Positions 1 through 47,037 of a DNA stretch of 47,037 nt are shown here, piece by piece. The translations under genes were made by a program, and so were the position numbers. The notes beneath the pieces are model-generated. The model was not told the origin of the DNA and did not search any database. It saw only the letters and a program-made list of their open reading frames with translations. The DNA is from a virus: UHGV virus genome UHGV-0206534; one strand, 5' to 3'. How positions within the stretch are numbered: position 1 is the first letter of the stretch; each line of letters opens with the position of its first letter.

Positions 1-41
1 TTGCATTTTTTTTACGACTTAAGTGATGCGAGTGTTAAATT

Positions 42-1697
42 TCATTTCAGACCTCTCATAAATTTCATCCTGTTAACGGCTGCTGAGAGTATGTTTCTCA
101 CCGAGGCATTCATTCGCAAACCAGACCAGGACCCCTCATCCCTGAATACGATTTTTGACCCACCGTTAACAGCAGAAGCCTCAATGTCGATAGGTGAGTG
201 TCGGTTCTCTGTAATGGAAACCAGAACCTCAGAAATGAACCTGTCAGGCGTCACCTGTAGATGATTTGAATTTGCTGCCTTAATGATCGTCTCAACTCGT
301 CCACGGCACAACCCGCTTTTAAGTACAGAAGTGTAAGGCTTATTAATGAATTTTTTCCCGGCCATCACCTTCCTCATTTTGGCTATGATGTTTTCCCACT
401 CATCCTCTTCAAGGCCACTGAATGCAACGTCACCTTCTATATAATCACGAAGTGAGCGCAAGTGGTTTATCACTGTCATATAAGCCCATTCAAGATGCCT
501 GTCGCACAAAACTGGCGTCATCCCATTGCGACTCGAAAGGTCTGCAAATGCGCATATCGAGGCAAGGTCTACGATCATCTGCCCGGCACGTGGGACAACA
601 TCACCAATTACACCATCTACATTTCCAAGACATTTCTCAAGGTGGCACGTAAGCTCATAACGCCTGTCGTTTACCTTTTCGCTTTCAAATTCAACGCGGG
701 TTATTGAGCGCAGGATTCTTTGCTTCCATTCATTTACTATCCTCCTGTTTACCTCACCTGCCGGCTGCTCTCTTTTGAGCAACGGCATTTCCTCATCATC
801 GCCATGACCAAGAATGAACAACGTCCTTCCCATGCCACCATCCTTCTGCCATGACCTGACAGCATCAATGCCCTGAACTGGCGTTACAGTGATGAGCGGA
901 ATAAATCGCGCGTTCTCAATGCCTCCATCTCGCGTGCATAATTCATGCTCAGCCATCACTTTTTTCAGGTTTCTGCCCACACTGTGATCCATCCGCGCCA
1001 ATCTTTTATAATCAATCATCCCATCCTGCGCACCGCCAATACGCGGAACAATCCAGCCTTCCGCCATAGCAACACTAACTATCGTCTTGGGGTTCATGGC
1101 TTTAGCCATATTCTCCTCAATATCCCTGATTATTGTCCTTGTTGGCACCCATCCACCCTCATCAGATAATCCGCGATACCACGGAGCTGTTCCTCCAAGA
1201 TATGCGCTGCGCGGGTCGTTCCATGAGTCAATGTGCTGCTTGTCATCGTTTACCACGTAAAGCAGGGAGCCATCACCTTCAATCATGCTGGTCTGTATTT
1301 GCTTTAGTGATGTCGCAGTAGTAGTGCAGAGGCGGTCACTTATCATCAAGGCTTCGGCATATTGCTTTATGAAATTTACCGGAGCTTGCTTCCCAGCTCC
1401 AGACCGCGCCACGAGGAAAATGCCAGTTGAGCACTTACTCCCCGTTGGGCCAATGATAAATCTGCCCGCCATTATCTGAGCAAGACCAAGCGCGCCAACA
1501 AGTCGATATTTTTCGCCATCATCACGGCGCTCGAAGTTTTCTTCTATCTCCTGGATGAACTCACCAAGTGATCCTGGTGGAATCTTGTATTTCTCCCTGA
1601 ACTCAGGAATGTCAGCCTCATCGAGCGGGTCTGTTGATGAATCCGATTTCCCGACGGATTTTTTCATGGCTATAATTTCGTATGTATTCATCAGCAA
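42..1697 (-). CDS. Putative DNA replication protein (initiator/helicase-like, unclassified)
   Basis: 551-aa ORF with a degenerate P-loop-like segment (SGAGKQ). Its 5' end abuts the iteron-like origin region. Translationally coupled to the upstream small ORF. Confidence 0.4.
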   Translation of the reverse strand: MLMNTYEIIAMKKSVGKSDSSTDPLDEADIPEFREKYKIPPGSLGEFIQEIEENFERRDDGEKYRLVGALGLAQIMAGRFIIGPTGSKCSTGIFLVARSGAGKQAPVNFIKQYAEALMISDRLCTTTATSLKQIQTSMIEGDGSLLYVVNDDKQHIDSWNDPRSAYLGGTAPWYRGLSDEGGWVPTRTIIRDIEENMAKAMNPKTIVSVAMAEGWIVPRIGGAQDGMIDYKRLARMDHSVGRNLKKVMAEHELCTRDGGIENARFIPLITVTPVQGIDAVRSWQKDGGMGRTLFILGHGDDEEMPLLKREQPAGEVNRRIVNEWKQRILRSITRVEFESEKVNDRRYELTCHLEKCLGNVDGVIGDVVPRAGQMIVDLASICAFADLSSRNGMTPVLCDRHLEWAYMTVINHLRSLRDYIEGDVAFSGLEEDEWENIIAKMRKVMAGKKFINKPYTSVLKSGLCRGRVETIIKAANSNHLQVTPDRFISEVLVSITENRHSPIDIEASAVNGGSKIVFRDEGSWSGLRMNASVRNILSAAVNRMKFMRGLK

Positions 1698-1972
1698 ACC
1701 TTCCAGATGTACAGGAATTTACCCATCGGGCCGTTTTTGGTCTTGATGTTCATGTTATGCGCAATGGCAATCTTTGCAGCATAAGATCGGAACATGTTTC
1801 TGTTCATTCTGTACTCTGGCGGGATATCAGATACGCCGCACTCCTCTTTGTAACCCCTGACTACTGAATCTGATAAATCATTTTCGAAATGGACGGATAT
1901 CACCTCCCCGCTATTCATGGTGGCAAGGTGGTCATAAACGAACTTCATCTTTGAGCCTTCTGCGTGCATCAC
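1691..1972 (-). CDS. Hypothetical protein (93 aa)
   Basis: RBS GGAGGAAG precedes the ATG. Stop overlaps the start of the downstream replication gene. Confidence 0.5.
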   Translation of the reverse strand: MMHAEGSKMKFVYDHLATMNSGEVISVHFENDLSDSVVRGYKEECGVSDIPPEYRMNRNMFRSYAAKIAIAHNMNIKTKNGPMGKFLYIWKVC

Positions 1973-2084
1973 TTCCTCCTTCTTGCGTTGTGCAAATTGT
2001 ACTGAACAATCTGCACTCGCGCAAACCCTTTAATCAACATAAACCCCCGGCATCGACGCAATATGTGCAATGGTCACTTTTTAA

Positions 2085-2355
2085 CCAGTTCCCAATAGTT
2101 CCCGCGCATTTGGGAACTCGCAGGCCGCTCACAACAAGGCTTGCAGAGGAGTTCCCGAGTTCCCGGGGAATTCCTCTAGTAAAAAAGTAATATATACATT
2201 TAATATATGTTGTTGTTTTTATTAGTAAAAATGGAATTTCTAATTTTTTGGAAAATTCATTTCTAAGGGGAAAGCTGGGAACTCGGGAACTCGTTGATAT
2301 ATAACAATAAATTCTGGGAACTAGTCCGGGAACGGCTGGGAATTGCGGGAACACT
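2085..2355. repeat. Iteron-like region: about 11 copies of GGGAAC/GTTCCC flanking a ~110 bp AT-rich core; putative origin of replication
   Basis: GTTCCC at 2088, 2098, 2151 and 2159. GGGAAC at 2112, 2277, 2285, 2316, 2328 and 2347, plus GGGAAT at 2338. GAGTTCCCGAGTTCCC (2148-2164) is the exact reverse complement of GGGAACTCGGGAACTC (2277-2292). The AT-rich block spans 2175-2265. Confidence 0.5.
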
Positions 2356-2394
2356 GAATGAATGTACAGTATTATATTTATTTTCACCATCATA

Positions 2395-2423
2395 TTGACG
2401 TAGATTGAGCGCCATCGTATAGT
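2395..2423 (+). promoter_or_regulatory. Sigma70-like promoter built on the conserved element: TTGACG-TAGATTGAG, 17-bp spacer, TATAGT
   Basis: -35 TTGACG at 2395-2400 and -10 TATAGT at 2418-2423, spacer 17 bp, upstream of the rightward early operon. Confidence 0.55.
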
Positions 2424-2453
2424 TACCACACCAACAAAAAAGAGGTGATGAAG

Positions 2454-2561
2454 ATGAGCAAGAAAACACAATATTCAGTAAGCAACTACTATAACGAGCG
2501 CGTCATGCGCTGGCACTGGCAGAAACTCAAAGCGCGCTACCTTGCACGGCAGGGCAAATAA
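2454..2561 (+). CDS. Small basic protein (35 aa)
   Basis: RBS AAGAGGTGATGAAG then ATG. Below the ORF-track length cutoff. Confidence 0.35.
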   Translation: MSKKTQYSVSNYYNERVMRWHWQKLKARYLARQGK

Positions 2562-2607
2562 ATAACATAGCGCCACTTCGGTGGCGCATAATCAGAGGTG
2601 ATAGAGA

Positions 2608-2724
2608 ATGGAAAACGAAAACAGCAATAACGTCGAGCATAAGAAAGAGGTCGTATTCGATGGCTACGTGGTGGATGAGCATGGCGAGGAGCTTGCTCAG
2701 TTCACTGGCGATTTTGGTTTTTGA
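2608..2724 (+). CDS. Small acidic protein (38 aa)
   Basis: RBS GAGGTGATAGAGA then ATG. Confidence 0.35.
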   Translation: MENENSNNVEHKKEVVFDGYVVDEHGEELAQFTGDFGF

Positions 2725-2737
2725 CAGGGGAGCAGAA

Positions 2738-2923
2738 ATGACCAAGGCAATCTACACGCGCACTCAACTGGAACCAGAAATGGGCGCAGTGAAAGCGCAA
2801 AACTTTATGATGGCGCAGGCAATGCATGCATACAGCAACGGCAAGCGCGTCTGTCGCGTTTTTAGTGGCGAAGGCAAGCACAGAGCACTCGAACAAGTCA
2901 TTGTGTCATCTGGTGGAAACTAA
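2738..2923 (+). CDS. Hypothetical protein (61 aa)
   Basis: Internal ATG with RBS GGGGAGCAGAA, within the 2660-2923 ORF. Confidence 0.4.
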   Translation: MTKAIYTRTQLEPEMGAVKAQNFMMAQAMHAYSNGKRVCRVFSGEGKHRALEQVIVSSGGN

Positions 2924-2938
2924 ACCGGTTTAGCAACG

Positions 2939-3217
2939 ATGAATAAATTACTGGCAGTGGTTTTACTGGTTATCGCTAACGCGGCAAGCGCTGAGACTAT
3001 ATGGGTCACAAAGTACGCGCTGACCCGTGGCATTCAGAAGTACGAAAGCGCACAGCTGTTTGCCGATGGTCAGGTGGCTGTGGTTGGCGATGTTTACTTT
3101 AAACGTGGTGAGTACTGGCTTGATGAGCAACAGGCAAAAGAGCATGCGGAGACTTTGCGGCAACGCCGTGTATCTGCACTGATGCGTGAGCTTGAGCGTT
3201 TGCAAGCGGTTAAGTGA
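2939..3217 (+). CDS. Small secreted protein (92 aa, N-terminal signal peptide)
   Basis: MNKLLAVVLLVIANAASA signal-like N-terminus. Confidence 0.45.
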   Translation: MNKLLAVVLLVIANAASAETIWVTKYALTRGIQKYESAQLFADGQVAVVGDVYFKRGEYWLDEQQAKEHAETLRQRRVSALMRELERLQAVK

Positions 3218-3223
3218 GGATTT

Positions 3224-3628
3224 ATGGATATCGAAATTAACGAAGTTCAGGAAATTATTAAAAACCTTGAGGGCGGCGGTGAATTCTCAATCAAAGAAGA
3301 AAAATACCTCAGGGTTGCAAGGATGTGCGTGCAGCTGGCTGCGGAGAATATGGCGCTGAAATTGGCAATACCTCAGCCGAGAAATGTTGAATTCGATAAC
3401 GACAGCATGGATGACGTATCGCTGGCTGAAGATGTTGGATTTAACGACGCAATTGGCCAGATTAAAATCAACATTAGTAAAACCCCCACCACCGATCGCA
3501 TCGTGGCCGGGATTAAGGCTGATGGGGTGGAGGAGTTTGCTGCGCATCTTGTGTCAATGGAATGTCATCTAGAGGCTAAATGGGCGAAGTCTTTCGTTTT
3601 GGAGGTGTTAAATGTCAAAGGTCGCTGA
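3224..3628 (+). CDS. Hypothetical protein (134 aa)
   Basis: RBS AGTGAGGA. Compact operon. Confidence 0.5.
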   Translation: MDIEINEVQEIIKNLEGGGEFSIKEEKYLRVARMCVQLAAENMALKLAIPQPRNVEFDNDSMDDVSLAEDVGFNDAIGQIKINISKTPTTDRIVAGIKADGVEEFAAHLVSMECHLEAKWAKSFVLEVLNVKGR

Positions 3629-3806
3629 TTTTGTGAAACGCATGGAGAAGCAAGGGCGCCAGTTTGAAGTTAACGGTAACTTTGTTGTTATCTCGCCGAC
3701 AAATGGACTTGCAATGTCCGACCTGATTGAGATGCAAAACCTAAATAAAAAAGGCGAACTTGCGGATTATATTTCCAAGCAGCTGCGCGAGGGAGCCGAC
3801 AAATGA
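3612..3806 (+). CDS. Hypothetical protein (64 aa)
   Basis: RBS GGAGGTG. Overlaps neighbouring genes. Confidence 0.45.
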   Translation: MSKVADFVKRMEKQGRQFEVNGNFVVISPTNGLAMSDLIEMQNLNKKGELADYISKQLREGADK

Positions 3807-4207
3807 GCAACTTTGATACTTCATCGCAAGTTAAGGCTCGCAAGTTACATCGTTGCTGTGAATGTTACGGCGCTATAAATCCAGGCGATACCTACGAGAA
3901 AGTTTTTGTCGTCGAGGATGGCGATGCCAGAAACTTCAAGACATGCCAGAAATGCACAGAAGCGCGTGACTGGCTGCTTAACGAAACTGATTGGCCTGAC
4001 GATATCGACGGCGAAGGGCATTCGTATTTCTTCACGATGCTGCGTGACCACCTCCGTGAGCAAGGCCGTGAAGGCTACCGCAAATACGCATTTCGCGCAT
4101 ATCGGATTGTCGTCCTGATGGATAAGCGCCGCATGGCTTATGCCAACGCATACAACGCGGAGACCGTGAAAATCCGCGATTCTCTTGCGCAAGGAGTCTC
4201 AGCATGA
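3803..4207 (+). CDS. Hypothetical Cys-rich (putative zinc-binding) protein (134 aa)
   Basis: CCECYG...CQKCTE motif pairs. ATGA overlap with the upstream gene. Confidence 0.5.
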   Translation: MSNFDTSSQVKARKLHRCCECYGAINPGDTYEKVFVVEDGDARNFKTCQKCTEARDWLLNETDWPDDIDGEGHSYFFTMLRDHLREQGREGYRKYAFRAYRIVVLMDKRRMAYANAYNAETVKIRDSLAQGVSA

Positions 4208-4608
4208 ATGATATCACCAAACTGGCGCAGAGCCTGAAAGCGGCAGCTGAAAAGGCAGGCGCTGATTCATGGCAAGCGAAGAAGATTAGCGGTGACTTTT
4301 ACGTCATTCGCAAAGGTAGTTACAAACTAGAATGCGGCTACACAACATATCAACCCATTGCCGAAATAGACCATAAACCCACGAGGGATTATGTCGCCAT
4401 GGCTAACCCTACCAACACCTTAGCACTGGTAGAGGCGCTGGAGAAGGCGCAGCAACGGATTGCCGAACTGGAGTCCCGCACCGTGAAGATGCCGCATCGA
4501 AATCTGGGGCACCATAAATTATTCCTTCTTTGCCCGTTCCCTTACTACGACGCAGAGGATATGGAGAAGGCTCTGGCCGCCGCTGGCATCAAGGTGGAGG
4601 CTGAGTGA
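4204..4608 (+). CDS. Ead/Ea22-like protein
   Basis: N-terminal KAAAEKAG...W and LALVEALEKAQQRIAELE are typical of lambdoid Ea22/Ead-family proteins. Confidence 0.5.
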   Translation: MNDITKLAQSLKAAAEKAGADSWQAKKISGDFYVIRKGSYKLECGYTTYQPIAEIDHKPTRDYVAMANPTNTLALVEALEKAQQRIAELESRTVKMPHRNLGHHKLFLLCPFPYYDAEDMEKALAAAGIKVEAE

Positions 4609-4784
4609 TGGCGGAACGTTGGAAAATTTATCTCACTATTGCATTCATCGGCTTGGGAGCTACGCCGATAAGTATGGTAGCGGCAAAGATTGACGTTCCT
4701 AATTGGTCGCTTATTGCCGGGCACTGCGGCGCGATTATAGCAAGATTTATTTGCGCAGAACTTGGACGGGGAGCCAACCAATGA
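4608..4784 (+). CDS. Small membrane protein (58 aa)
   Basis: ATGA start/stop overlap on both sides. One hydrophobic helix. Confidence 0.35.
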   Translation: MAERWKIYLTIAFIGLGATPISMVAAKIDVPNWSLIAGHCGAIIARFICAELGRGANQ

Positions 4785-5401
4785 CCAGCAAATTAACCAG
4801 AGAGCGTATTCAGCGAATTATCCGAGCCATTGATAGCGAAGCTTATGACGAGGAAGAAATAAGAGAGTGGTTAAGTTCTGATGAAATCATGGAGCTTTCC
4901 CGCATGGCGCTGGCCGCAATGGACAGCGAGCCGGTTGAACTGCCTCTTGACTACCTGCAGGGACACAAAGACGGTCTGGAGTGGGCCTCCCAACTGGCAG
5001 AAGCCAATCACCCTGAGACCGGAGACTGGCTTTACGATGACCCTATCGAGCTGGCAAAAGCTATTCGCAAAGGTCCAGATATGCCGCCAGTGCAGCCGTT
5101 AGCGGACAGCGAGCCGGATCGCAATCCTGTGCTGGCGTATGCCGACAGTTATCGTGATATGGCGAAACAAGGCGTCGAGTCAGTCCCAATATGGAGCGTC
5201 ATTACCGACATAGAGCGAAACATAGCGCCGCTATATCGCCACGCGCAGCCAGTGCCGGTAGTGCCGGATGAACTCAACACAAGAACAGCGAACGATGTCA
5301 TAAATGAGCATTTGAGCTGGAAAGACTATGGTGACGCAGAAGTGTTTTGTATCGCCTGGAACGCTTGCCGCGCCGCCATGCTCAACGGAGGTAAGCCATG
5401 A
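4781..5401 (+). CDS. Hypothetical acidic protein (206 aa)
   Basis: RBS GGGGAGCC before an internal ATG of the 4703-5401 ORF. Confidence 0.5.
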   Translation: MTSKLTRERIQRIIRAIDSEAYDEEEIREWLSSDEIMELSRMALAAMDSEPVELPLDYLQGHKDGLEWASQLAEANHPETGDWLYDDPIELAKAIRKGPDMPPVQPLADSEPDRNPVLAYADSYRDMAKQGVESVPIWSVITDIERNIAPLYRHAQPVPVVPDELNTRTANDVINEHLSWKDYGDAEVFCIAWNACRAAMLNGGKP

Positions 5402-5490
5402 AGACCTACATCATCCGCAGGCTTGTTGCTGTAGCCTGCGTTGCATTCTGGATTGCTGCTGCATTAGCCGTATACTTTATCGTGAGGTGA
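5398..5490 (+). CDS. Tiny membrane peptide (30 aa)
   Basis: ATGA overlap with the upstream gene. Single TM helix. Confidence 0.3.
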   Translation: MKTYIIRRLVAVACVAFWIAAALAVYFIVR

Positions 5491-5493
5491 TTT

Positions 5494-5652
5494 ATGCTGT
5501 GGAGCGACATTCAGGCGGCATGCGAAGAGGCCGACTTTCTTTATGAGGAGACTGGTAAGCATCATGCCGTCATTCAGGTTGGCAGTATGATGATGGTGGT
5601 TGAGCATAACAGCATGCTTAGGCATATGTACTCAACGACGAGGTATCAGTAA
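5494..5652 (+). CDS. Hypothetical small protein (52 aa)
   Basis: Tightly packed between neighbours. Stop overlaps the next ATG. Confidence 0.3.
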   Translation: MLWSDIQAACEEADFLYEETGKHHAVIQVGSMMMVVEHNSMLRHMYSTTRYQ

Positions 5653-5789
5653 TGCCGCAAAAATCAAAGCAGGAGGTGTGGCAGGCGGCGAAAATTGAAG
5701 GAGTCGACCACTTCATAGCCGCAATCGCAAAAGCCTTCCCTGATGCGATTGAGGTAGTTCACGTTCAAAGCAATAACTGTAATGTTTAG
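5652..5789 (+). CDS. Hypothetical small protein (45 aa)
   Basis: RBS-like AGGTATCAGTA before the ATG. Followed by a terminator. Confidence 0.3.
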   Translation: MPQKSKQEVWQAAKIEGVDHFIAAIAKAFPDAIEVVHVQSNNCNV

Positions 5790-5844
5790 TGTTATGCGAA
5801 AACTGATGTACAATCACCTCATCAATCATCACCCACCAACCTTT

Positions 5845-5870
5845 AACCCGCTTCGGCGGGTTCTTTTTTT
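5845..5870 (+). terminator. Rho-independent terminator
   Basis: AACCCGCTTCGGCGGGTT followed by a T-run. Confidence 0.7.
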
Positions 5871-5882
5871 ATCTACGCCATG
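5871..5882 (+). promoter_or_regulatory. Variant conserved element ATCTACGCCATG upstream of the packaging operon
   Basis: The same 11-mer, TCTACGCCATG, recurs at 8262-8274. Confidence 0.35.
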
Positions 5883-5927
5883 TGGTAAGATATGTCCTAT
5901 GTGAGTTACTCAAAGGACACATAGAAT

Positions 5928-6362
5928 ATGGCGAATCCAAACCCAAAACATAAGTTTTCTTCTGATAATCAGCCGCCACCCAGAGGAAAAAGCTACAGGA
6001 CTGTGCTTTTGGAAGCATTACGTGCTGCAAATAATCCAATGAATGAGATTGAGTTCGTCACTTATTACATTAACCAGGCGATGAACGACGGCGATGCTGG
6101 CATGCTGCGTGAGATATTCCTGCGCCTTAATCCTATACCGAAACCAGTTGCCCCGCCGATTGAGTTCGATTTCCCGGCGGATGGTACGCACGTTCAGAAG
6201 ATGGATGCGATTATTAAGGGCGTCTCTACTGGCGTTGTTCCAGCCGATATTGGCAAGATGATGGCAGATATTCTGAAAGCCGGGCTTGATATCGAAGAGG
6301 TAACAGAGCTTGCGGCGCGCCTTGAGCGACTGGAGAAGCTACTGGAGGCTCAGAATGGATAA
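5928..6362 (+). CDS. terS: Putative terminase small subunit
   Basis: 144-aa protein immediately upstream of the terminase large subunit, with a coiled C-terminus. Confidence 0.45.
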   Translation: MANPNPKHKFSSDNQPPPRGKSYRTVLLEALRAANNPMNEIEFVTYYINQAMNDGDAGMLREIFLRLNPIPKPVAPPIEFDFPADGTHVQKMDAIIKGVSTGVVPADIGKMMADILKAGLDIEEVTELAARLERLEKLLEAQNG

Positions 6363-6510
6363 GTTGATTATGTTTTGCTTTGTGTTGTGTTTTTTGATGG
6401 CGGTAATCGGTGGCATAGTGTTTAACGACTTTGGTCTAAGCATATTCGGGATGATGTTCTGGTGCATTGGATGGGTGATACACCTGAATCGAGGCGCGAA
6501 TGGCTCGTAA
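6355..6510 (+). CDS. Small membrane protein (51 aa)
   Basis: Two hydrophobic helices. Overlaps the TerS stop and the TerL start. Confidence 0.35.
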   Translation: MDKLIMFCFVLCFLMAVIGGIVFNDFGLSIFGMMFWCIGWVIHLNRGANGS

Positions 6511-7924
6511 ACGCCTCTCTGCACTGGCAATCGAAAAGCTGGAGGCGCAGGTGGATGATGCACTGACCGATGTTGCTGAGTCGGCCATCTTCGGCATCTG
6601 CGATATGCAGAAGAACGTCATCAAGCGCCTCAGGATGACAGCTACAGGCGTGGAGGATGTTACCCATGCAACGACGCAGGCCGACCATTTAATCCCCGCA
6701 AAACTCGAAAGGCTGCTTTATCCGAAGCGTAATAAGGTTGTCTTTGGTGGTCGTGCATCAACAAAGACCCGTACCGTGGCAACCATACTCACCGAGTCCG
6801 CGCGCTTCAGGCCGGAGCGTATTGGCTGCTTCCGCGAAATTCAGCAGTCTATCGAGGACTCCAGCTATCAGGAGCTGGTAGACGAAATCGACCGTAAAGG
6901 CGAATCATCGGAATATCGCTGCATCGACGGCAAGATAACCCACAAACGAACGAAATCAAAATTCAGGTTCCGTGGCCTTTATCGCAACATAACCGGCGTC
7001 AAGGGTTTTGCCGGGATATCGAAAGCATGGGTGGAGGAAGCTGAAAACGTCAGCCAGGCATCGTGGGACATCCTTGAACCGACTATCCGAGCAGAAGGCT
7101 CCGAGATATGGGTGACGTTTAACCCCAACAAAGAAACCGACGCCACGTGGACTCAGTGGGTGGCGCCATATTACGACAAAATGGTTGATGGCATCTATGA
7201 GGATGATGACACATTAATCATTGAGTGTAATTACCGCGATAATCCGTGGTTTTATGACACCCCGCTCCCGGCGTCCATGGAGAAGATGAAGGCGGTCGAC
7301 TTCGATCGCTATCTCTGGATTTGGGAGGGAAAATTTAATAAGCGCAGCGATGAGCAGGTCTTCGGCGGCAAATGGCGCACAGCATCGTTTGAGGTCAATC
7401 CTGAATGGCATGGCCCCTATCACGGCATGGACTTCGGCTTCTCTGGCGACCCTGCCGCAATGGTTGAGGTATGGGTGGAAAACCTGCCCGGCGACCGGCG
7501 CAACGTTTATATTAATCGCGAGTACGGCAAGGTTCACCTTGAGATTACCGACCACCCGGCAGCAATGGACCAGGCATTTCCGATGGCGCGCAAGGCAAGA
7601 TGGTATGCCGACTCATCAAGGCCGGAAACCATCAGCCACATCAAGCGCGCTGGATTTGATATTCATCCCTGCAACAAATGGCCTGGTAGTGTTGAGGATG
7701 GCGTGACGTGGCTCAGGGGTTGCGACAGCATCATCATTCACGACCGCTGCACTGAAATGAAGAACGAGGCTGCGATGTATAGCCACAAGGTCGACAAGAA
7801 CACCGGCCTTGTGCTTACTGAAATCGTTGATAAATACAACCACTATTGGGATGCTGTGCGCTATGCACTAAATGACTACATCGTACAGCGAGGCTCTGGA
7901 TGGATTAGGCGGAGCAGGAGATAA
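6500..7924 (+). CDS. terL: Terminase large subunit (PBSX/Terminase_3-like)
   Basis: GGRASTKTR Walker-A-like motif and a C-terminal nuclease-like region. 474 aa. Confidence 0.8.
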   Translation: MARKRLSALAIEKLEAQVDDALTDVAESAIFGICDMQKNVIKRLRMTATGVEDVTHATTQADHLIPAKLERLLYPKRNKVVFGGRASTKTRTVATILTESARFRPERIGCFREIQQSIEDSSYQELVDEIDRKGESSEYRCIDGKITHKRTKSKFRFRGLYRNITGVKGFAGISKAWVEEAENVSQASWDILEPTIRAEGSEIWVTFNPNKETDATWTQWVAPYYDKMVDGIYEDDDTLIIECNYRDNPWFYDTPLPASMEKMKAVDFDRYLWIWEGKFNKRSDEQVFGGKWRTASFEVNPEWHGPYHGMDFGFSGDPAAMVEVWVENLPGDRRNVYINREYGKVHLEITDHPAAMDQAFPMARKARWYADSSRPETISHIKRAGFDIHPCNKWPGSVEDGVTWLRGCDSIIIHDRCTEMKNEAAMYSHKVDKNTGLVLTEIVDKYNHYWDAVRYALNDYIVQRGSGWIRRSRR

Positions 7925-7929
7925 GATAA

Positions 7930-7946
7930 GACCCCGACAGGGGTCT
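7930..7946. terminator. Hairpin terminator between convergent genes
   Basis: GACCCCGACAGGGGTC followed by TATTT. Confidence 0.55.
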
Positions 7947-8235
7947 ATTTGTAAAGCCAGCAATGAATCCCCGCGTTGCGCATGGCGGCATAAATCACAT
8001 CATCAGACACGACCGCCATCGCCACCCTGTCAGCGTCAATCTGCTGGTGCGATGCCATGATGTCATCATAGAAAACATCGTTAGCATGCAGCCACTCATA
8101 CGCATGCTTTGCTCTCATGATAAGCACATCGTGACCGGCAGAGTAGAGTGACTTAGCCAGCGCAACGTTGCCAGCAATAGCATTTCCTTCCGCATCACGC
8201 AGCACACCATTAAGCTCGAAAATGACACATTTCAT
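7945..8235 (-). CDS. Hypothetical protein with HAD-like N-terminal motif (96 aa)
   Basis: MKCVIFELNGVL resembles the HAD motif I, DxDGVL. Confidence 0.45.
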   Translation of the reverse strand: MKCVIFELNGVLRDAEGNAIAGNVALAKSLYSAGHDVLIMRAKHAYEWLHANDVFYDDIMASHQQIDADRVAMAVVSDDVIYAAMRNAGIHCWLYK

Positions 8236-8261
8236 AAGATTTCTCCGATAGGTTTCATTTT

Positions 8262-8292
8262 AATCTACGCCATGCTAGAATCTACGTCAAGG
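8262..8292. promoter_or_regulatory. Divergent promoter region with two copies of the conserved element
   Basis: AATCTACGCCATG (8262-8274) and AATCTACGTCAAGG (8279-8292). On the minus strand TTGACG, a 17-bp spacer and TAGATT form a canonical promoter for gene 7945-8235. Confidence 0.55.
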
Positions 8293-8323
8293 CGCATTGG
8301 CATAACTACATCACCGGGGCATC

Positions 8324-8563
8324 ATGAAGGCATACTCATCTTTTTCGTGGGAGCAGAAGGAAAAAATATACTCACTCGCAAGAGCTGGCGTGTCTGATGA
8401 GACACTGTGCGAAAGGTACGATGTGGATGAGGCCATTCTGCTGCGCATGTATGATGAGGTGCTGTGTGAGTTGCAGCGGCGCCGTGGATACAGCGGGCTG
8501 AAGACGATTAACGATTTCTTTCGGAATGTTGAGTTAAATAACGATGAGGGTGGTGATTTATGA
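8324..8563 (+). CDS. Hypothetical small HTH-like protein (79 aa)
   Basis: Helix-turn-helix-like segment ARAGVSDETLCERYDVDEAIL. Confidence 0.4.
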   Translation: MKAYSSFSWEQKEKIYSLARAGVSDETLCERYDVDEAILLRMYDEVLCELQRRRGYSGLKTINDFFRNVELNNDEGGDL

Positions 8564-8594
8564 ATGGTATCTTGTTTATTATTGAGGTGATGAA

Positions 8595-9083
8595 ATGACA
8601 ACAATTGCATGGGATGGGGTTACGATTGCGCACGATAGCCAGGCCACTGCCGGGAGCCTTATTATGGCTAACCAGCAGAAGTCTTTTGTACTTGATGCCG
8701 ATGATAGGTTTTTTATTTGCGGAGAGCTGGCTGTATTGATTGTTGGCAGTGGTGCTGCTGGTGATGAGCGATACGCGAAGCAGTTCATGCGGCGGGCCGT
8801 TGATGACATTATGGAGATGCCAGAGGAGCTGGACTTCACCCAGTGGGTATTCACAGACAAAGGGAACTGTTTTGCCATCCAGAAGATTCCTGACAATAAA
8901 TATCCGGCGGTTTACGCAGTCATTCCTCCGCTTGCCGCTGGTTGCGGGCGCGACTTCGCTATGACCGCAATGTATTTGGGGCAGACTGCTGAGCAGGCGG
9001 TAATTACCGCGTCAGCTCTGGATGCCTTCACTGACTCGAATGTTAAAACTTATCAATTCAAGCACGGCGAGGGGATGAAATGA
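8595..9083 (+). CDS. HslV/proteasome beta-subunit-like Ntn hydrolase
   Basis: N-terminal MTTIAWDGVTIAHDSQATAGSLIM aligns with HslV [28 protein letters not shown] (Thr1 nucleophile after Met). Later G.AG..D and A.G.G segments are also conserved. Confidence 0.55.
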   Translation: MTTIAWDGVTIAHDSQATAGSLIMANQQKSFVLDADDRFFICGELAVLIVGSGAAGDERYAKQFMRRAVDDIMEMPEELDFTQWVFTDKGNCFAIQKIPDNKYPAVYAVIPPLAAGCGRDFAMTAMYLGQTAEQAVITASALDAFTDSNVKTYQFKHGEGMK

Positions 9084-9247
9084 TTATTGAAGGTAAAATT
9101 TTTACTGATTTGTCGGTCAGCGAGATAAAAGAGAAATTTTCAATGAACATCAACCAGGAAGGCGACGCAATTATCATCGACAAACACCAGGGCGCGCAGC
9201 TTATCGAAGTCCTGCAAAGCTGGGTTGATGGCGAGGAGATTGAGTGA
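9080..9247 (+). CDS. Hypothetical small protein (55 aa)
   Basis: ATGA overlaps on both sides. Confidence 0.35.
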   Translation: MIIEGKIFTDLSVSEIKEKFSMNINQEGDAIIIDKHQGAQLIEVLQSWVDGEEIE

Positions 9248-9564
9248 TGAGTATAAAGAATCCAATGCACCCAGGGGAGTTCCTTCTTGAAGTTTTCATG
9301 AAGCCATACGGCATCACTTGCGAAGAAATGGCAAGTAATCTAGGTGTATCCCCGTCAACTATCAGCAGGATTACAAGCAAGAAGATGAACTTGACCGCTG
9401 GCATGGCCATGCGCCTCTCTATAGTGGTTGGCAGGACTCCTGAATCATGGATGAACATGCAGAATAATTATAGTCTGAGGCAATTCATAAATGATGATAA
9501 ATCGGAGTTATCCTCTTTAAGGCCAATGAAATTTGAGGCCGTATTTGATAATGAGGCTGAGTGA
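9244..9564 (+). CDS. HigA-family (XRE-type) HTH antitoxin-like protein
   Basis: HPGEFLLEVFMKPYGITCEEMASNLGVSPSTISRI matches the HigA/VapI antidote HTH signature. No HigB partner is nearby. Confidence 0.6.
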   Translation: MMSIKNPMHPGEFLLEVFMKPYGITCEEMASNLGVSPSTISRITSKKMNLTAGMAMRLSIVVGRTPESWMNMQNNYSLRQFINDDKSELSSLRPMKFEAVFDNEAE

Positions 9565-9746
9565 TGTCGTATTTCTTCCTGATATTCGTAATCACAAGCA
9601 ATACTTCCAATATGCAGGTGGTGCCGATGCAAAGCATGGAGCAGTGCAGGGCGGCTGTTACTGCAATGAAAATCGCCGAGGAAAAGCGGACGTGGCATGA
9701 TGTAAGTCCAAATGTTGACAGTTTACAATGCGTTGAGGTGAAGTGA
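9561..9746 (+). CDS. Hypothetical protein (61 aa)
   Basis: Overlapping start/stop with neighbours. Confidence 0.35.
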   Translation: MMSYFFLIFVITSNTSNMQVVPMQSMEQCRAAVTAMKIAEEKRTWHDVSPNVDSLQCVEVK

Positions 9747-9964
9747 TGAGTTGCATTAGGATACCAAATGGAATTATTTGCACTTATGATTTGCACAGGT
9801 TGAGATTAGAGGATGGAACTTGCGTTTTCATGTCATGGCATCATTATTGTGGTCCAGAGTTTTATCGTGACAAGATGGAAAGGCGCATGATTGATGATTG
9901 GTGGGAAAACCCACTAATATGCAAAGCACTTGATTGGTTTATGTCTCGCGGAAACAGGTCTTGA
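9743..9964 (+). CDS. Hypothetical Cys/Trp-rich protein (73 aa)
   Basis: ORF in a coupled operon. Confidence 0.4.
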   Translation: MMSCIRIPNGIICTYDLHRLRLEDGTCVFMSWHHYCGPEFYRDKMERRMIDDWWENPLICKALDWFMSRGNRS

Positions 9965-9976
9965 CCATGCTATAAT

Positions 9977-10001
9977 CCCATCACTACCGATGGGATTTTT
10001 T
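9977..10001 (+). terminator. Rho-independent terminator
   Basis: CCCATCACTACCGATGGG followed by ATTTTTT. Confidence 0.5.
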
Positions 10002-10012
10002 ATGGTGACGAA

Positions 10013-11461
10013 ATGTCAAAGTTAGAGGCGGTAAACGCCTATATTCAGCAGCGAGTGGCGAACAATAACAGACTCATCGAGCGTCAGCGTCGGGAGTTTG
10101 GCGGTGTAAACATAGATCAGAAGCATACCAGACTGTATGTCGAATGTGGCTACCCTGAAGAAATCACCGCCGAGATGTTCCGCTATGCCTATGAGCGCTA
10201 TGCACCGGCAGCAGCTGGCGTCAATCGCGTACTCGATAAGTGCTGGCAGACTCCGCCGCAAATCCTTCAGGAAGGCGCCGATGATAAAGCGAGCACTCAG
10301 TGGGAGAAAGCAGCCAACAAGCTGTTTAAGCGCGCCGCGCCATTCATCAAGGATGCTGACCGCCGCAACCTCATCAACCGCTACTCCGGCCTCATCCTGC
10401 AAATCCGTGACGGAAAGCAGTGGAATGAGCCGGTAGACACCACGAAAACAAAACGCATCAAGGATGCTGCCATTGTCCGCTACATTCCGGCGTGGGAGGA
10501 GCAGCTAACCGTCAGCGATTGGGAGAATGACGAAGCCAGTGAGGACTATGGTCAGCCGAAGATGTACCTGTATCAGGAGTCGGTAATAGGCGCCTGCAAT
10601 AACGACGGCAAACCAACGCGCTCCCTGAGTATTCACCCTGACCGCATTATAGTATTTGCCGAGGGTGCGATGGATGGCTCCATTTACTCTGGCGTCCCGC
10701 TTCTGCGTGCCGGGTATAACCACCTCATCGATATGGCGAAAGTCACCGGCTCAAGCGCCGAGGGCTTCCTGAAGAATGCCAGTCGACAGCTCAACGTTAA
10801 TTATAATAAAGACAGCGTTTCCGCGCAGTCTCTGGCGCAGCAAATGGGCGTGCCGCTGGAAGAGCTGGCTGACGTGCTCAATGAGGATGTAGCACGTCTG
10901 AATGAGGCAATTGACGCGGCGATGTTCACGATGGGCGCAGATGTCAAAGTGCTCTCAGTGACGCCAGCAGACCCAGGGCCGACCTGGACTATTGCAGCCA
11001 ATCAGTTTGCGGCATCCATCAAGAAGCCATTCACCATCCTGTTTGGTCAGCAGACTGGCCGCCTTGCATCCGATGAGGATAAAACCGACGACGCCATGAG
11101 CGCCAAACAGCGTCGCGAGGACTGGCTTGATTACATCATTTCGGTATTCATCGACCGGATGATTTCCTTTGGCATTCTGGATAAGGCGCCAGAAAGCGGT
11201 TATTACTGCAAATGGGATGACCTGCTCGCACCTTCCGAACTGAACAAGGCTGACCTGCTGGTCAAACTTGCCACCGCAAACAAATCCGTATTCGATGCGG
11301 GCCAGATGGCCCTGATGACCGCTGATGAGATGCGTGGCATTGTTGGCATGGAGCCTCTGGAGGAGCAGCTTCCTGAAGGATTGCAGGAAGGTCAGCAGCA
11401 AGGCCAGCAATCGCAGCAAGACCAACAGCAGGACCAGACCGATGCGCCTCCTCAAAATTAA
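10013..11461 (+). CDS. Putative portal protein
   Basis: 482 aa, positioned between terminase and head morphogenesis genes. Acidic, Q-rich C-terminal tail. Confidence 0.5.
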
Positions 11462-12386
11462 TGCCCGGCTTCCGCAGCCAAAATTAAGCATGAGCCTGAC
11501 AGACCCACTCGGCGCAGTGGGGCGTGTCAATAAGATGGTGCGCGATGTTGACGCCAGATATGTGACGCTAAAATCGCAGGTTGCCGAACTGTTCCGCACC
11601 ATTCCTGTGGCGACCGGCAATGCTGAGGCTGGAAATTATTATTATGATTTCTCTGCCTACCGCGCATCGACATTCTTTGATGAACTTCAGCGCATTCTTG
11701 ATGGTCAGCTGCTGGAAGGAGATGATTTCACGCATGGAAGGCTGTGGGCATCATCCTATGTCAGTGACGCCATGTATGCTGGTACGCAGAAGGCAAACTC
11801 AGACCTTGGCGACCTGTCGTCGGCATACAAAGACAGCAGGCCACTTGCTGAAATCCTGTACTCTCAGCCGTATCTCGACCGGCTCCAGCTTGCGTACACG
11901 CGCACGTATAACGACTGGGGCGGACTTTCAGATTACACGCGTCAGCAGGTGGCGGAAGTCATTACTGCTGGCATTGCAAATGGAGATGCGCCTGGAGTGG
12001 TTGAGCAAAACATCGTTAATCGCATGGATGTGTCAAGGAGCTATGCGCGATCAATTGCTCAGACTGAAATCACCAACACCCTGCGCGAATCTAACAGGCG
12101 CGAAGTGAAAGAGGCACAAGTCACGCTGGGTATGGATACCATCATGCTCTGGCAGTCGGCGCTGATGAAAACAACCCGCGTTACTCATGCCGCGCGTCAT
12201 GGGAAGTATTACACCCCGGAAGAGATTGATGAGTTCTACAGCGAGGGCGCAAACCGACGTAACTGTCACTGCGCACAGACCCCAGCGCTGGTGATGGATG
12301 GCAAGCCGGTGATACTTGAGAAGACGCAGGAAAGGCTCGATAAGCAGCGTGAAGCATGGCAGGACACACACAAGAAAGCCGCCTGA
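11442..12386 (+). CDS. Head morphogenesis protein (SPP1 gp7-like minor capsid protein); start uncertain
   Basis: Position after the portal. C-terminal [11 protein letters not shown]...NRRNCHC is conserved in gp7-family proteins. Confidence 0.5.
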
Positions 12387-12590
12387 TGGCGGCCTCTGTT
12401 AACGCTTTTTAATGAACCCTCCGCAACCACACTTTGGGCACATCGTATATCGAATACCTGGCTTTTCAATTCTGTCGCGGTTGTGATGTTCGTGCTTGCA
12501 TGCTACGCAGATGACAATCATTAATCCTCCAGCTTCATGCCTTCACTTTGCGGTATTCGGCGTTGGTCAGTGCGTTGGTTATAGAATCCA

Positions 12591-13142
12591 TTATTCTGTA
12601 ATCTCAATTTCAATGCTTTTATCACACTCATTACCCCATGTGTCCCACCCATCTGGAGCCTCTCTGGAAAATAATTCTATTCGCGGAATGTCGCCAACAA
12701 GCTCAATGATTTTATCGCGCACCAATGCAGGTTTTCTGCTGTGCTGCATTATTGGTTCTTCAATAATTGAGTGAACGCTCATAGATATTCTTTTTGGCTT
12801 TCCCTTTACAGCAAGAAGGCAGATTTCAGCATTTGATCTTGTCCAACGCCCCATCCCCCAGAAGTTAGTTAATGATCTCTTGTTTTTCTTTACCCATGTA
12901 AAGGCATTCGTCTTATACTCAAACCCCCACGCATCGATAAGCTCTAGCGCCTCCTTTATCTTTGGGAAGGTGGCCCACATAAAAAGAATGCAGTCATCAT
13001 CGGTTATTGATTGTATATCTAGCTTGCAAAGTTCTGAGTTTTTTGTTGTTTTGTAATGCCTCTCTGCACCTCCGCGATTTAAAGATTTATCATCGTATGA
13101 CCACGGCGGATCTGCATAAATAATTTTGTACTTCTTCATCAT
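12591..13142 (-). CDS. DNA N6-adenine methyltransferase (MT-A70/Dam-like)
   Basis: DPPW catalytic motif (IIYADPPWSY). 183 aa. Confidence 0.8.
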   Translation of the reverse strand: MMKKYKIIYADPPWSYDDKSLNRGGAERHYKTTKNSELCKLDIQSITDDDCILFMWATFPKIKEALELIDAWGFEYKTNAFTWVKKNKRSLTNFWGMGRWTRSNAEICLLAVKGKPKRISMSVHSIIEEPIMQHSRKPALVRDKIIELVGDIPRIELFSREAPDGWDTWGNECDKSIEIEITE

Positions 13143-13951
13143 CAGTCCTCCAGTTTCACGCCGGGGATTTTACCGGCTGCGATGGCATTGTAAAGTTCAT
13201 ACCACATACTGCCGAGTAATTGACCATCGCTGAGTTTCTCTCCGTATGTAAAATTAGCGGAATTTACAGCCTTAGCCAGAGACATAATGACCTCCTCGCG
13301 CTTCTTATCGGCTTCGGTGCGGAGTGGGCGGAACTCATCAGCCTTATCACCAAAAAAAACAAGTCGGTAATCGTATGACCACCCGAAGGTGAATCCGTCA
13401 TTTTTGGCAATGATGTCAACTGGGAGCCACGTGCCTTTACTATCCTGCATTTCACACGCGCACCCAATAGGAGGCAAGCCCTCGCCATTCCATTCTGGCA
13501 TATCAACATCCTGACCAATGCACTCATTCAAATCCTGCTCCATTCGGTCATTGTTGGCGCGGGATTTGATGTCTGGTTTGTGAGGGCGGTAGGCGATGAT
13601 GTCTGCACTCCAGTTATCGTGATTCCATAGCAAGTCAATGGCTTCAATATTCCTGTCATCATATCCATCTCTAAATCTCACATCAACCAGCGTGCCTTCT
13701 TCCACCGGGCACTCACCACCACCCCACTCAATCCAGCCTTCATTTTTGGCAGCCAGCGCGGCTTCGTACTGTCCGGCGTAAACAACATCGCAGATTTGAG
13801 TATCAATACCTGTAATTAATGCCTTTTTAATTTCAATGCCGCCAGGTTTATACGCCCCAGCCTCACCATTGTAAGAGCAATACTTTTCAGCACCATCAGG
13901 CCACCCACCACGCTTCGGTAATTCTTCAATCAAAATATCAATCAGCTTCAT
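13142..13951 (-). CDS. Hypothetical protein (269 aa)
   Basis: Long ORF co-oriented and overlapping with the methyltransferase gene. Confidence 0.5.
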   Translation of the reverse strand: MKLIDILIEELPKRGGWPDGAEKYCSYNGEAGAYKPGGIEIKKALITGIDTQICDVVYAGQYEAALAAKNEGWIEWGGGECPVEEGTLVDVRFRDGYDDRNIEAIDLLWNHDNWSADIIAYRPHKPDIKSRANNDRMEQDLNECIGQDVDMPEWNGEGLPPIGCACEMQDSKGTWLPVDIIAKNDGFTFGWSYDYRLVFFGDKADEFRPLRTEADKKREEVIMSLAKAVNSANFTYGEKLSDGQLLGSMWYELYNAIAAGKIPGVKLED

Positions 13952-14078
13952 TTCTTCTCTCCGTTATAAATGCTTTTCAGTTCACCCATCACATTCAGCC
14001 ATGCGGCATGTTCATCCATGCTGCGCATCACCAGCTTAACGTAGCGATTGCGGGCCTTAAACATCAGGCGCGGGCACA

Positions 14079-14369
14079 TTACAAGTCACCCATGCTTGAT
14101 ACGCAAAGCGCAATTGTGATTACCTTGATTTCTTTCGGTGTTTTGTTCGGCATTGAGTAGGCCATATTCACTGTTGCGCCAAGAACCTTGTTGGCATCCG
14201 CGCCGTACTCAGGGCTTTGCGCTACCTCCATTGCTATGCTCTGAGGCACACCGGAGTCACGAGCATCAGCCGCGGCGAATCCAACATCACCAACTTTGCT
14301 GCACACCTCGCCAGCTGATGCACCAAAAGAAGCCATTGCAAATACTGCCACTGCGATAAACTTTTTCAT
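14079..14369 (-). CDS. Small secreted protein (96 aa, signal peptide)
   Basis: MKKFIAVAVFAMASFGASA signal peptide. Confidence 0.5.
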   Translation of the reverse strand: MKKFIAVAVFAMASFGASAGEVCSKVGDVGFAAADARDSGVPQSIAMEVAQSPEYGADANKVLGATVNMAYSMPNKTPKEIKVITIALCVSSMGDL

Positions 14370-14413
14370 CTTGAATCCCCTGTGTTTGTGTAACTACATC
14401 ATCGCCTACGATT

Positions 14414-14429
14414 CAATCTACGTCAAGGC
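14414..14429. promoter_or_regulatory. Conserved element TCAATCTACGTCAAGG in a divergent promoter region
   Basis: A -10 TAAAAT lies 13 bp downstream, serving the rightward lysis operon. Confidence 0.5.
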
Positions 14430-14467
14430 TATTGTGATAAAATAATCTGCATCACCGGAGGTAAAAA

Positions 14468-14905
14468 ATGAAACTATCAACGCGCGGAAAGAATTTAATT
14501 AAATCTCATGAAGGGTTAGTGCTTGCAGTCTACCCTGACCCGGCAACCGGAGGCTCTCCGTACACCGCTGGATACGGTCATACCGGAAGCGATGTTAAGC
14601 CGGGAATGAAGGTCACGCAGGCAATGGCTGACGCATGGTTTGATAAAGACGTAGCAAAGTTTGAAAGCGGCGTCTCGTCGCTCATTACTGCCCCAACGAC
14701 TCAGGGCCAGTTTGATGCAATGGTGTCTCTGGCCTATAACATCGGCCTTGGCAACTTTGGTAAATCAACTCTGCTGAAAAAGCATAACGCCCGCTGCTAC
14801 ACCTGCGCCGCCGACCAGTTCCGGGTGTGGAATCGCGCTAATGGCAAGGTCATGAACGGACTCACTAAGCGCCGCGCTGCGGAGCGTGAGGTTTACATGG
14901 GATGA
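14468..14905 (+). CDS. Endolysin (GH24 lysozyme)
   Basis: LKSHEGLVLAVYPDPATGGSPYTAGYGHTG is typical of the phage lysozyme family. Confidence 0.85.
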   Translation: MKLSTRGKNLIKSHEGLVLAVYPDPATGGSPYTAGYGHTGSDVKPGMKVTQAMADAWFDKDVAKFESGVSSLITAPTTQGQFDAMVSLAYNIGLGNFGKSTLLKKHNARCYTCAADQFRVWNRANGKVMNGLTKRRAAEREVYMG

Positions 14906-15147
14906 GGCGATTAACTAACTGGCTTATCGGCATCTGGGCTTCATTCTGCTCGCTGATTCAGCTCTGGCCTGATGCAATGGTTCATGTGTGGGCGTTTATG
15001 CCGGAAGACCTAAAGTCTGCCATTCCTCCGATTGCAGTCAAGGCCATCAGCTATAGCATCCTGGTTGCTTCACTGTTTGGGAAAATGCACGGCATGAAGA
15101 AAGAGATTAAGGCGCTGAAAAATGATTCTGCAAATCCTCAAGGCTAA
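14902..15147 (+). CDS. Putative holin (two TM helices)
   Basis: ATGA overlap with the endolysin. Two hydrophobic helices and a charged C-terminus. Confidence 0.4.
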   Translation: MRRLTNWLIGIWASFCSLIQLWPDAMVHVWAFMPEDLKSAIPPIAVKAISYSILVASLFGKMHGMKKEIKALKNDSANPQG

Positions 15148-15604
15148 CTGGAAAGTCGTTGCGGCCATCATCGGAGTGGCACTTCTGGCGCTGATTATCT
15201 ACGGAAAGTGGGTCAATTACGGCAAGGAGAGGTATAACTCTGGATATCTGGCCGCCGTAGAGGCGCAGAAGGTCAAAGACAAAGAGGCAAGCGAACAACA
15301 TGAACAAGACAAAAAGACCATCGAGCAGGAAGCGCAGGGTCGCATTGATGCCGCGCGTGCTGATGCTATTAATGCTGCTTCCAGCGCTGACAGGATGCGC
15401 GAAGAAACAGATCGAATACGCAAGCTCGCAGAGCATTATACCGGAACTCAGCCAGCGAGCATATCAACCAGAAAGGTCATCGTTATGCTTACCCAATTGC
15501 TTGACGAGAGCAACGATTCTTATCGACGAACAGCGGAAGAAGCTGACAGGTATTACAACTCTGGACTGACATGCCAAAAGCAGTACGAATCACTAATAAA
15601 ATGA
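15122..15604 (+). CDS. Rz: i-spanin Rz
   Basis: N-terminal TM helix, then a coiled-coil periplasmic domain. Confidence 0.7.
   Translation: MILQILKANWKVVAAIIGVALLALIIYGKWVNYGKERYNSGYLAAVEAQKVKDKEASEQHEQDKKTIEQEAQGRIDAARADAINAASSADRMREETDRIRKLAEHYTGTQPASISTRKVIVMLTQLLDESNDSYRRTAEEADRYYNSGLTCQKQYESLIK
15348..15569 (+). CDS. Rz1: o-spanin Rz1 lipoprotein embedded in the +1 frame of Rz
   Basis: MPRVLMLLMLLPALTGC lipobox. Fully embedded in Rz. Confidence 0.65.
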   Translation: MPRVLMLLMLLPALTGCAKKQIEYASSQSIIPELSQRAYQPERSSLCLPNCLTRATILIDEQRKKLTGITTLD

Positions 15605-15694
15605 TATAATCACAGTGCAGCTAGTCCGGCCAGACGAAAAGCGATTGGTTATCGCCTGCTGCATCACTTCAAACCACCTTTAACCGAGGATTCA

Positions 15695-16204
15695 ATGATG
15701 CTTAATCAAGAATACATAAAGCAGATACTGCATTACTCGCCATCAAGTGGTTTATTTTACTGGAATAAACCCGGAAGAAAGATAGATGGAAAAGTGGCAG
15801 GTAGCCGCAAGAGCAATGGGTATCTACAAATAGAAATTGAGCGCAGAAAGTTTTACCTCCACAGATTGGCTTGGCTTTACGTTTATGGCGACATGCCGCA
15901 TGTTGAGGTTGATCACATCAATGGAATTAGGGATGACAACAGGATTTGCAATCTAAGGCTTGCAAGTAGATCTCAAAATGGAATGAACACTATCAAACCA
16001 GCAACAAACACATCAGGAATCAAGGGCGTTAGTTGGGATAAAAGGAATAATAAATGGTGTGCTCAAATAAAGATAAATCAAAAAACCGTATGGCTTGGCA
16101 GGCACGCATCAATTGAATCGGCATCCATAGCTATAGAACGCGCCAGGAGGGAGATTCACGGAGATTTTGCTTGCAACGGTGTGAGGGAAGAGGGGCAGGA
16201 TTGA
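15695..16204 (+). CDS. HNH homing endonuclease with AP2 DNA-binding domain
   Basis: HRLAWLYVYG...VDHINGIRDDNRICNLRL (HNH_3), then GVSWDKRNNKWCAQIKINQKTVWLGRHA (AP2). Confidence 0.8.
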   Translation: MMLNQEYIKQILHYSPSSGLFYWNKPGRKIDGKVAGSRKSNGYLQIEIERRKFYLHRLAWLYVYGDMPHVEVDHINGIRDDNRICNLRLASRSQNGMNTIKPATNTSGIKGVSWDKRNNKWCAQIKINQKTVWLGRHASIESASIAIERARREIHGDFACNGVREEGQD

Positions 16205-16235
16205 CTTGTCAGGCTCGATATAACTCCCTGCACAA

Positions 16236-16265
16236 TAAAAAAGCCCCGTAAAGGGGCTTTGTTTT
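16236..16265. terminator. Bidirectional rho-independent terminator
   Basis: AAAAAAGCCCCGTAAAGGGGCTTTGTTTT. Confidence 0.75.
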
Positions 16266-16285
16266 AACCTTCTCCGTAGCCAATG

Positions 16286-16450
16286 TTAATCATTCAAAAA
16301 CTCCTCCGTAGTGAATCCAGCCTCAGATCTAAGTGGCTCAGCAGATGTTGGCGTAATGATGATTGACGCATGAGGATTGGCATTATCATTCAGCCATTTA
16401 ACCATCTCTTTTGCCATCACGGTAAATTCATTGCGTTTTTCTTCAGTCAT
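16286..16450 (-). CDS. Hypothetical small protein (54 aa)
   Basis: ORF below the track cutoff, 8 nt downstream of the upstream minus-strand gene. Confidence 0.3.
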   Translation of the reverse strand: MTEEKRNEFTVMAKEMVKWLNDNANPHASIIITPTSAEPLRSEAGFTTEEFLND

Positions 16451-16458
16451 TTCATGTC

Positions 16459-16671
16459 TCACTCATACAGTGGTTTCATTTCATACCCAAACATGGTCGC
16501 ATTCTTGTGCTCAACGCTACCAGCAAACGCCAGATAGCGGCGACCACGATTGCTGGTGATGATGTAGGCTACTGGCTCTCCAATCCTCGGGACGTGATAG
16601 TCTCGCCGGGCAGGTTCGTGTAATTCCACCATGTCGATTTCGATGCGTGGCGTTGGATTTTTGATTGGCAT
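16459..16671 (-). CDS. Hypothetical protein (70 aa)
   Basis: ATGA-type coupling to the upstream membrane-protein gene. Confidence 0.45.
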   Translation of the reverse strand: MPIKNPTPRIEIDMVELHEPARRDYHVPRIGEPVAYIITSNRGRRYLAFAGSVEHKNATMFGYEMKPLYE

Positions 16672-17033
16672 TATTTACCAGCCTCCTCTGCTACCTTTTC
16701 TTTCATCGCCATCATAAGGATAACCGCGACAGCGTAAAAACCACCAAGCCAGAAGTAGCCAAGTGCGAACATCGCTGCTATTTCGCAGAAAGATGTTATC
16801 GCTCCATACTTTTTATGAATCCATAGTGGCTTTTTGTATCTGGCGACCGCCTTTTGTAGTAAATCATCAGATGCAATGGTGCTGATAGCAACAATGATGC
16901 CGCCAATGCTGATGAACCAGAAAAAAGCCACAGCCATGTTATATGCATACACATTCTGCATAAACAGGCCGAAGTAAATCAGCGGCCACGTCAGGAGGAT
17001 ATCCCATGCGATGTTTTTCAGGAGTCTTTTCAT
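16671..17033 (-). CDS. Inner-membrane protein (4 predicted TM helices, 120 aa)
   Basis: Strongly hydrophobic segments. Confidence 0.5.
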   Translation of the reverse strand: MKRLLKNIAWDILLTWPLIYFGLFMQNVYAYNMAVAFFWFISIGGIIVAISTIASDDLLQKAVARYKKPLWIHKKYGAITSFCEIAAMFALGYFWLGGFYAVAVILMMAMKEKVAEEAGK

Positions 17034-17257
17034 GGTTTCACCATCGATGCTTTGCTAACGCTTTTGTTGATGTGCTGGATGCACTTAATAATCACCCCAA
17101 CCTCATCATGAGTAAATACCCTGCAATCATATGCAGCATTGACTTTGTCGCCAGTCACTTCAATAGTCAGGTGCTTGCATTTGAATCGTGCAGCAAACCC
17201 ATTACACTCAAAGTGCCCTGATTCTTGTGCTTCGATACTTTTGCATTGTGCCATCAC
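17030..17257 (-). CDS. Hypothetical Cys-rich protein (75 aa)
   Basis: Coupled ORF. Confidence 0.4.
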   Translation of the reverse strand: MMAQCKSIEAQESGHFECNGFAARFKCKHLTIEVTGDKVNAAYDCRVFTHDEVGVIIKCIQHINKSVSKASMVKP

Positions 17258-17724
17258 TTCACCTCCCCATTCAGTTCATTAACAATTAATGTTGCATAGC
17301 CAGCGATGTCTTTCCAGCTATCGTCGTATGTAGGGTCGCCATTCAGGATGCGGCCAATTTTATGCTGAATCATGTCGAGCGCTTCCTTCTGGCTCGCCGT
17401 CAGGTTGTCCCAGCCATCAACGTCGCGCATGGTGTCTTTCAGTGATTGCATGATATCCGCGCCGTCTTTGAATTTGCCATAGCAGCTGCCGCGCTCGGTG
17501 ATGATGGCTTCTGTGGACCTGGCGCGCCCATTCAGGTCATCATCAGTTACTGGCTCACGATGGGCGATAACAATATCGCCAGCCTTTTCGATATCCTTAT
17601 CTCGCCCTGCATAATCCGCGCTGAGGTAGTAGATTTTGCCACTGGTTGCTGATTTCAAAACAAGAACGGCATCTTCATGACCATTAAAATAATCAGCACT
17701 TCCTTTCAGGTATTTGTATTTCAT
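17254..17724 (-). CDS. Hypothetical protein (156 aa)
   Basis: Coupled ORF. Confidence 0.5.
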   Translation of the reverse strand: MKYKYLKGSADYFNGHEDAVLVLKSATSGKIYYLSADYAGRDKDIEKAGDIVIAHREPVTDDDLNGRARSTEAIITERGSCYGKFKDGADIMQSLKDTMRDVDGWDNLTASQKEALDMIQHKIGRILNGDPTYDDSWKDIAGYATLIVNELNGEVK

Positions 17725-17924
17725 AACTCCACCCTCAATGTAACTTTGTTTTTCTCATCCACGCTGAAGTGTTCGCGCACAAACGCATACATTTCTTCAG
17801 CGCTCCATTCACGCATTGCTACATAGCAGTGCGCGTAATATCTGACATCTCGCAGGCTTAGCGGCTGGCGCTTAGCGATAATCTCAGTCAGTACTTCCAG
17901 TGGTTCTTTGCGTTGTCTCGCCAT
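17721..17924 (-). CDS. Hypothetical protein (67 aa)
   Basis: First gene of the leftward operon. Confidence 0.45.
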   Translation of the reverse strand: MARQRKEPLEVLTEIIAKRQPLSLRDVRYYAHCYVAMREWSAEEMYAFVREHFSVDEKNKVTLRVEL

Positions 17925-17947
17925 TGTCGCTCTCCTGTGAAATCATC

Positions 17948-17992
17948 TTGACGAATCTACGTCAATTAGTCAATACTCTGTGTTGTAGATTG
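17948..17992. promoter_or_regulatory. Divergent promoter region with conserved element and an inverted partial copy
   Basis: TTGACG (17948-53), AATCTACGTCAA (17954-65), and GTAGATT (17986-92) as an inverted half-site. Confidence 0.5.
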
Positions 17993-18019
17993 TACCATAA
18001 TGATAAAAGGTGGTGTGGA

Positions 18020-18235
18020 ATGAAAAAGTGGCAGGAGGTGACAGAGGTTCATAAGCGCGATTGCCGGGAGACTCTGCAAATGCTTAATGTGCCAGAGTCA
18101 ATCATTAAATCTATCGAGCAGCGAATTGACCTCGCTGCTATGGAGGCAGCCCATGAAGCCGAGGAAGCGCAAATGTTGTCATGGATGGACAGAACTCTAC
18201 CGGGCGTTTTACATCGTGGTAAGACTACCGATTGA
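18020..18235 (+). CDS. Hypothetical protein (71 aa)
   Basis: RBS AAAAGGTGGTG before the ATG. Confidence 0.45.
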   Translation: MKKWQEVTEVHKRDCRETLQMLNVPESIIKSIEQRIDLAAMEAAHEAEEAQMLSWMDRTLPGVLHRGKTTD

Positions 18236-18318
18236 AGATGAAGACGGGTATCTGCACAACCATAGTCAGGTGCTCAAATATTATGGCGTTCACTATAAAG
18301 TTCTGATGGAGAGAAAAA

Positions 18319-18510
18319 ATGACTACTGACCAGGTATACGAAAAAGAGTTACTGAACAAGCTGGAAGAACTTGACCGCACTCGCGCATGGGTGGAAGGCG
18401 AATTGCGAGAGGTTCGCAACCGCATGCAACGGCAGGTTAACCGCGAAGTTATCGAATGGCGCGAAGGGCGCCCGCATTTCAGCGATATTGGTGAATGGGT
18501 GGCGAAATGA
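18319..18510 (+). CDS. Hypothetical coiled-coil protein (63 aa)
   Basis: RBS GGAGAG. Confidence 0.45.
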   Translation: MTTDQVYEKELLNKLEELDRTRAWVEGELREVRNRMQRQVNREVIEWREGRPHFSDIGEWVAK

Positions 18511-18731
18511 GTAAGGCCAGCACGCTTCTTCAGCTAATCATGGCTGATATCAGGGAGAGTAATGCAAGATGCGACCGGCAGAAAAATCAGCCTGACCGCC
18601 GAACATTGATGCAGATGCTGCATCCCAAGAAAAAGAGAGATTATCGCAGGGGTAGGGTTTTGCGTAAACTTTGTGATATCCAGATGAAATTTATTATTAA
18701 GGAGGCAGTGAATGAAGCCAATGATGAATGA
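18507..18731 (+). CDS. Hypothetical basic protein (74 aa)
   Basis: ATGA overlap with the upstream gene. Confidence 0.4.
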   Translation: MSKASTLLQLIMADIRESNARCDRQKNQPDRRTLMQMLHPKKKRDYRRGRVLRKLCDIQMKFIIKEAVNEANDE

Positions 18732-18963
18732 TGAAGGCATTCTGGAGTGCCCTCTATGCCAAGCCACTACTTCACATGCAGAGCAAGTATATCCGGCTTT
18801 TTCTATCGCGGGATGGGTTGTAGAGTGCTATGAGTGCGGATGCACAACAGGAAAGCATGCAACAAAAAACGGCGCCATTGAGTCATGGAACACCAGAAAC
18901 GGCCACCTCTACACTGCTGACGACTACAAACAGGATGCACTGGAGCGTGAGTGTGGACTTTAA
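18712..18963 (+). CDS. lar: Lar-family restriction alleviation protein
   Basis: CPLCQ...(21)...ECYECGC...AIESWNTRN matches the Lar-family CxxC...CxxC...A(I/W)..WNRR architecture. Confidence 0.6.
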   Translation: MKPMMNDEGILECPLCQATTSHAEQVYPAFSIAGWVVECYECGCTTGKHATKNGAIESWNTRNGHLYTADDYKQDALERECGL

Positions 18964-19423
18964 AACGCAAATACTCACGGTGATAGAGCGCTGCGGTGGT
19001 GCAACAAATGCGATGATACGCAAGCAGACTGGCATGACAAATCGAGCCAGTGTTACTGGCTATCTGATTGAACCGGAGAGCATGGGGTTTATTATTAAAG
19101 AGGAAAGCGTCAGCTATGGCAGGCGCTGCTTTAAGTATTTCCTCAATCCCGGCAACACTGCGCTTGATTTGGCTATTCAGGCTTATCTTGAGGCGAACCC
19201 TGGGCGCAAAAGCAAGCAGATAACGGAGGCTGTCGGAGTCAACTACACCATCATCAAGGCACGCATGCGCTATCTGGCAAGCATTGGTCAGGTTGACCGT
19301 GAAATGCTTCCCGGCGGCTCATGGAAATATTACTGGCAGGAGGTTATCCCGTTTGGCGTGAGTCGTGACAGGATGATGTTTGAAAAGCTGCTTGCCGGGG
19401 CGCGCCAGTCATGTGGTCGGTAA
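18935..19423 (+). CDS. Putative winged-helix DNA-binding protein; start uncertain (ATG 18935 or GTG 18947)
   Basis: Two wHTH-like segments: ILTVIERCGGATNAMIRKQTGM and ITEAVGVNYTIIKARMRYL. Confidence 0.4.
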   Translation: MHWSVSVDFKTQILTVIERCGGATNAMIRKQTGMTNRASVTGYLIEPESMGFIIKEESVSYGRRCFKYFLNPGNTALDLAIQAYLEANPGRKSKQITEAVGVNYTIIKARMRYLASIGQVDREMLPGGSWKYYWQEVIPFGVSRDRMMFEKLLAGARQSCGR

Positions 19424-19686
19424 AGCATAAATCAGGAACCGTGCTGTTTGTCACTGACTGTGAGCGAACGGCTGATAACCGCAGAGAAATGGGGTGGATA
19501 GTGGAAAAGTTAACGGCAATAGAGAGTCTGGCGAAAATAAACGAAGACAATAAGCGGGTTGTTACGGTAAACGTTGGCGTTTTGAAGGCCGCCCTTGCCG
19601 AGATAAAGGCGCACGTGGCCGTGAATGGTGAGGGTCTCATGACTCGCGCTATTATTAGAGCTTTAGAGGAAGGTATTAATAAATGA
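19411..19686 (+). CDS. Hypothetical protein (91 aa)
   Basis: Coupled ORF. Confidence 0.45.
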   Translation: MWSVKHKSGTVLFVTDCERTADNRREMGWIVEKLTAIESLAKINEDNKRVVTVNVGVLKAALAEIKAHVAVNGEGLMTRAIIRALEEGINK

Positions 19687-20027
19687 AACTACAACTCAGT
19701 GAAATCATGGAAGCAACAATCAGCGAACTGGATGACATTGATATGACACTTGCCTTTGAGATTGAGGCTATTGAGCGCCAACTTGCCGGTAATCATGATG
19801 CGGGCAGAGTATGGAAGGAGAAGGCCATGAAAGCGCGTGACCATATGAAACGCACCCGCGCGCTGGTTCGTATTCGCCTTGATAAGCTCTACTACGGTGA
19901 AGAAAGAATGTTGCATGGCGCCATTCTGGCTGAAATCCGCAAAACCATGCCTGTCGGGAAATTCATGGATGCAGTAAACCGTGCGAAAATTAACTGCGGA
20001 ATGCTAAATAAGAATAGTCCTCAATAA
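19683..20027 (+). CDS. Hypothetical protein (114 aa)
   Basis: ATGA overlap. Confidence 0.45.
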   Translation: MKLQLSEIMEATISELDDIDMTLAFEIEAIERQLAGNHDAGRVWKEKAMKARDHMKRTRALVRIRLDKLYYGEERMLHGAILAEIRKTMPVGKFMDAVNRAKINCGMLNKNSPQ

Positions 20028-20071
20028 ATCTTCATCATTGGCTGCTACCTTTCATTCAGGAGGTAGCATCC

Positions 20072-20194
20072 ATGCCAATCATACTAATATCATTCTTTGC
20101 TACTCTTTTTGCTTTTACCGCGTCCCCGCTTTACCTTCTCGCGTCCGTTTCTTGGTGCATATTCATGGTGTGTTATAATCCGGGCATAAAGTAA
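20072..20194 (+). CDS. Hydrophobic 40-aa peptide with strong SD
   Basis: AGGAGG lies 8 nt before the ATG. The SD sits inside the hairpin GCTACCT...AGGTAGC. Confidence 0.3.
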   Translation: MPIILISFFATLFAFTASPLYLLASVSWCIFMVCYNPGIK

Positions 20195-20209
20195 GCGCGG
20201 AGAAAGGTC

Positions 20210-21619
20210 ATGATTGTCAAAATTGGCGACAAATGGGTCGTTAAATCTAAGGATGGCTCGCACCAGTTTGGCGAGTACGACACCGAAGAGGCGGCAAAAA
20301 AGCGCCTTGCTGAGGTGGAGGCATTCAAGCACATGAATAATAAATTACAGGTTAACATCCTTTACACCATCAATTCATCCAGCAATATCAGTGAAAAAAT
20401 CATCGACGGAGACCCGCACTACATTATTAAAAATGTCGTACCGGTTGTTGATGACATTGTGATGAACGATGGCCTTTATCCGGCTGATGAGATTAAGAAG
20501 TCATTTCGTGGCCTTGACGGCAAGCCAGCGCCGTACAATCACCCGATGATTGATGGGAAATACGTATCAGCCAGCATGACGCGCGCAGCTAACCAGTTCA
20601 GCGTTGGTGCATGGATTGAAAACTCAACTCATGACGGCAGCAAGGCTCTGGTAGACCTTTACATCAATAAAGTGGTAGCCGAGCGCTCTGATAATGGCCG
20701 GGAGTTGCTGTCGCGCATTGACGCGTTGAAAAATAATGCCGATGGTGCGGAACCGGTGCAGGTTTCCACTGGCCTGCTACTGAATCGCGAGAAGGCATCC
20801 GGTAAGTCAAAGGGCAAAAAGTACTCCTGGATTGCCCGCAATATGGAATGGGATCACCTTGCCATTCTGCCGCCCGGCGTTCCCGGTGCTGGTAGCCCTG
20901 ATGACGGTGTCGGCATCTTTGCCACCAACGGGCAGGAAATCGAGCGCATCACCGTTAACCTTGAGGAATCAACCATGCCCGACACAAGCGCCGACCATTT
21001 AAATAAATCCTGGCTCAAAAAGCTGGTGAGATACATGGTCAAAAACAGCGACCTGTCATTTGACGATATCACCAGCCAGATTCGCAGTATTTTGCAGGCG
21101 GAATTGGGTAAGGATAGCTGGCCTTATATCGTTGCCGTCTATGATGACCGCGCCGGATTCGAAATTGACGGTCAACTTTACCAGCAGCCCTACATCATTC
21201 AGGAAGATATGGTAAAATTGGTCGGTGAGCGGGTTAAGGCTGTTTATAAAACAGAACTTGAACCGGTAAAATCAAACGAAGGGGATATCTCAATGACTAA
21301 CGAGGAATTACAGGTCATCCTGACCAATGCCCTCAAACCGGTTCAGGAAAAGCTTGATTCGGTTAATACTGAGCTGGCACTCGTAAAACAACAGAACGCC
21401 GACATGCAGAAGGTGCTGAGCGCCAATGCAGAGCAGGAAGAAACGGTGATGCGTGCTGCCATCTTGAAAGAGTTGAAACTGCCTGAATCGGCTGTCAACG
21501 CCCTGACTGGCGATGCGCTGCGCGAAACCTACGCACTGACCAGCAAAGCCCCTGCGATTAAAGGCGGCATGCAGGGCAACAGCGCCGACGATGATTTCTC
21601 TATGGAGGCACCTGAATAA
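20210..21619 (+). CDS. Putative capsid scaffolding/prohead protease protein
   Basis: 469 aa, immediately upstream of the decoration-like and major capsid genes. Coiled-coil C-terminal half. Confidence 0.45.
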
Positions 21620-22083
21620 TGGCTACTATCCGTTATGGCACCATCATCGGCGGCCCGGCCCGCAAAAACGACCCGCAGCTGCGCGAAGGTCTGATGAGCG
21701 CCGCTCTGCAACCTGGCGCACTGGTAGACTTCAACTCCTCCGACCAAATCATCGCGCATGCGACTGCTGGCGGCCAGGGCTTCCCTTACGTTCTGCAACA
21801 CAACTATGTTGGCGGCGGCGACGTAAGCGAAGCTGTACCGGCAAATGCTACCGGCATGGCGGTGCAGTGCGAATTTGGGGTAACGTATCACGCTCTGGTT
21901 GCGGCATCCTCAGCACTGGTAAAAGGTACTCCGCTGGCAAGCAATGGCTCCGGCGCGTTAAAAGTGGCTGAAGCAGGTGAAAACATCCTGTTTTATGCGT
22001 ATGAAGCCTACACCGTAGCATCTGATGGCGCTGAACTCGTTGCAGTTCGTCGCGCTGGCAATGCTGCAATGCCTGCGGCGTAA
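21619..22083 (+). CDS. Putative head decoration/cement protein
   Basis: 154-aa Gly/Ala-rich protein between the scaffold and major capsid genes. Confidence 0.4.
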
Positions 22084-22094
22084 GGAGCCGAATA

Positions 22095-23183
22095 ATGGAA
22101 AAGATTATCTTTACGAAAGGCTTAATCACCAACTCGCAGGTGGTTAAAGAGCAATGGCGCCACCTGACTGTTGACCGCAAGGTTTTCATTAATGGTGAAA
22201 ACGCTCTGGCGAAAGAATACGGCTTGAACGCCACCGCACTGGTAACGAAAGATTACTGGCGCGAAGTGGACGACGTGACTACCCGTGTATTCCGCAATGA
22301 GTCCGGCATGGATATGATGGCCGACCTGATGACGCTGGCGACCAACATCAACATCGGTAAGACCGTGGCAATTAGCCGCATGGCTTCCGACGCTGGTAAG
22401 GTTGTGCGCACCATCTCCGGGCAGGAGCCTGAAGACCTGGATAAAACCCGCTATTCCTACAGCGGCGATGTAATCCCAATTTTCAAAACTGGTTATGGCC
22501 GCGAGTGGCGCGAACTGCTGGGTATGCAGTCTGAAGGTTTCGACCCGCTGATTGATGACCAGGAAAGCACCACCTTCAACCTGCGTGCAGATATGGCAGA
22601 TTACCTGCTGGTCGGCGATGCAAGCCTGAACGTGAACGGTGTTTATACTGCCTACGGCATCACCAACCACCCGAACACCGTACAGCTCAACCTGAGCGCT
22701 TCCGGCACTGGCGCGCTGAACATCGACCTGCAAACTGCAACCCCTGACGAAATCGTTGAGTTCTTCAACCAGGATTTCCAGGCGGTTCTGGATGCGCAGA
22801 ACGTGTTCGAGCCGGTAACTCTGTGGGTTTCTCCGGCTGTGCGACGCTCCTTCAGTCGCCCGTACTCCAACGCGGCAGGCTTCAAAGGCGGCACCATTGA
22901 GGATTATATCCTCGCATTCGGCAAAACTGGCAACGTTGGCCGCATCGCGTCTATCGGCACCAACTTCAAGCTGACCGGAAACCATTTCGTCGGCTATGTG
23001 AAGAATGCGCTGTATATTCGCCCTCGCGTCGCTCAGCCGGTATCAACCTATGCAGAGCCGCGCACCACGCCGCATGCTAACTTTAACTTCCTGACCTGGG
23101 CTGCTATGGGCCTGCAAATTCGCCGGGATTTCTCGGGTCGAAGCAAAGTTTTCAACGGCTACGGCACGCAAACCGCGCTGTAA
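22095..23183 (+). CDS. Major capsid protein
   Basis: 362 aa, with strong codon bias. Followed directly by a strong terminator. Confidence 0.7.
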   Translation: MEKIIFTKGLITNSQVVKEQWRHLTVDRKVFINGENALAKEYGLNATALVTKDYWREVDDVTTRVFRNESGMDMMADLMTLATNINIGKTVAISRMASDAGKVVRTISGQEPEDLDKTRYSYSGDVIPIFKTGYGREWRELLGMQSEGFDPLIDDQESTTFNLRADMADYLLVGDASLNVNGVYTAYGITNHPNTVQLNLSASGTGALNIDLQTATPDEIVEFFNQDFQAVLDAQNVFEPVTLWVSPAVRRSFSRPYSNAAGFKGGTIEDYILAFGKTGNVGRIASIGTNFKLTGNHFVGYVKNALYIRPRVAQPVSTYAEPRTTPHANFNFLTWAAMGLQIRRDFSGRSKVFNGYGTQTAL

Positions 23184-23184
23184 A

Positions 23185-23210
23185 AATAAAGGGGCGAATA
23201 GCCCCTTTTT
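23185..23210 (+). terminator. Rho-independent terminator
   Basis: AAAGGGGCGAATAGCCCCTTTTT. Confidence 0.8.
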
Positions 23211-23227
23211 AACTATCAGAGGTTATC

Positions 23228-23422
23228 ATGGCTAAATATGAAGTAATCGCCAGCGGAATCTTTATCAAGGACAAGGATGGTCGTTTGCGTGAACTTGCCA
23301 TTGGCGACGTCATTGACGAATCGACTCCGCACATTGAGTCAAAACTTCGCCCGGTTAGTGAGAAAATTCTGGAAGTTGCAACTCCGCAAGAATCGCAGCC
23401 AAAGGCGAAGAAAGCTAAATAG
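23228..23422 (+). CDS. Hypothetical small protein (64 aa)
   Basis: RBS AGAGGTTATC before the ATG. Flanked by terminators. Confidence 0.45.
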   Translation: MAKYEVIASGIFIKDKDGRLRELAIGDVIDESTPHIESKLRPVSEKILEVATPQESQPKAKKAK

Positions 23423-23452
23423 AAAAGCCCCGGAAGGGGCTTTTGTTTATTT
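23422..23452. terminator. Bidirectional rho-independent terminator
   Basis: GAAAAGCCCCGGAAGGGGCTTTTGTTTATTTT. Confidence 0.8.
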
Positions 23453-23587
23453 TAGCGTGAACCAAACCTTATCTTCTTTTTCATGCAGGTGGTCGCGCTC
23501 TTTTGGTTCTGGAAAATCCTTTGGTTCTAGCCCCATCTCGCAAGCGGTATCAAAAGAAATATCATCTTCGTCAATGTTGTCACTCAT
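23447..23587 (-). CDS. Small acidic protein (46 aa)
   Basis: Last gene of the leftward operon, 2 nt downstream of the clamp-like gene. Confidence 0.3.
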   Translation of the reverse strand: MSDNIDEDDISFDTACEMGLEPKDFPEPKERDHLHEKEDKVWFTLK

Positions 23588-23589
23588 CA

Positions 23590-24126
23590 CTAAATCCTCA
23601 TCGGCATAACGATAACTTTTGCAGTCTCGCCAGTCGGCGCACTGATGCTTGCGACAGCGGCGCTGGTATTTCCGTTCAGCTCAAAGAGCACCGCTTCATA
23701 TTTCGGGTTAAACAGCTTAGCAAGCTTCTCAGCATCTGCCGGGTATTTGGCGTTGAAGCCGATTTGCTCAGTTGGTGTAGTCTCCTTCGGGATAACGCGA
23801 TCAATGTCAGGGAATCGGCCATCAATCTCAGAACAGATACCTGCGCCTACCATAATTTCATGCTCGTCATGGTAGGTGACAGTGTTTGTTTTGTTATCCA
23901 GCACCGCGTAATCATAGCGCTTAGTTGGCGACTTGCTAACTGATACAATGATGTTATCGTCAAGTTTATTATTGTGCTTATCACTAACAAACAGGCGATG
24001 CCCATCAGTTGCCGCCACGCGACCATCAGGCATAAAGCAAATTCCGTTCAGGTAATAACGCACATCGTTTTTCGCCTGAAACATTAATGCGCCCTCGAGT
24101 AATAACTTACTAATTTTTAATTTCAT
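23590..24126 (-). CDS. Truncated DNA polymerase III beta sliding-clamp homolog (domains II-III only)
   Basis: VRYYLNGICF...ATDGHRLFV aligns with E. coli DnaN VRYYLNGMLFE...ATDGHRLAV. IDGRFPDIDRVIPK matches VDGRFPDYRRVLPK. C-terminal VIVMPMRI matches YVVMPMRL. Confidence 0.7.
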   Translation of the reverse strand: MKLKISKLLLEGALMFQAKNDVRYYLNGICFMPDGRVAATDGHRLFVSDKHNNKLDDNIIVSVSKSPTKRYDYAVLDNKTNTVTYHDEHEIMVGAGICSEIDGRFPDIDRVIPKETTPTEQIGFNAKYPADAEKLAKLFNPKYEAVLFELNGNTSAAVASISAPTGETAKVIVMPMRI

Positions 24127-24299
24127 TTCTTAACCTTCACCATGTGTTGTTTTGCAACCTTCAGGCATTCATCAAAAATCTTGCCTTTCTTCTCACTCTG
24201 ATTGCATCTGTAGTGGGTAATTGCGGCCTCTATAGCCGCATTGTCGATACCTGGCAGTTTTTCGCGCATGTTTTTCTCTATGAATTGTTCGTGGTTCAT
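24123..24299 (-). CDS. Hypothetical small basic protein (58 aa)
   Basis: ATGA overlaps on both sides. Confidence 0.35.
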   Translation of the reverse strand: MNHEQFIEKNMREKLPGIDNAAIEAAITHYRCNQSEKKGKIFDECLKVAKQHMVKVKK

Positions 24300-24556
24300 C
24301 TTTGCAGCCTAAATGAAATATTACTCCCACCTATTGCAACATAACGGAATTTTCCGCAACCTTTTTTGACCCTGCACTTTCTGTATCGGTAGCGTCGCAT
24401 TTCATGGTAGGCCTTTTCTGTCAAAAGGAATATGAATCCCCTATCAATGGCGCCAGCAACCTCAACCACGGATTTAGACATTTGATCAATAATGTCTTTA
24501 GTGCTCATAGAAGACCAATCCACGCTATGACCACTATTAATTAATCCTTTCATCAC
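24296..24556 (-). CDS. Hypothetical protein (86 aa)
   Basis: ATGA overlaps on both sides. Confidence 0.4.
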   Translation of the reverse strand: MMKGLINSGHSVDWSSMSTKDIIDQMSKSVVEVAGAIDRGFIFLLTEKAYHEMRRYRYRKCRVKKGCGKFRYVAIGGSNISFRLQR

Positions 24557-25368
24557 AGCTTCTCCAGAATCGCCAGCACCTCACTCAACTCAGCAGAAGG
24601 AAGGCGCAAAAATTCTTCTGTCTCCTGTGCCACATGGCCCTCAGCGACAACCATGTGATCTGCTTCTTTCAGCAACTGAATCAGGCGGTCAATCGGCTTA
24701 ACTTTTTTGGCCTTGAGCGTTTTCGCCGTCACCTTATCTTTTCCCTGCGCTTTCGCTTCCTCAACGGCAGCATCAATAACGTTAACGGCATCATCGCCAT
24801 GCTCACGTGCGACCGCAACGGCGTTGGAATAGCTGATTTGGCCTGCATTGATGCGCTGCTTGATGGCGTCAGGCACGTCACCAAGTGACAAGTGCATCTG
24901 CACATCAGAAACCGAGCGACCTACTTTTTTGGCGATTTCTTCATTCGTCCACCCGAACCCTTTGAGGCGTACATAAGCCTTTGCACGCTCAAGCGGGTCA
25001 AGCTGCTTTCCTTGACTGGATGACACCATGAAGGCGATTTTATCCGCTTCATCGCCGGTGAAGTCTTTGCACTCAATGCGCGCAATTGGTACGCCGCGCT
25101 CAATGGCACGCAGTGCGCCAAGATAACGATGCTGGCCGTCAAGAATCTTGATGCGCTTTCCGTCAGCATCAGGAATAACAGTTAACGCCGGGATTGGCTG
25201 GCCTTATTCCCAGCACTGCGCGAAGTATTCAACGTGCTGCTCATCGGCTTCGCGGATGTTGTACCCAGGATCAAGATAAAGCTGGTCGACAGGAACCTGA
25301 TAACCTTTGTTGACCACGATTCCGCCGCGAGTTTCTTTGTCTGAGTAAATTTTTCCGAGAGATGTCAT
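24553..25368 (-). pseudogene. ParB-like nuclease/HTH domain gene interrupted by a single in-frame TAA (25204-25206)
   Basis: Continuous frame from ATG 25368 (RBS GAGGAAAAG). The N-terminal 54 codons end at TAA. The same frame continues ...GKRIKILDGQHRYLGALRA (ParB box) ... TNEEIAKKVGRSVSDVQMHLSL (HTH). Confidence 0.55.
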
Positions 25369-25375
25369 CTTTTCC

Positions 25376-25492
25376 TCACTTTAACAAACAGATTGCGCTG
25401 GCAATGGCGAATCCGATAACGATTAACGCCAGCTTAATTTTGAAGTTGCGCCATGCCTTCAGGTCTTCTTTGCGGATTTCGTGGCGGATCAT
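25376..25492 (-). CDS. Small membrane protein (38 aa)
   Basis: ATGA overlap with the Ea22-like gene. One TM helix. Confidence 0.3.
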   Translation of the reverse strand: MIRHEIRKEDLKAWRNFKIKLALIVIGFAIASAICLLK

Positions 25493-25800
25493 TGTGATTC
25501 TCCGATTGCTTTGGCGATGGCATCTTTAGCTTTCGAGGTGTTAACGTAGACACATGCGCGAGCTTCCAAATCCATCAGCGCTTCCAGCAATTCAGGCGCG
25601 GCGGCAATGAGCCGTGCATTAGCCATTAGATAATCCATCTGCTCATCATCCGTGGACATAGACACCACGCATTCGGCGAATCTGTAGTGCGGAACTTCAC
25701 CGTTATGGTCAAAATCAAAGATTGCCATTCCATCCTTGATTCTCATGCTCCACGGGCCGTGGTACCCTTTAAACTCTTTCATCTTCATCACCTCTAACAT
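25489..25800 (-). CDS. Ead/Ea22-like protein
   Basis: LMANARLIAAAPELLEAL is a hallmark segment of Ea22/Ead-family proteins. Confidence 0.5.
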   Translation of the reverse strand: MLEVMKMKEFKGYHGPWSMRIKDGMAIFDFDHNGEVPHYRFAECVVSMSTDDEQMDYLMANARLIAAAPELLEALMDLEARACVYVNTSKAKDAIAKAIGESQ

Positions 25801-25811
25801 TTATTGTTGTT

Positions 25812-25853
25812 TCTACGTCATCACTATAGCTATACCCTCAATCTACGTCAACA
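25812..25853. promoter_or_regulatory. Conserved element (two copies) forming a leftward promoter: TTGACGTAGATTGAG, 8 nt, TATAGT
   Basis: On the minus strand, -35 TTGACG, a 17-bp spacer and -10 TATAGT. Same architecture as the 2395-2423 promoter. Confidence 0.55.
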
Positions 25854-26012
25854 CTTTATGATAAAATTAAACCAACAACACTCACCCCGCGCTGTTCCGT
25901 CCTGAAAAACGTAAGGCGGCGAAATTGTATATAGCAATCGGCGTTATCGTCATGGCGTTTTCGCTGGTTCAGGTGTACAGATGCTGGAAGTTCATCATTC
26001 GGAGAATAATTA

Positions 26013-26300
26013 ATGAGAGACGCGCTTCAGCACGCCGCAAACCAGATAATTAGTGGCACTGTCGGCCAGGTAATCGACAAAGCCGGTTATACATCCATCG
26101 GCACGGGTCTTGGCCTGAAGGTGGCAGAGCAGACGCCGGTCGCGCAATCATACATTGCATCAATGATCCCCCATTCAATTACCGAGTGGGCAGCGGTAGC
26201 CTCTATACTTGGCGCGCTGTCACTGGTGGCAAAAAACCTTTTTGAGATGTGGTGGAAGATTCGGGAGAGCAAAAAGAATGGCAGCACCGACAGCAAGTGA
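26013..26300 (+). CDS. Putative holin-like membrane protein (95 aa)
   Basis: Single TM helix (WAAVASILGALSLVA) and a charged C-terminus. RBS GGAGAATAA. Confidence 0.3.
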   Translation: MRDALQHAANQIISGTVGQVIDKAGYTSIGTGLGLKVAEQTPVAQSYIASMIPHSITEWAAVASILGALSLVAKNLFEMWWKIRESKKNGSTDSK

Positions 26301-26670
26301 ACTTGTCGCCGCCATGGCGTCAAGAGGCGTAACTATCACCACGGCGGACGCAACGGGAATCCTGTGTCTGATAGCGAGCATCACAGAGTGCCTTGAGCTT
26401 AATTACCCTGAAGACACATGCAGGCAGGATGCAATTCTGCTATGGGCATCTATCCTGATCGCCTCAAACACTGCCGGGAGATATATCACCAGCCACCGGG
26501 CGCCATCTGGTGCGTCGCAGTCATTTGGCTATGGCAGTAAGCCGTGGATGGCCCTTTACAATCAGATGAAACTACTCGATACGGCAGGCTGCACCGGCGA
26601 CCTTGTGGAGGAGCCTGATGGAAGTGCAAAGCCGTGGTTTCGGGTTGTTACCGGGAGTAAGTGCAGATGA
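26278..26670 (+). CDS. Putative head-tail connector/head completion protein (130 aa)
   Basis: First gene of the head-tail joining block. Internal ATG with RBS GGGAGAGC. Confidence 0.35.
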   Translation: MAAPTASELVAAMASRGVTITTADATGILCLIASITECLELNYPEDTCRQDAILLWASILIASNTAGRYITSHRAPSGASQSFGYGSKPWMALYNQMKLLDTAGCTGDLVEEPDGSAKPWFRVVTGSKCR

Positions 26671-26801
26671 AAACGTCAACATTAACTGTAAATATCGCAA
26701 TCCGTAAATGGTGCATGCCGCTGCTGGTTATTCTGGTGTTGCTGCGCCTTCCTGTTCCGCGCTGGGTTTATACTCTTGAGGACGCACCATGTCAGCAATA
26801 G
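26667..26801 (+). CDS. Small membrane protein (44 aa)
   Basis: ATGA overlap. Hydrophobic core. Confidence 0.3.
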   Translation: MKTSTLTVNIAIRKWCMPLLVILVLLRLPVPRWVYTLEDAPCQQ

Positions 26802-27133
26802 CGAGATGGAGCTATACGCAGCCATGCACAATCTGGCGGCTTACCGGCAAGGATAAGTATGGCAAGCCAACATTTGCCGCGCCAGAATCCATCATGTGTG
26901 ATTATGGCTTCGATAAGAATCTGACCACCGGCACGGCTGGCAATGAGATTGCACAGAAAAACACATTCTGGACGGAATACCAGAATGCGTCTGTTGGCGA
27001 CTTCATCATGCTTGGCACCATTACCAGTGCTGACCCGCTGGCCGCTGGAGCTGACCAGATTAGAAACGTCGTGAATTACGGCAATACGCTAGACCGCAAT
27101 GACCTGCCTGACTTTGCGCTGGTAACGGGGTAA
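26789..27133 (+). CDS. Putative head-tail adaptor protein (114 aa)
   Basis: Position in the head-tail joining block. Confidence 0.35.
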   Translation: MSAIARWSYTQPCTIWRLTGKDKYGKPTFAAPESIMCDYGFDKNLTTGTAGNEIAQKNTFWTEYQNASVGDFIMLGTITSADPLAAGADQIRNVVNYGNTLDRNDLPDFALVTG

Positions 27134-27136
27134 TGT

Positions 27137-27604
27137 ATGGCCGCCAAAATGAGAGGTATCCAGCAGGCTATTAAGCGCACCCAGCAGATAGTCGGCGAGA
27201 TTACTGGTGAGAAGGCTGTACGGGCTATAAAGAGCGCTAACTTTATTATCCGCACTGAGGCGGCCAGCATGACGCCTGTTGACACATCCAATCTCATAAA
27301 CAGTCAATATGATACTGTTGAGGTGAATGGCACCCGTATAACCGGGAAGATAGGGTATACAGCAAAATATGCCCTGTATGTGCACAATGCGCCAGGTACG
27401 CTAAAGGGACAACCTCGCGCCCACTTTGGCAAGACAAGTAACCGCTCTGAATTCGGGCCGCAGCAGGTTAGGGAGTTTGGTGGAGGTTCATTGCAGGGAA
27501 ACTATTGGGACCCGAGCGGCGAGCCTAAATTCCTCCTCAAGGCTGGCGAAAACACACGCGAGCTTGTCGATCAGGTAATTAAAAAAGAGATGACACTAAA
27601 ATGA
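27137..27604 (+). CDS. HK97 gp10-like head-tail joining protein
   Basis: KYALYVHNAPG resembles the gp10-family YAAYVEFGT segment. 155 aa. Confidence 0.5.
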   Translation: MAAKMRGIQQAIKRTQQIVGEITGEKAVRAIKSANFIIRTEAASMTPVDTSNLINSQYDTVEVNGTRITGKIGYTAKYALYVHNAPGTLKGQPRAHFGKTSNRSEFGPQQVREFGGGSLQGNYWDPSGEPKFLLKAGENTRELVDQVIKKEMTLK

Positions 27605-27984
27605 GAGATATGCTTGAGCTTGTTGACCAGTACCTTAGCGATGCCGGTCTTTATGATGGGTGGACTTCTCAGCTTGAGTTCTGGAACGATACCGAAGTTG
27701 GCACAGACCGGTTTATGGTGCTGCAATCCAATGGCGGTACGAACGTAAGCAAAGACCTCAGCAATGATTATTATTTTTCGCTCTATGTTGTTGGTCAGCA
27801 AGGTCAGTACAACATCGAGGAAACAAAAGCAAAAGCGCTTGATGTAATCTCATATATCAAAGAGCATCCCGTTGATAGCTGCATTGGTATGATTCAGTTG
27901 CAGGCTCCGCTTGGTCGCCCGACTCTTACGACAGAGAAAAGGCCTGTTTATGAATTGTTGCTGAGGGTTGTTTTTGGTGAATAG
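27601..27984 (+). CDS. Putative tail completion/terminator protein (127 aa)
   Basis: ATGA overlap with the gp10-like gene. Last gene before a terminator. Confidence 0.35.
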   Translation: MRDMLELVDQYLSDAGLYDGWTSQLEFWNDTEVGTDRFMVLQSNGGTNVSKDLSNDYYFSLYVVGQQGQYNIEETKAKALDVISYIKEHPVDSCIGMIQLQAPLGRPTLTTEKRPVYELLLRVVFGE

Positions 27985-28010
27985 AAAAGGCCGCTGATGA
28001 GCGGCTTTTA
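27985..28010. terminator. Bidirectional rho-independent terminator
   Basis: AAAAGGCCGCTGATGAGCGGCTTTTAAT. Confidence 0.75.
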
Positions 28011-28202
28011 ATAGTCATTGCTACATAATAAATAATCAATGGCATCGCCAAGAGATTCGAATCTTGCATCATATCTCCCGGCAGAATTTGCAACAACATA
28101 CCACTTACCTACCTTTGATATGCCAGCAATCCTGCTATTATTTTTGTCAGCTATGCGCCAGTAATCATCGTGGATTTTTTGTATTTGTATCATTGCGCTC
28201 AC
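28008..28202 (-). CDS. Hypothetical protein (64 aa) downstream of the tRNA cluster
   Basis: ORF between the tRNAs and the terminator. Confidence 0.4.
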   Translation of the reverse strand: MSAMIQIQKIHDDYWRIADKNNSRIAGISKVGKWYVVANSAGRYDARFESLGDAIDYLLCSNDY

Positions 28203-28208
28203 CGAAGA

Positions 28209-28285
28209 TGGTTACCGCGACAGGATTCGAACCTGTAATCATCCGATTATGAGTCTGGTGCTTTAACCAGTTAAGCTAAACGGGA
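28209..28285 (-). tRNA. tRNA-Met-like (anticodon CAU), possibly degenerate
   Basis: Canonical T-arm ACAGG-TTCGAAT-CCTGT, D-arm GCTT/AAGC and anticodon loop CTCATAA, with encoded CCA. The acceptor stem has 2 mismatches and the anticodon stem 2 mispairs. Confidence 0.5.
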
Positions 28286-28288
28286 ATT

Positions 28289-28366
28289 TGGTGCACCATA
28301 CTGGATTCGAACCAGTGACCCACGGCTTAGAAGGCCGTTGCTGCTATCCTGCTGGGCTAATGGTGC
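28289..28366 (-). tRNA. tRNA-Arg (anticodon UCU)
   Basis: Acceptor GCACCAT/ATGGTGC, anticodon stem ACGGC/GCCGT, loop CTTCTAA, T-loop GGTTCGAATCC and encoded CCA. The D-stem is weak. Confidence 0.7.
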
Positions 28367-28372
28367 TGAATG

Positions 28373-28460
28373 TGGCGGATAGTACAGGATTCGAACCTGT
28401 GAACCGTTTCCGGTTTATCGGTTAGCAACCGACTGCTTTCGGCCTCTCAGCCAACTATCC
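28373..28460 (-). tRNA. tRNA-Ser (anticodon GCU), type II with long variable arm
   Basis: Acceptor GGATAGT/ACTATCC, anticodon stem GTCGG/CCGAT, loop TTGCTAA, long variable arm, T-loop GGTTCGAATCC and encoded CCA. Confidence 0.7.
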
Positions 28461-28567
28461 GTGTTGTTGTGGTGGCCGGCGCTGATCTCCGGCATTGGAC
28501 GGTGGCACATATTCCAATTCTCACTGATTTAACAGCCGCACCAGCGCATCAGCCTACGCATTCACCA

Positions 28568-28925
28568 CAACGGAAAGAGCACTGACTTCGAGCAGACCTT
28601 GGGCCCAAGAACGACGATCAATCTCAATGCTCTTACCTGTTGTGTGCCCTGATTTATTAATCACATCTCAGGGCCGCAATGCGCCGAATTCATTGACAAG
28701 GAGTCGGAAGACCCTGCTGGTGTTTAGCTGTTAGGCTACTGCCAGATACATTTCTTCGTTTGCATTTATCTTTGTGGTCAGTTTCTAAAAACCCGCAAAG
28801 TCGCACCGAAAACTATCGGAAAGAGCACTCAGTTGTACCTGCCAGTTGTGCCACTAGGAAACGCTTTCGCAGACCGTTAAGCTCTTTGCAAGTTCTTTAA
28901 TGCTCTTACCTGTTGGTTGCCGGTT
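28568..28925. repeat. Two copies of a ~80-110 bp unit carrying an internal inverted repeat (GGAAAGAGCAC ... ATGCTCTTACCTGTTG)
   Basis: Unit A is at 28568-28650 and unit B at 28812-28925. The region is noncoding. Stems AAGAGCA/TGCTCTT flank ~50-nt loops. Confidence 0.5.
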
Positions 28926-29009
28926 ACGCGTCCGGCGTCTTTCGACCGCTAATTCGATCACTTCTTCAATTTTGCGTTGTAATGTCGCTATACCATGACC
29001 CTTTATCAT
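28854..29009 (-). CDS. Possible 51-aa basic ORF (HTH-like; may be a gene remnant)
   Basis: MIKGHGIATLQRKIEEVIELAVERRRTRNRQPTGKSIKELAKSL. A paralogous fragment (…TTGKSIEIDRR…) is readable in repeat unit A. Weak RBS. Confidence 0.2.
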   Translation of the reverse strand: MIKGHGIATLQRKIEEVIELAVERRRTRNRQPTGKSIKELAKSLTVCESVS

Positions 29010-29169
29010 GTGCGCCTGCGCATTTTAGCGCTTCGCCGGTATTTTTTTTGATGAGGATTGTATCGTTAATCTCCTCTATCATTCCTGGACTTACCTCAAC
29101 GCTAAGGATTACCAGTAGCGACATTATAATTAACTCAATCAAGTTAACCTCCTGTGCTGTTTATTTAAA

Positions 29170-29210
29170 TCTACACCACCAATCAAAACCTGTCAACATG
29201 ATATAATGCG
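29170..29210 (+). promoter_or_regulatory. Promoter of the major tail gene (-10 TATAAT at 29203-29208); partial conserved element AAATCTACACC
   Basis: Perfect TATAAT 34 bp upstream of the ATG. RBS AGAGGA. Confidence 0.45.
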
Positions 29211-29241
29211 ATTGTTTAGCTAAACACAGAGGATTCTAAAC

Positions 29242-29997
29242 ATGGCTATTTGTGCAAATGATAACGGCATCATCACAGGTCGCCAGTCGCTCATTGAGCT
29301 GGCTGATGGCTGCTGGGATGCTGTGCCAGCAGAGGAAGACTGGAAGTTTTTTGCTCCCATGACCTCAAAAGGCGTCGACTTCAGCCCAAGCACCACTACC
29401 TCAGAGGCTGATGATGGCGATGGCTTTGTTGCTACGCTGGTCACTACCGCAGACCTCACTATTTCTGGTGATTTTGAAGTTCGCAAGGCTGACAAGGCTG
29501 ATGAGTATGGCGTGCACAACCTCATAAAATACTTTGTCACCGAAGTAAAAGCTCGTCGCCAGCCGTCGCTGTGGGTTCGCCAGACCACCGGCAATACCGT
29601 TGTCGTTGCTTACTGCAACATTACCGCTCTGAGCTACGATGGCGGCACCAACGACATCATCACCGGCTCAGTTGAATTCAAGCCGTATGATGGCTCTACC
29701 GTTGACGTGTCCAGCATCGAAGATTTGACGCTGACCACTGATATCAGTGCAACCAAAAGCGTTGCCACTGGCGCCACTCTGACGCTCGGTCCGGTAGTTG
29801 CGGCTGGCGGTGTCGAGCCTTATACCTACCAATGGTATAAAGGCACTACGCCGATCAGCGGCGCCACTACCGACACGTTCACCAAGGCCACTGCTGCCGC
29901 AGGTGATGCTGGTACGTACTTCTGCCGCGTGATGGACTCGGCAACCAGTCCTGATTATGTTGACTCAACCAAGTGTGTTGTTACCGTTACGGCATAA
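29242..29997 (+). CDS. Major tail (tube) protein with C-terminal Ig-like domain
   Basis: 251 aa. C-terminal YTYQWYKGTTPISGATTDTF...AGTYFCRV is an Ig (I-set/Big)-like fold signature. Followed by a strong terminator. Confidence 0.65.
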   Translation: MAICANDNGIITGRQSLIELADGCWDAVPAEEDWKFFAPMTSKGVDFSPSTTTSEADDGDGFVATLVTTADLTISGDFEVRKADKADEYGVHNLIKYFVTEVKARRQPSLWVRQTTGNTVVVAYCNITALSYDGGTNDIITGSVEFKPYDGSTVDVSSIEDLTLTTDISATKSVATGATLTLGPVVAAGGVEPYTYQWYKGTTPISGATTDTFTKATAAAGDAGTYFCRVMDSATSPDYVDSTKCVVTVTA

Positions 29998-30027
29998 AGA
30001 AAACCCCCGAAAGGGGGTTTATTTTTT
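29998..30027 (+). terminator. Rho-independent terminator
   Basis: AAACCCCCGAAAGGGGGTTTATTTTTT. Confidence 0.8.
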
Positions 30028-30061
30028 CAGCAATGAAGATGCACGGATTCTTGAAATGCCA

Positions 30062-30361
30062 TCAATGATCGTCATCCTCCTCACTAATCGCAGTATCTAG
30101 CTGGCGGCGCAACATACACAGCGCGCCATGAGGCATAAACTGATTAGCCATCCCATCGAATATCTGGCGGTTTAATTTATTATCAATACGCGGCCTGATT
30201 GCAGACCAGCATGACCTGATTGCGCGATTTACCTGGCGGCGCTCCAGCATTGCGAGTCGTGCAGCTAACTCAATGGTCACAAGCGCATCAAGATACTGCT
30301 CGCAGGCGTAGCGGCTTTCGTCATCCATGATTAGCCTCATATACAGCTCGCGCAAATCCAC
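30062..30361 (-). CDS. Hypothetical protein (99 aa)
   Basis: Last gene of the inverted operon inside the tail module. Confidence 0.45.
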   Translation of the reverse strand: MDLRELYMRLIMDDESRYACEQYLDALVTIELAARLAMLERRQVNRAIRSCWSAIRPRIDNKLNRQIFDGMANQFMPHGALCMLRRQLDTAISEEDDDH

Positions 30362-30977
30362 GAGGGGTTAATGAGCGAAGTTGTTTTGTGCGCTTAGATT
30401 TGCCACCAAGATATGCCCACCCCCAAAACTTACCAATATGAGGCACCGGCCTTTTATCTGGCATGGCAAATCCATTTCCGCACCAGATGCACGTTTTTTT
30501 AGTGTAGGCATCACGCGCAGGCATGCGAGGGTGAAAAGTATCTTCCTCTCCAGTCATGTAGCCGCCGTACTCGAACGGGTGGAAATAATGGTCAGGTTTG
30601 CGCCAGTAGGTTGATAGCTTTCCAACTGGGTTTTCAACCATCCAAGGACAGCCGAAAACGTTACCAAGTCTTTCCGCCACCTTTGCCGTTGCTACTGCGC
30701 CGAGAATCTGCATAGTTGAGCGGCTGTGCTTCTCGCCGCTTCCGGCAAGTTCAGTGCAGGACGGGAAAGCGAAAATGATATCCGGCGCTGGATAATCAGA
30801 AAAATCTGAACGAGGAGTAATGAACTTATTCACGTAAACAAGATTAGGATACCGCATTTTAATTTTGTATTCGCCGTGGTCAGCTTCGTCTGCGTTAAAA
30901 CAATAAACCGCGTGCCCTGCATCAGCCCACGGCTTCACCATAATTCCAGACCCGTCAAAAAGTGACCATACAACCAT
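30321..30977 (-). CDS. DNA (cytosine-5)-methyltransferase, short form
   Basis: Motif I SLFDGSGI, motif IV AFPSCTELAGSG (PC), motif VI MVENPVG (ENV), motif X LTPRGFARAV. 218 aa. Confidence 0.65.
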   Translation of the reverse strand: MVVWSLFDGSGIMVKPWADAGHAVYCFNADEADHGEYKIKMRYPNLVYVNKFITPRSDFSDYPAPDIIFAFPSCTELAGSGEKHSRSTMQILGAVATAKVAERLGNVFGCPWMVENPVGKLSTYWRKPDHYFHPFEYGGYMTGEEDTFHPRMPARDAYTKKTCIWCGNGFAMPDKRPVPHIGKFWGWAYLGGKSKRTKQLRSLTPRGFARAVYEANHG

Positions 30978-30979
30978 CT

Positions 30980-31108
30980 TTAATCCTCCACCACTACGCC
31001 AATCTTCGCCAGCAACAAAATCGCCTTTACGCGTGCCTCTTCATAGGTGTAGCCCTGGTCAATGTAAAGGTCGATGTAAAATCTCAAATCAGCATCAGTC
31101 TCGTTCAT
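30980..31108 (-). CDS. Hypothetical small acidic protein (42 aa)
   Basis: ATGA overlap with the Imm-like gene. Confidence 0.3.
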   Translation of the reverse strand: MNETDADLRFYIDLYIDQGYTYEEARVKAILLLAKIGVVVED

Positions 31109-31404
31109 TTTTTATCACTCACATTAATCAAAGACCAAGCCAGACAGCCGACGAACCCTACCATTGTCCCGCCGAAGAAAAGGTTAAGCACCGCTATTGC
31201 CATGGTATTTCTATGCTGCCTTGATGCGGCAATGCATGTAGGAATCATGTAAATAAAGCACGCAGCAACCACCGATAGTGAAACGATAATCATATCAGCA
31301 GCATATGAATAACTAAACGAAAATACCGGCTTTACAAAACCCATCATAACCATTGCCTGCGCAACAATCCCAACCACCAGAACCAAAACAATAAACTTTT
31401 TCAT
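31105..31404 (-). CDS. Superinfection immunity (Imm-like) membrane protein
   Basis: Three TM helices. SRQHRNTMAIAVLNLFFGGTMVGFVGCLAW matches the Imm_superinfect signature (HRN...AI..LN.F.G.T..G). Confidence 0.55.
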   Translation of the reverse strand: MKKFIVLVLVVGIVAQAMVMMGFVKPVFSFSYSYAADMIIVSLSVVAACFIYMIPTCIAASRQHRNTMAIAVLNLFFGGTMVGFVGCLAWSLINVSDKK

Positions 31405-31427
31405 GTGAACACCCTCCGTTTCGACAC

Positions 31428-31475
31428 CTCAATCTACGTCAGTCTTGCGCACCCTGTCAATGGTATAATTACGTC
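31428..31475. promoter_or_regulatory. Divergent promoter region: conserved element CTCAATCTACGTCAG plus rightward -10 TATAAT
   Basis: On the minus strand, TTGACA, an 18-bp spacer and TAGATT. On the plus strand, TATAAT at ~31466. Confidence 0.5.
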
Positions 31476-31497
31476 ATTATGAAAACAGGATTCAGAT

Positions 31498-32205
31498 ATG
31501 AGACAACGCACACCGCTAACAGAAATCGGAGAGATTCGCATCTCCCTGGCTGACAAGTCTTTTTTCTTCAAACCATCATTTGCTGCGATGAATGAGCTTG
31601 GCTCGCCGAAAGAGATTGTCGAGCTGTACGCTACGCTGAATGGCTATGAATACGCAGCCATACTCGGTGCCATTCAGTCAATGCCGTATGGCGCGCAGAT
31701 TCAGGTGGCAAAAATCCTGTCACGTCCTGCCTATGGTAAGAAAGTGCTCAGCGCAGCCTGCCTCATCATGCAGTCCTGTTGCGATGATGATATTTCGGTG
31801 CTCATTGGGTCATGGAAGCCGACTCCGCGTGGTGTGAAGTACGTCACCGGAAGAATGCCGGTAAATGACATTATTATTATTGCTCGCAACCTGATGGAGC
31901 ATGGCATCATCGGCAAGTCTCCGCTCAAGGTTCCTCAGCGCTCGGAAAACCAAAAGCGCACAACAAGTGAACTGAGAATGTCTGATTACATCATCTCAGC
32001 TCGCACTCACTTCGGAATCACCCGTGAGGAAGCCGAAGACCTGACCATGACCGAGTATCAGCAGATGATAAAATCAAAATACCCGGAACCGGAAGGCATG
32101 ACGCGCGAGCAGTATGATGCGTCTTATGAGCGGGCCAAGCTGAATAAACAGAAACTGAAAGAGAAAGCCGCCAGAAAGGCCGCTAAAAGCAAAGGAGCAA
32201 AATAA
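31498..32205 (+). CDS. Putative tail assembly chaperone
   Basis: 235-aa protein immediately upstream of the tape measure. Basic C-terminus. Confidence 0.45.
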   Translation: MRQRTPLTEIGEIRISLADKSFFFKPSFAAMNELGSPKEIVELYATLNGYEYAAILGAIQSMPYGAQIQVAKILSRPAYGKKVLSAACLIMQSCCDDDISVLIGSWKPTPRGVKYVTGRMPVNDIIIIARNLMEHGIIGKSPLKVPQRSENQKRTTSELRMSDYIISARTHFGITREEAEDLTMTEYQQMIKSKYPEPEGMTREQYDASYERAKLNKQKLKEKAARKAAKSKGAK

Positions 32206-35200
32206 TGGCAGAAGAAGTTGGCGGCATTGTCTATGAGGTTGGCATGGAGGTCTCGGGCCTCACTGCTGGTGCCAAACAGGCAGAGGATGCGCTGGAGAGC
32301 ATTGACAAGTCAGCGCAGAACTCATCAAAAAGCATGGATAAGCTCGATGGCGCGGCATCATCATCTGGCAAAGAGCTTTCAGCCCTGGCAAAAATTGTAA
32401 GCTCCATTGATGCAACGCTGAAGGATATGGCCTCATCGTCGAAGACTGCCGCCAGTTCAGTAGAAGCTACAACCTCCAGCGTCACCGGTGCAGAGCAAGT
32501 TATTGCAGCCCTAAACCAACAGCTCGCACAGATGCAGCAGGCGCAGGTATCCGCGAATGCAACCGGCCTTGCGCTTCAAAACTCAGTCAATCAGGTCACT
32601 CAGGCAATTCGCGCGCTTGGCGCTCAGTCAACTGAAACAGGTGGCTCAATATCTGGCATTGACAGAATGATTGAGAGTCTTGGAAACCAGATCGCAATCC
32701 TCGACGAACAAGCGGAAAATGGCGCAAGAAGTGCGGCGATACTGGCTGCGCAGCTTCGTGCAGGAGATAGCGCCACTGACGCACAGAAAGCAAAAATAGC
32801 TGAGCTTACTGGCCGCCTGTACGACATGAAAAATGGCACAGAAGCCGCCGGGAAGTCCACTGGTAACTTTAAAAATATAATGCAGCAGGGTGGCTATCAG
32901 ATTCAGGACTTCATTGTTCAGGTTCAGGGTGGTCAGTCTGCGCTTGTGGCATTCAGTCAGCAAGGTTCTCAGCTGGCCGGTGCATTTGGCCCGGCAGAGG
33001 GGGTTTTTGGTGCAGTGATAGCCCTTAGCACGGTAATCGCAGGAACTCTCATAGCATCCCTTAATGGCGGGAAAAGCGCAATGGATTCGCTTAAAGATGC
33101 CGCCGACGCAATGGATAAGGTTATTACGATATCAAGCAGCGGAGTCGCAGCCCTCTCAGATAAGTATGCGAACCTCGCCAGAGTGAACGCAGAAGCGGCA
33201 ACGATATTAAGAAACCAGGCGACAATAGAATACAATGCAGCAATCGCAAAATTGCCAAAAGCAATCGGTGACGCAGCAGATTCATTTATCAGTTTTGGTG
33301 ACAAGGCTAAATCTGCATTTGCTGGAGGCTATGCCTCTGTTGATGGCTTTAATGACAGGTTAAAATCTCTCAATATCACTACCAATGATTATGGCTCAGC
33401 AATGAAGCAGGCTCTTGGAGCTGGTTCTGCATTTAACGCCACCGCTATGAGTATTGGTAACACTGTTGGCGCGGTTGCATCAAAACTCGGACTTTCCGAG
33501 CAGGCGGCGTTTGGCCTGACAAAACAACTTGCTGATCTTAGCGACAACCCATCACCCCAGGCACTACAAACCCTGGTTCTCAGGATTGGTGAGATTATTA
33601 ACTCATCAAAAAACGCAAAGCCTGAATTAATAGAGCTTTACAATAAACTGGTAGACCTTTCTACTGGAGCGTCAAATGCCGCTTTTAACTTTGAACTTCT
33701 GAAGACATCCACTGACAACCTCACGGCCGGGCAAAAAAGCCTTGTGAAACAGTCAGAGAGAAACCTTGCATTATCCAAACTTCAGGGTACTGAGCGGGCG
33801 AAACTTCAGGCGCAGTTCGCAGCAGAAGATGCGGGACTGGCAAAGGATGACCCTATAACCAAAAGGATGATGGATGAAGCTGCCGCAGCGTACAAAAATA
33901 CGGAAGCTATTAAGAAGAACAAAAAGGAGCAGGGTTCAGCTGCGAAAATGGCTGAATCTAATGCTCAAAAGCTGGAAAAATTAAGACAGGAATCAGAGCT
34001 ATCCGCTGACTCAACAACGGAAATGAGCCGGGCACAGGCGATTCTTAATGCTCAGCAATCCTTAAATAAGGGTGCCACTCAGGAGCAGATAAGGCTGGCT
34101 GGCGAGTATGCTGCAAAAAAATGGGATAACGTAAATGCATTAAAGGCTGAAGCGGCCGCAAAAAAATTAAGCCCGGAAACATCTGAAAACGCATCATATC
34201 AGCAAGACCTGAAAGACCTGAAAACAGCTTTAGATGGAAAAAGGATTACACAGGAGCAATACAACCAAATCAGCGAGCAACTTGAGCAGCAGCATCAAGT
34301 GAAAATGGCTCAGATATCAGCCAAGCAAGCTGTCACGCCTCAAATGGAGGCCGCTGGACAAGTTAACCCTGTGCAGGCGCTGGTCAATGAGCAAACCCAA
34401 AAACTTGCACTGATAAAGGCGTATGAGCAGGCTCGGGTGTTAACCCACGACCAGGCAACGGCGTTAATGCAGGCGGCCGATACAGCTTATAAAACAAATC
34501 TGATTAATGCTCAATGGGAAATATGGAGCAACCAAAGCACGCTCAACCAGGCTCTTGCTGCATCTCTTGACGCACTTGGGAATAATGCATCAAGCGCATT
34601 GAGTGGCATCATTACTGGAACGCAGAGCGCGAGCGATGCAGTGCGCTCTCTGGCAAGTTCCGTGGTGAATCAGCTAGTTAACTCATTTTTGCAAATGGGT
34701 ATTCAATGGGTCAAATCTGCAATCATGGGTCAGGCAGCTCAGACATCTGCAATAGCGACCGTTAGCGCGGTTCAGAATGCGGCTGTAGGAACGCAGCTTG
34801 CCGTATCTACTGGTGCAGCTGCTGCAACTACGGCTGCCTGGACTCCGGCAGCCATTATGGCATCCATAGCATCTATGGGTACGGCCGCAAAGATAGGACT
34901 AGCGGCCGTGGCGGCTCTTGGTGTCGCGGCGATAGCCGGGAAGCGTAAAAATGGTGGCCCTGTAAGCGCTGGCTCAATGTACCAGGTCGGCGAAAACGGA
35001 CTCCCCGAGATATTCCAGGCGAGCAATGGGAATCAATACATGATCCCAGGTGACAGTGGGCGAGTTATCAGCAACAAGGATATTTCAGGAGGTGGTAGTG
35101 GTGTTGTGGTTTATAATAATGTCATAAATAACAGCAGTGGCGCTACTGCAACCAGCACGGCTACCGATAATGGAGATGGCACCGTGACCATTGAAACTAT

Positions 35201-35282
35201 CGTGGCAGATATCGAGAATGGTGGCCCGATATCGCAGGCCATTACCAGCAACACCACTGCAACCAGAAGGGCAACAGAATAA
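32205..35282 (+). CDS. Tail tape measure protein
   Basis: 1025 aa, Ala/Gln-rich coiled-coil. Position before the M/L/K-like genes. Confidence 0.85.
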   Translation: MAEEVGGIVYEVGMEVSGLTAGAKQAEDALESIDKSAQNSSKSMDKLDGAASSSGKELSALAKIVSSIDATLKDMASSSKTAASSVEATTSSVTGAEQVIAALNQQLAQMQQAQVSANATGLALQNSVNQVTQAIRALGAQSTETGGSISGIDRMIESLGNQIAILDEQAENGARSAAILAAQLRAGDSATDAQKAKIAELTGRLYDMKNGTEAAGKSTGNFKNIMQQGGYQIQDFIVQVQGGQSALVAFSQQGSQLAGAFGPAEGVFGAVIALSTVIAGTLIASLNGGKSAMDSLKDAADAMDKVITISSSGVAALSDKYANLARVNAEAATILRNQATIEYNAAIAKLPKAIGDAADSFISFGDKAKSAFAGGYASVDGFNDRLKSLNITTNDYGSAMKQALGAGSAFNATAMSIGNTVGAVASKLGLSEQAAFGLTKQLADLSDNPSPQALQTLVLRIGEIINSSKNAKPELIELYNKLVDLSTGASNAAFNFELLKTSTDNLTAGQKSLVKQSERNLALSKLQGTERAKLQAQFAAEDAGLAKDDPITKRMMDEAAAAYKNTEAIKKNKKEQGSAAKMAESNAQKLEKLRQESELSADSTTEMSRAQAILNAQQSLNKGATQEQIRLAGEYAAKKWDNVNALKAEAAAKKLSPETSENASYQQDLKDLKTALDGKRITQEQYNQISEQLEQQHQVKMAQISAKQAVTPQMEAAGQVNPVQALVNEQTQKLALIKAYEQARVLTHDQATALMQAADTAYKTNLINAQWEIWSNQSTLNQALAASLDALGNNASSALSGIITGTQSASDAVRSLASSVVNQLVNSFLQMGIQWVKSAIMGQAAQTSAIATVSAVQNAAVGTQLAVSTGAAAATTAAWTPAAIMASIASMGTAAKIGLAAVAALGVAAIAGKRKNGGPVSAGSMYQVGENGLPEIFQASNGNQYMIPGDSGRVISNKDISGGGSGVVVYNNVINNSSGATATSTATDNGDGTVTIETIVADIENGGPISQAITSNTTATRRATE

Positions 35283-35752
35283 TGGCTATAGCTTACCCAT
35301 CATGGCTACCGCTTGCTCAGCGTGCCAGCAAGAACATGACGACTCAAACCCCATTCCGCAGCGATCAGCCTGCGGTTGGGGCGCCAATATTTCAAAAGTT
35401 AACTACCGATGTTGCAGTAACATGGAGTTTGACATGGGTTTTCACGCTCAAGCAGGAGCGGGCATTTATGCAGTGGTTGAGAAGCCCAAACTATCTCAAC
35501 AAGTGCAATGAATGGTTCACGATGGATATCGATCTTGGTGGCAGCGGATTACAGAATCAGACTTTGCACTTTACTGATTACCCCGTGCAGACAAGCATTA
35601 ATGGCGGCATCGTCACATGGACTGGAAATGTCATCTGTAAAACCCTCAATAACTCCATGGATGAGTTTGATGATGTGCTTGTTGAGCTTGATGAGAGATG
35701 GTATTCATGGCTTGATGAAGTCGTTAACAGGGATTTGCCGGAGTATCCATAA
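35282..35752 (+). CDS. Minor tail protein (gpM-like position)
   Basis: ATGA overlap with the tape measure. 156 aa. Confidence 0.5.
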
Positions 35753-36222
35753 TGCCAACATTGCGTGAATACCAGTCAAAAAGGCCAAACTGGAAGCTGT
35801 ATGACACCATAACCTTTTATCATTCTTCATTTGGTTATTTCAGGCTAGTTGGCAATGAGTTTTCTGATATTGTACTTGGCGGTCAGACTTACCAGCCAGT
35901 GCGTATGGATGTAACCAGAAGCCAGCAATCGAACACGCCGGTAATCAATGCCACGCTGAAGTTTGCGAGACTGGCAAATGACTTTAAGCAATATTTAAAG
36001 TTATGGTCAGGTTCTGGACGCATTGAGCCTATCACTGCGTTATACCAGCGTTTTGACGAGACTGACAAAAACACACCATTAAAACCATATACGCTTTATG
36101 TTAACGATGTGACGCTTGATCAGTCTGATGTAACTGTCTCCATATCTATAAAAAACCCAATCAATGGCAACGTGGCAAAACTTTATGACATCACAGAATT
36201 TCCCGGACTGCGTACCGTTTGA
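35752..36222 (+). CDS. Minor tail protein L-like
   Basis: [11 protein letters not shown]...TLKF resembles lambda gpL GRQYQPYPIQ...TLTV. Confidence 0.55.
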
Positions 36223-36643
36223 CGATTTTGAAAGAATGATGGCTGGCAAGCCATACGTTGACAGATGCTGTCACGTTGATGCAGTTGACTGCTGGGGTCT
36301 GGTGGTGCTTTTCTATCGTCTTTGCATGAATGTTAATGTCCATCATGATGATTCATATTCAAATGGCGGAGATTTTGCCACTTGCTTCAATGGGGAAGTT
36401 TCATTCTGGAAAGACACCGACCATCCCAAAACTGGCGATGTGGTGGTTGCCTATCGCGGGAGTCACCCGGTACATGTCGCGCTATGGTGGGGTCGTGATA
36501 AAATACTGCATGCGCGAGAGAAAACGGCAGTCAAGACAGACCGCCTTAAAACACTCGAAAAATTATCAACAAAATTAAGGTTCCTGACTTATGCCGGTTA
36601 TTCACATTCAGAAGATGCCAGGAGTTCCAAAAGAGACGGGTAA
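36164..36643 (+). CDS. Tail assembly protein K-like (NlpC/P60 peptidase); start uncertain
   Basis: Cys-His-His triad in CWGLVVLFY...HVALWWG...ILHA. Confidence 0.55.
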
Positions 36644-39071
36644 TGTTCCTGCTGGCACTAATCTGTGGAGATGGCTGGAGAATTCCGGTCTTCCATCTGA
36701 CATCAGGATTGCACTGAATGGCCGCATTTTTGGCCCTGATGATGAATTGTCGATATCGTTAAAGCAAAACGATATTGTTAACATTTACTGCCAGCCTCGC
36801 GGCGCCATTGGCGACCTTATCAGCACGATACTCAAGCCTGTAACTAAGGTTCTTTCTTTTCTGCTGCCAAAAGCATCAACGCCATCAACCAGCACTGGTG
36901 CTACGGTTGAATCACCCAATAACAGCCTGAAATCTCAAACCAATATTGCGCGAAATGGAGAGGCAAGACCTGACAACTTCGGTCAGATAAGGGCATTCCC
37001 TGACCTGATTCAGGAATCGCTTTTTGAATACATTGACGATCTGAAGTACGTCACTGAGTTCATGAACTTTGGCCTTGGGAAATACACCATTTCTTCGGTT
37101 CGCTACGCGGAAACCAACCTCGGCTCTCTGCCCGGGGCGACGCACGTCATCTACAATCCAGGTGACGTGATTGGACAAATCATTGAGCCTTACCAGTTCG
37201 ACGGGCTTGATGGTCAGGAGGTTCCAGGACTGAACGAATCAGAAGATACCCCGATAGAGACAGCGACCACAACATCTGTTACCAGTGGTGATTATGCTGG
37301 CGGACAGTTGTTAATGGTCATACCAAAAAACACTGATTTCGATTATTTTATGGGGTTGTCTTTGCCTCACTCAGTGTCATTAACAATAAATATTACCTAC
37401 AACTCGACATCCGGGCCAGTTACTGAAAATATCCAGCTTAGTGGGAACATCATTGCAGCTGAGGAAACCGAGACAGGCGTCATTCCTGATATTCAGTATT
37501 TTTATAATTTCACCTTCAATAACCTGACTGGCGCAAATCTTGGCAACCTGACCGGCGCAACCATCAACAACACTTATTTCCAGATTGTGGATAATGAGGC
37601 GCTTGTTGTTGGACCATATGTTGGAGCCGTGGAGTCGACGCAGGTATGGGTTCACGTTCAGTCTGAGCTTGGGCCTACCAGTGGTACGGCAGATTATCTG
37701 ATCAAGGTATGGGCGGTTAATGATAATGGGGATGCCATTCCAGGAACTGAGGAGCAGCTTGCAGACAGTATTGACAACCCATTCAATCAGACAACCAAAA
37801 CCTATTATCGCACGTATAAGTTAACTCCTGCTTATGGGCTGGCTAAGTATGCGATCAGCATTGAAAGGACAAACAATTCAAACTCTGGCAACCGCGTAAC
37901 TTTGCAGGCGGCGCACGCCATCAACATCCGCGAGAATGTGGTTTATCCTGATGACACCCTTGTTAAAGTCACGGTGAAGGCCACGCTTCAGCCAACATCA
38001 GTTACTGAGCGCAAATATAATGCGCTCATCACCCGATGGACTATTGGATACAACAGAACAACCGGGACAGTCGACTATACGTTAACTCCATCAAGAAGTT
38101 TTGCAGATTCAGTGCTGCATAACTGGCTTATTACTGCTGGTCAGCCTGAAAGCACTATTGACGTGGGAAGGCTCTATGAAATAGCTGATGCACTGCCTGA
38201 TCAGCGCCTTGGGTATTTTGATTACACCTTTGACGATGAGGATAAGTCTATTGGTGAGAGGATTCAGACCATCTGTGATGCTGCTCGCGTCACAGTATTC
38301 TGGGATGATGGCGTCCTGTCTTTCTCGCGTGATGAACAAAAATCAACGCCTGAAACGGTATTCAACACAAGGAATACGCAGGCAGATGGTTACAAGATGT
38401 CATATGACATGACCCTTCCGGGTTCATATGATGGCGTCAGCGTCCAGTACCGAGACCCCAACACCAACAAGCAGGCATACGTTTATTATAAAATTGGAGC
38501 TTCTGGCATTGAGGAAGGCGAGCCATCGAAGGCGAAGAAATTCGAAATGCTGTATGTCAGAAACCTTTATCAGGCAACCGACCGAGCCATCCTTGAGTGC
38601 AACCGCCTGATGTATTCCCGCCGAGGCATGGAAATTAAGGCGCTGGCTGATGGCGAGTGGGTAAACGTCGGCGACATGATTTCCGTTGTCGACATCTACG
38701 ATTCCGTGCAGCAGACTGGCGTTATCCGCTCCAGAAATGGCAATTCATTCACCACAAGCGAGCAGCTCACAGCAGGGAACGGCTTGTTTGTAGTTATCAC
38801 TGGCGCCAATGGGAATGTGTCAGAACGCCTGGCTTGCACCGTTACTGGATTGAATACATTCGAATGCGCATTGCCATCTTATTTCGAGTTAAACATTTTT
38901 GACGGTGTTAATGTTCAGTCAGAATCAAGATATGCCATCTCAACAGAGGTTGATCTTGATTCAACGCTATGGACAGTCAGCCAGAAAAATCCTGGCACAG
39001 ATGGTACAGTCTCACTGACTGTAACCGAGTACAATGATTCCATGTACGCCTACACCAATCCTGTTGCATGA
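36591..39071 (+). CDS. Tail tip protein (gpI-like N-terminus fused to gpJ-like central fibre/host-specificity region)
   Basis: 826 aa. Ubiquitin-like N-terminal region followed by beta-rich repeats. Confidence 0.55.
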
Positions 39072-39100
39072 TACAATAGGGCAATTAATGATTACGGAGA

Positions 39101-40996
39101 TTGCAGCCAATGGCTACTACACCAACTAACAAGCCAATCCCTTCTGAAGACCCGCGCGACCTGAAATTTAACGCCGGTAAGATTGATGAAGAGGTAAATG
39201 GAAGCGCTGATTACTATACTGATCGCTTTGGTATGCAGAGGCTGACGAATACCGGCAGAAATAACCTGTTTCAAGGCCAGATGACTCAGCAGGCTGATGA
39301 CTGGCTTTCTCAATTTAACCAGCAGGAATCTGAATTTCAGCAATTCCTTTTAAATTCTGGGTATCAGTTTTTGGGTGATTATGAAGATGGCCCATACACA
39401 ATAACAGCTAGAAACCAGATTATTCGTTATCAGAACGAGTTCTGGCGTTTAGATGCTGCAACCAATCCACCATATACAACTACAGGTGTCAATAGCACGT
39501 CATGGGCTGTTGATGTTACTCATTTGGTTAGTGTTGGCGATGCAACACTAAGACAAGACCTAGCTGCAGGTACTGTTACTATAGGCAACCAAAATACTGT
39601 AACTGTAGCAAAAGGACTTTTTTATATAATTCCAAACGCTATCGGAGACGGGGTAGCCGATGATACCTTGGCGGTACAGGATGCTATTAACAGGTGCGCT
39701 AAAGGCGTTTTAGTAATACCGCCCGGCAAAAAATACCGCTGCCGTAATTTAACGGTTCCTCATCCTATGGCGTTTTGGAGCGCGGCGCGCAGACTGGATA
39801 CCTGGCTAGAGCCTTATGGTAATGATGGCGGAACCATTCACTCTGGTGATTTCATTAAAATAAAAACAACTGGAACTGTAAGTTTCTTTAACATATCCCT
39901 GGAGGCAAGACACGTAACTCTAAGCTATGTTGATGGTCAAAGGCTTAATGGTGTCAATGGCGGTGATAACACATCTGGTGTCTATCAATCCGGTTTTGCC
40001 ATGTACAACTGCAGCGTATCCGGTTTTTCTGGGATAAACATTAGAGGCGGTAACAATAAATCCTTCGGCACTATATCCTCAAACACTCAGAGTGAGAGTT
40101 CAGGTCTTTCATGTATTGTTATTAATGGTGTAGATTGGCGCATTGACCATGCTTATGTAGGTCGCTCTAAAGAACGGCATGGTATTGAAGTATATGGTCA
40201 GTCAAACGCAATAACACATTGCGATTCTTATTTTAACTATCGGGACGGCATAGCATACGAAGTAACAACCGGTAACGTGCTAATTTCAATAGAAAACTGT
40301 GTTGTTAATAGTAATGGTGAAAACGGTATTCGCATTTCTGGCCCATATCAGCAGCAGGGCGGATGCAAAGTAATTAATAATAAAATATGGAATAACAGTA
40401 AGAATAGTGATGGTGTGTACCACAACATAGACATCAACTATGGCAGGGGTCACCAGGTGCATGGTAATCTGCACTATGAGTACACTGCATCGGCAGATGC
40501 GGGAGGTTCTCCACGGTGTGCTTTTTGTCTTAATCTTCGTGGTGGCGCCACTCTTTCTGGGGCTTGGAATGATAGCGTAGACCCATTGTATTCGTATAGG
40601 TCAGGAGCCATAAATGTCGAAACTCAGACAGTGACCAATCAGGATGGTTATAAAATAGGTTCTGGCGTTGATTTCTCAAAAGGAATAACCAATGATACAA
40701 GAATTGGATTCTCAGTAACGATAAACGGAGAGTCATTCCCCAGGGTTGAAATTGCTGCTGGTGCTGTTAAGTTAGGTAACGGGGCTTCGGCAACCTCTCA
40801 CGGTATACAGCAACTTGCCGCCTATCCCAATGTAACGATGGGCATTAGAGGTTTGGGTGTTGTTGGTAATTGGGAGACATCTCTTTTTCGTATTGGAACA
40901 TTTAGGCTATGGAGTGATGGGTCTGGAAACTTACGGGTCAAAAAAGGTAGTGACCCAACATCTGCAACCGATGGTGTTATTTTAACTTCTGCATAA
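39101..40996 (+). CDS. Tailspike/tail fibre with right-handed beta-helix (putative depolymerase)
   Basis: Conserved N-terminal anchor, then repeated G.N..I motifs typical of pectate-lyase-like beta-helices. Confidence 0.6.
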   Translation: MQPMATTPTNKPIPSEDPRDLKFNAGKIDEEVNGSADYYTDRFGMQRLTNTGRNNLFQGQMTQQADDWLSQFNQQESEFQQFLLNSGYQFLGDYEDGPYTITARNQIIRYQNEFWRLDAATNPPYTTTGVNSTSWAVDVTHLVSVGDATLRQDLAAGTVTIGNQNTVTVAKGLFYIIPNAIGDGVADDTLAVQDAINRCAKGVLVIPPGKKYRCRNLTVPHPMAFWSAARRLDTWLEPYGNDGGTIHSGDFIKIKTTGTVSFFNISLEARHVTLSYVDGQRLNGVNGGDNTSGVYQSGFAMYNCSVSGFSGINIRGGNNKSFGTISSNTQSESSGLSCIVINGVDWRIDHAYVGRSKERHGIEVYGQSNAITHCDSYFNYRDGIAYEVTTGNVLISIENCVVNSNGENGIRISGPYQQQGGCKVINNKIWNNSKNSDGVYHNIDINYGRGHQVHGNLHYEYTASADAGGSPRCAFCLNLRGGATLSGAWNDSVDPLYSYRSGAINVETQTVTNQDGYKIGSGVDFSKGITNDTRIGFSVTINGESFPRVEIAAGAVKLGNGASATSHGIQQLAAYPNVTMGIRGLGVVGNWETSLFRIGTFRLWSDGSGNLRVKKGSDPTSATDGVILTSA

Positions 40997-41008
40997 AATG
41001 GGGGTAAC

Positions 41009-41278
41009 ATGAATTTTGGCGATGCTCTGCAAAAATTGAGAAACGGGTCGGCGGTATTTTTGGATGACTGGAAAAGCGGTGAAGAAAAAAATACCTTCAT
41101 TTATCTATCAGGTGGTTTTCAGTCCAACAGTAACGCTCCACAGGCATTAACTGAAAACGGAATCAGCACATTTTACGTTTCCTCTCGTATTGATAAAAGA
41201 CTTGCTACGGGGGAGGTTATTTATGGATGGGTGCCATCTCAAAGTGAAATGCTTTCAGATGCATGGGATGAGATTTAA
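41009..41278 (+). CDS. DUF2829-like small protein (Tad2-like, candidate Thoeris anti-defence protein)
   Basis: N-terminal MNFGDALQKLRNGSAVFLDDW...FIYL follows the DUF2829 pattern MNFGEALEALKxGKKVARxGW...FIYL. 89 aa. Moron-like position after the tail fibre. Confidence 0.4.
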   Translation: MNFGDALQKLRNGSAVFLDDWKSGEEKNTFIYLSGGFQSNSNAPQALTENGISTFYVSSRIDKRLATGEVIYGWVPSQSEMLSDAWDEI

Positions 41279-41289
41279 AATGTGATACA

Positions 41290-41310
41290 AAAGGGCCATT
41301 AGGCCCTTTC
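41290..41310. terminator. Bidirectional hairpin terminator
   Basis: AAAGGGCCATTAGGCCCTTTCTT. Confidence 0.6.
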
Positions 41311-41314
41311 TTCA

Positions 41315-41818
41315 TCAAAACGGAATATCATCGTCAAAATCCATCGGAGGCTCGTTTACCGGTGGTTTTGGTGTGTTTGATGGTTGCTGAGGCTTACCCC
41401 ATCCTGTTTGCTGATTACTTCCTGACTGTTGCCGCTTCTGTGATTGTTGGTTCCCATTATCATTTGATTTACCACCAATCATTTGCATAACGCCGTTCAT
41501 AGGCTGCAAGACGATTTCAGTGGCGTATTTTTCAACTCCGCTTTGATCTGTCCATTTGCGAGTGCGTAATTTGCCTTCTACATACACCTGAGAGCCTTTG
41601 TGTAGGTATTCGCCAGCTACCTCCGCCAGCTTTCCGAAGATAACCACGCGATGCCATTCTGTCTGCTCTTTCTTTTCACCTGTGGCCTTGTCATTCCACT
41701 GTTCTGATGTTGCCAGAGAAAGGTTGCACACAGCGCCGCCAGAAGGCATATATTTCACTTCCGGGTCTTGGCCGAGTGTGCCCAAAATGATTACTTTGTT
41801 GATTCCGCGAGTCGCCAT
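41315..41818 (-). CDS. ssb: Single-stranded DNA-binding protein
   Basis: OB-fold N-terminus, Gly/Gln-rich linker and acidic tail DDDIPF. Confidence 0.9.
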
Positions 41819-41827
41819 AAATTACCC

Positions 41828-42490
41828 TTAAAAGTTTTCGATGTTCTGTTGAGATGTTGATGGCTTCTCTTCGGTTGCAGATGGCGCAGGCGCCTCTGCT
41901 TTCTGGAGTTTGGCCGGGTTGAAATCACTGCCTCCAGCAATGAATTTCGCTTTCATTTCCTGGTATGCGCCGACGATTACGCGAGTGGCAGCGTCATCAC
42001 CACGGAATGATTTGTATTCTTCACCATAAATAGCAGTAAGCTCATCCATGCTTGCTGCTGAACGAATGAGTGCAGCCGCATCTTTAGGAGACTTCCGCGC
42101 AGCATTGCCATCGTCATCAGCCTGCGCAATACCGAATATAGACGCAATAGAGTAGCGGCGCGCATACGTCATTGCGGAGCCATAACCCTGCGCGTCTTTC
42201 TTGGCAACCGGCATTGGCATGACTGAAGACATGTATTCGCCAGACTCATGCATGATTGTTGTTTCCAGCTTCAAAACATCAACCGTATCGCTCTCAATGG
42301 CGTTCTGGATGATGATAAGACCGTTAGCCTCAAGCGCTGGCCTGATGGCATTCAGGAATGACTCAAGGTTAGCATAGTTGCTTTTAAGGTGAGGGTTTTG
42401 TGCGTTCTTTTTAGCGCTGCTACTCATTACCTTGCGAGCTTCTACAAGGGCCTTAATCAGGTTTGCTTTCTGTTCTGAAAATTTCATCAC
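41828..42490 (-). CDS. erf: ERF-family single-strand annealing protein
   Basis: NPHLKSNYANLESFLNAIRPAL and MTYARRYSIASIFGIA are conserved ERF-family blocks. Confidence 0.75.
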   Translation of the reverse strand: MMKFSEQKANLIKALVEARKVMSSSAKKNAQNPHLKSNYANLESFLNAIRPALEANGLIIIQNAIESDTVDVLKLETTIMHESGEYMSSVMPMPVAKKDAQGYGSAMTYARRYSIASIFGIAQADDDGNAARKSPKDAAALIRSAASMDELTAIYGEEYKSFRGDDAATRVIVGAYQEMKAKFIAGGSDFNPAKLQKAEAPAPSATEEKPSTSQQNIENF

Positions 42491-42510
42491 TTCGCCTCAT
42501 TTACTATAAA

Positions 42511-43467
42511 TTACAGGTTAAATTTCTTTTTGAACCATTCTGGCGTTTCCATTTCGATGACCGGATTACCAATTGAGTAACCGGGCCATGAATTGGCTTT
42601 TTTGCATGCCTTATAGATTTCCATCGCGCTGCGCAGTTGAATGCGACCAATGCGTAACTGCTCATCCGTCAGGCGAATCAACGCAGGGATGAATGGAGAT
42701 TTTTTCTCCTGCACGAGAAGGTTTACCGATCGAGGCGCATGCCCATAAGCCTCGACAAACATGTCGTGCTGCATCACCATCTTCATAAAGTACCCGAGAC
42801 GGGCGGCATGGCGGAAAAACTCATCAGGCTTGGCGCTCACTGCTGTTTTGTAGTCGATGATGTCGCCGCCGCGAGTAAGGCAGTCAAAGCGTACTTTTGA
42901 TGGCTCGCCAAGCAACTCACCGAGAATTGACACCTCGGAATAAGCACCAGAAAGCAGGCTGCTGTAATAGCTGTTTGCATGGATTACGGCGCGCATCTGC
43001 ATGATGGCGTCATAATCATTGCCTTCCAGCATTGATTTACCAGTAGCGGCCTTCTCTGCTTCTTCACGGATAACATCGTAAATCTGCACTGTCTCGCCAG
43101 TGGCCTGAATGATTTTTATCACATCAGCTTTCGACTTCCCTGAAAGACCTTTGATGCCGCGCTCTTTTGCCCATGAGTTCATGTCAGAAGCAGTTACCAG
43201 CACCGTGCGATTGCCATCTTTGTCTTTTGGAAAATCTTCGACAATTGGCATGCGGGCATATTCTGATTCGAAGCGCTCAGGCTCAAGCAGTGCGGTATGG
43301 CTACCGGTTCCGAAGACAAGAGCCTTTGATTGCTCATCTTCTTCGTCTTTGTAGCGCCAGGCTGCCGGGCAGCGGTCATAGATGTTCCACAGACCAGAGC
43401 CGTTGATGTGCTCAGTGTCTGCGTGGTAAGACTCATTGCTTAACTCATTATTAAAATATACTTTCAT
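42511..43467 (-). CDS. PD-(D/E)xK exonuclease (YqaJ/lambda-Exo-like recombination exonuclease)
   Basis: D...DIIDYKT catalytic motif. Positioned directly upstream of the ERF gene. Confidence 0.6.
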   Translation of the reverse strand: MKVYFNNELSNESYHADTEHINGSGLWNIYDRCPAAWRYKDEEDEQSKALVFGTGSHTALLEPERFESEYARMPIVEDFPKDKDGNRTVLVTASDMNSWAKERGIKGLSGKSKADVIKIIQATGETVQIYDVIREEAEKAATGKSMLEGNDYDAIMQMRAVIHANSYYSSLLSGAYSEVSILGELLGEPSKVRFDCLTRGGDIIDYKTAVSAKPDEFFRHAARLGYFMKMVMQHDMFVEAYGHAPRSVNLLVQEKKSPFIPALIRLTDEQLRIGRIQLRSAMEIYKACKKANSWPGYSIGNPVIEMETPEWFKKKFNL

Positions 43468-43653
43468 TTAATCACCACTGTATTCACGTAACGCTTCGAC
43501 AATTTTCATTGCATCATCAAGCAATGAATAACCATCGCTGACAACATAACCGCCATCATCAAGTTCGTTTAACTTAACAAGAAGATTGCGTAGCATTTCG
43601 CATTGCCACTCAGCATCAAAACTATCCGGAACCTCAATATCCATCTTCATCAC
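43468..43653 (-). CDS. Hypothetical acidic protein (61 aa)
   Basis: First gene of the recombination operon. ATGA overlap. Confidence 0.4.
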   Translation of the reverse strand: MMKMDIEVPDSFDAEWQCEMLRNLLVKLNELDDGGYVVSDGYSLLDDAMKIVEALREYSGD

Positions 43654-43675
43654 CTCACTTGTCGTTGTGTAAATG

Positions 43676-43720
43676 AATCTACATCAATCTACATCAAAAG
43701 GCAAGCCAAAATACGTCAAC
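43676..43720. promoter_or_regulatory. Promoter region with a tandem degenerate conserved element
   Basis: GAATCTACATCAATCTACATCAAAAGG and ATACGTCAAC. Overlaps the 3' end of the VRR-NUC gene. Confidence 0.45.
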
Positions 43721-44124
43721 ACTGCAATCTTTATCTGGTCGAGTCCACACGCCACCGCAGAGAACGCGCCAGCGCTGGCGCTATCGTTGAGAAACGGTAT
43801 CTGTCCTGGTTGCCATTTGCTAAGCGTTGAATCGTGGCGCTTCAACTCTATCGTCGCTTTATGCCAATCACCACCAGGAGTCAGGATTATCACATCAGAC
43901 ACCCCTGACCTGACACCTTTCCTTGCGCGCGATGCCAGATGCTGCACTGAGTTGCTTTTAGTCTCCTGAGATGGATGGAACCACAGCACATCAGGAAACC
44001 GATAATCCATCCACCACTTGAACGCTATCAAGTCTGAATCCTCATGCGGACACTCGCCACGGTAACCATCATCAAAAATTAATACCTTGTCACTCAGCTC
44101 ATGCTGCTTGAATCGCTTTTTCAC
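43684..44124 (-). CDS. VRR-NUC domain nuclease
   Basis: GVSDVIILTPGG...ATIELKRHDSTLSKWQ matches the VRR-NUC PD-(D/E)xK core. Confidence 0.6.
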   Translation of the reverse strand: MKKRFKQHELSDKVLIFDDGYRGECPHEDSDLIAFKWWMDYRFPDVLWFHPSQETKSNSVQHLASRARKGVRSGVSDVIILTPGGDWHKATIELKRHDSTLSKWQPGQIPFLNDSASAGAFSAVACGLDQIKIAVLTYFGLPFDVD

Positions 44125-44134
44125 TTTGCTCTCC

Positions 44135-46069
44135 TTAAAATTCTTTGCGGTGTATTATGTCTCGGCCTTTGTCGTTAAAGCGATGCGTGATGCGCTTTGG
44201 GGCACGGATAAGGCCAGTAAACGCCATGAATGCTTTTGCACTGCGGCAATTAATAAGGTTATCAATTAGATTCCTGTCTGACACATGATTTAACAAACCT
44301 TTAATCTTGAACTGATTTTTCAGATACTTCTCCTGTCTTCCAAATGGATAAAAGACCTCATTAGCCCATCCTTCCTTCCCGTTTTCCTTCATAATGAAAT
44401 AACGATAAACAACACCTTTTTCATCTTTCGTTAATTCAATCTTGAAGTCTTTAACTTCAGTCCATTCATTATCCGTATAAGCACGCTCATTGAGAGCCGC
44501 GTTAGGGTCGCGCAAAACGTGATCGCATTGACGGCAATAACGAGCTGTCGGGTCGTTCTTTGTGCCGCAACCATCATCAAAAATACGGATGCCGTGCTTG
44601 TCGAAACCACAGCGAATGAAGCTGAAAAACTCTTCGCATCGTCCATCTGGAGACGTTGAGTCTTTACCGATGCAGCGCCGTGCATATGGGCTGTTCATCG
44701 TCTGGCATTTAGGGCATGGAACCTGCTCTCCGCTGCGCTTGGCGCGCTGCGCTTCTGCTTCCTCAAGAATAGGGTCTTCGTACAGACCGCCCAACTCGAA
44801 CATGGTTCCGGTGAAGTCAAGGCAAAGATGGTTTTCTTTCACCAGACCTGCGGCAATATGGTCTGGCTTCAAAAGGCGCATTGGTCGGCCAAGCAACTGC
44901 GTCAGAAGCGTTAGTGACATGATTTTTCTCAGGATGACAGACGTGTCCCAATATGGGATGTTGACGCCAGTCGTCAGGCAACCGATTTGCAACGTGTATT
45001 TTTTACGCCCGGTGGCTGCATCTTTCAGTGCTTTTCGTCTGGCTTTCTGACCCATATCCTCGGTAACAATGGAATAACTGCCTTCTGGTAAGTATTTTGC
45101 AGCCTCCTTGCAATGTTTTTTACCGGCGCAGGTAATGAGTACACCGAGTCTGTCGCGCGTAAGCTCCATGACTTTTAGCATTATTTTTTGCGTCAATGTA
45201 CCCTGCTTGAGGATTTCTTCCTGCATCTCTTTTAGCTGGCTATCAGTAAAGTCCTGCACTCCGTCAGCGTCACTACTGGCAAACTCATGCAGATCGTATT
45301 GCAAGTCCTCGATATCCTGCCCGCCAAAAATTGTCGGCACCAGAAAACCAAGGTCGACAAGGTATTTCGTGCTGATGTTGACGATTTCGTGTTTCCAGTA
45401 AGCCCCCTTTATCGACTCAACTCCGCGAAATGGGCTGCCGGTGTAGCCAATGACAATCACCTCATGCCCATACTTCGCTTTACAGCGCCGGTTAAGTTCA
45501 TTCATGATGACACCGTACTGCGTCTCTGGCTGCTCTGATATTATGTCCTGCCAGTTAACCTGATGGCATTCATCAACCAGTATGTAGCGCGGGGAAAAGT
45601 CAGAAAGCAAAGATTTTGTCACTGTGCCATCATCTGCCGTCTTATCAAAAAGGCCATTTATTATTGTGCCCTCCGTTCCCGCGATAAGCGGATAGGCATA
45701 TGCCTTACGCCCAAGTGAAGCGCTAAACAAAGAGTTTTTTACGCTCAGGTTCCAAAGCTCCTCAGCATCCTGCTCAATAATTTCGCCTTGTCGTGCGATG
45801 ACAAGACCCTCCCACTCCATATCCTGGAAACGACGGGCAATCATGGCTATCATGATGGTCTTACCGGCGCCAACTGAAGCGGTGACATAACTTGGCTTTG
45901 GCTGCTTACCAAACTTGCGGATAACCTCAGCTGTCTTTTCATATACCAGCCACTGATAGGGGCGCGGTTCAATTTCCCCGGTATGGATGCTGTCCCGCAG
46001 CTTATCCATATCCAGCTCAGCAATCATTGCATCAATTTTTTGCACTTCATCCACCTTTGTGTTGCTCAA
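44135..46069 (-). CDS. SF2 (DEAD/DEAH-like) DNA helicase with C-terminal zinc ribbons; TTG or internal GTG start
   Basis: Walker A SVGAGKT, DECH box and multiple CxxC pairs. The codon at 46069 is TTG. An alternative GTG at 46045 is preceded by AAGGTGG. Confidence 0.7.
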   Translation of the reverse strand: MSNTKVDEVQKIDAMIAELDMDKLRDSIHTGEIEPRPYQWLVYEKTAEVIRKFGKQPKPSYVTASVGAGKTIMIAMIARRFQDMEWEGLVIARQGEIIEQDAEELWNLSVKNSLFSASLGRKAYAYPLIAGTEGTIINGLFDKTADDGTVTKSLLSDFSPRYILVDECHQVNWQDIISEQPETQYGVIMNELNRRCKAKYGHEVIVIGYTGSPFRGVESIKGAYWKHEIVNISTKYLVDLGFLVPTIFGGQDIEDLQYDLHEFASSDADGVQDFTDSQLKEMQEEILKQGTLTQKIMLKVMELTRDRLGVLITCAGKKHCKEAAKYLPEGSYSIVTEDMGQKARRKALKDAATGRKKYTLQIGCLTTGVNIPYWDTSVILRKIMSLTLLTQLLGRPMRLLKPDHIAAGLVKENHLCLDFTGTMFELGGLYEDPILEEAEAQRAKRSGEQVPCPKCQTMNSPYARRCIGKDSTSPDGRCEEFFSFIRCGFDKHGIRIFDDGCGTKNDPTARYCRQCDHVLRDPNAALNERAYTDNEWTEVKDFKIELTKDEKGVVYRYFIMKENGKEGWANEVFYPFGRQEKYLKNQFKIKGLLNHVSDRNLIDNLINCRSAKAFMAFTGLIRAPKRITHRFNDKGRDIIHRKEF

Positions 46070-46100
46070 TCTACGTCACAATAGTAGACTTAATCTACGG
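46065..46100. promoter_or_regulatory. Divergent promoter region with conserved element and a partial copy
   Basis: CTCAATCTACGTCAC (46065-79), an inverted TAGTAGACT, and AATCTACGG (46092-100). Confidence 0.5.
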
Positions 46101-46119
46101 CAATAATCAAGGTTAAATT

Positions 46120-47013
46120 ATGCGATACGACTGGAAGGATATAGAGCCTTTAATGGTAGGGAACTGGCAGGCTGCCATCATGTCGATAGTCAATGTCGAT
46201 ATGAGAATTTTCAATGGTAAGCATCAGCCATGCCCAAGTTGCGCTGGCAAGGACAGGTTTAGATTCGATGACCACTTAGACTACAAAGGTGACGGCGGCG
46301 CCATCTGCAACCAGTGCGGAAACGGCAGCGGAATCACCTGGTTAATGAAGCTGTCAGGAATGACGTTTCCAGAGTCAATGGAGGCACTGGCCGGATTTCT
46401 GAATATGCACCCACGCGAAAGACTTGAGGCGATTAGAAAGCAACTTCCGAAGGTCAACCATGCTTCTGACTACCTGACAGAGGCAGAAGTGACGGCCATC
46501 ATGGAAAAAGCGGGAGGCGACACCATAACCGGTAAAACTGGTGAACTGGTGGCGATACCGCTCTATATGGCTGGAACCATGACGCCATGCAATGTGGCAT
46601 TCATTGCTGACGATGAAAGTGTGTCATTTCGCGCGGGTTTCAGCCATGAGTACACTCGCGGAAGACTTACGCGCGGCGCCGTTACACCAATTGGAGATAA
46701 GACAGAATGGACATACCTGGTTGCGGATTACTTCGATGCCTGGCGAGCGCATCGGCTTACCGGTGCTCATGTCTGGTGCTGCTGGTCGCCGGAAAACATG
46801 TGGGAAGTTGTGCGCAATGTTAGCGATGAACAGCGCACTAAACTGCGTTGCATCATTAATAATAATTTCGATGAGGTATGCGCCGCCGAGGATGCAGGTC
46901 TTCCGATACTGATTACTGATGATGGTCAGGAGATTCGTTACAGCGGAGCCATCAGGAAAAGGCTGTATAAACCAGAAGAACTATTTGAAGTACTAAAAAA
47001 CAAACCCTCCTAA
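46120..47013 (+). CDS. DNA primase (zinc-binding, P4-type N-terminal domain)
   Basis: CPSCAGKDRFRF...GAICNQCG zinc-finger typical of phage/plasmid primases. 297 aa. Confidence 0.6.
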   Translation: MRYDWKDIEPLMVGNWQAAIMSIVNVDMRIFNGKHQPCPSCAGKDRFRFDDHLDYKGDGGAICNQCGNGSGITWLMKLSGMTFPESMEALAGFLNMHPRERLEAIRKQLPKVNHASDYLTEAEVTAIMEKAGGDTITGKTGELVAIPLYMAGTMTPCNVAFIADDESVSFRAGFSHEYTRGRLTRGAVTPIGDKTEWTYLVADYFDAWRAHRLTGAHVWCCWSPENMWEVVRNVSDEQRTKLRCIINNNFDEVCAAEDAGLPILITDDGQEIRYSGAIRKRLYKPEELFEVLKNKPS

Positions 47014-47027
47014 TGGAGGGTTTTTTA
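47004..47027 (+). terminator. Rho-independent terminator
   Basis: AACCCTCCTAATGGAGGGTTTTTT. Confidence 0.8.
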
Positions 47028-47037
47028 TTACTCAAGA

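Follow-up and report, generated by a model that had tools for sequence, protein, structure and literature searches.

The window analyzed here, the whole 47,037-nucleotide stretch of the Klebsiella phage genome UHGV-0206534, carries an asymmetric, nonpalindromic box of 11-14 bases (consensus tTGAYGTAGATTGa) at all eight of its divergent gene junctions and at one internal site. Judged from sequence patterns, and at what we consider somewhat short of an even chance, the box marks early promoters of the host σ70 type that are embedded in a shared operator for a putative phage regulator. The sequences show where the box lies, how its frequency compares with chance and how well it is conserved, as well as its two hexamer roles, a constraint beyond these hexamers, and the existence of a second promoter class; the start sites, the timing, the existence and identity of a binding protein, and the direction of regulation are inferred.

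The clade concerned includes the pIS4-A/KpV2811-like Klebsiella phages, Skatevirus, Swiduovirus and Macdonaldcampvirus, which are widely isolated for therapy and have been used for genome minimization. Neither a description of its transcription program nor start-site or timing data were found in the reachable literature. The box and the second promoter class, which is of the extended -10 type, together yield a map of about 16 transcription units that can be put to the test, and a compact, portable set of early and late promoters for engineering.

Sequence and Distribution of the Box

The pattern TGNYGTAGATT has 14 exact matches in the window versus 0.15 expected, a count reached by none of 100 shuffles, and the 15-mer with up to three mismatches has 10 matches versus 1.14 expected. 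Eleven of the 14 copies are wholly noncoding in a genome that is 91.5% coding; when one copy with a 3-nt overlap of coding sequence is also counted, the binomial tail for at least 12 of 14 noncoding copies is about 1e-11. The copies are as follows.

2396-2406, + strand: exact core TGACGTAGATT (reverse complement AATCTACGTCA)
8279-8289, 14415-14425, 17954-17964, 25840-25850, 31431-31441 and 46068-46078, - strand: exact core TGACGTAGATT
5870-5880: variant copy TGGCGTAGATA
8262-8272: variant copy TGGCGTAGATT
17981-17991, + strand: variant copy TGTTGTAGATT
25810-25820: variant copy TGACGTAGAAA
43676-43686 and 43686-43696: variant copies, both TGATGTAGATT, in a 10-bp tandem
46092-46102: variant copy TGCCGTAGATT
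29168-29178: additional copy TGGTGTAGATT
8303-8313, 14391-14401 and 14444-14454: additional degenerate copies

All the copies listed in an earlier, sequence-only reading of this DNA exist, within 0-3 nt of where it had placed them, and the last two lines are additions to its list. That reading described the element as genome-wide; the box does stand at operon starts, but it marks one class of units rather than serving as a promoter code throughout the genome. The marked units comprise DNA metabolism, small genes and a tRNA operon, and almost all of them run leftward. Nearly all copies are oriented toward the gene that they precede, and the last copy lies 15-34 nt from the start codon in nearly all units. 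The spacings between copies (10, 17, 24-25 and 30 bp) do not follow a single helical phase, a point against the operator reading; the flanks carry less than 0.6 bit of information around the box, with no partner element at a fixed distance, a point in its favor.

The one-mismatch copy TGGCGTAGATA at 5870..5880 (- strand) directly follows a terminator at 5845-5862 and precedes TGGTAAGAT (5883-5891). It lies upstream of a putative small terminase, and its functional role is uncertain.

Promoter Geometry

The placement of the element in core promoter regions at operon starts, with TTGACG as the -35 hexamer in some promoters and TAGATT as the -10 hexamer in others, was claimed in the sequence-only reading and is borne out. 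The spacings given there are also correct, namely TTGACG-17-TATAGT at 2395 and 25851, and TTGACG-17-TAGATT at 8290; TTGACA-18-TAGATT at 31460 and TTGACA-17-TAGATT at 29196 complete the set. TTGACG is inside the box at 2395, 8290, 14426, 17965 and 25851, while TTGACA stands upstream of it at 29196 and 31460. The individual sites are listed below.

2395..2409, + strand: box TTGACGTAGATTGAG, whose TTGACG (2395-2400) is the -35 of a rightward promoter with the -10 TATAGT at 2418-2423; it feeds the small-gene unit 2454->5401 and is kept in KpV2811 and VLCpiS13d
8262..8290, - strand: box pair with a 17-bp period, distal TTGACGTAGATT (8279-8290) being the -35 and proximal TGGCGTAGATT (8262-8272) the -10 TAGATT, 26 nt upstream of the start of gene 8235->7945
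8303..8313, - strand: degenerate copy TGATGTAGTTA overlying the ribosome-binding region of the rightward gene 8324
14391..14454, - strand: three co-oriented copies at the junction of unit 14369->12399 with the lysis operon, namely 14444-14454 TGATGCAGATT, 14415-14426 TTGACGTAGATT, which is a -35 followed by GATGAT after 17 nt, and 14391-14401 TGATGTAGTTA
17954..17991: divergent inverted pair, TTGACGTAGATT at 17965-17954 (-) and TGTTGTAGATT at 17981-17991 (+), flanking an invariant TTAGTCAATACT, with genes 17924-> and 18020-> starting 29 and 28 nt beyond the respective copies
25810..25851, - strand: best-conserved promoter, with distal TTGACGTAGATT (25840-25851) as the -35, TATAGT (25823-25828) as the -10, and proximal TGACGTAGAAA (25810-25820) at about +1, followed by an invariant 5' leader; it drives unit 25800->23590, which includes a ParB-like gene
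29168..29196, - strand: promoter of the leftward tRNA operon (tRNA-Ser/Arg/Met, 28460-28209), with TTGACA at 29191-29196, 17 nt, and TGGTGTAGATT, whose TAGATT is the -10
31431..31460, - strand: promoter with TTGACA at 31455-31460, 18 nt, and cTGACGTAGATT, whose TAGATT is the -10, 26 nt upstream of gene 31404->
43676..43718, - strand: internal site with two overlapping TGATGTAGATT in a 10-bp period plus a partial copy TGACGTATTTT at 43708-43718, within the replication/recombination unit, 25-31 nt before gene 43653->, which is followed by exoVIII, Erf and SSB
46068..46102, - strand: two copies 24 bp apart, TGCCGTAGATT and gTGACGTAGATT, upstream of the DEAD-box helicase and overlapping the promoter region of the primase gene 46120->

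One claim about the last site probably does not hold. The TTG start of the helicase gene, said to lie inside a box, is just the first in-frame start of the open reading frame (46069-46067); translation likely begins at the GTG at 46045, which stands 5-6 nt behind AAAGGTGG, in agreement with the RefSeq start in KpV2811.

The hexamers are those of σ70 promoters. The -35 of the box promoters is TTGACA-like and invariant in relatives, and the -10, with A at position 2, T at position 6 and a spacing of 16-18 bp, is TATAGT at 2418 and 25828 and TAGATT at 8262, 29168 and 31431. The box is not an extended -10 element, as its TG lies at -17/-16 relative to TAGATT (TGNYG-TAGATT) and not at -15/-14. These geometries rank among the best promoter-like sites of the genome, and for about two-thirds of the unique box copies a canonical partner hexamer stands 16-18 nt away. 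In the 17-bp pairs, TTGACG is perfect and TAGATT loose in the distal copy, and the proximal copy shows the opposite pattern; the half serving as a hexamer is the better conserved one.

All this is what a plain family of host σ70 early promoters would also display, without a dedicated DNA-binding regulator, if the extra conserved bases came from common descent, homogenization of copies, or selection for promoter strength or kinetics. Such families are found among the T4 early promoters and in phage 9NA, whose 14 copies of its own module, AAAATAATTC-TTGACG-GATTACA, occupy a fixed -35 position. The steady orientation of the copies and their short distance to the start codon agree with this main rival of our reading, which we regard as unlikely but of real weight. 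Several features of the copies speak against it or favor our own reading. The box may occupy the -35, the -10, the spacer or +1, and is sometimes inverted; under the thresholds used here, neither hexamer role fits 52 of 152 unique box contexts. A hexamer role is impossible for the following copies: RTGACGTAGAAA occupies +1 of junction 9/10 in all genomes, in swi2 an inverted copy is at +1 of junction 5/6, and in seszw junction 3/4 has reverse-oriented copies in the spacer and at +1 of a rightward TTGACC-17-TAGTAT promoter. Some of the conserved +1 copies read TAGAAA and thus lack the essential T at -7, and both halves of each copy in the 17-bp pairs are still recognizable across genera. The overlap of the copies with the core promoter (-35 to +12) is as expected of operators.

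The internal site at 43676 counts in more than one direction. It is fully conserved, yet a search for a canonical -35 partner found none, which is difficult for a plain promoter family; it also weighs against the operator reading, as it offers a repressor no obvious σ70 partner to block. It also fits an improbable third account, in which host polymerase, reprogrammed by a phage factor, uses the box as a promoter sufficient in itself or as an activator site. This factor could be sigma-like and read the ~11-bp element in the way that T4 gp55 reads TATAAATA, or it could be an activator resembling MotA. Transcripts would then start a few bases downstream of each copy and give middle-class expression. 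The box is indeed the sole strongly informative element, the distance from the last copy to the start codon is narrow, both junction 7/8 copies also lack a canonical -35 partner, and class A boxes, those with TTGACG as the -35, are centered near -30, like MotA boxes. However, perfect TTGACA or TTGACG hexamers conserved at 17-18 bp argue for ordinary σ70 use, TAGAAA copies and inverted +1 copies are ill-suited to a promoter role, and the early genes themselves require a promoter readable by the unmodified host polymerase. Moreover, no sigma, AsiA-like or MotA-like protein was detected with Pfam and PHROGs among the 49 of ~84 predicted proteins scanned, and the position of the box varies, whereas a MotA middle promoter has its box fixed at -30. 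The window also has no unknown open reading frame of polymerase size, nor is a phage RNA polymerase annotated in relatives, as promoters of a T7-like single-subunit enzyme would demand.

Conservation beyond the Hexamers

Orthologous junctions retain the box in KpV2811, VLCpiS13d, seszw, swi2 and Vi II-E1, which span phages of Klebsiella, Salmonella and E. coli and whose orthologous proteins are about 24-100% (mostly 50-95%) identical to those of the window. Neither phage 9NA nor Pantoea phage PSKM has it. An 11-14-mer unit with this distribution is specific to the phage clade, so the suspicion that it might be a generic host consensus can be set aside.

Footprints were anchored outside the box. 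At junction 9/10, with 27 distinct versions, the TAGATTG beside the -35 is invariant while the other 9-10 bases of the spacer are hypervariable. Conversely, at junctions 13/14 and 11/12 the TGAYG beside the -10 is invariant and the remaining spacer varies. σ70 RNA polymerase makes no base-specific contacts that would account for either half. In both promoter contexts, then, the half that does not serve as a hexamer is invariant across genera next to a hypervariable spacer, contrary to the plain-family account, and the constraint extends beyond the bases read by RNA polymerase, as in an operator. Because the box is conserved beyond what the polymerase needs, it is probably also the landing site of a regulator. 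Footprints of this kind offer a computational way to tell a promoter from an operator.

Extended -10 Promoters and the Proposed Switch

The second class follows the pattern TGNTAWAAT, with 11 matches versus 4.0 expected, 10 of them on the + strand. They precede the portal, lysis, capsid, connector and tail units, and the class is kept in relatives.

14435..14443, + strand: representative extended -10 element TGNTAWAAT of the structural and lysis operon class
9968, 20171, 25859, 29199 and 31461: further copies of TGNTAWAAT

At the junctions each of these elements backs onto an opposing box promoter, whose -35 hexamer is 0-8 nt away. In the reading that we favor, host σ70 RNA polymerase would read the box promoters through TTGACG as the -35 or TAGATT as the -10, and the whole 11-14-bp box is most likely an asymmetric operator for one phage-encoded DNA-binding protein. 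By occupying the -35, the -10 or +1 of all box promoters, this putative protein could shut them down jointly. Because the box promoters overlap extended -10 promoters that do not depend on a -35, occupancy of the box would also free the opposing late promoter, or help it from a center at about -41, and the junctions that pair the two would flip from early to late.

A more specific version, which we consider doubtful, is that a small and probably monomeric phage protein, for example the tandem winged-helix protein described below, reads the 11-bp box. In every early promoter the box would form part of either the -35 or the -10, while being centered at about -41 or -30 of the overlapping, divergent -35-less late promoter. 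Given this overlap, one protein would turn as many as eight bidirectional junctions from early to late simultaneously. Should a binder of the box exist, the system would be a simple model for the coordination of many divergent junctions through one site in a small virulent phage.

Candidate DNA-Binding Proteins

Recognition by a phage regulator had been suggested in the sequence-only reading. The suggestion is favored by the invariance of the half of the box that the polymerase does not use, but the helix-turn-helix (HTH) candidates named for it are weakened. Two proteins are listed here as candidate binders; the product of 17721-17924 counts as a further candidate.

18953..19423, + strand: candidate binder 1, a tandem winged-helix protein (PHROG 1687, 'MarR-like') found only in this phage clade
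8324..8563, + strand: candidate binder 2, a 79-aa three-helix HTH-like protein whose fold matches are not significant

The winged-helix gene, which had been proposed as a regulator near 18935, is deleted in the viable seszw mutants 20S and 290S. The protein at 8324, proposed as an HTH protein, is only weakly HTH-like; all box-bearing genomes examined encode it, and the 36-kb minimal seszw mutant retains it. Relatives that have the box do not conserve the XRE HTH protein at 9244, which was also proposed. Most early genes, including those of the two obvious DNA-binding proteins, the winged-helix protein and the ParB/KorB-like protein described next, are dispensable or lost, in line with promoters that need no regulator. 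In seszw, 53 of 81 genes are removable (PMC9825161). Any regulator is therefore probably nonessential in the laboratory, where the host polymerase alone must suffice for growth.

A ParB/KorB-like HTH protein (24556..25368, - strand) was also considered and largely excluded as the binder; its gene has an ochre codon (TAA) at position 55 in the window, and in the natural isolate VLCpiS13d, where all boxes are retained, only 25 codons of it are left. The same protein enters a very improbable account of the box as a signal unrelated to transcription, such as a centromere-like or ParB/KorB site, a recombination sequence at module boundaries, a homing-endonuclease target or a host-factor site. The protein is widely conserved in the clade, boxes do lie at mosaic module boundaries, and HNH endonucleases are numerous in these phages. 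Nevertheless, the two defects of the ParB-like gene oppose this account, the box lacks the palindrome of ParB-family sites such as parS and the KorB operators, and its strict placement and orientation in core promoters, 15-50 nt from start codons, would be unexpected for recombination or cleavage sites. We know of no enterobacterial transcription-factor consensus that matches the box.

Comparison with Known Systems

The C1 operators of phage P1 are asymmetric 17-bp sites dispersed at many promoters, and C1 is the immunity repressor of this temperate phage. Both systems repeat one asymmetric site of more than 10 bp at many dispersed promoters, overlapping core elements, singly or in pairs and in both orientations. 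In contrast to P1, this clade shows no lysogeny module in the annotations examined, no C1 homologue was seen, the sequences are unrelated, and binding is putative here.

Like the T4 middle promoters, with their MotA box at -30 and sigma appropriation by AsiA, the promoters described here have a phage-specific box that replaces or overlaps the -35, and -35-dependent and -35-independent promoters for proposed temporal classes. Unlike in T4, the box is also found at the -10, at +1 and in the spacer, and the scanned proteins include no MotA or AsiA homologues.

Salmonella phage 9NA shares the genome plan of alternating divergent and convergent units, and its module has a similar number of copies (~14), a TTGACG followed by a conserved GATT-containing extension, and a location mostly on the strand of the small-gene units. 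It differs in being always at the -35, in its A/T-rich upstream part and in sequence, and 9NA has no homologues of the clade's candidate proteins.

Like RK2, whose ParB-family global repressor KorB has 12 operators, the clade encodes a ParB/KorB-like HTH protein, and its sites, about a dozen, are spread over promoters; KorB operators are palindromic, however, whereas the asymmetric box persists in a phage that lost the ParB-like gene.

Finally, phi29 p4 and lambda CI/Cro at OR are proteins that repress an early promoter and favor an overlapping divergent one. The likeness lies in the divergent overlapping promoters, where the proposed operator covers the -35 or -10 of one promoter and falls around -41 or -30 of its partner, and in late promoters that, like phi29 A3, have no -35 (extended -10). 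Here, however, the regulator, its direction of action and the timing are putative, asymmetric single boxes take the place of inverted repeats, and the design recurs at eight junctions instead of one. If the single-protein switch is real, it would amount to a multiplied lambda OR or phi29 p4 switch, operating genome-wide in a virulent siphophage.

Genome Organization

The window covers essentially the complete genome of a virulent Klebsiella siphophage. This phage belongs to the pIS4-A/KpV2811/ZX4/MK54 group and has about 90% identity to it across 50-69% of the window's length. Farther relatives, at 72-80% identity, are found in the Salmonella Skatevirus (seszw), Macdonaldcampvirus (Vi II-E1), and Escherichia Swiduovirus (swi2). 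The genes form about 16 blocks of alternating direction, with eight divergent and eight convergent junctions, and hairpin terminators are present at most of the convergent ones. Terminase, portal, lysis, capsid, connector, and tail genes occupy rightward blocks, while the small, anti-restriction, methylase, nuclease, and replication/recombination genes, together with a tRNA operon, are found in the leftward blocks, in the rightward block 2454-5401, and as the first genes of the block from 18020.

Several other features belong to this layout. A probable replication origin (2085-2350) lies between the helicase unit and the first copy, at 2395, of the conserved element studied here (the box); it contains about a dozen GGGAAC(T) iterons in two clusters of opposite orientation (e.g., GAGTTCCCGAGTTCCC at 2149-2164 versus GGGAACTCGGGAACTC at 2277-2292), separated by an A/T-rich stretch, 2170-2260. 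An HNH-AP2 homing endonuclease gene, 15695-16204 (+), is located downstream of the lysis genes. The genome also carries an MT-A70 adenine methyltransferase gene, 12591-13142 (-), and an ORF, 30321-30977 (-), with 53-59% identity to the cytosine-5 methyltransferases of Salmonella phage 9NA and Pantoea phage PSKM; ACGT is present in the core of the box, and methylation of the box is conceivable.

Distribution and Conservation of the Box

Read toward the gene that it precedes, the box is tTGAYGTAGATTGa (oligonucleotide form TTGACGTAGATTGAG). All of the copies listed in the sequence-only reading exist, with coordinates off by a few bases at most, and to these are added one at 29168 and degenerate ones at 8303, 14391, and 14444. 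With the relaxed core TGNYGTAGATT there are 14 matches, where shuffles that preserve dinucleotides predict 0.15, and each of the eight divergent junctions has at least one box. Coding sequence makes up 91.5% of the genome, and 11 of the copies have no overlap with it; two others extend over the final codons of a gene, and the remaining one is inside the tail-fibre gene. The latter, a single exact copy at 40126-40136 (+) (TGGTGTAGATT), may be due to chance or may be an internal signal; it is followed by the 9-mer GGCGCATTG, which also comes after the box at junction 3/4, a divergent block boundary.

KpV2811, VLCpiS13d, seszw, swi2, and Vi II-E1 all have the box at orthologous junctions, and 9NA and PSKM lack it. 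A 14-mer scan of IMG/VR gave many chance matches; 45 of the 120 stretches came from relatives, and these were used for the logo and the footprints. In this logo the informative region begins one base ahead of TG and ends two bases past TAGATT, and the flanks hold at most 0.6 bit at every fixed distance on either side. Phage-specific promoter/operator boxes are an already known kind of feature. A literature search with the exact sequence found nothing beyond unrelated matches and a PCR primer from a paper on a Pantoea phage, the genome papers of the relatives do not mention promoters, and no description of this box or of its use in two positions was found in the searchable literature.

Position of the Box Relative to Promoter Hexamers

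In some copies the box supplies the -35 hexamer: a 17-bp spacer separates TTGACG from TATAGT (2395; 25851), from GATGAT (14426), or, at 8290, from the TAGATT of a second copy (8262). In others it supplies the -10, with a perfect TTGACA 17-18 bp upstream of TAGATT (29196; 31460). The box promoter at 29168-29196 feeds the leftward operon, 28209-28460 (-), of the tRNA genes Met-CAT, Arg-TCT, and Ser-GCT. An extended -10 is ruled out, as the TG of the box is two bases out of register for it. The gene-nearest copy is 15-34 nt before the start codon, and the second copy 39-50 nt before it.

Further copies have no hexamer role. At junction 9/10 (near 25810-25851), RTGACGTAGAAA stands directly 3' of TATAGT, at about +1, and is devoid of the essential final T of a -10; swi2 has an inverted copy at +1 of TTGACG-17-CATAGT, and seszw has reverse-oriented copies in the spacer and at +1 of a rightward TTGACC-17-TAGTAT promoter. 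To the same category belong the divergent inverted pair at junction 7/8 and the 10-bp tandem at 43676-43696, which is inside the replication unit and has no -35 partner. Among 152 unique contexts from the clade, our thresholds assign 59 to the -35 role, 41 to the -10 role, and 52 to neither. A role of the box outside transcription is very improbable.

The most informative test came from alignments whose anchors lay outside the box. Junction 9/10 was compared in 27 distinct versions: the TTGACG -35, the adjoining TAGATTG, the TATAGT -10, the copy at +1, and the leader are all invariant, and the other 9-10 bases of the spacer are hypervariable. Likewise, at junctions 13/14 (near 31431-31460) and 11/12, no variation is seen in the TAGATT used as -10, the TGAYG next to it, or the TTGACA upstream, and the remaining spacer is variable. 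Since the sigma-70 holoenzyme is not known to read the six bases that follow a -35 or those from -17 to -13 in this register, these footprints indicate that constraint acts on the 11-mer as a whole, in either hexamer role. In the 17-bp pairs, the half serving as hexamer is the better kept half, hence the hexamer role is also real. A plain promoter family would explain this second result and the hexamer spacings; set against the constraint on the whole 11-mer, it is possible and rather unlikely.

Putative Late Promoters and a Proposed Switch

A second promoter class is of the extended -10 type, TGNTAWAAT; 4.0 copies are expected and 11 are present, 10 of these being + strand copies. These copies are conserved in the relatives and have no recognisable -35; the following precede structural or lysis operons.

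Extended -10 (TGNTAWAAT) putative late promoters
9968 (+), before the portal unit
14435 (+), before the lysis unit
20171 (+), before the capsid unit
25859 (+), before the connector unit
29199 (+), before the major tail unit
31461 (+), before the tail unit

At the junctions, 0-8 nt separate the TG of the late promoter from the -35 hexamer of the box promoter facing the other way, so that the two overlap back-to-back and cannot both hold polymerase. Our preferred reading, advanced tentatively, is that the boxes combine early-type promoters, which host sigma-70 polymerase would read, with an operator for a putative phage protein; by occupying the box, this protein would shut the box promoters and thereby release the overlapping late ones. 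For such a switch we infer the start sites, timing, binding, and direction of regulation.

Relative to the late promoter, the coordinates place the centre of the box at about -41 in junctions 11/12 and 13/14, and at about -30 in junctions 5/6 and 9/10. A fixed activator geometry for the late promoters is ruled out, because the distance from box to TGn varies: two junctions have 7-8 nt, another two have 18-19 nt, and at 5870 it is 2-3 nt.

Candidate Binding Proteins

HTH candidates had been proposed at 8324, 9244, and 18935. The first, and a winged-helix protein near the third, are still candidates; the XRE HTH protein at 9244 is not conserved, being absent from KpV2811, seszw, swi2, and E1, and is rejected as binder. 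The tandem winged-helix protein (18953-19423; PHROG 1687) is confined to exactly this clade (151 phage records), and its AlphaFold model (pLDDT 80) confirms the fold, with two helix-helix-helix-hairpin units, for which Foldseek matched TFIIIC tau-B and MarR-type proteins. A monomer with two domains, as modelled, would match a site that is asymmetric and has two parts. Its gene, gene 7 in seszw, is missing from the viable seszw mutants 20S and 290S, and for this reason the protein is a candidate binder only. Both mutants keep the box at every junction despite the loss of up to 31 genes, the winged-helix gene included.

A highly conserved ParB/KorB-like protein is encoded at 24556-25368 (-) (HTH_ParB 7.5e-12, KorB 1e-6). 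Codon 55 of its gene (25206-25204), TCA in KpV2811, is TAA (ochre) in the window, the gene being otherwise 98.9% identical to that of KpV2811 over 271 codons; translation restarting at ATG 25029 would produce the C-terminal 158 aa, HTH included. It is rejected as binder on account of this nonsense codon and of VLCpiS13d, in which only 25 codons are left and all boxes are kept.

The 8324-8563 product (79 aa, HTH-like) gives a confident small helical model with no significant fold match and no PDB sequence match, and the 67-aa product of 17721-17924 is encoded next to the inverted box pair. These two and the product of 19683-20027 were found in each of the genomes examined that carry the box, and the 36-kb minimal seszw genome still has them. 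No homologue of the candidate binders was found in 9NA or PSKM.

Pfam detected no sigma, anti-sigma, or Arc/Cro-type families among 50 of the ~84 predicted proteins, a set that includes almost every small early one. Of the 81 seszw genes, 53 can be removed (PMC9825161), thus host polymerase alone must suffice and any regulator would be a modulator. A self-sufficient promoter, or an activator site, for a reprogrammed polymerase is improbable. The laboratory genome-reduced mutants 20S and 290S, together with a collection of 69 sequenced seszw mutants (PMC9825161), are a ready resource for checking candidate regulators.

Comparison with Known Systems

In its proposed working, the box is closest both to phage P1 with its dispersed, asymmetric C1 operators and to the switches of phi29 (p4) and lambda (OR). 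The defining features of MotA-box, extended -10, and T7-type promoters, and of ParB/KorB sites, are not those of the box. Phage 9NA has the same genome plan as the window but its own 14-copy module, AAAATAATTC-TTGACG-GATTACA, fixed at -35. Its 14 copies of AAATAATTC (e.g., 1454, 3995, 8698, 12331, 15872, 43190, and 48625) are mostly on the strand of the small-gene units, and in about 10 of the 14 a TTGAC(G/A)-like -35 comes next, then a GATTACA-like extension, with a hexamer resembling a -10 located 16-18 bp downstream. Because a phage of the same plan has a -35 module of its own, extended early-promoter families may be a general trait of alternating-block siphophages.

Follow-up and report, generated by a model that had tools for sequence, protein, structure and literature searches.

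A self-contained leftward gene cassette among the structural genes of a Roufvirus/Skatevirus-like Klebsiella siphovirus

The window, the 47,037-nucleotide stretch of DNA that we analyzed, is the whole ~47 kb genome of a Roufvirus/Skatevirus-like Klebsiella siphovirus; in the current NCBI lineage, Roufvirus stands directly under Caudoviricetes without a family. Among its structural genes lies a leftward cassette that is real, self-contained and mostly ordinary, and that is known also from related Klebsiella and Salmonella phages. It departs from the ordinary in two ways: its ParB-like gene is broken by a stop codon, and its copy of the sliding clamp is reduced to the partner-binding pocket. We consider it probable (about 0.6) that the region is a short, independently transcribed accessory unit ("transcripton") of the kind dispersed among the structural genes of T1-like siphoviruses and of Skatevirus/Roufvirus-like ones.

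Layout, promoter and terminator

The cassette consists of seven ORFs (g1 to g7), all on the minus strand from 25782 to 23447, between a promoter and a convergent hairpin:

25837..25851, minus strand: copy of a recurrent 15-nt motif, TTGACGTAGATTGAG, found by a genome motif scan and overlapping the -35 hexamer
25823..25851, minus strand: predicted sigma-70-type promoter (-35 TTGACG at 25851..25846, 17-bp spacer, -10 TATAGT at 25828..25823)
25812..25820, minus strand: second, partial motif copy, TGACGTAGA, just 3' of the -10 hexamer and overlapping the predicted start
25783..25815, minus strand: conserved leader with a strong Shine-Dalgarno sequence, GAGGTGAT, 6 nt before the ATG
25489..25782, minus strand: g1, 97 aa, acidic (pI 4.9), hypervariable
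25376..25492, minus strand: g2, 38-aa basic peptide with a C-terminal hydrophobic helix
24553..25368, minus strand: g3, ParB/KorB-like DNA-binding protein, 271 codons, interrupted by an ochre codon
25204..25206, minus strand: in-frame TAA at codon 55 of g3, TCA (Ser) in relatives such as VLCpiS13b and XY3
24296..24553, minus strand: g4, 85 aa, basic (pI 10.2)
24123..24299, minus strand: g5, 58 aa, basic, with ATGA overlaps with g4 and g6
23590..24126, minus strand: g6, 178 aa, beta clamp domain II and the C-terminal half of domain III
23447..23587, minus strand: g7, 46 aa, very acidic (pI 4.3, net charge -9), a variable tail gene
23423..23444, both strands: hairpin AAAAGCCCC-GGAA-GGGGCTTTT, where the capsid-side operon and the cassette converge

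The junctions, all on the minus strand, read as follows:

g1/g2: true ATGA stop/start overlap
g2/g3: 7-nt gap
g3/g4: cTG TGA TGA, the ATG sharing 1 nt with the real stop
g4/g5: true ATGA stop/start overlap
g5/g6: true ATGA stop/start overlap
g6/g7: TAG TGA TGA (TAGTGATGA)

The seven-gene leftward unit described in the earlier note was confirmed, and a scan of the seven-ORF region for intrinsic terminators found no terminator-like site inside the cassette. All seven ORFs are under coding constraint (dN/dS 0.01-0.38), and their G+C content (42-51%) is lower than that of the flanking structural genes (52-57%). The start of g1, previously placed at 25800, is most likely at 25782, in keeping with a GAGGTG ribosome-binding site and with the start positions annotated in relatives. 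The spacing of successive genes lies between a 4-nt overlap and a 7-nt gap, and from g3 to g7 all junctions overlap or abut. Where four consecutive ATGA overlaps had been claimed, only three are true (g1/g2, g4/g5 and g5/g6); at g3/g4, which reads TGATGA, the TGA of the ATGA is a second in-frame stop, and g6/g7 does not fit the pattern either. Start/stop overlaps are commonplace in the lineage and nothing special to the cassette: among 63 same-strand junctions of the relative KP591P3, 14 are 4-nt and 12 are 1-nt overlaps.

The promoter had been called textbook. The site matches the consensus at 10/12 positions, with a predicted transcription start near 25816-25818, but the hexamer score by itself is at chance (9 sites of at least 10/12 genome-wide versus 9.4 expected), so the call draws its support from the site's position, its conservation and the motif that it has in common with other operons. 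Seven phages have both hexamers unchanged, with four variable positions in the spacer. Skatevirus Seszw_1 also keeps both hexamers, with ~6/17 spacer positions differing, and retains the promoter-leader block though its genus, first gene and upstream DNA differ.

The suggestion that the promoter is embedded in a conserved element was borne out, since the site lies within the recurrent motif. The genome holds 10 matches to it at no more than three mismatches, versus 1.12 expected, and none of 100 shuffles reached 10. All matches are intergenic, each oriented like its downstream genes, and KP591P3 retains the motif at homologous sites. Its position relative to -35 and -10 varies between sites, and it may serve to bind a factor and not be part of the core promoter. 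The partial copy beside the -10 hexamer, conserved in seven phages (in one as TGATGTAGA) and in Seszw_1, may be an operator or second recognition element. The leader's Shine-Dalgarno context, GAGGTGATGAAGATG, also heads operons downstream of the motif copies at 2395 and 43687.

At the other end, the hairpin is G+C-rich with T-runs on both strands (minus-strand tail TTTTCTATTT) and fold z-scores of -5.1 on the minus and -4.0 on the plus strand; a terminator scan flagged it on the plus strand. It is terminator-like in both directions, as proposed. Own promoter, tight gene packing, terminator and a promoter-leader block kept in Seszw_1 together uphold the description of a self-contained unit. The hairpin is also one of a four-member hairpin family in the genome.

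Promoters with the motif also stand ahead of operons for the ResIII helicase, the recombination proteins (PDDEXK exonuclease/ERF/SSB), the MT-A70 methylase and a cor-like product. A second sequence, TGnTATAAT, occurs six times (1.75 expected). Five copies are on the plus strand, which carries the structural and lysis genes, and it is found just upstream of the ORFs at 10013, 15695, 20210, 29242 and 31498. Because the motif is common to non-structural operons and TGnTATAAT stands at structural ones, we infer that the cassette would be expressed with the non-structural (early or middle) class. A literature search found no transcript, start-site or timing reports for this phage group.

Relatives and the small genes

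The location between capsid and head-tail genes had been thought unusual, but it is normal for the lineage. Homologous cassettes occupy the same position in six relatives: Klebsiella phages vB_KpnP_XY3, VLCpiS13b (PRB92_gp32-gp38), KpV2811 and RSU-F4K5, Flyfo siphovirus Tbat1_6 and Skatevirus Seszw_1 (gp17-gp19). All lie on the opposite strand, between the major head protein with a 64-aa gene and the head-tail genes. They share the promoter-leader block and a set of anchors: the ParB-like gene of 816 nt (810 nt in Seszw_1), the 58-aa gene and the 537-nt clamp-like gene; the 38-aa peptide is an anchor in the close relatives only and not in Seszw_1. They differ in that the ochre codon is unique to the window's ParB-like gene and in that some relatives lack the clamp-like gene. 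In Kagunavirus and the Guernseyvirinae Salmonella phage SE1, the clamp-like gene alone forms an opposite-strand island in the head module.

Between these anchors the content changes. In relatives, the slot that follows the ParB-like gene is filled by methyltransferases, endonuclease VII or HTH proteins, for example a C5-methylase and endonuclease VII in KpV2811 and a methyltransferase in RSU-F4K5. In the window this slot is taken by g4, which was found in ~7/30 related loci (dN/dS 0.12-0.16) and had no family match in Pfam, PHROGs or NCBIfam. The last gene, g7, is present in only two of ~30 related loci, with dN/dS of 0.38 against XY3; its pI agrees with the description of an acidic 46-aa product. 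None of ~30 relatives carries the g1 allele, g4 and g7 together.

The first gene is highly changeable in sequence, with 32-75% identity to relatives and tblastn matches in only four phage records. Its ends (MxEFKG..GPW and AIAKALGESQ) are conserved, as is a central motif, ANAxLIAAAPELLEAL. It had been called Ea22-like; family profiles (Pfam, NCBIfam, PHROGs) and tblastn detected no Ea22 similarity. Its family matches are phrog_1273 (E 5e-16) and, as a precomputed Pfam match, PF27050 Phage_P22_Y8K6. The 117-nt g2 was found in all six close annotated relatives examined (dN/dS 0.09-0.16), and with its hydrophobic C-terminal half and positive GRAVY it suits the label of membrane peptide. The 58-aa g5 matches phrog_4439 (E 3e-22) and is a conserved neighbour on the upstream side of the clamp-like gene; in Seszw_1 an unannotated homologue directly precedes that gene. 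The small cassette proteins matched no characterized family, the sole matches being PHROGs of unknown function.

The ParB-like gene and the clamp fragment

Similarity of g3 to the ParB family was confirmed by Pfam matches above cutoff to HTH_ParB (E 3.6e-11) and KorB (E 3.3e-6) and by a match to phrog_1033 (E 1e-87). In its N-terminal region a DGQHR domain gave a weak match, Pfam returned no ParBc domain, and the motif at the place of the arginine-rich GERRxRA box reads LDGQHRYLGA. What had been overlooked is that the gene is not intact: with TAA at codon 55, it reads in the window as two ORFs of 54 and 158 aa. The codon is unique among 27 sequences, all 26 others with the same flanking 22 bases carrying TCA, and the Logan assembly of SRR8653133 is identical at this codon. 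Outside the stop the gene is undecayed: amino acid identity is 98-99% with five close relatives out of six and 94% with Tbat1_6, and dN/dS against relatives is 0.01-0.10. These results suggest that the nonsense mutation is recent. Because g3 carries it, the ParB-like protein is probably dispensable for lytic growth.

The clamp-like call for g6 was borne out by sequence and by fold. A phmmer search of the PDB returned beta clamps (E 4e-12), and hhalign, at 98.6% probability, aligned E. coli residues 136-254 and 314-366 while skipping 255-313. In an AF2 model (pLDDT 97, pTM 0.91), the best Foldseek matches in the PDB were E. coli beta clamps (probability 1.0, E ~1e-8, query-normalized TM-score ~0.65); among BFVD predicted folds TM-scores reached 0.89. 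Using residue lists from PMC11139829, we found that the clamp-binding pocket (subsites I and II) matches E. coli at 16 of its 18 residues, the exceptions being V360I and V344T, whereas all seven dimer-interface residues (I78, R103, F106, I272, L273, E298 and E304) fall in gaps, as they do in five distant homologues. Ten alignment columns reach 90% conservation or more across 96 diverse family members, and eight of them are residues of the pocket (R152, L155, G174, H175, P242, Y323, M362 and P363). No helix is predicted where the E. coli domain II inner helix aligns, and the protein is near neutral (pI 6.4). From these comparisons we infer that g6 would bind host clamp-binding motifs; with the ring-closing parts missing, it is predicted to be unable to form a ring.

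We conclude that g6 belongs to a large phage family of beta-clamp fragments, ~180 aa long, which is mislabelled RusA-like in RefSeq. It matches PHROG 3007 over its full length (residues 1-178, E 6e-57). Among the best 150 cluster representatives, full-length matches are nearly all 165-222 aa long, shorter ones being partial. At E no greater than 1e-10 the family comprises ~200 clusters spread over many unrelated siphovirus lineages. RefSeq names the homologues "RusA-like Holliday junction resolvase", and many depositors "DNA polymerase III beta subunit"; we found no support for the resolvase label, as Pfam gave no RusA match and every PDB match, in sequence and in fold, was a clamp. Because about one third of relatives lack g6, it is not essential. 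Likely phage proteins contain no canonical QLxLF motif, the 10 large ORFs outside the obvious structural block contain no DNA polymerase domain, and neither a DNA polymerase nor a clamp loader is annotated in KP591P3.

Proposed function, alternatives and known systems

In the explanation that we prefer, host RNA polymerase with sigma-70 would start ~7 nt downstream of TATAGT, and a ~2.4 kb transcript would run to the shared convergent hairpin, so that the seven genes are presumably co-transcribed, with overlapping or abutting stop and start codons coupling the translation of successive genes. The cassette would be a mosaic built on anchors (promoter and leader, 38-aa peptide, ParB/KorB-like protein, 58-aa protein, clamp fragment and terminator) with exchangeable slots between them, which in relatives hold DNA methyltransferases. 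Its likely function would be DNA-level interaction with the host. The clamp fragment would most likely bind the clamp-binding motifs of host proteins of the replisome or of repair (Pol III alpha or delta, Hda, MutS/L, translesion polymerases), and would either recruit or titrate them; host manipulation by this protein is plausible. We tentatively put forward the idea, which we hold to be possible but doubtful, that g5 and g6 form a new host-takeover module in which g6 is a "pocket-only" sponge or adaptor for clamp-binding motifs. If true, g6 would pull Pol III alpha or delta, Hda, mismatch-repair proteins or translesion polymerases off the host clamp or towards phage DNA. The frequent neighbouring methyltransferases fit a DNA modification or anti-restriction role equally well.

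The cassette might mainly be an anti-restriction or defence-evasion island that protects or modifies incoming phage DNA rather than taking over host replication; its g1, g7, ParB-like and clamp-like products would, for example, aid methyltransferases or inhibit host nucleases. Besides the C5-methylase (with or without endonuclease VII) or other methyltransferase in the relatives' slot, short clamp-like genes lie between or beside methyltransferases in IME279 and Vibrio phage R19R, the first cassette gene of Seszw_1 is very acidic and annotated as an anti-restriction protein, g1 is hypervariable and g7 has a pI of 4.3, and small siphoviruses of the group are reported to be highly sensitive to restriction-modification systems. 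However, the window's cassette has no methyltransferase, its MT-A70 gene being in another operon; the small proteins' only matches are functionally uncharacterized; and strict conservation of the pocket points to clamp-motif ligands, as which methyltransferases are not known. We regard this account as possible rather than probable, and it is compatible with the preferred explanation, not exclusive of it. It is unlikely that the seven ORFs are not one operon in this genome, their expression being split by internal promoters or by Rho termination after the ochre codon, which would leave g4-g7 with separate expression or almost none. After the stop at 25206..25204 the first in-frame start comes only at 25029, without a Shine-Dalgarno sequence, and the ~490 untranslated nucleotides could impose Rho-dependent polarity on g4-g7; a weak promoter-like site (9/12 positions) also lies within g6 at 23939..23911. 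Yet internal promoter-like sites are at chance (3 versus 4.6 expected in the region), the cassette has no intrinsic terminator-like site, the g3-g7 junctions overlap or abut, and the polarity argument is void in relatives with an intact ParB-like gene.

Two further readings concern single proteins. That g6 is a genuine processivity clamp encircling phage DNA, for instance as a higher-order oligomer, and tethering host Pol III would accord with its homology to DnaN, its intact polymerase-binding pocket, the name given by many depositors and a phage in which no DNA polymerase was recognized. We consider it very unlikely given that its 178 aa make up only ~1.5 clamp domains, without domain I, the half of domain III bearing I272/L273 or any listed interface residue; the missing helix, the near-neutral pI and the clamp loader absent from the annotation of KP591P3 also speak against it. 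We give even less credence to the ParB-like protein being part of a partition or carrier-state system, with the cassette supporting plasmid-like persistence, for all the HTH_ParB, KorB and TIGR00180 similarities of g3 and the RefSeq name "ParB-like partition protein". The TIGR00180 score (43.8) is below its cutoff (58.45), and box II has DGQHR in place of GERR. No ParA partner is annotated in one complete relative genome (KP591P3), a search for parS-like palindromes turned up none that recurs, g3 is disrupted in this genome, and published abstracts describe the relatives as lytic phages.

The preferred reading, an independently transcribed accessory unit, has precedent in coliphage T1: its "transcriptons" and T1-like intergenic repeats are described in a paper on phage TLS, whose own intergenic repeat, specific to that phage, is 21 nt long and recurs at 21 sites (PMC11447400). 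Like a T1-type transcripton, the cassette has promoter hexamers that are conserved around a variable spacer, and packed genes followed by a terminator; its motif is unlike the TLS consensus. No experimental transcript maps were found for either case. With the ParB/KorB family, g3 shares a ParB-type HTH, a KorB match and N-terminal ParB box-like motifs, and it differs in its DGQHRYLGA box II, in the lack of ParA and of an evident parS, and in being a disrupted gene of a lytic phage.

E. coli DnaN (PDB 2POL, 1MMI) shares with g6 domain II and the C-terminal half of domain III, in sequence and fold, including the C-terminal MPMR (VVMPMRL in E. coli, VIVMPMRI in g6). It differs in length (366 versus 178 aa), g6 lacking domain I, residues 255-313 and the dimer-interface residues. 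The short phage "DNA polymerase III beta" proteins of PHROG 3007 agree with g6 in length class (165-220 aa), fold and full-length profile, and nothing material differs. When the contact between clamp motif and pocket is disturbed, the control of host replication is altered, as in the case of Hda and RIDA, and MuC of phage Mu carries such motifs and binds the host clamp (PMC12867686). Mu thus exploits this contact, as the phage with g6 would; the arrangement proposed here is the reverse, in that the phage itself encodes the pocket.

Layout, position and mosaicism of the cassette

The window looks like the complete, 47,037-bp genome of a small Klebsiella siphovirus. A sequence search with the cassette region (23200-26100) matched 198 phage records; the best of these, Klebsiella phages vB_KpnP_XY3 and VLCpiS13b, cover 87-91% of the query at ~91% identity. 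A 25-kb stretch of the window is ~90% identical to KP591P3, Aeromonas phage pIS4-A (genus Roufvirus) and others. According to the BASEL follow-up paper, phages of this kind belong to a cluster of 46-48 kb siphoviruses centred on Skatevirus, to which Roufvirus is the outgroup. Positions 19590-28084 are 100% identical to the Logan assembly of run SRR8653133. A Pfam scan of 10 large ORFs outside the obvious structural block matched helicase, primase, exonuclease, ERF, SSB and MT-A70 and found no DNA polymerase. At a Pfam threshold of E <= 0.001 nothing matched ORFs 42-1697 (-), 4703-5401 (+) and 13142-13951 (-), of 551, 232 and 269 aa; the largest lies in the region of the replication genes of this phage, which has no recognisable DNA polymerase.

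The minus strand from 25800 to 23447 carries seven ORFs in one direction, g1 to g7 in order of transcription. An earlier note, made from the sequence alone, had described a seven-gene leftward operon, and this skeleton is real, since the ORF layout, a TTGACG-17-TATAGT site and a terminal hairpin with T-runs were all confirmed. Unit boundaries and tight packing can be read directly from the layout, and a consensus scan found no terminator-like site within the cassette.

Features bounding and joining the cassette genes
25851..25823, minus strand: promoter-like TTGACG-17-TATAGT (consensus scan)
g2/g3 junction: 7-nt gap
g3/g4 junction: g3 ends TGA TGA, the first stop overlapped by 1 base by the g4 ATG
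g6/g7 junction: g6 ends TAG TGA TGA, the g7 ATG lying 2 nt past the TAG
23423-23444, both strands: hairpin AAAAGCCCC GGAA GGGGCTTTT, between the stop of g7 (23447) and that of a 64-aa gene on the plus strand (23422)
16234-16264, 23418-23448, 29994-30024 and 46996-47026: the four members of a G+C-rich hairpin family (D1) of the AAAAGCCCC...GGGGCTTTT type

The hairpin at 23423-23444 has T-runs on both strands and strong folding scores against shuffles (z = -5.1 and -4.0 on the two strands), bearing out the bidirectional terminator proposed for the cassette end. Transcription modules are probably bounded by the four D1 hairpins, acting as shared terminators for both directions; convergent genes flank the copy at 23418-23448.

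Four serial ATGA stop/start overlaps had also been claimed. The ATGA strings read there do exist and the overlaps are true at g1/g2, g4/g5 and g5/g6, but at g3/g4 and g6/g7 the TGA of the string is a spare stop downstream of the one that ends the gene. Such overlaps are commonplace in the lineage: among 63 same-strand junctions of KP591P3 there are 14 overlaps of 4 nt and 12 of 1 nt. To judge from dN/dS against relatives, all seven ORFs evolve as coding sequence (0.01-0.24 for g2-g6; 0.38 for g7, from one comparator only). Cassette G+C is 42-51%, against 52-57% in the flanking structural genes (capsid and head-tail); over g4-g6 (23600-24800) it goes down to 42-46%, which is consistent with acquisition of the distal part of the cassette from elsewhere.

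The first gene, g1, had been started at 25800. The start annotated in relatives corresponds to 25782, 6 nt past GAGGTG, and gives 97 aa, whereas the in-frame ATGs at 25800 and 25788 fall within or upstream of the ribosome-binding site. Its description as Ea22-like was likewise abandoned, as Pfam, NCBIfam, PHROGs and tblastn gave no Ea22 link; g1 matches phrog_1273 and, in precomputed Pfam matches, PF27050, a family named after a P22 protein. Among relatives of g1 both termini and a central ANAxLIAAAPELLEAL motif are shared, and variable inserts separate them.

The location, which the note had called unusual, is a lineage trait, since XY3, VLCpiS13b, KpV2811, RSU-F4K5, Tbat1_6 and the Skatevirus Seszw_1 all carry the cassette on the opposite strand, flanked by the major head protein gene (with the 64-aa gene) on one side and the head-tail genes on the other, and the clamp-like gene alone forms an opposite-strand island in the head module of Kagunavirus Schulenburg and Guernseyvirinae SE1. 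We compared ~30 loci, including 23 IMG/VR contigs retrieved by a ParB sequence tag. The 38-aa peptide (g2) and the ParB-like gene (g3) are almost always present, the ParB-like protein being 97-99% identical in most loci, and g5 is usually present; g6 occurs in about two thirds, g4 in ~7 and g7 in 2 only, and g1 identity ranges from 32 to 75%. In relatives the slot after the ParB-like gene holds a C5-methylase with endonuclease VII, another methyltransferase or small HTH proteins, and cassettes without g6 have a divergent g5 allele (~70% identity). On the evidence of this variable gene content and these swapped slots, the cassette is a mosaic hot-spot on fixed anchors. The window's combination of alleles is new; the module itself already occurs in dozens of public phage genomes, where part of it is annotated. 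The operon as such is ordinary and mostly confirms the existing annotation of related phages.

A second cassette type, lacking the clamp fragment, is found in KP591P3 (12381-13679), Tbat1_6 (1764-2863) and the loci L013, L018 and L021. KP591P3 also has an 83-aa gene and, where its capsid operon meets the end of the cassette, an extra 272-aa gene on the plus strand; Tbat1_6 combines these extra genes with the clamp fragment.

The cassette promoter and two promoter-like classes

Hexamer score as the sole test of a promoter proved uninformative, matches of at least 10/12 being no rarer in the genome than chance (9 observed, 9.4 expected). Comparative support for the predicted cassette promoter is good. 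In seven close relatives the 29-bp promoter changes only between the two hexamers, and the divergent intergenic region (25860-26012) is 98% identical across seven phages, exceeding the neighbouring genes. Seszw_1, whose first gene and DNA upstream of the promoter block are unrelated to those of the window, keeps the block TTGACGTAGATTGA...TATAGT.ATGACGTAGAAACAACAATAAATGTTAGAGGTGATG with ~6 of 17 spacer positions changed.

The divergent region also holds a plus-strand ORF (25925-26053; 42 codons, TTG start) encoding a hydrophobic segment followed by basic residues; in RSU-F4K5 a different, 29-codon minus-strand ORF is annotated there. Several operons (~2440, ~8580, ~25794 and ~43650) have the same extended Shine-Dalgarno/start context, GAGGTGATGAA(G)ATG, at their first gene; it looks like a reused promoter-leader-RBS unit.

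The cassette -35 hexamer begins a 15-nt motif, TTGACGTAGATTGAG. With up to 3 mismatches allowed, the genome has 10 copies of it where 1.12 are expected, a count that none of 100 shuffles attained. The 9-mer TGACGTAGA occurs 17 times against 5.9 expected, and one such partial copy (25820..25812) overlaps the predicted transcription start. All full copies are intergenic and oriented with the downstream genes, homologous sites in KP591P3 retain them, and they lie upstream of nearly all minus-strand operons and of the rightward small-gene cluster from ~2453.

Copies of TTGACGTAGATTGAG and what they precede (protein identities from Pfam and the annotation of KP591P3)
46079: helicase operon
43687: small gene, then PDDEXK exonuclease, ERF recombinase and SSB
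14426: three-gene unit with the MT-A70 methylase last
31442: cor-like gene
25851: cassette

The motif supplies the -35 hexamer at 25851 and 2395, but at 31442, 29196 and 8273 its TAGATT part occupies the place of the -10 hexamer, and we therefore rejected a fixed -35 element. With its register differing between sites, the motif may be either part of the core promoter or a site at which a phage factor acts. It is unlikely to be the binding site of the ParB-like protein, because it is asymmetric and all copies are kept although the ParB-like gene is knocked out.

TGnTATAAT occurs six times (1.75 expected), five of them on the plus strand, which carries the structural and lysis genes.

Extended -10 sites TGnTATAAT, plus strand, and the plus-strand ORF just downstream
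9968-9976: ORF from 10013
15602-15610: ORF from 15695
20171-20179: ORF from 20210
29199-29207: ORF from 29242
31461-31469: ORF from 31498

The genome has two separable promoter-like classes, TTGACGTAGATT before non-structural and TGnTATAAT before structural operons, which provides a testable transcription map for a therapeutically used group of Klebsiella phages. Inserted between the head-tail and the tail genes is a minus-strand group of three tRNAs (28209-28460; Met-CAT, Arg-TCT, Ser-GCT), preceded by a TTGACA-17-TAGATT promoter-like site on the same strand (29168-29196).

An interrupted ParB-like gene and a clamp fragment

The g3 product matches the ParB HTH and KorB domains, both over Pfam cutoffs; its N-terminal box reads DGQHRYLGA, with TIGR00180 scoring under cutoff. 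The ParB-like assignment of the earlier note stands in this respect, but the reading frame is not intact: codon 55 is TAA (25206..25204) where VLCpiS13b and XY3 have TCA, and gene callers consequently split g3 into 54 and 158 aa. Otherwise g3 is 816 nt, as in every relative, and its protein, apart from the stop, is 98-99% identical to five of six close relatives and 94% to the sixth, Tbat1_6. It is the most constrained cassette gene (dN/dS 0.01-0.04 against the same five, 0.10 against Tbat1_6). Among 27 sequences with identical flanking bases the TAA is found in the window alone, so the nonsense mutation is recent. The next in-frame start, at 25029, has no ribosome-binding site. These results suggest that the ParB-like protein is conditionally dispensable or that its loss was selected, for example as escape from host defence.

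The 178-aa g6 product matches bacterial beta clamps in the PDB (E 4e-12). Profile alignment with E. coli DnaN (the sequence used agrees with the PDB alignment over segments 136-290 and 316-366) gave a probability of 98.6% and 39% identity, spanning DnaN 136-254 and then jumping to 314-366. An AlphaFold2 model built with 96 diverse family members (cluster representatives) reached pLDDT 97 and pTM 0.91, compared with pLDDT 40 from just 30 close homologues, and its best Foldseek matches in the PDB are E. coli clamps. In BFVD many phage proteins of 180-250 aa have the same fold (TM-scores up to 0.89).

Using the pocket and dimer-interface residues listed in a review (PMC11139829), we found 16 of 18 clamp-binding-pocket residues identical in g6 (exceptions V360I and V344T), while all seven listed interface residues fall in parts that g6 lacks. 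Five homologues of 26-36% identity (Kagunavirus, Guernseyvirinae SE1, Sortsnevirus, a Vibrio phage and Skatevirus) have the same pattern. Columns at least 90% conserved among the 96 sequences are D21, R23, Y25, L26, G42, H43, P106, Y128, M174 and P175 (E. coli D150, R152, Y154, L155, G174, H175, P242, Y323, M362 and P363). The family comprises 198 clusters at E <= 1e-10, nearly all full-length matches among the top 150 being 165-222 aa.

RefSeq calls such proteins "RusA-like Holliday junction resolvase", a name that traces to PHROG 3007 and is carried, for example, by NC_071155 PRB92_gp33 and NC_054653 KGB53_gp36. Pfam and PDB sequence and fold searches contradict it, and we rejected it for g6. 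The label appears wrong for the family, whose members are beta-clamp fragments with the pocket as their most conserved part. Some RefSeq models of the fragment have 14 extra N-terminal codons (192 aa) that overlap g5, which lies immediately 5' of g6 with an ATGA overlap; Seszw_1 has an unannotated g5 homologue at the same place before its clamp-like gene. Six-frame ORFs contained just two matches to Q[LIVM]x[LIVM]F, the canonical clamp-binding motif, both in unlikely frames, so no phage-encoded ligand can be proposed, which is weakly consistent with host targets.

Proposed working and related systems

We propose that host sigma-70 RNA polymerase would initiate near 25816-25818 and produce a single ~2.4 kb transcript, and that the cassette would be expressed with the replication/recombination class and not with the structural class. 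A rival reading is split expression in this genome, where the ochre codon in g3 could cause polarity. Our literature searches found no direct data on transcript timing in Drexlerviridae, Skatevirus or Kagunavirus, and the Kagunavirus time course is silent on the clamp-like gene. Without encircling DNA, the g6 protein may bind host proteins through their clamp-binding motifs, recruiting or titrating them, and g5 possibly acts together with it in motif binding. A genuine ring clamp is unlikely because g6 lacks the interface residues and clamp domains that a ring would need, and a partition system built on the ParB-like protein is unlikely too: ParA is not annotated in one complete relative genome, and a palindrome search gave no repeated candidate for parS or an operator.

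The strongest rival, an anti-restriction or DNA-modification island, is compatible with our explanation. Methyltransferases adjoin the clamp-like gene in several lineages, the first cassette gene of Seszw_1 is acidic and annotated "anti-restriction", and g1 is hypervariable and g7 acidic. What the analysis adds is a correction of the existing annotation, two candidate promoter classes and the hypothesis of a pocket-only clamp, whose function is putative. Relabelling the widespread g6 family gives a concrete biochemical hypothesis for how polymerase-less phages handle the host replisome.

The modular layout can be compared with T1, whose late region has been described as a succession of "transcriptons" that have RpoD promoters and rho-independent terminators, and with TLS, which carries its own intergenic repeat (PMC11447400). 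Truncated clamps were not directly described in the literature searched; a 2011 survey noted Pol III beta homologues in phages and did not describe the g6-type architecture. In phage Mu, disturbed motif-pocket interactions strongly affect host replication control (PMC12867686), but there the phage protein carries the motif, the mirror image of g6, which carries the pocket.

Follow-up and report, generated by a model that had tools for sequence, protein, structure and literature searches.

A phage-encoded sliding-clamp derivative that appears to keep the client-binding pocket and to lack both ring interfaces

The 178-residue protein encoded on the minus strand at positions 23590..24126 of the virus genome UHGV-0206534 (47,037 nucleotides, analysed over its whole length and called here the window) has the sliding-clamp fold and consists of the equivalent of domain II of the bacterial beta clamp DnaN followed by the final beta-alpha-beta-beta-beta motif of domain III, which together amount to about 1.5 clamp domains. 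Judging from sequence conservation, selection on this mini clamp appears to preserve essentially the pocket in which clamp clients are bound, and the ring interfaces appear to have been specifically removed. The gene belongs to an already annotated but functionally unexplored family whose homology to clamps could be seen in databases by 2011 at the latest; the reduction of domain III to one half, the pocket-focused selection and the removal of the interfaces appear not to have been stated before.

The mini-clamp coding sequence extends from an ATG at 24126 to a TAG stop codon at 23590-23592. One codon before this ATG the frame is closed, and the ATG itself overlaps, in the sequence ATGA, with the stop of the 58-aa gene lying upstream. 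In a phmmer search of all PDB sequences, residues 7-156 were aligned with residues 136-291 of the beta clamp DnaN (E=3.7e-12), and BLASTP comparison with E. coli DnaN gave E=3e-13, the identity to host DnaN being only 32%. Five motifs through which the first-pass annotation, made from the DNA sequence alone, had likened the product to DnaN were all found: VRYYLNG (DnaN 151-157), ATDGHRL (171-177), DGRFPD..RV.PK (238-250), IGFN (317-320) and V(I)VMPMR (360-365). The peptide DVRYYLNG is common to the mini clamp and to genuine chromosomal dnaN genes. An AlphaFold2 monomer model, calculated with 106 diverse homologs as input, was very confident (pLDDT 97.1, pTM 0.91) and contains the beta-alpha-beta-beta-beta motifs of the clamp fold; all significant sequence and structure matches of the protein are sliding clamps. 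The family models of complete clamps were not reached. PF02767 scored 20.9 bits, below its cutoff of 27, PF00712 and PF02768 gave no match in the Pfam search, and the dnaN equivalog model TIGR00663 scored 40.9 bits, below its cutoff of 137.65. The protein is without the three-domain chain I-II-III that defines DnaN (TIGR00663; PF00712+PF02767+PF02768).

Residues 1-114, encoded at 23785..24126 (minus strand), are equivalent to domain II (about residues 130-250 of E. coli DnaN, from the N-terminal family profile). They carry the conserved AKNDVRYYLNG loop and the pocket positions R23, L26, T40, G42, H43, R44, L45, P106, R110 and V111. Residues 115-178, encoded at 23593..23784 on the same strand, form one helix and three strands with the pocket positions N125, Y128, A156, I172, M174, P175, M176 and R177, and are equivalent to the last half of domain III (E. 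coli 316-366, from the C-terminal profile and a MAFFT alignment). HMMER and BLAST placed residues 121-178 in two ways, either on DnaN 254-306 or on DnaN 316-366. This placement was settled on the last half of domain III by the scores of the family C-terminal profile (66 columns), which were 34.6 bits on E. coli DnaN 305-366 and only 7.1 on 251-316. The family N-terminal profile scored 63.6 bits on E. coli DnaN 126-250 and nothing on domain I. When 134 short members were aligned with E. coli DnaN by MAFFT, DnaN residues 1-125 and 251-300 had zero occupancy. The Foldseek comparison with full-length clamps is in agreement with a large internal gap relative to beta, since the 178-aa query spans about 255 alignment columns. 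Furthermore, the model shows a Pro-containing loop and no helix at residues 64-72, the place occupied in beta by the second of the channel-lining helices of domain II; one channel-lining helix is thus predicted to be lost in the mini clamp.

The product had been described in the first-pass annotation as domains II and III with a shortened domain III and no domain I. The absence of domain I was confirmed by the zero occupancy, by the profile test and by a six-frame search, and domain II is present as described, but the deletion had been understated, only the last half of domain III being left. In the six-frame search of the window (tblastn and phmmer), no segment resembling domain I or the N-terminal half of domain III was detected, all E values being above 1. 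A missed frameshift leading to a domain-I exon, one of the possibilities that the annotation had itself named as fatal to its reading, was found in no frame of the window, and this candidate was rejected on the six-frame result and on the closure of the frame before the ATG. On the domain-III side, the ring interface of beta is formed by I272, L273, E298, E300, E301, E303 and E304 (PMC11139829). All residues of the head-to-tail interface (I78/F106, K74/R96/R103/R105, I272/L273 and E298-E304) lie in the deleted segments. As domain I and the interface segment of domain III are both deleted, both halves of the head-to-tail interface are missing. The supposition that the domain III interface had been retained is therefore not borne out, these residues falling in a segment deleted family-wide; the related statements that a ring could not be closed through the canonical interfaces, both sides of which are absent, and that the protein is not an ordinary phage clamp are upheld.

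The pocket of beta comprises subsite I (R152, L155, T172, G174, H175, R176, L177, P242, R246, V247, V360 and M362) and subsite II (H175, N320, Y323, V344, M362, P363, M364 and R365) (PMC11139829). In the mini clamp, 16 of the 18 residues of the two subsites are identical to those of E. coli beta and the other two differ conservatively (V344A and V360I), whereas outside the pocket only 41 of 145 aligned positions are identical (28%; Fisher p=8.7e-7 for the contrast). The same is observed throughout the family: over 134 members, the mean identity to the E. coli residue is 0.72 in the pocket and 0.21 elsewhere (Mann-Whitney p=1e-8), and the near-invariant columns are nearly all in the pocket or adjacent to it (D21, R23, Y25, L26, G28, T40, G42, H43, P106, Y128, M174 and P175). 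The earlier proposal that the partner-binding cleft between domains II and III is kept is in agreement with these data, the cleft being the feature under selection; the evidence on the pocket consists of sequence identity and the monomer model. The contrast between pocket and remaining positions makes the sequestration or diversion of clamp clients a reasonable mechanism.

Conservation outside the pocket was found at basic positions situated on elements which face the DNA in real clamps (K19, position 11, K134, K137 and K142). The family medians are a pI of 8.25 and a net charge of +2, E. coli beta being acidic (pI 5.25); the mini clamp of the window has a pI of 6.4 and a net charge of -1. A pure soluble decoy would leave the conserved basic DNA-facing positions unexplained. 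No second strongly conserved protein-binding surface is visible in the family, and the N-terminal edge is its least conserved part.

An exhaustive search of 1.84 billion cluster representatives gave 2,329 homologs at E<=1e-3. Among the best 150 of these 2,329 representatives, nearly all have 170-220 aa, and the first full-length DnaN (378 aa) appears at E=3e-13. A full-length homolog of the mini clamp is present in 272 deposited phage genomes. In BFVD, similar short models (TM 0.75-0.89) were found for phages of Pantoea, Serratia, Burkholderia, Escherichia, Rhodococcus, Gordonia, Xanthomonas and Bacillus. The protein matches PHROG 3007 at E=6e-57, with residues 1-178 on positions 1-186 of the 190-position profile, and belongs to the short polIII-beta homologs of that group, with which it shares the full-length match, the size range of 170-220 aa, the lack of domain I and the origin from phages or prophages. 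No fused domain was found in the longer family members, no dedicated NCBIfam model exists for the short clamp family, and membership of a defence system was rejected as no PADLOC match was obtained. Of the 50 copies in the phage group of the window, 49 are intact and have exactly 178 codons, and the median dN/dS of 0.11 over 728 pairs indicates purifying selection. Since the 170-220 aa proteins form a large and old family and no hidden exon was found, the short form is not a truncation peculiar to UHGV-0206534. For this short phage clamp family we found no functional or experimental study, the literature consisting of genome-announcement annotations and one 2011 survey, in which Kazlauskas and Venclovas reported five short phage homologs with "second and third domains" and an unassigned function (PMC3201878). 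In one genome paper the family is used as "DNA polymerase III beta subunit" for phylogeny; its treatment as a "DNA polymerase", found in at least one phylogenetic study, is misleading.

In the window, the mini clamp is the fifth gene of a six-gene leftward cassette placed between head genes. The cassette is preceded by a sigma-70-like promoter candidate at 25823..25851 (minus strand, TTGACG-17-TATAGT, 10/12), which is a consensus match only, such sites being no more numerous than expected from shuffled sequence. The first gene (25489..25800, minus strand, 103 aa) is assigned to phrog_1273. It is followed on the same strand by a ParB-like gene (24553..25368, HTH_ParB/KorB in Pfam) interrupted in frame by the TAA at 25204-25206, where alignment with the intact 283-aa relative in L009 shows a single change, TCA to TAA. 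Next come an 86-aa ORF (24296..24556, minus strand) with no family match in Pfam or PHROGs, in place of which some relatives have a DNA methyltransferase (annotation of RSU-F4K5), and the 58-aa gene (24123..24299, minus strand, phrog_4439) whose stop overlaps the mini-clamp ATG. The 58-aa gene is missing beside the lambdoid homologs described below and is thus not a universal partner. Downstream of the mini clamp, a small acidic 47-aa ORF (23447..23590, minus strand), the GTG of which overlaps the mini-clamp stop, is absent from the relative RSU-F4K5. The cassette ends at a GC-rich hairpin with T-runs on both sides (23423..23444), a putative bidirectional terminator for the cassette and for the convergent head-gene transcript. 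The leftward operon proposed by the first-pass annotation is thus recognized in the promoter-like site, the overlapping junctions, the hairpin and the ParB-like gene, although the last carries the premature TAA; the "Ea22-like" neighbour that had also been proposed finds no support in Pfam or PHROGs.

The window, about 47 kb long, is the genome of a siphovirus whose relatives include the Klebsiella phages vB_KpnP_XY3, VLCpiS13b and RSU-F4K5 as well as the Aeromonas and Vibrio phages pIS4-A and pYD38-A. It encodes SSB, ERF recombinase, PDDEXK exonuclease, VRR-NUC, SF2 helicase and primase-like proteins. Neither in the window nor in the fully annotated relative RSU-F4K5 was a gene for a DNA polymerase or a clamp loader found, so that replication must use the host Pol III. 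A lambdoid tier of homologs (about 30 viral contigs, 38-49% identity) usually shows the order CI repressor, cro-like gene, CII (PF05269), mini clamp and a variable replication module, which consists of O and DnaB, of an O-like initiator and lambda P, or of an SF2 helicase set. In the Kagunavirus phage Schulenburg, which encodes its own family-A polymerase (PolA), the mini clamp is a lone opposite-strand gene flanked by terminators within the head module. In the Sortsnevirus IME279 and the Vibrio phage R19R it adjoins primase, SSB and DNA methyltransferase genes. The mini-clamp gene is thus usually early or beside DNA-metabolism genes, and its presence is independent of the initiator or helicase type of the phage and is not limited to polymerase-less phages. 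A phage-encoded partner bearing a canonical clamp-binding motif was rejected, no such motif being found among the proteins of the window's phage and none being conserved in related loci, where 3 scattered matches were obtained in 2,832 ORFs. The constancy of the gene beside a variable replication module, its occurrence in a PolA-encoding phage as well and the lack of a neighbour with a conserved motif together point to a constant host partner, and the partner of the mini clamp is probably a host protein.

The reading that we favour, held at a little under even confidence and drawn from the sequence comparisons, is that the mini clamp would be a non-ring, pocket-only module which binds the motifs of host clamp clients and diverts them. 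Its pocket would bind QLxLF-type motifs in competition with the host beta2 ring, the candidate clients being Pol III alpha and epsilon, the loader delta subunit, Hda, Pol II/IV/V, MutS/MutL, ligase and RecB. A clamp-pocket-binding motif is known in RecB (PMC13254535). The protein would be made from an early-type cassette, and one or more clients would be drawn off the host clamps early in infection. With such a cassette and no polymerase or loader of its own, the phage would likely divert host factors in its favour, and the net effect would likely be that host replisome or repair factors are diverted or retuned for the phage, not that a processivity ring is supplied. MuC of phage Mu binds the clamp via clamp-binding motifs and, when overexpressed, disturbs the Hda-dependent control of initiation and is lethal (PMC12867686), which by analogy offers a precedent for strong effects of occupying the clamp-client interface. 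If, however, Pol III alpha or delta were drawn off in general, the Pol III-dependent phages that carry the gene, including the phage of the window and the lambdoid members, would be starved as well. This would leave either a selective target, for which Hda, mismatch repair, translesion polymerases and RecB are candidates, or the delivery of clients instead of their sequestration. The suggestion that the protein is a simple blanket inhibitor of host replication is argued against by the same occurrence of the family in phages dependent on host Pol III.

Several other explanations have been weighed against client diversion. The one with most substance, although it seems unlikely, is a positive replication factor of the UL42/UL44 type, a loader-independent tether or adaptor whose basic concave face would sit on the phage DNA or initiation complex while the pocket recruits a polymerase, either the scarce host Pol III or, where the phage has one, its own PolA. 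Such a role would account for the gene being affordable to Pol III-dependent phages. It is in agreement with the place of the lambdoid gene, which follows cII and precedes the O/P-type replication genes in the early-right operon, with the proximity of primase, SSB or methyltransferase genes elsewhere, and with the Lys/Arg conserved on the channel-facing elements and the higher median pI of the family (8.25 against 5.25 for beta), basic charge being the criterion which Kazlauskas and Venclovas applied to non-ring clamps (PMC3201878). Against it, the protein of the window is not basic, one channel-lining helix is predicted to be lost, 1.5 domains are unable to hold DNA topologically, and no second strongly conserved protein-binding surface is seen; moreover, in the window's phage and in Kagunavirus the gene is far from the replication module, within the head-gene region. 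Clamp domains have an internal pseudo-twofold symmetry, which would in principle allow a half-domain to pair with another copy of itself. On this basis a true processivity clamp can be imagined in which protomers of three motifs form a closed ring of 12 motifs, e.g. a D2 tetramer with the half-domains paired into a "domain III". An edge strand and one side of a helix would be expected to lie exposed in a half-domain standing alone, the channel-facing basic residues are conserved, and E. coli beta*, reported as a trimer, provides a precedent for a clamp of unusual composition. We nevertheless regard this arrangement as improbable: every canonical interface residue is deleted, domain II is predicted to have lost its inner helix, these phages have no clamp loader gene, the N-terminal edge, on which the second interface would have to be built, is less conserved than any other part of the family, and AlphaFold2 gives a very confident compact monomer, though one compatible with oligomers.

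Dominant-negative fragments are generally plausible and the mini clamp is homologous to host beta, which it might poison by pairing with a host protomer through the domain III interface and blocking ring closure. This idea, close to the capping of host beta put forward in the first-pass annotation, has very little probability left, as neither the protein nor its family has any of domain I or the interface residues of domain III (I272, L273, E298-E304), and conservation is concentrated in the pocket and on no edge strand. A decaying remnant of a captured dnaN, devoid of present function, is scarcely credible. The protein is truncated relative to dnaN and its ParB-like neighbour carries a nonsense codon, but the dN/dS of 0.11, the 49 of 50 intact copies of identical length and the thousands of same-length homologs across distant phage groups speak for maintenance, and the 32% identity to host DnaN excludes a recent capture. 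Finally, PHROG 3007 is labelled "RusA-like Holliday junction resolvase", and the same label stands in many RefSeq phage records, while other depositors name the same protein "DNA polymerase III beta subunit". A RusA-like activity has this database label in its favour and a practically negligible probability: no RusA Pfam domain was matched even at E<=10, no RusA fold was found in the fold search, and the significant matches are all sliding clamps. The identification as a resolvase was rejected; the label is wrong, and its spread through RefSeq is the practical point for annotators.

Compared with bacterial DnaN (about 366 aa), the 178-aa mini clamp has neither domain I nor the first half of domain III, hence neither side of the head-to-tail interface, is predicted to have lost one channel helix, and is encoded by a phage without a loader. 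Compared by description with the five short homologs of the 2011 survey, it keeps only half of domain III with a conserved pocket. E. coli beta*, reportedly described by Skaliter et al. in 1996 as a UV-induced internal-start product of dnaN with domains II and III, is said to form a trimeric clamp. Both beta* and the mini clamp are natural clamp derivatives without domain I; beta*, however, retains a complete domain III with its interface, so that a PCNA-like ring is possible, whereas the mini clamp is without that half-domain. The herpesvirus proteins UL42 and UL44 consist of two full domains, bind DNA through a strongly basic face and associate each with the polymerase of its own virus; the mini clamp has 1.5 domains, is near-neutral and is found here in a phage without a polymerase. 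Twort Gp168 binds the host clamp in its channel (PMC8565349). Like Gp168 and MuC, the mini clamp is proposed to be a means of phage manipulation of the clamp-client hub, but Gp168 and MuC bind the host clamp, whereas the mini clamp would imitate the clamp pocket and bind the clients. Relative to these characterised systems it reads, from its sequence, as a ring-less, pocket-only variant of the sliding clamp.

For bacterial replication and repair, the beta clamp serves as the central docking hub; it is also a target for antibiotics. That so common a phage protein should be pocket-only would imply that this hub is manipulated by imitation of the clamp and not by binding to it, a mode of replisome takeover that, if true, has not been described before and would be the mirror image of inhibitors such as Twort Gp168. 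If this were shown, the mini clamp would also be of use in screens for clamp-binding peptides and drugs, as a small pocket scaffold already minimised by nature. At the level of the family, we propose, tentatively and with appreciably less than even confidence, that phages widely encode "clamp-client traps", ring-less copies of the pocket. Such traps might secure for phage DNA the scarce Pol III or clamp-loader assemblies of the host, or might selectively disable Hda, mismatch repair, translesion polymerases or RecBCD; in a bolder variant, the 1.5-domain protomers might rebuild a ring with a novel (D2) symmetry. If shown, this would account for the ability of polymerase-less phages to compete for the few Pol III holoenzymes present per cell or, alternatively, for the way in which they shut off host repair and initiation control.

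The PHROG 3007 family, which matches the 178-aa mini clamp (23590-24126, minus strand) end to end, is labelled 'RusA-like Holliday junction resolvase', and this label has been copied into many RefSeq phage annotations (e.g. NC_071155.1 and NC_054642.1). A RusA-like identity was rejected for this family and the label is a misannotation, because the fold and all the sequence matches are those of a sliding clamp. In the structural search, the mini clamp also gave a weak match (TMq 0.39) to BFVD A0A6J7W9M3_1, an uncultured-phage protein of 1,394 aa named after a 'large polyvalent protein-associated domain'. The match covers part of this long protein and may correspond to a clamp-like module within it.

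The leftward cassette harboring the mini clamp begins with a 103-aa gene (25489-25800, minus strand), for which the first-pass annotation had proposed an 'Ea22-like' identity. Its product contains an 'AAAPELLEAL' stretch, such as occurs in Ead/Ea22-like phage proteins. The proposal could not be confirmed, the Pfam search giving no match at E<=0.01 and the matching family, PHROG 1273, having no assigned function. In the ParB-like gene (24553-25368, minus strand), comparison with the intact 283-aa relative of locus L009 (6783-7634) revealed a single TCA to TAA in-frame nonsense change at 25204-25206, the remaining frame being 95% identical to this relative at the nucleotide level. The gene may have become a pseudogene recently or may be split in two, or the TAA may stem from an error in sequencing. 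At the other end of the cassette, a very acidic 47-aa ORF (23447-23590, minus strand), for which no family match was found, has a GTG that overlaps the TAG of the mini clamp, so that its translation is coupled to the end of that gene. In the Klebsiella phage relative RSU-F4K5, the equivalent gap after the mini clamp is too short for such an ORF. Between the cassette and the convergent head-gene transcript, a GC-rich hairpin flanked by T-runs on both sides (23423-23444) is likely a bidirectional terminator.

In several unrelated phage lineages, the mini-clamp gene is repeatedly adjoined by DNA methyltransferase genes: in RSU-F4K5 (L001, 17745-18674), IME279 (L007, 3259-3960 and 4560-5297) and R19R (L005, 5380-6045). 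In the window, this position is held instead by an 86-aa ORF without assigned family (24296-24556). The window also differs from RSU-F4K5, which encodes one 772-aa primase, in that primase-like functions are divided between two opposite-strand ORFs, one per window end (46120-47013, plus strand, and 42-1697, minus strand): a zinc-ribbon primase (phrog_510) and a protein of 551 aa that aligns with the C-terminal portion of a PHROG labelled 'DNA primase' (3022).

In Escherichia phage Schulenburg (Kagunavirus), which encodes its own PolA, T7-type SSB and helicases, the homolog (L002, 5965-6486) is a single opposite-strand gene within the head-gene module, with annotated terminators on either side. 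In lambdoid temperate phages and prophages (IMG/VR contigs, L056-L084; Hafnia phage yong1, MT135176.1, 12623-13156), the early-right operon carries the mini-clamp gene between cII and the replication genes, and the replication module lying 3' of it varies between O plus DnaB, O-like plus lambda P and SF2-helicase types.
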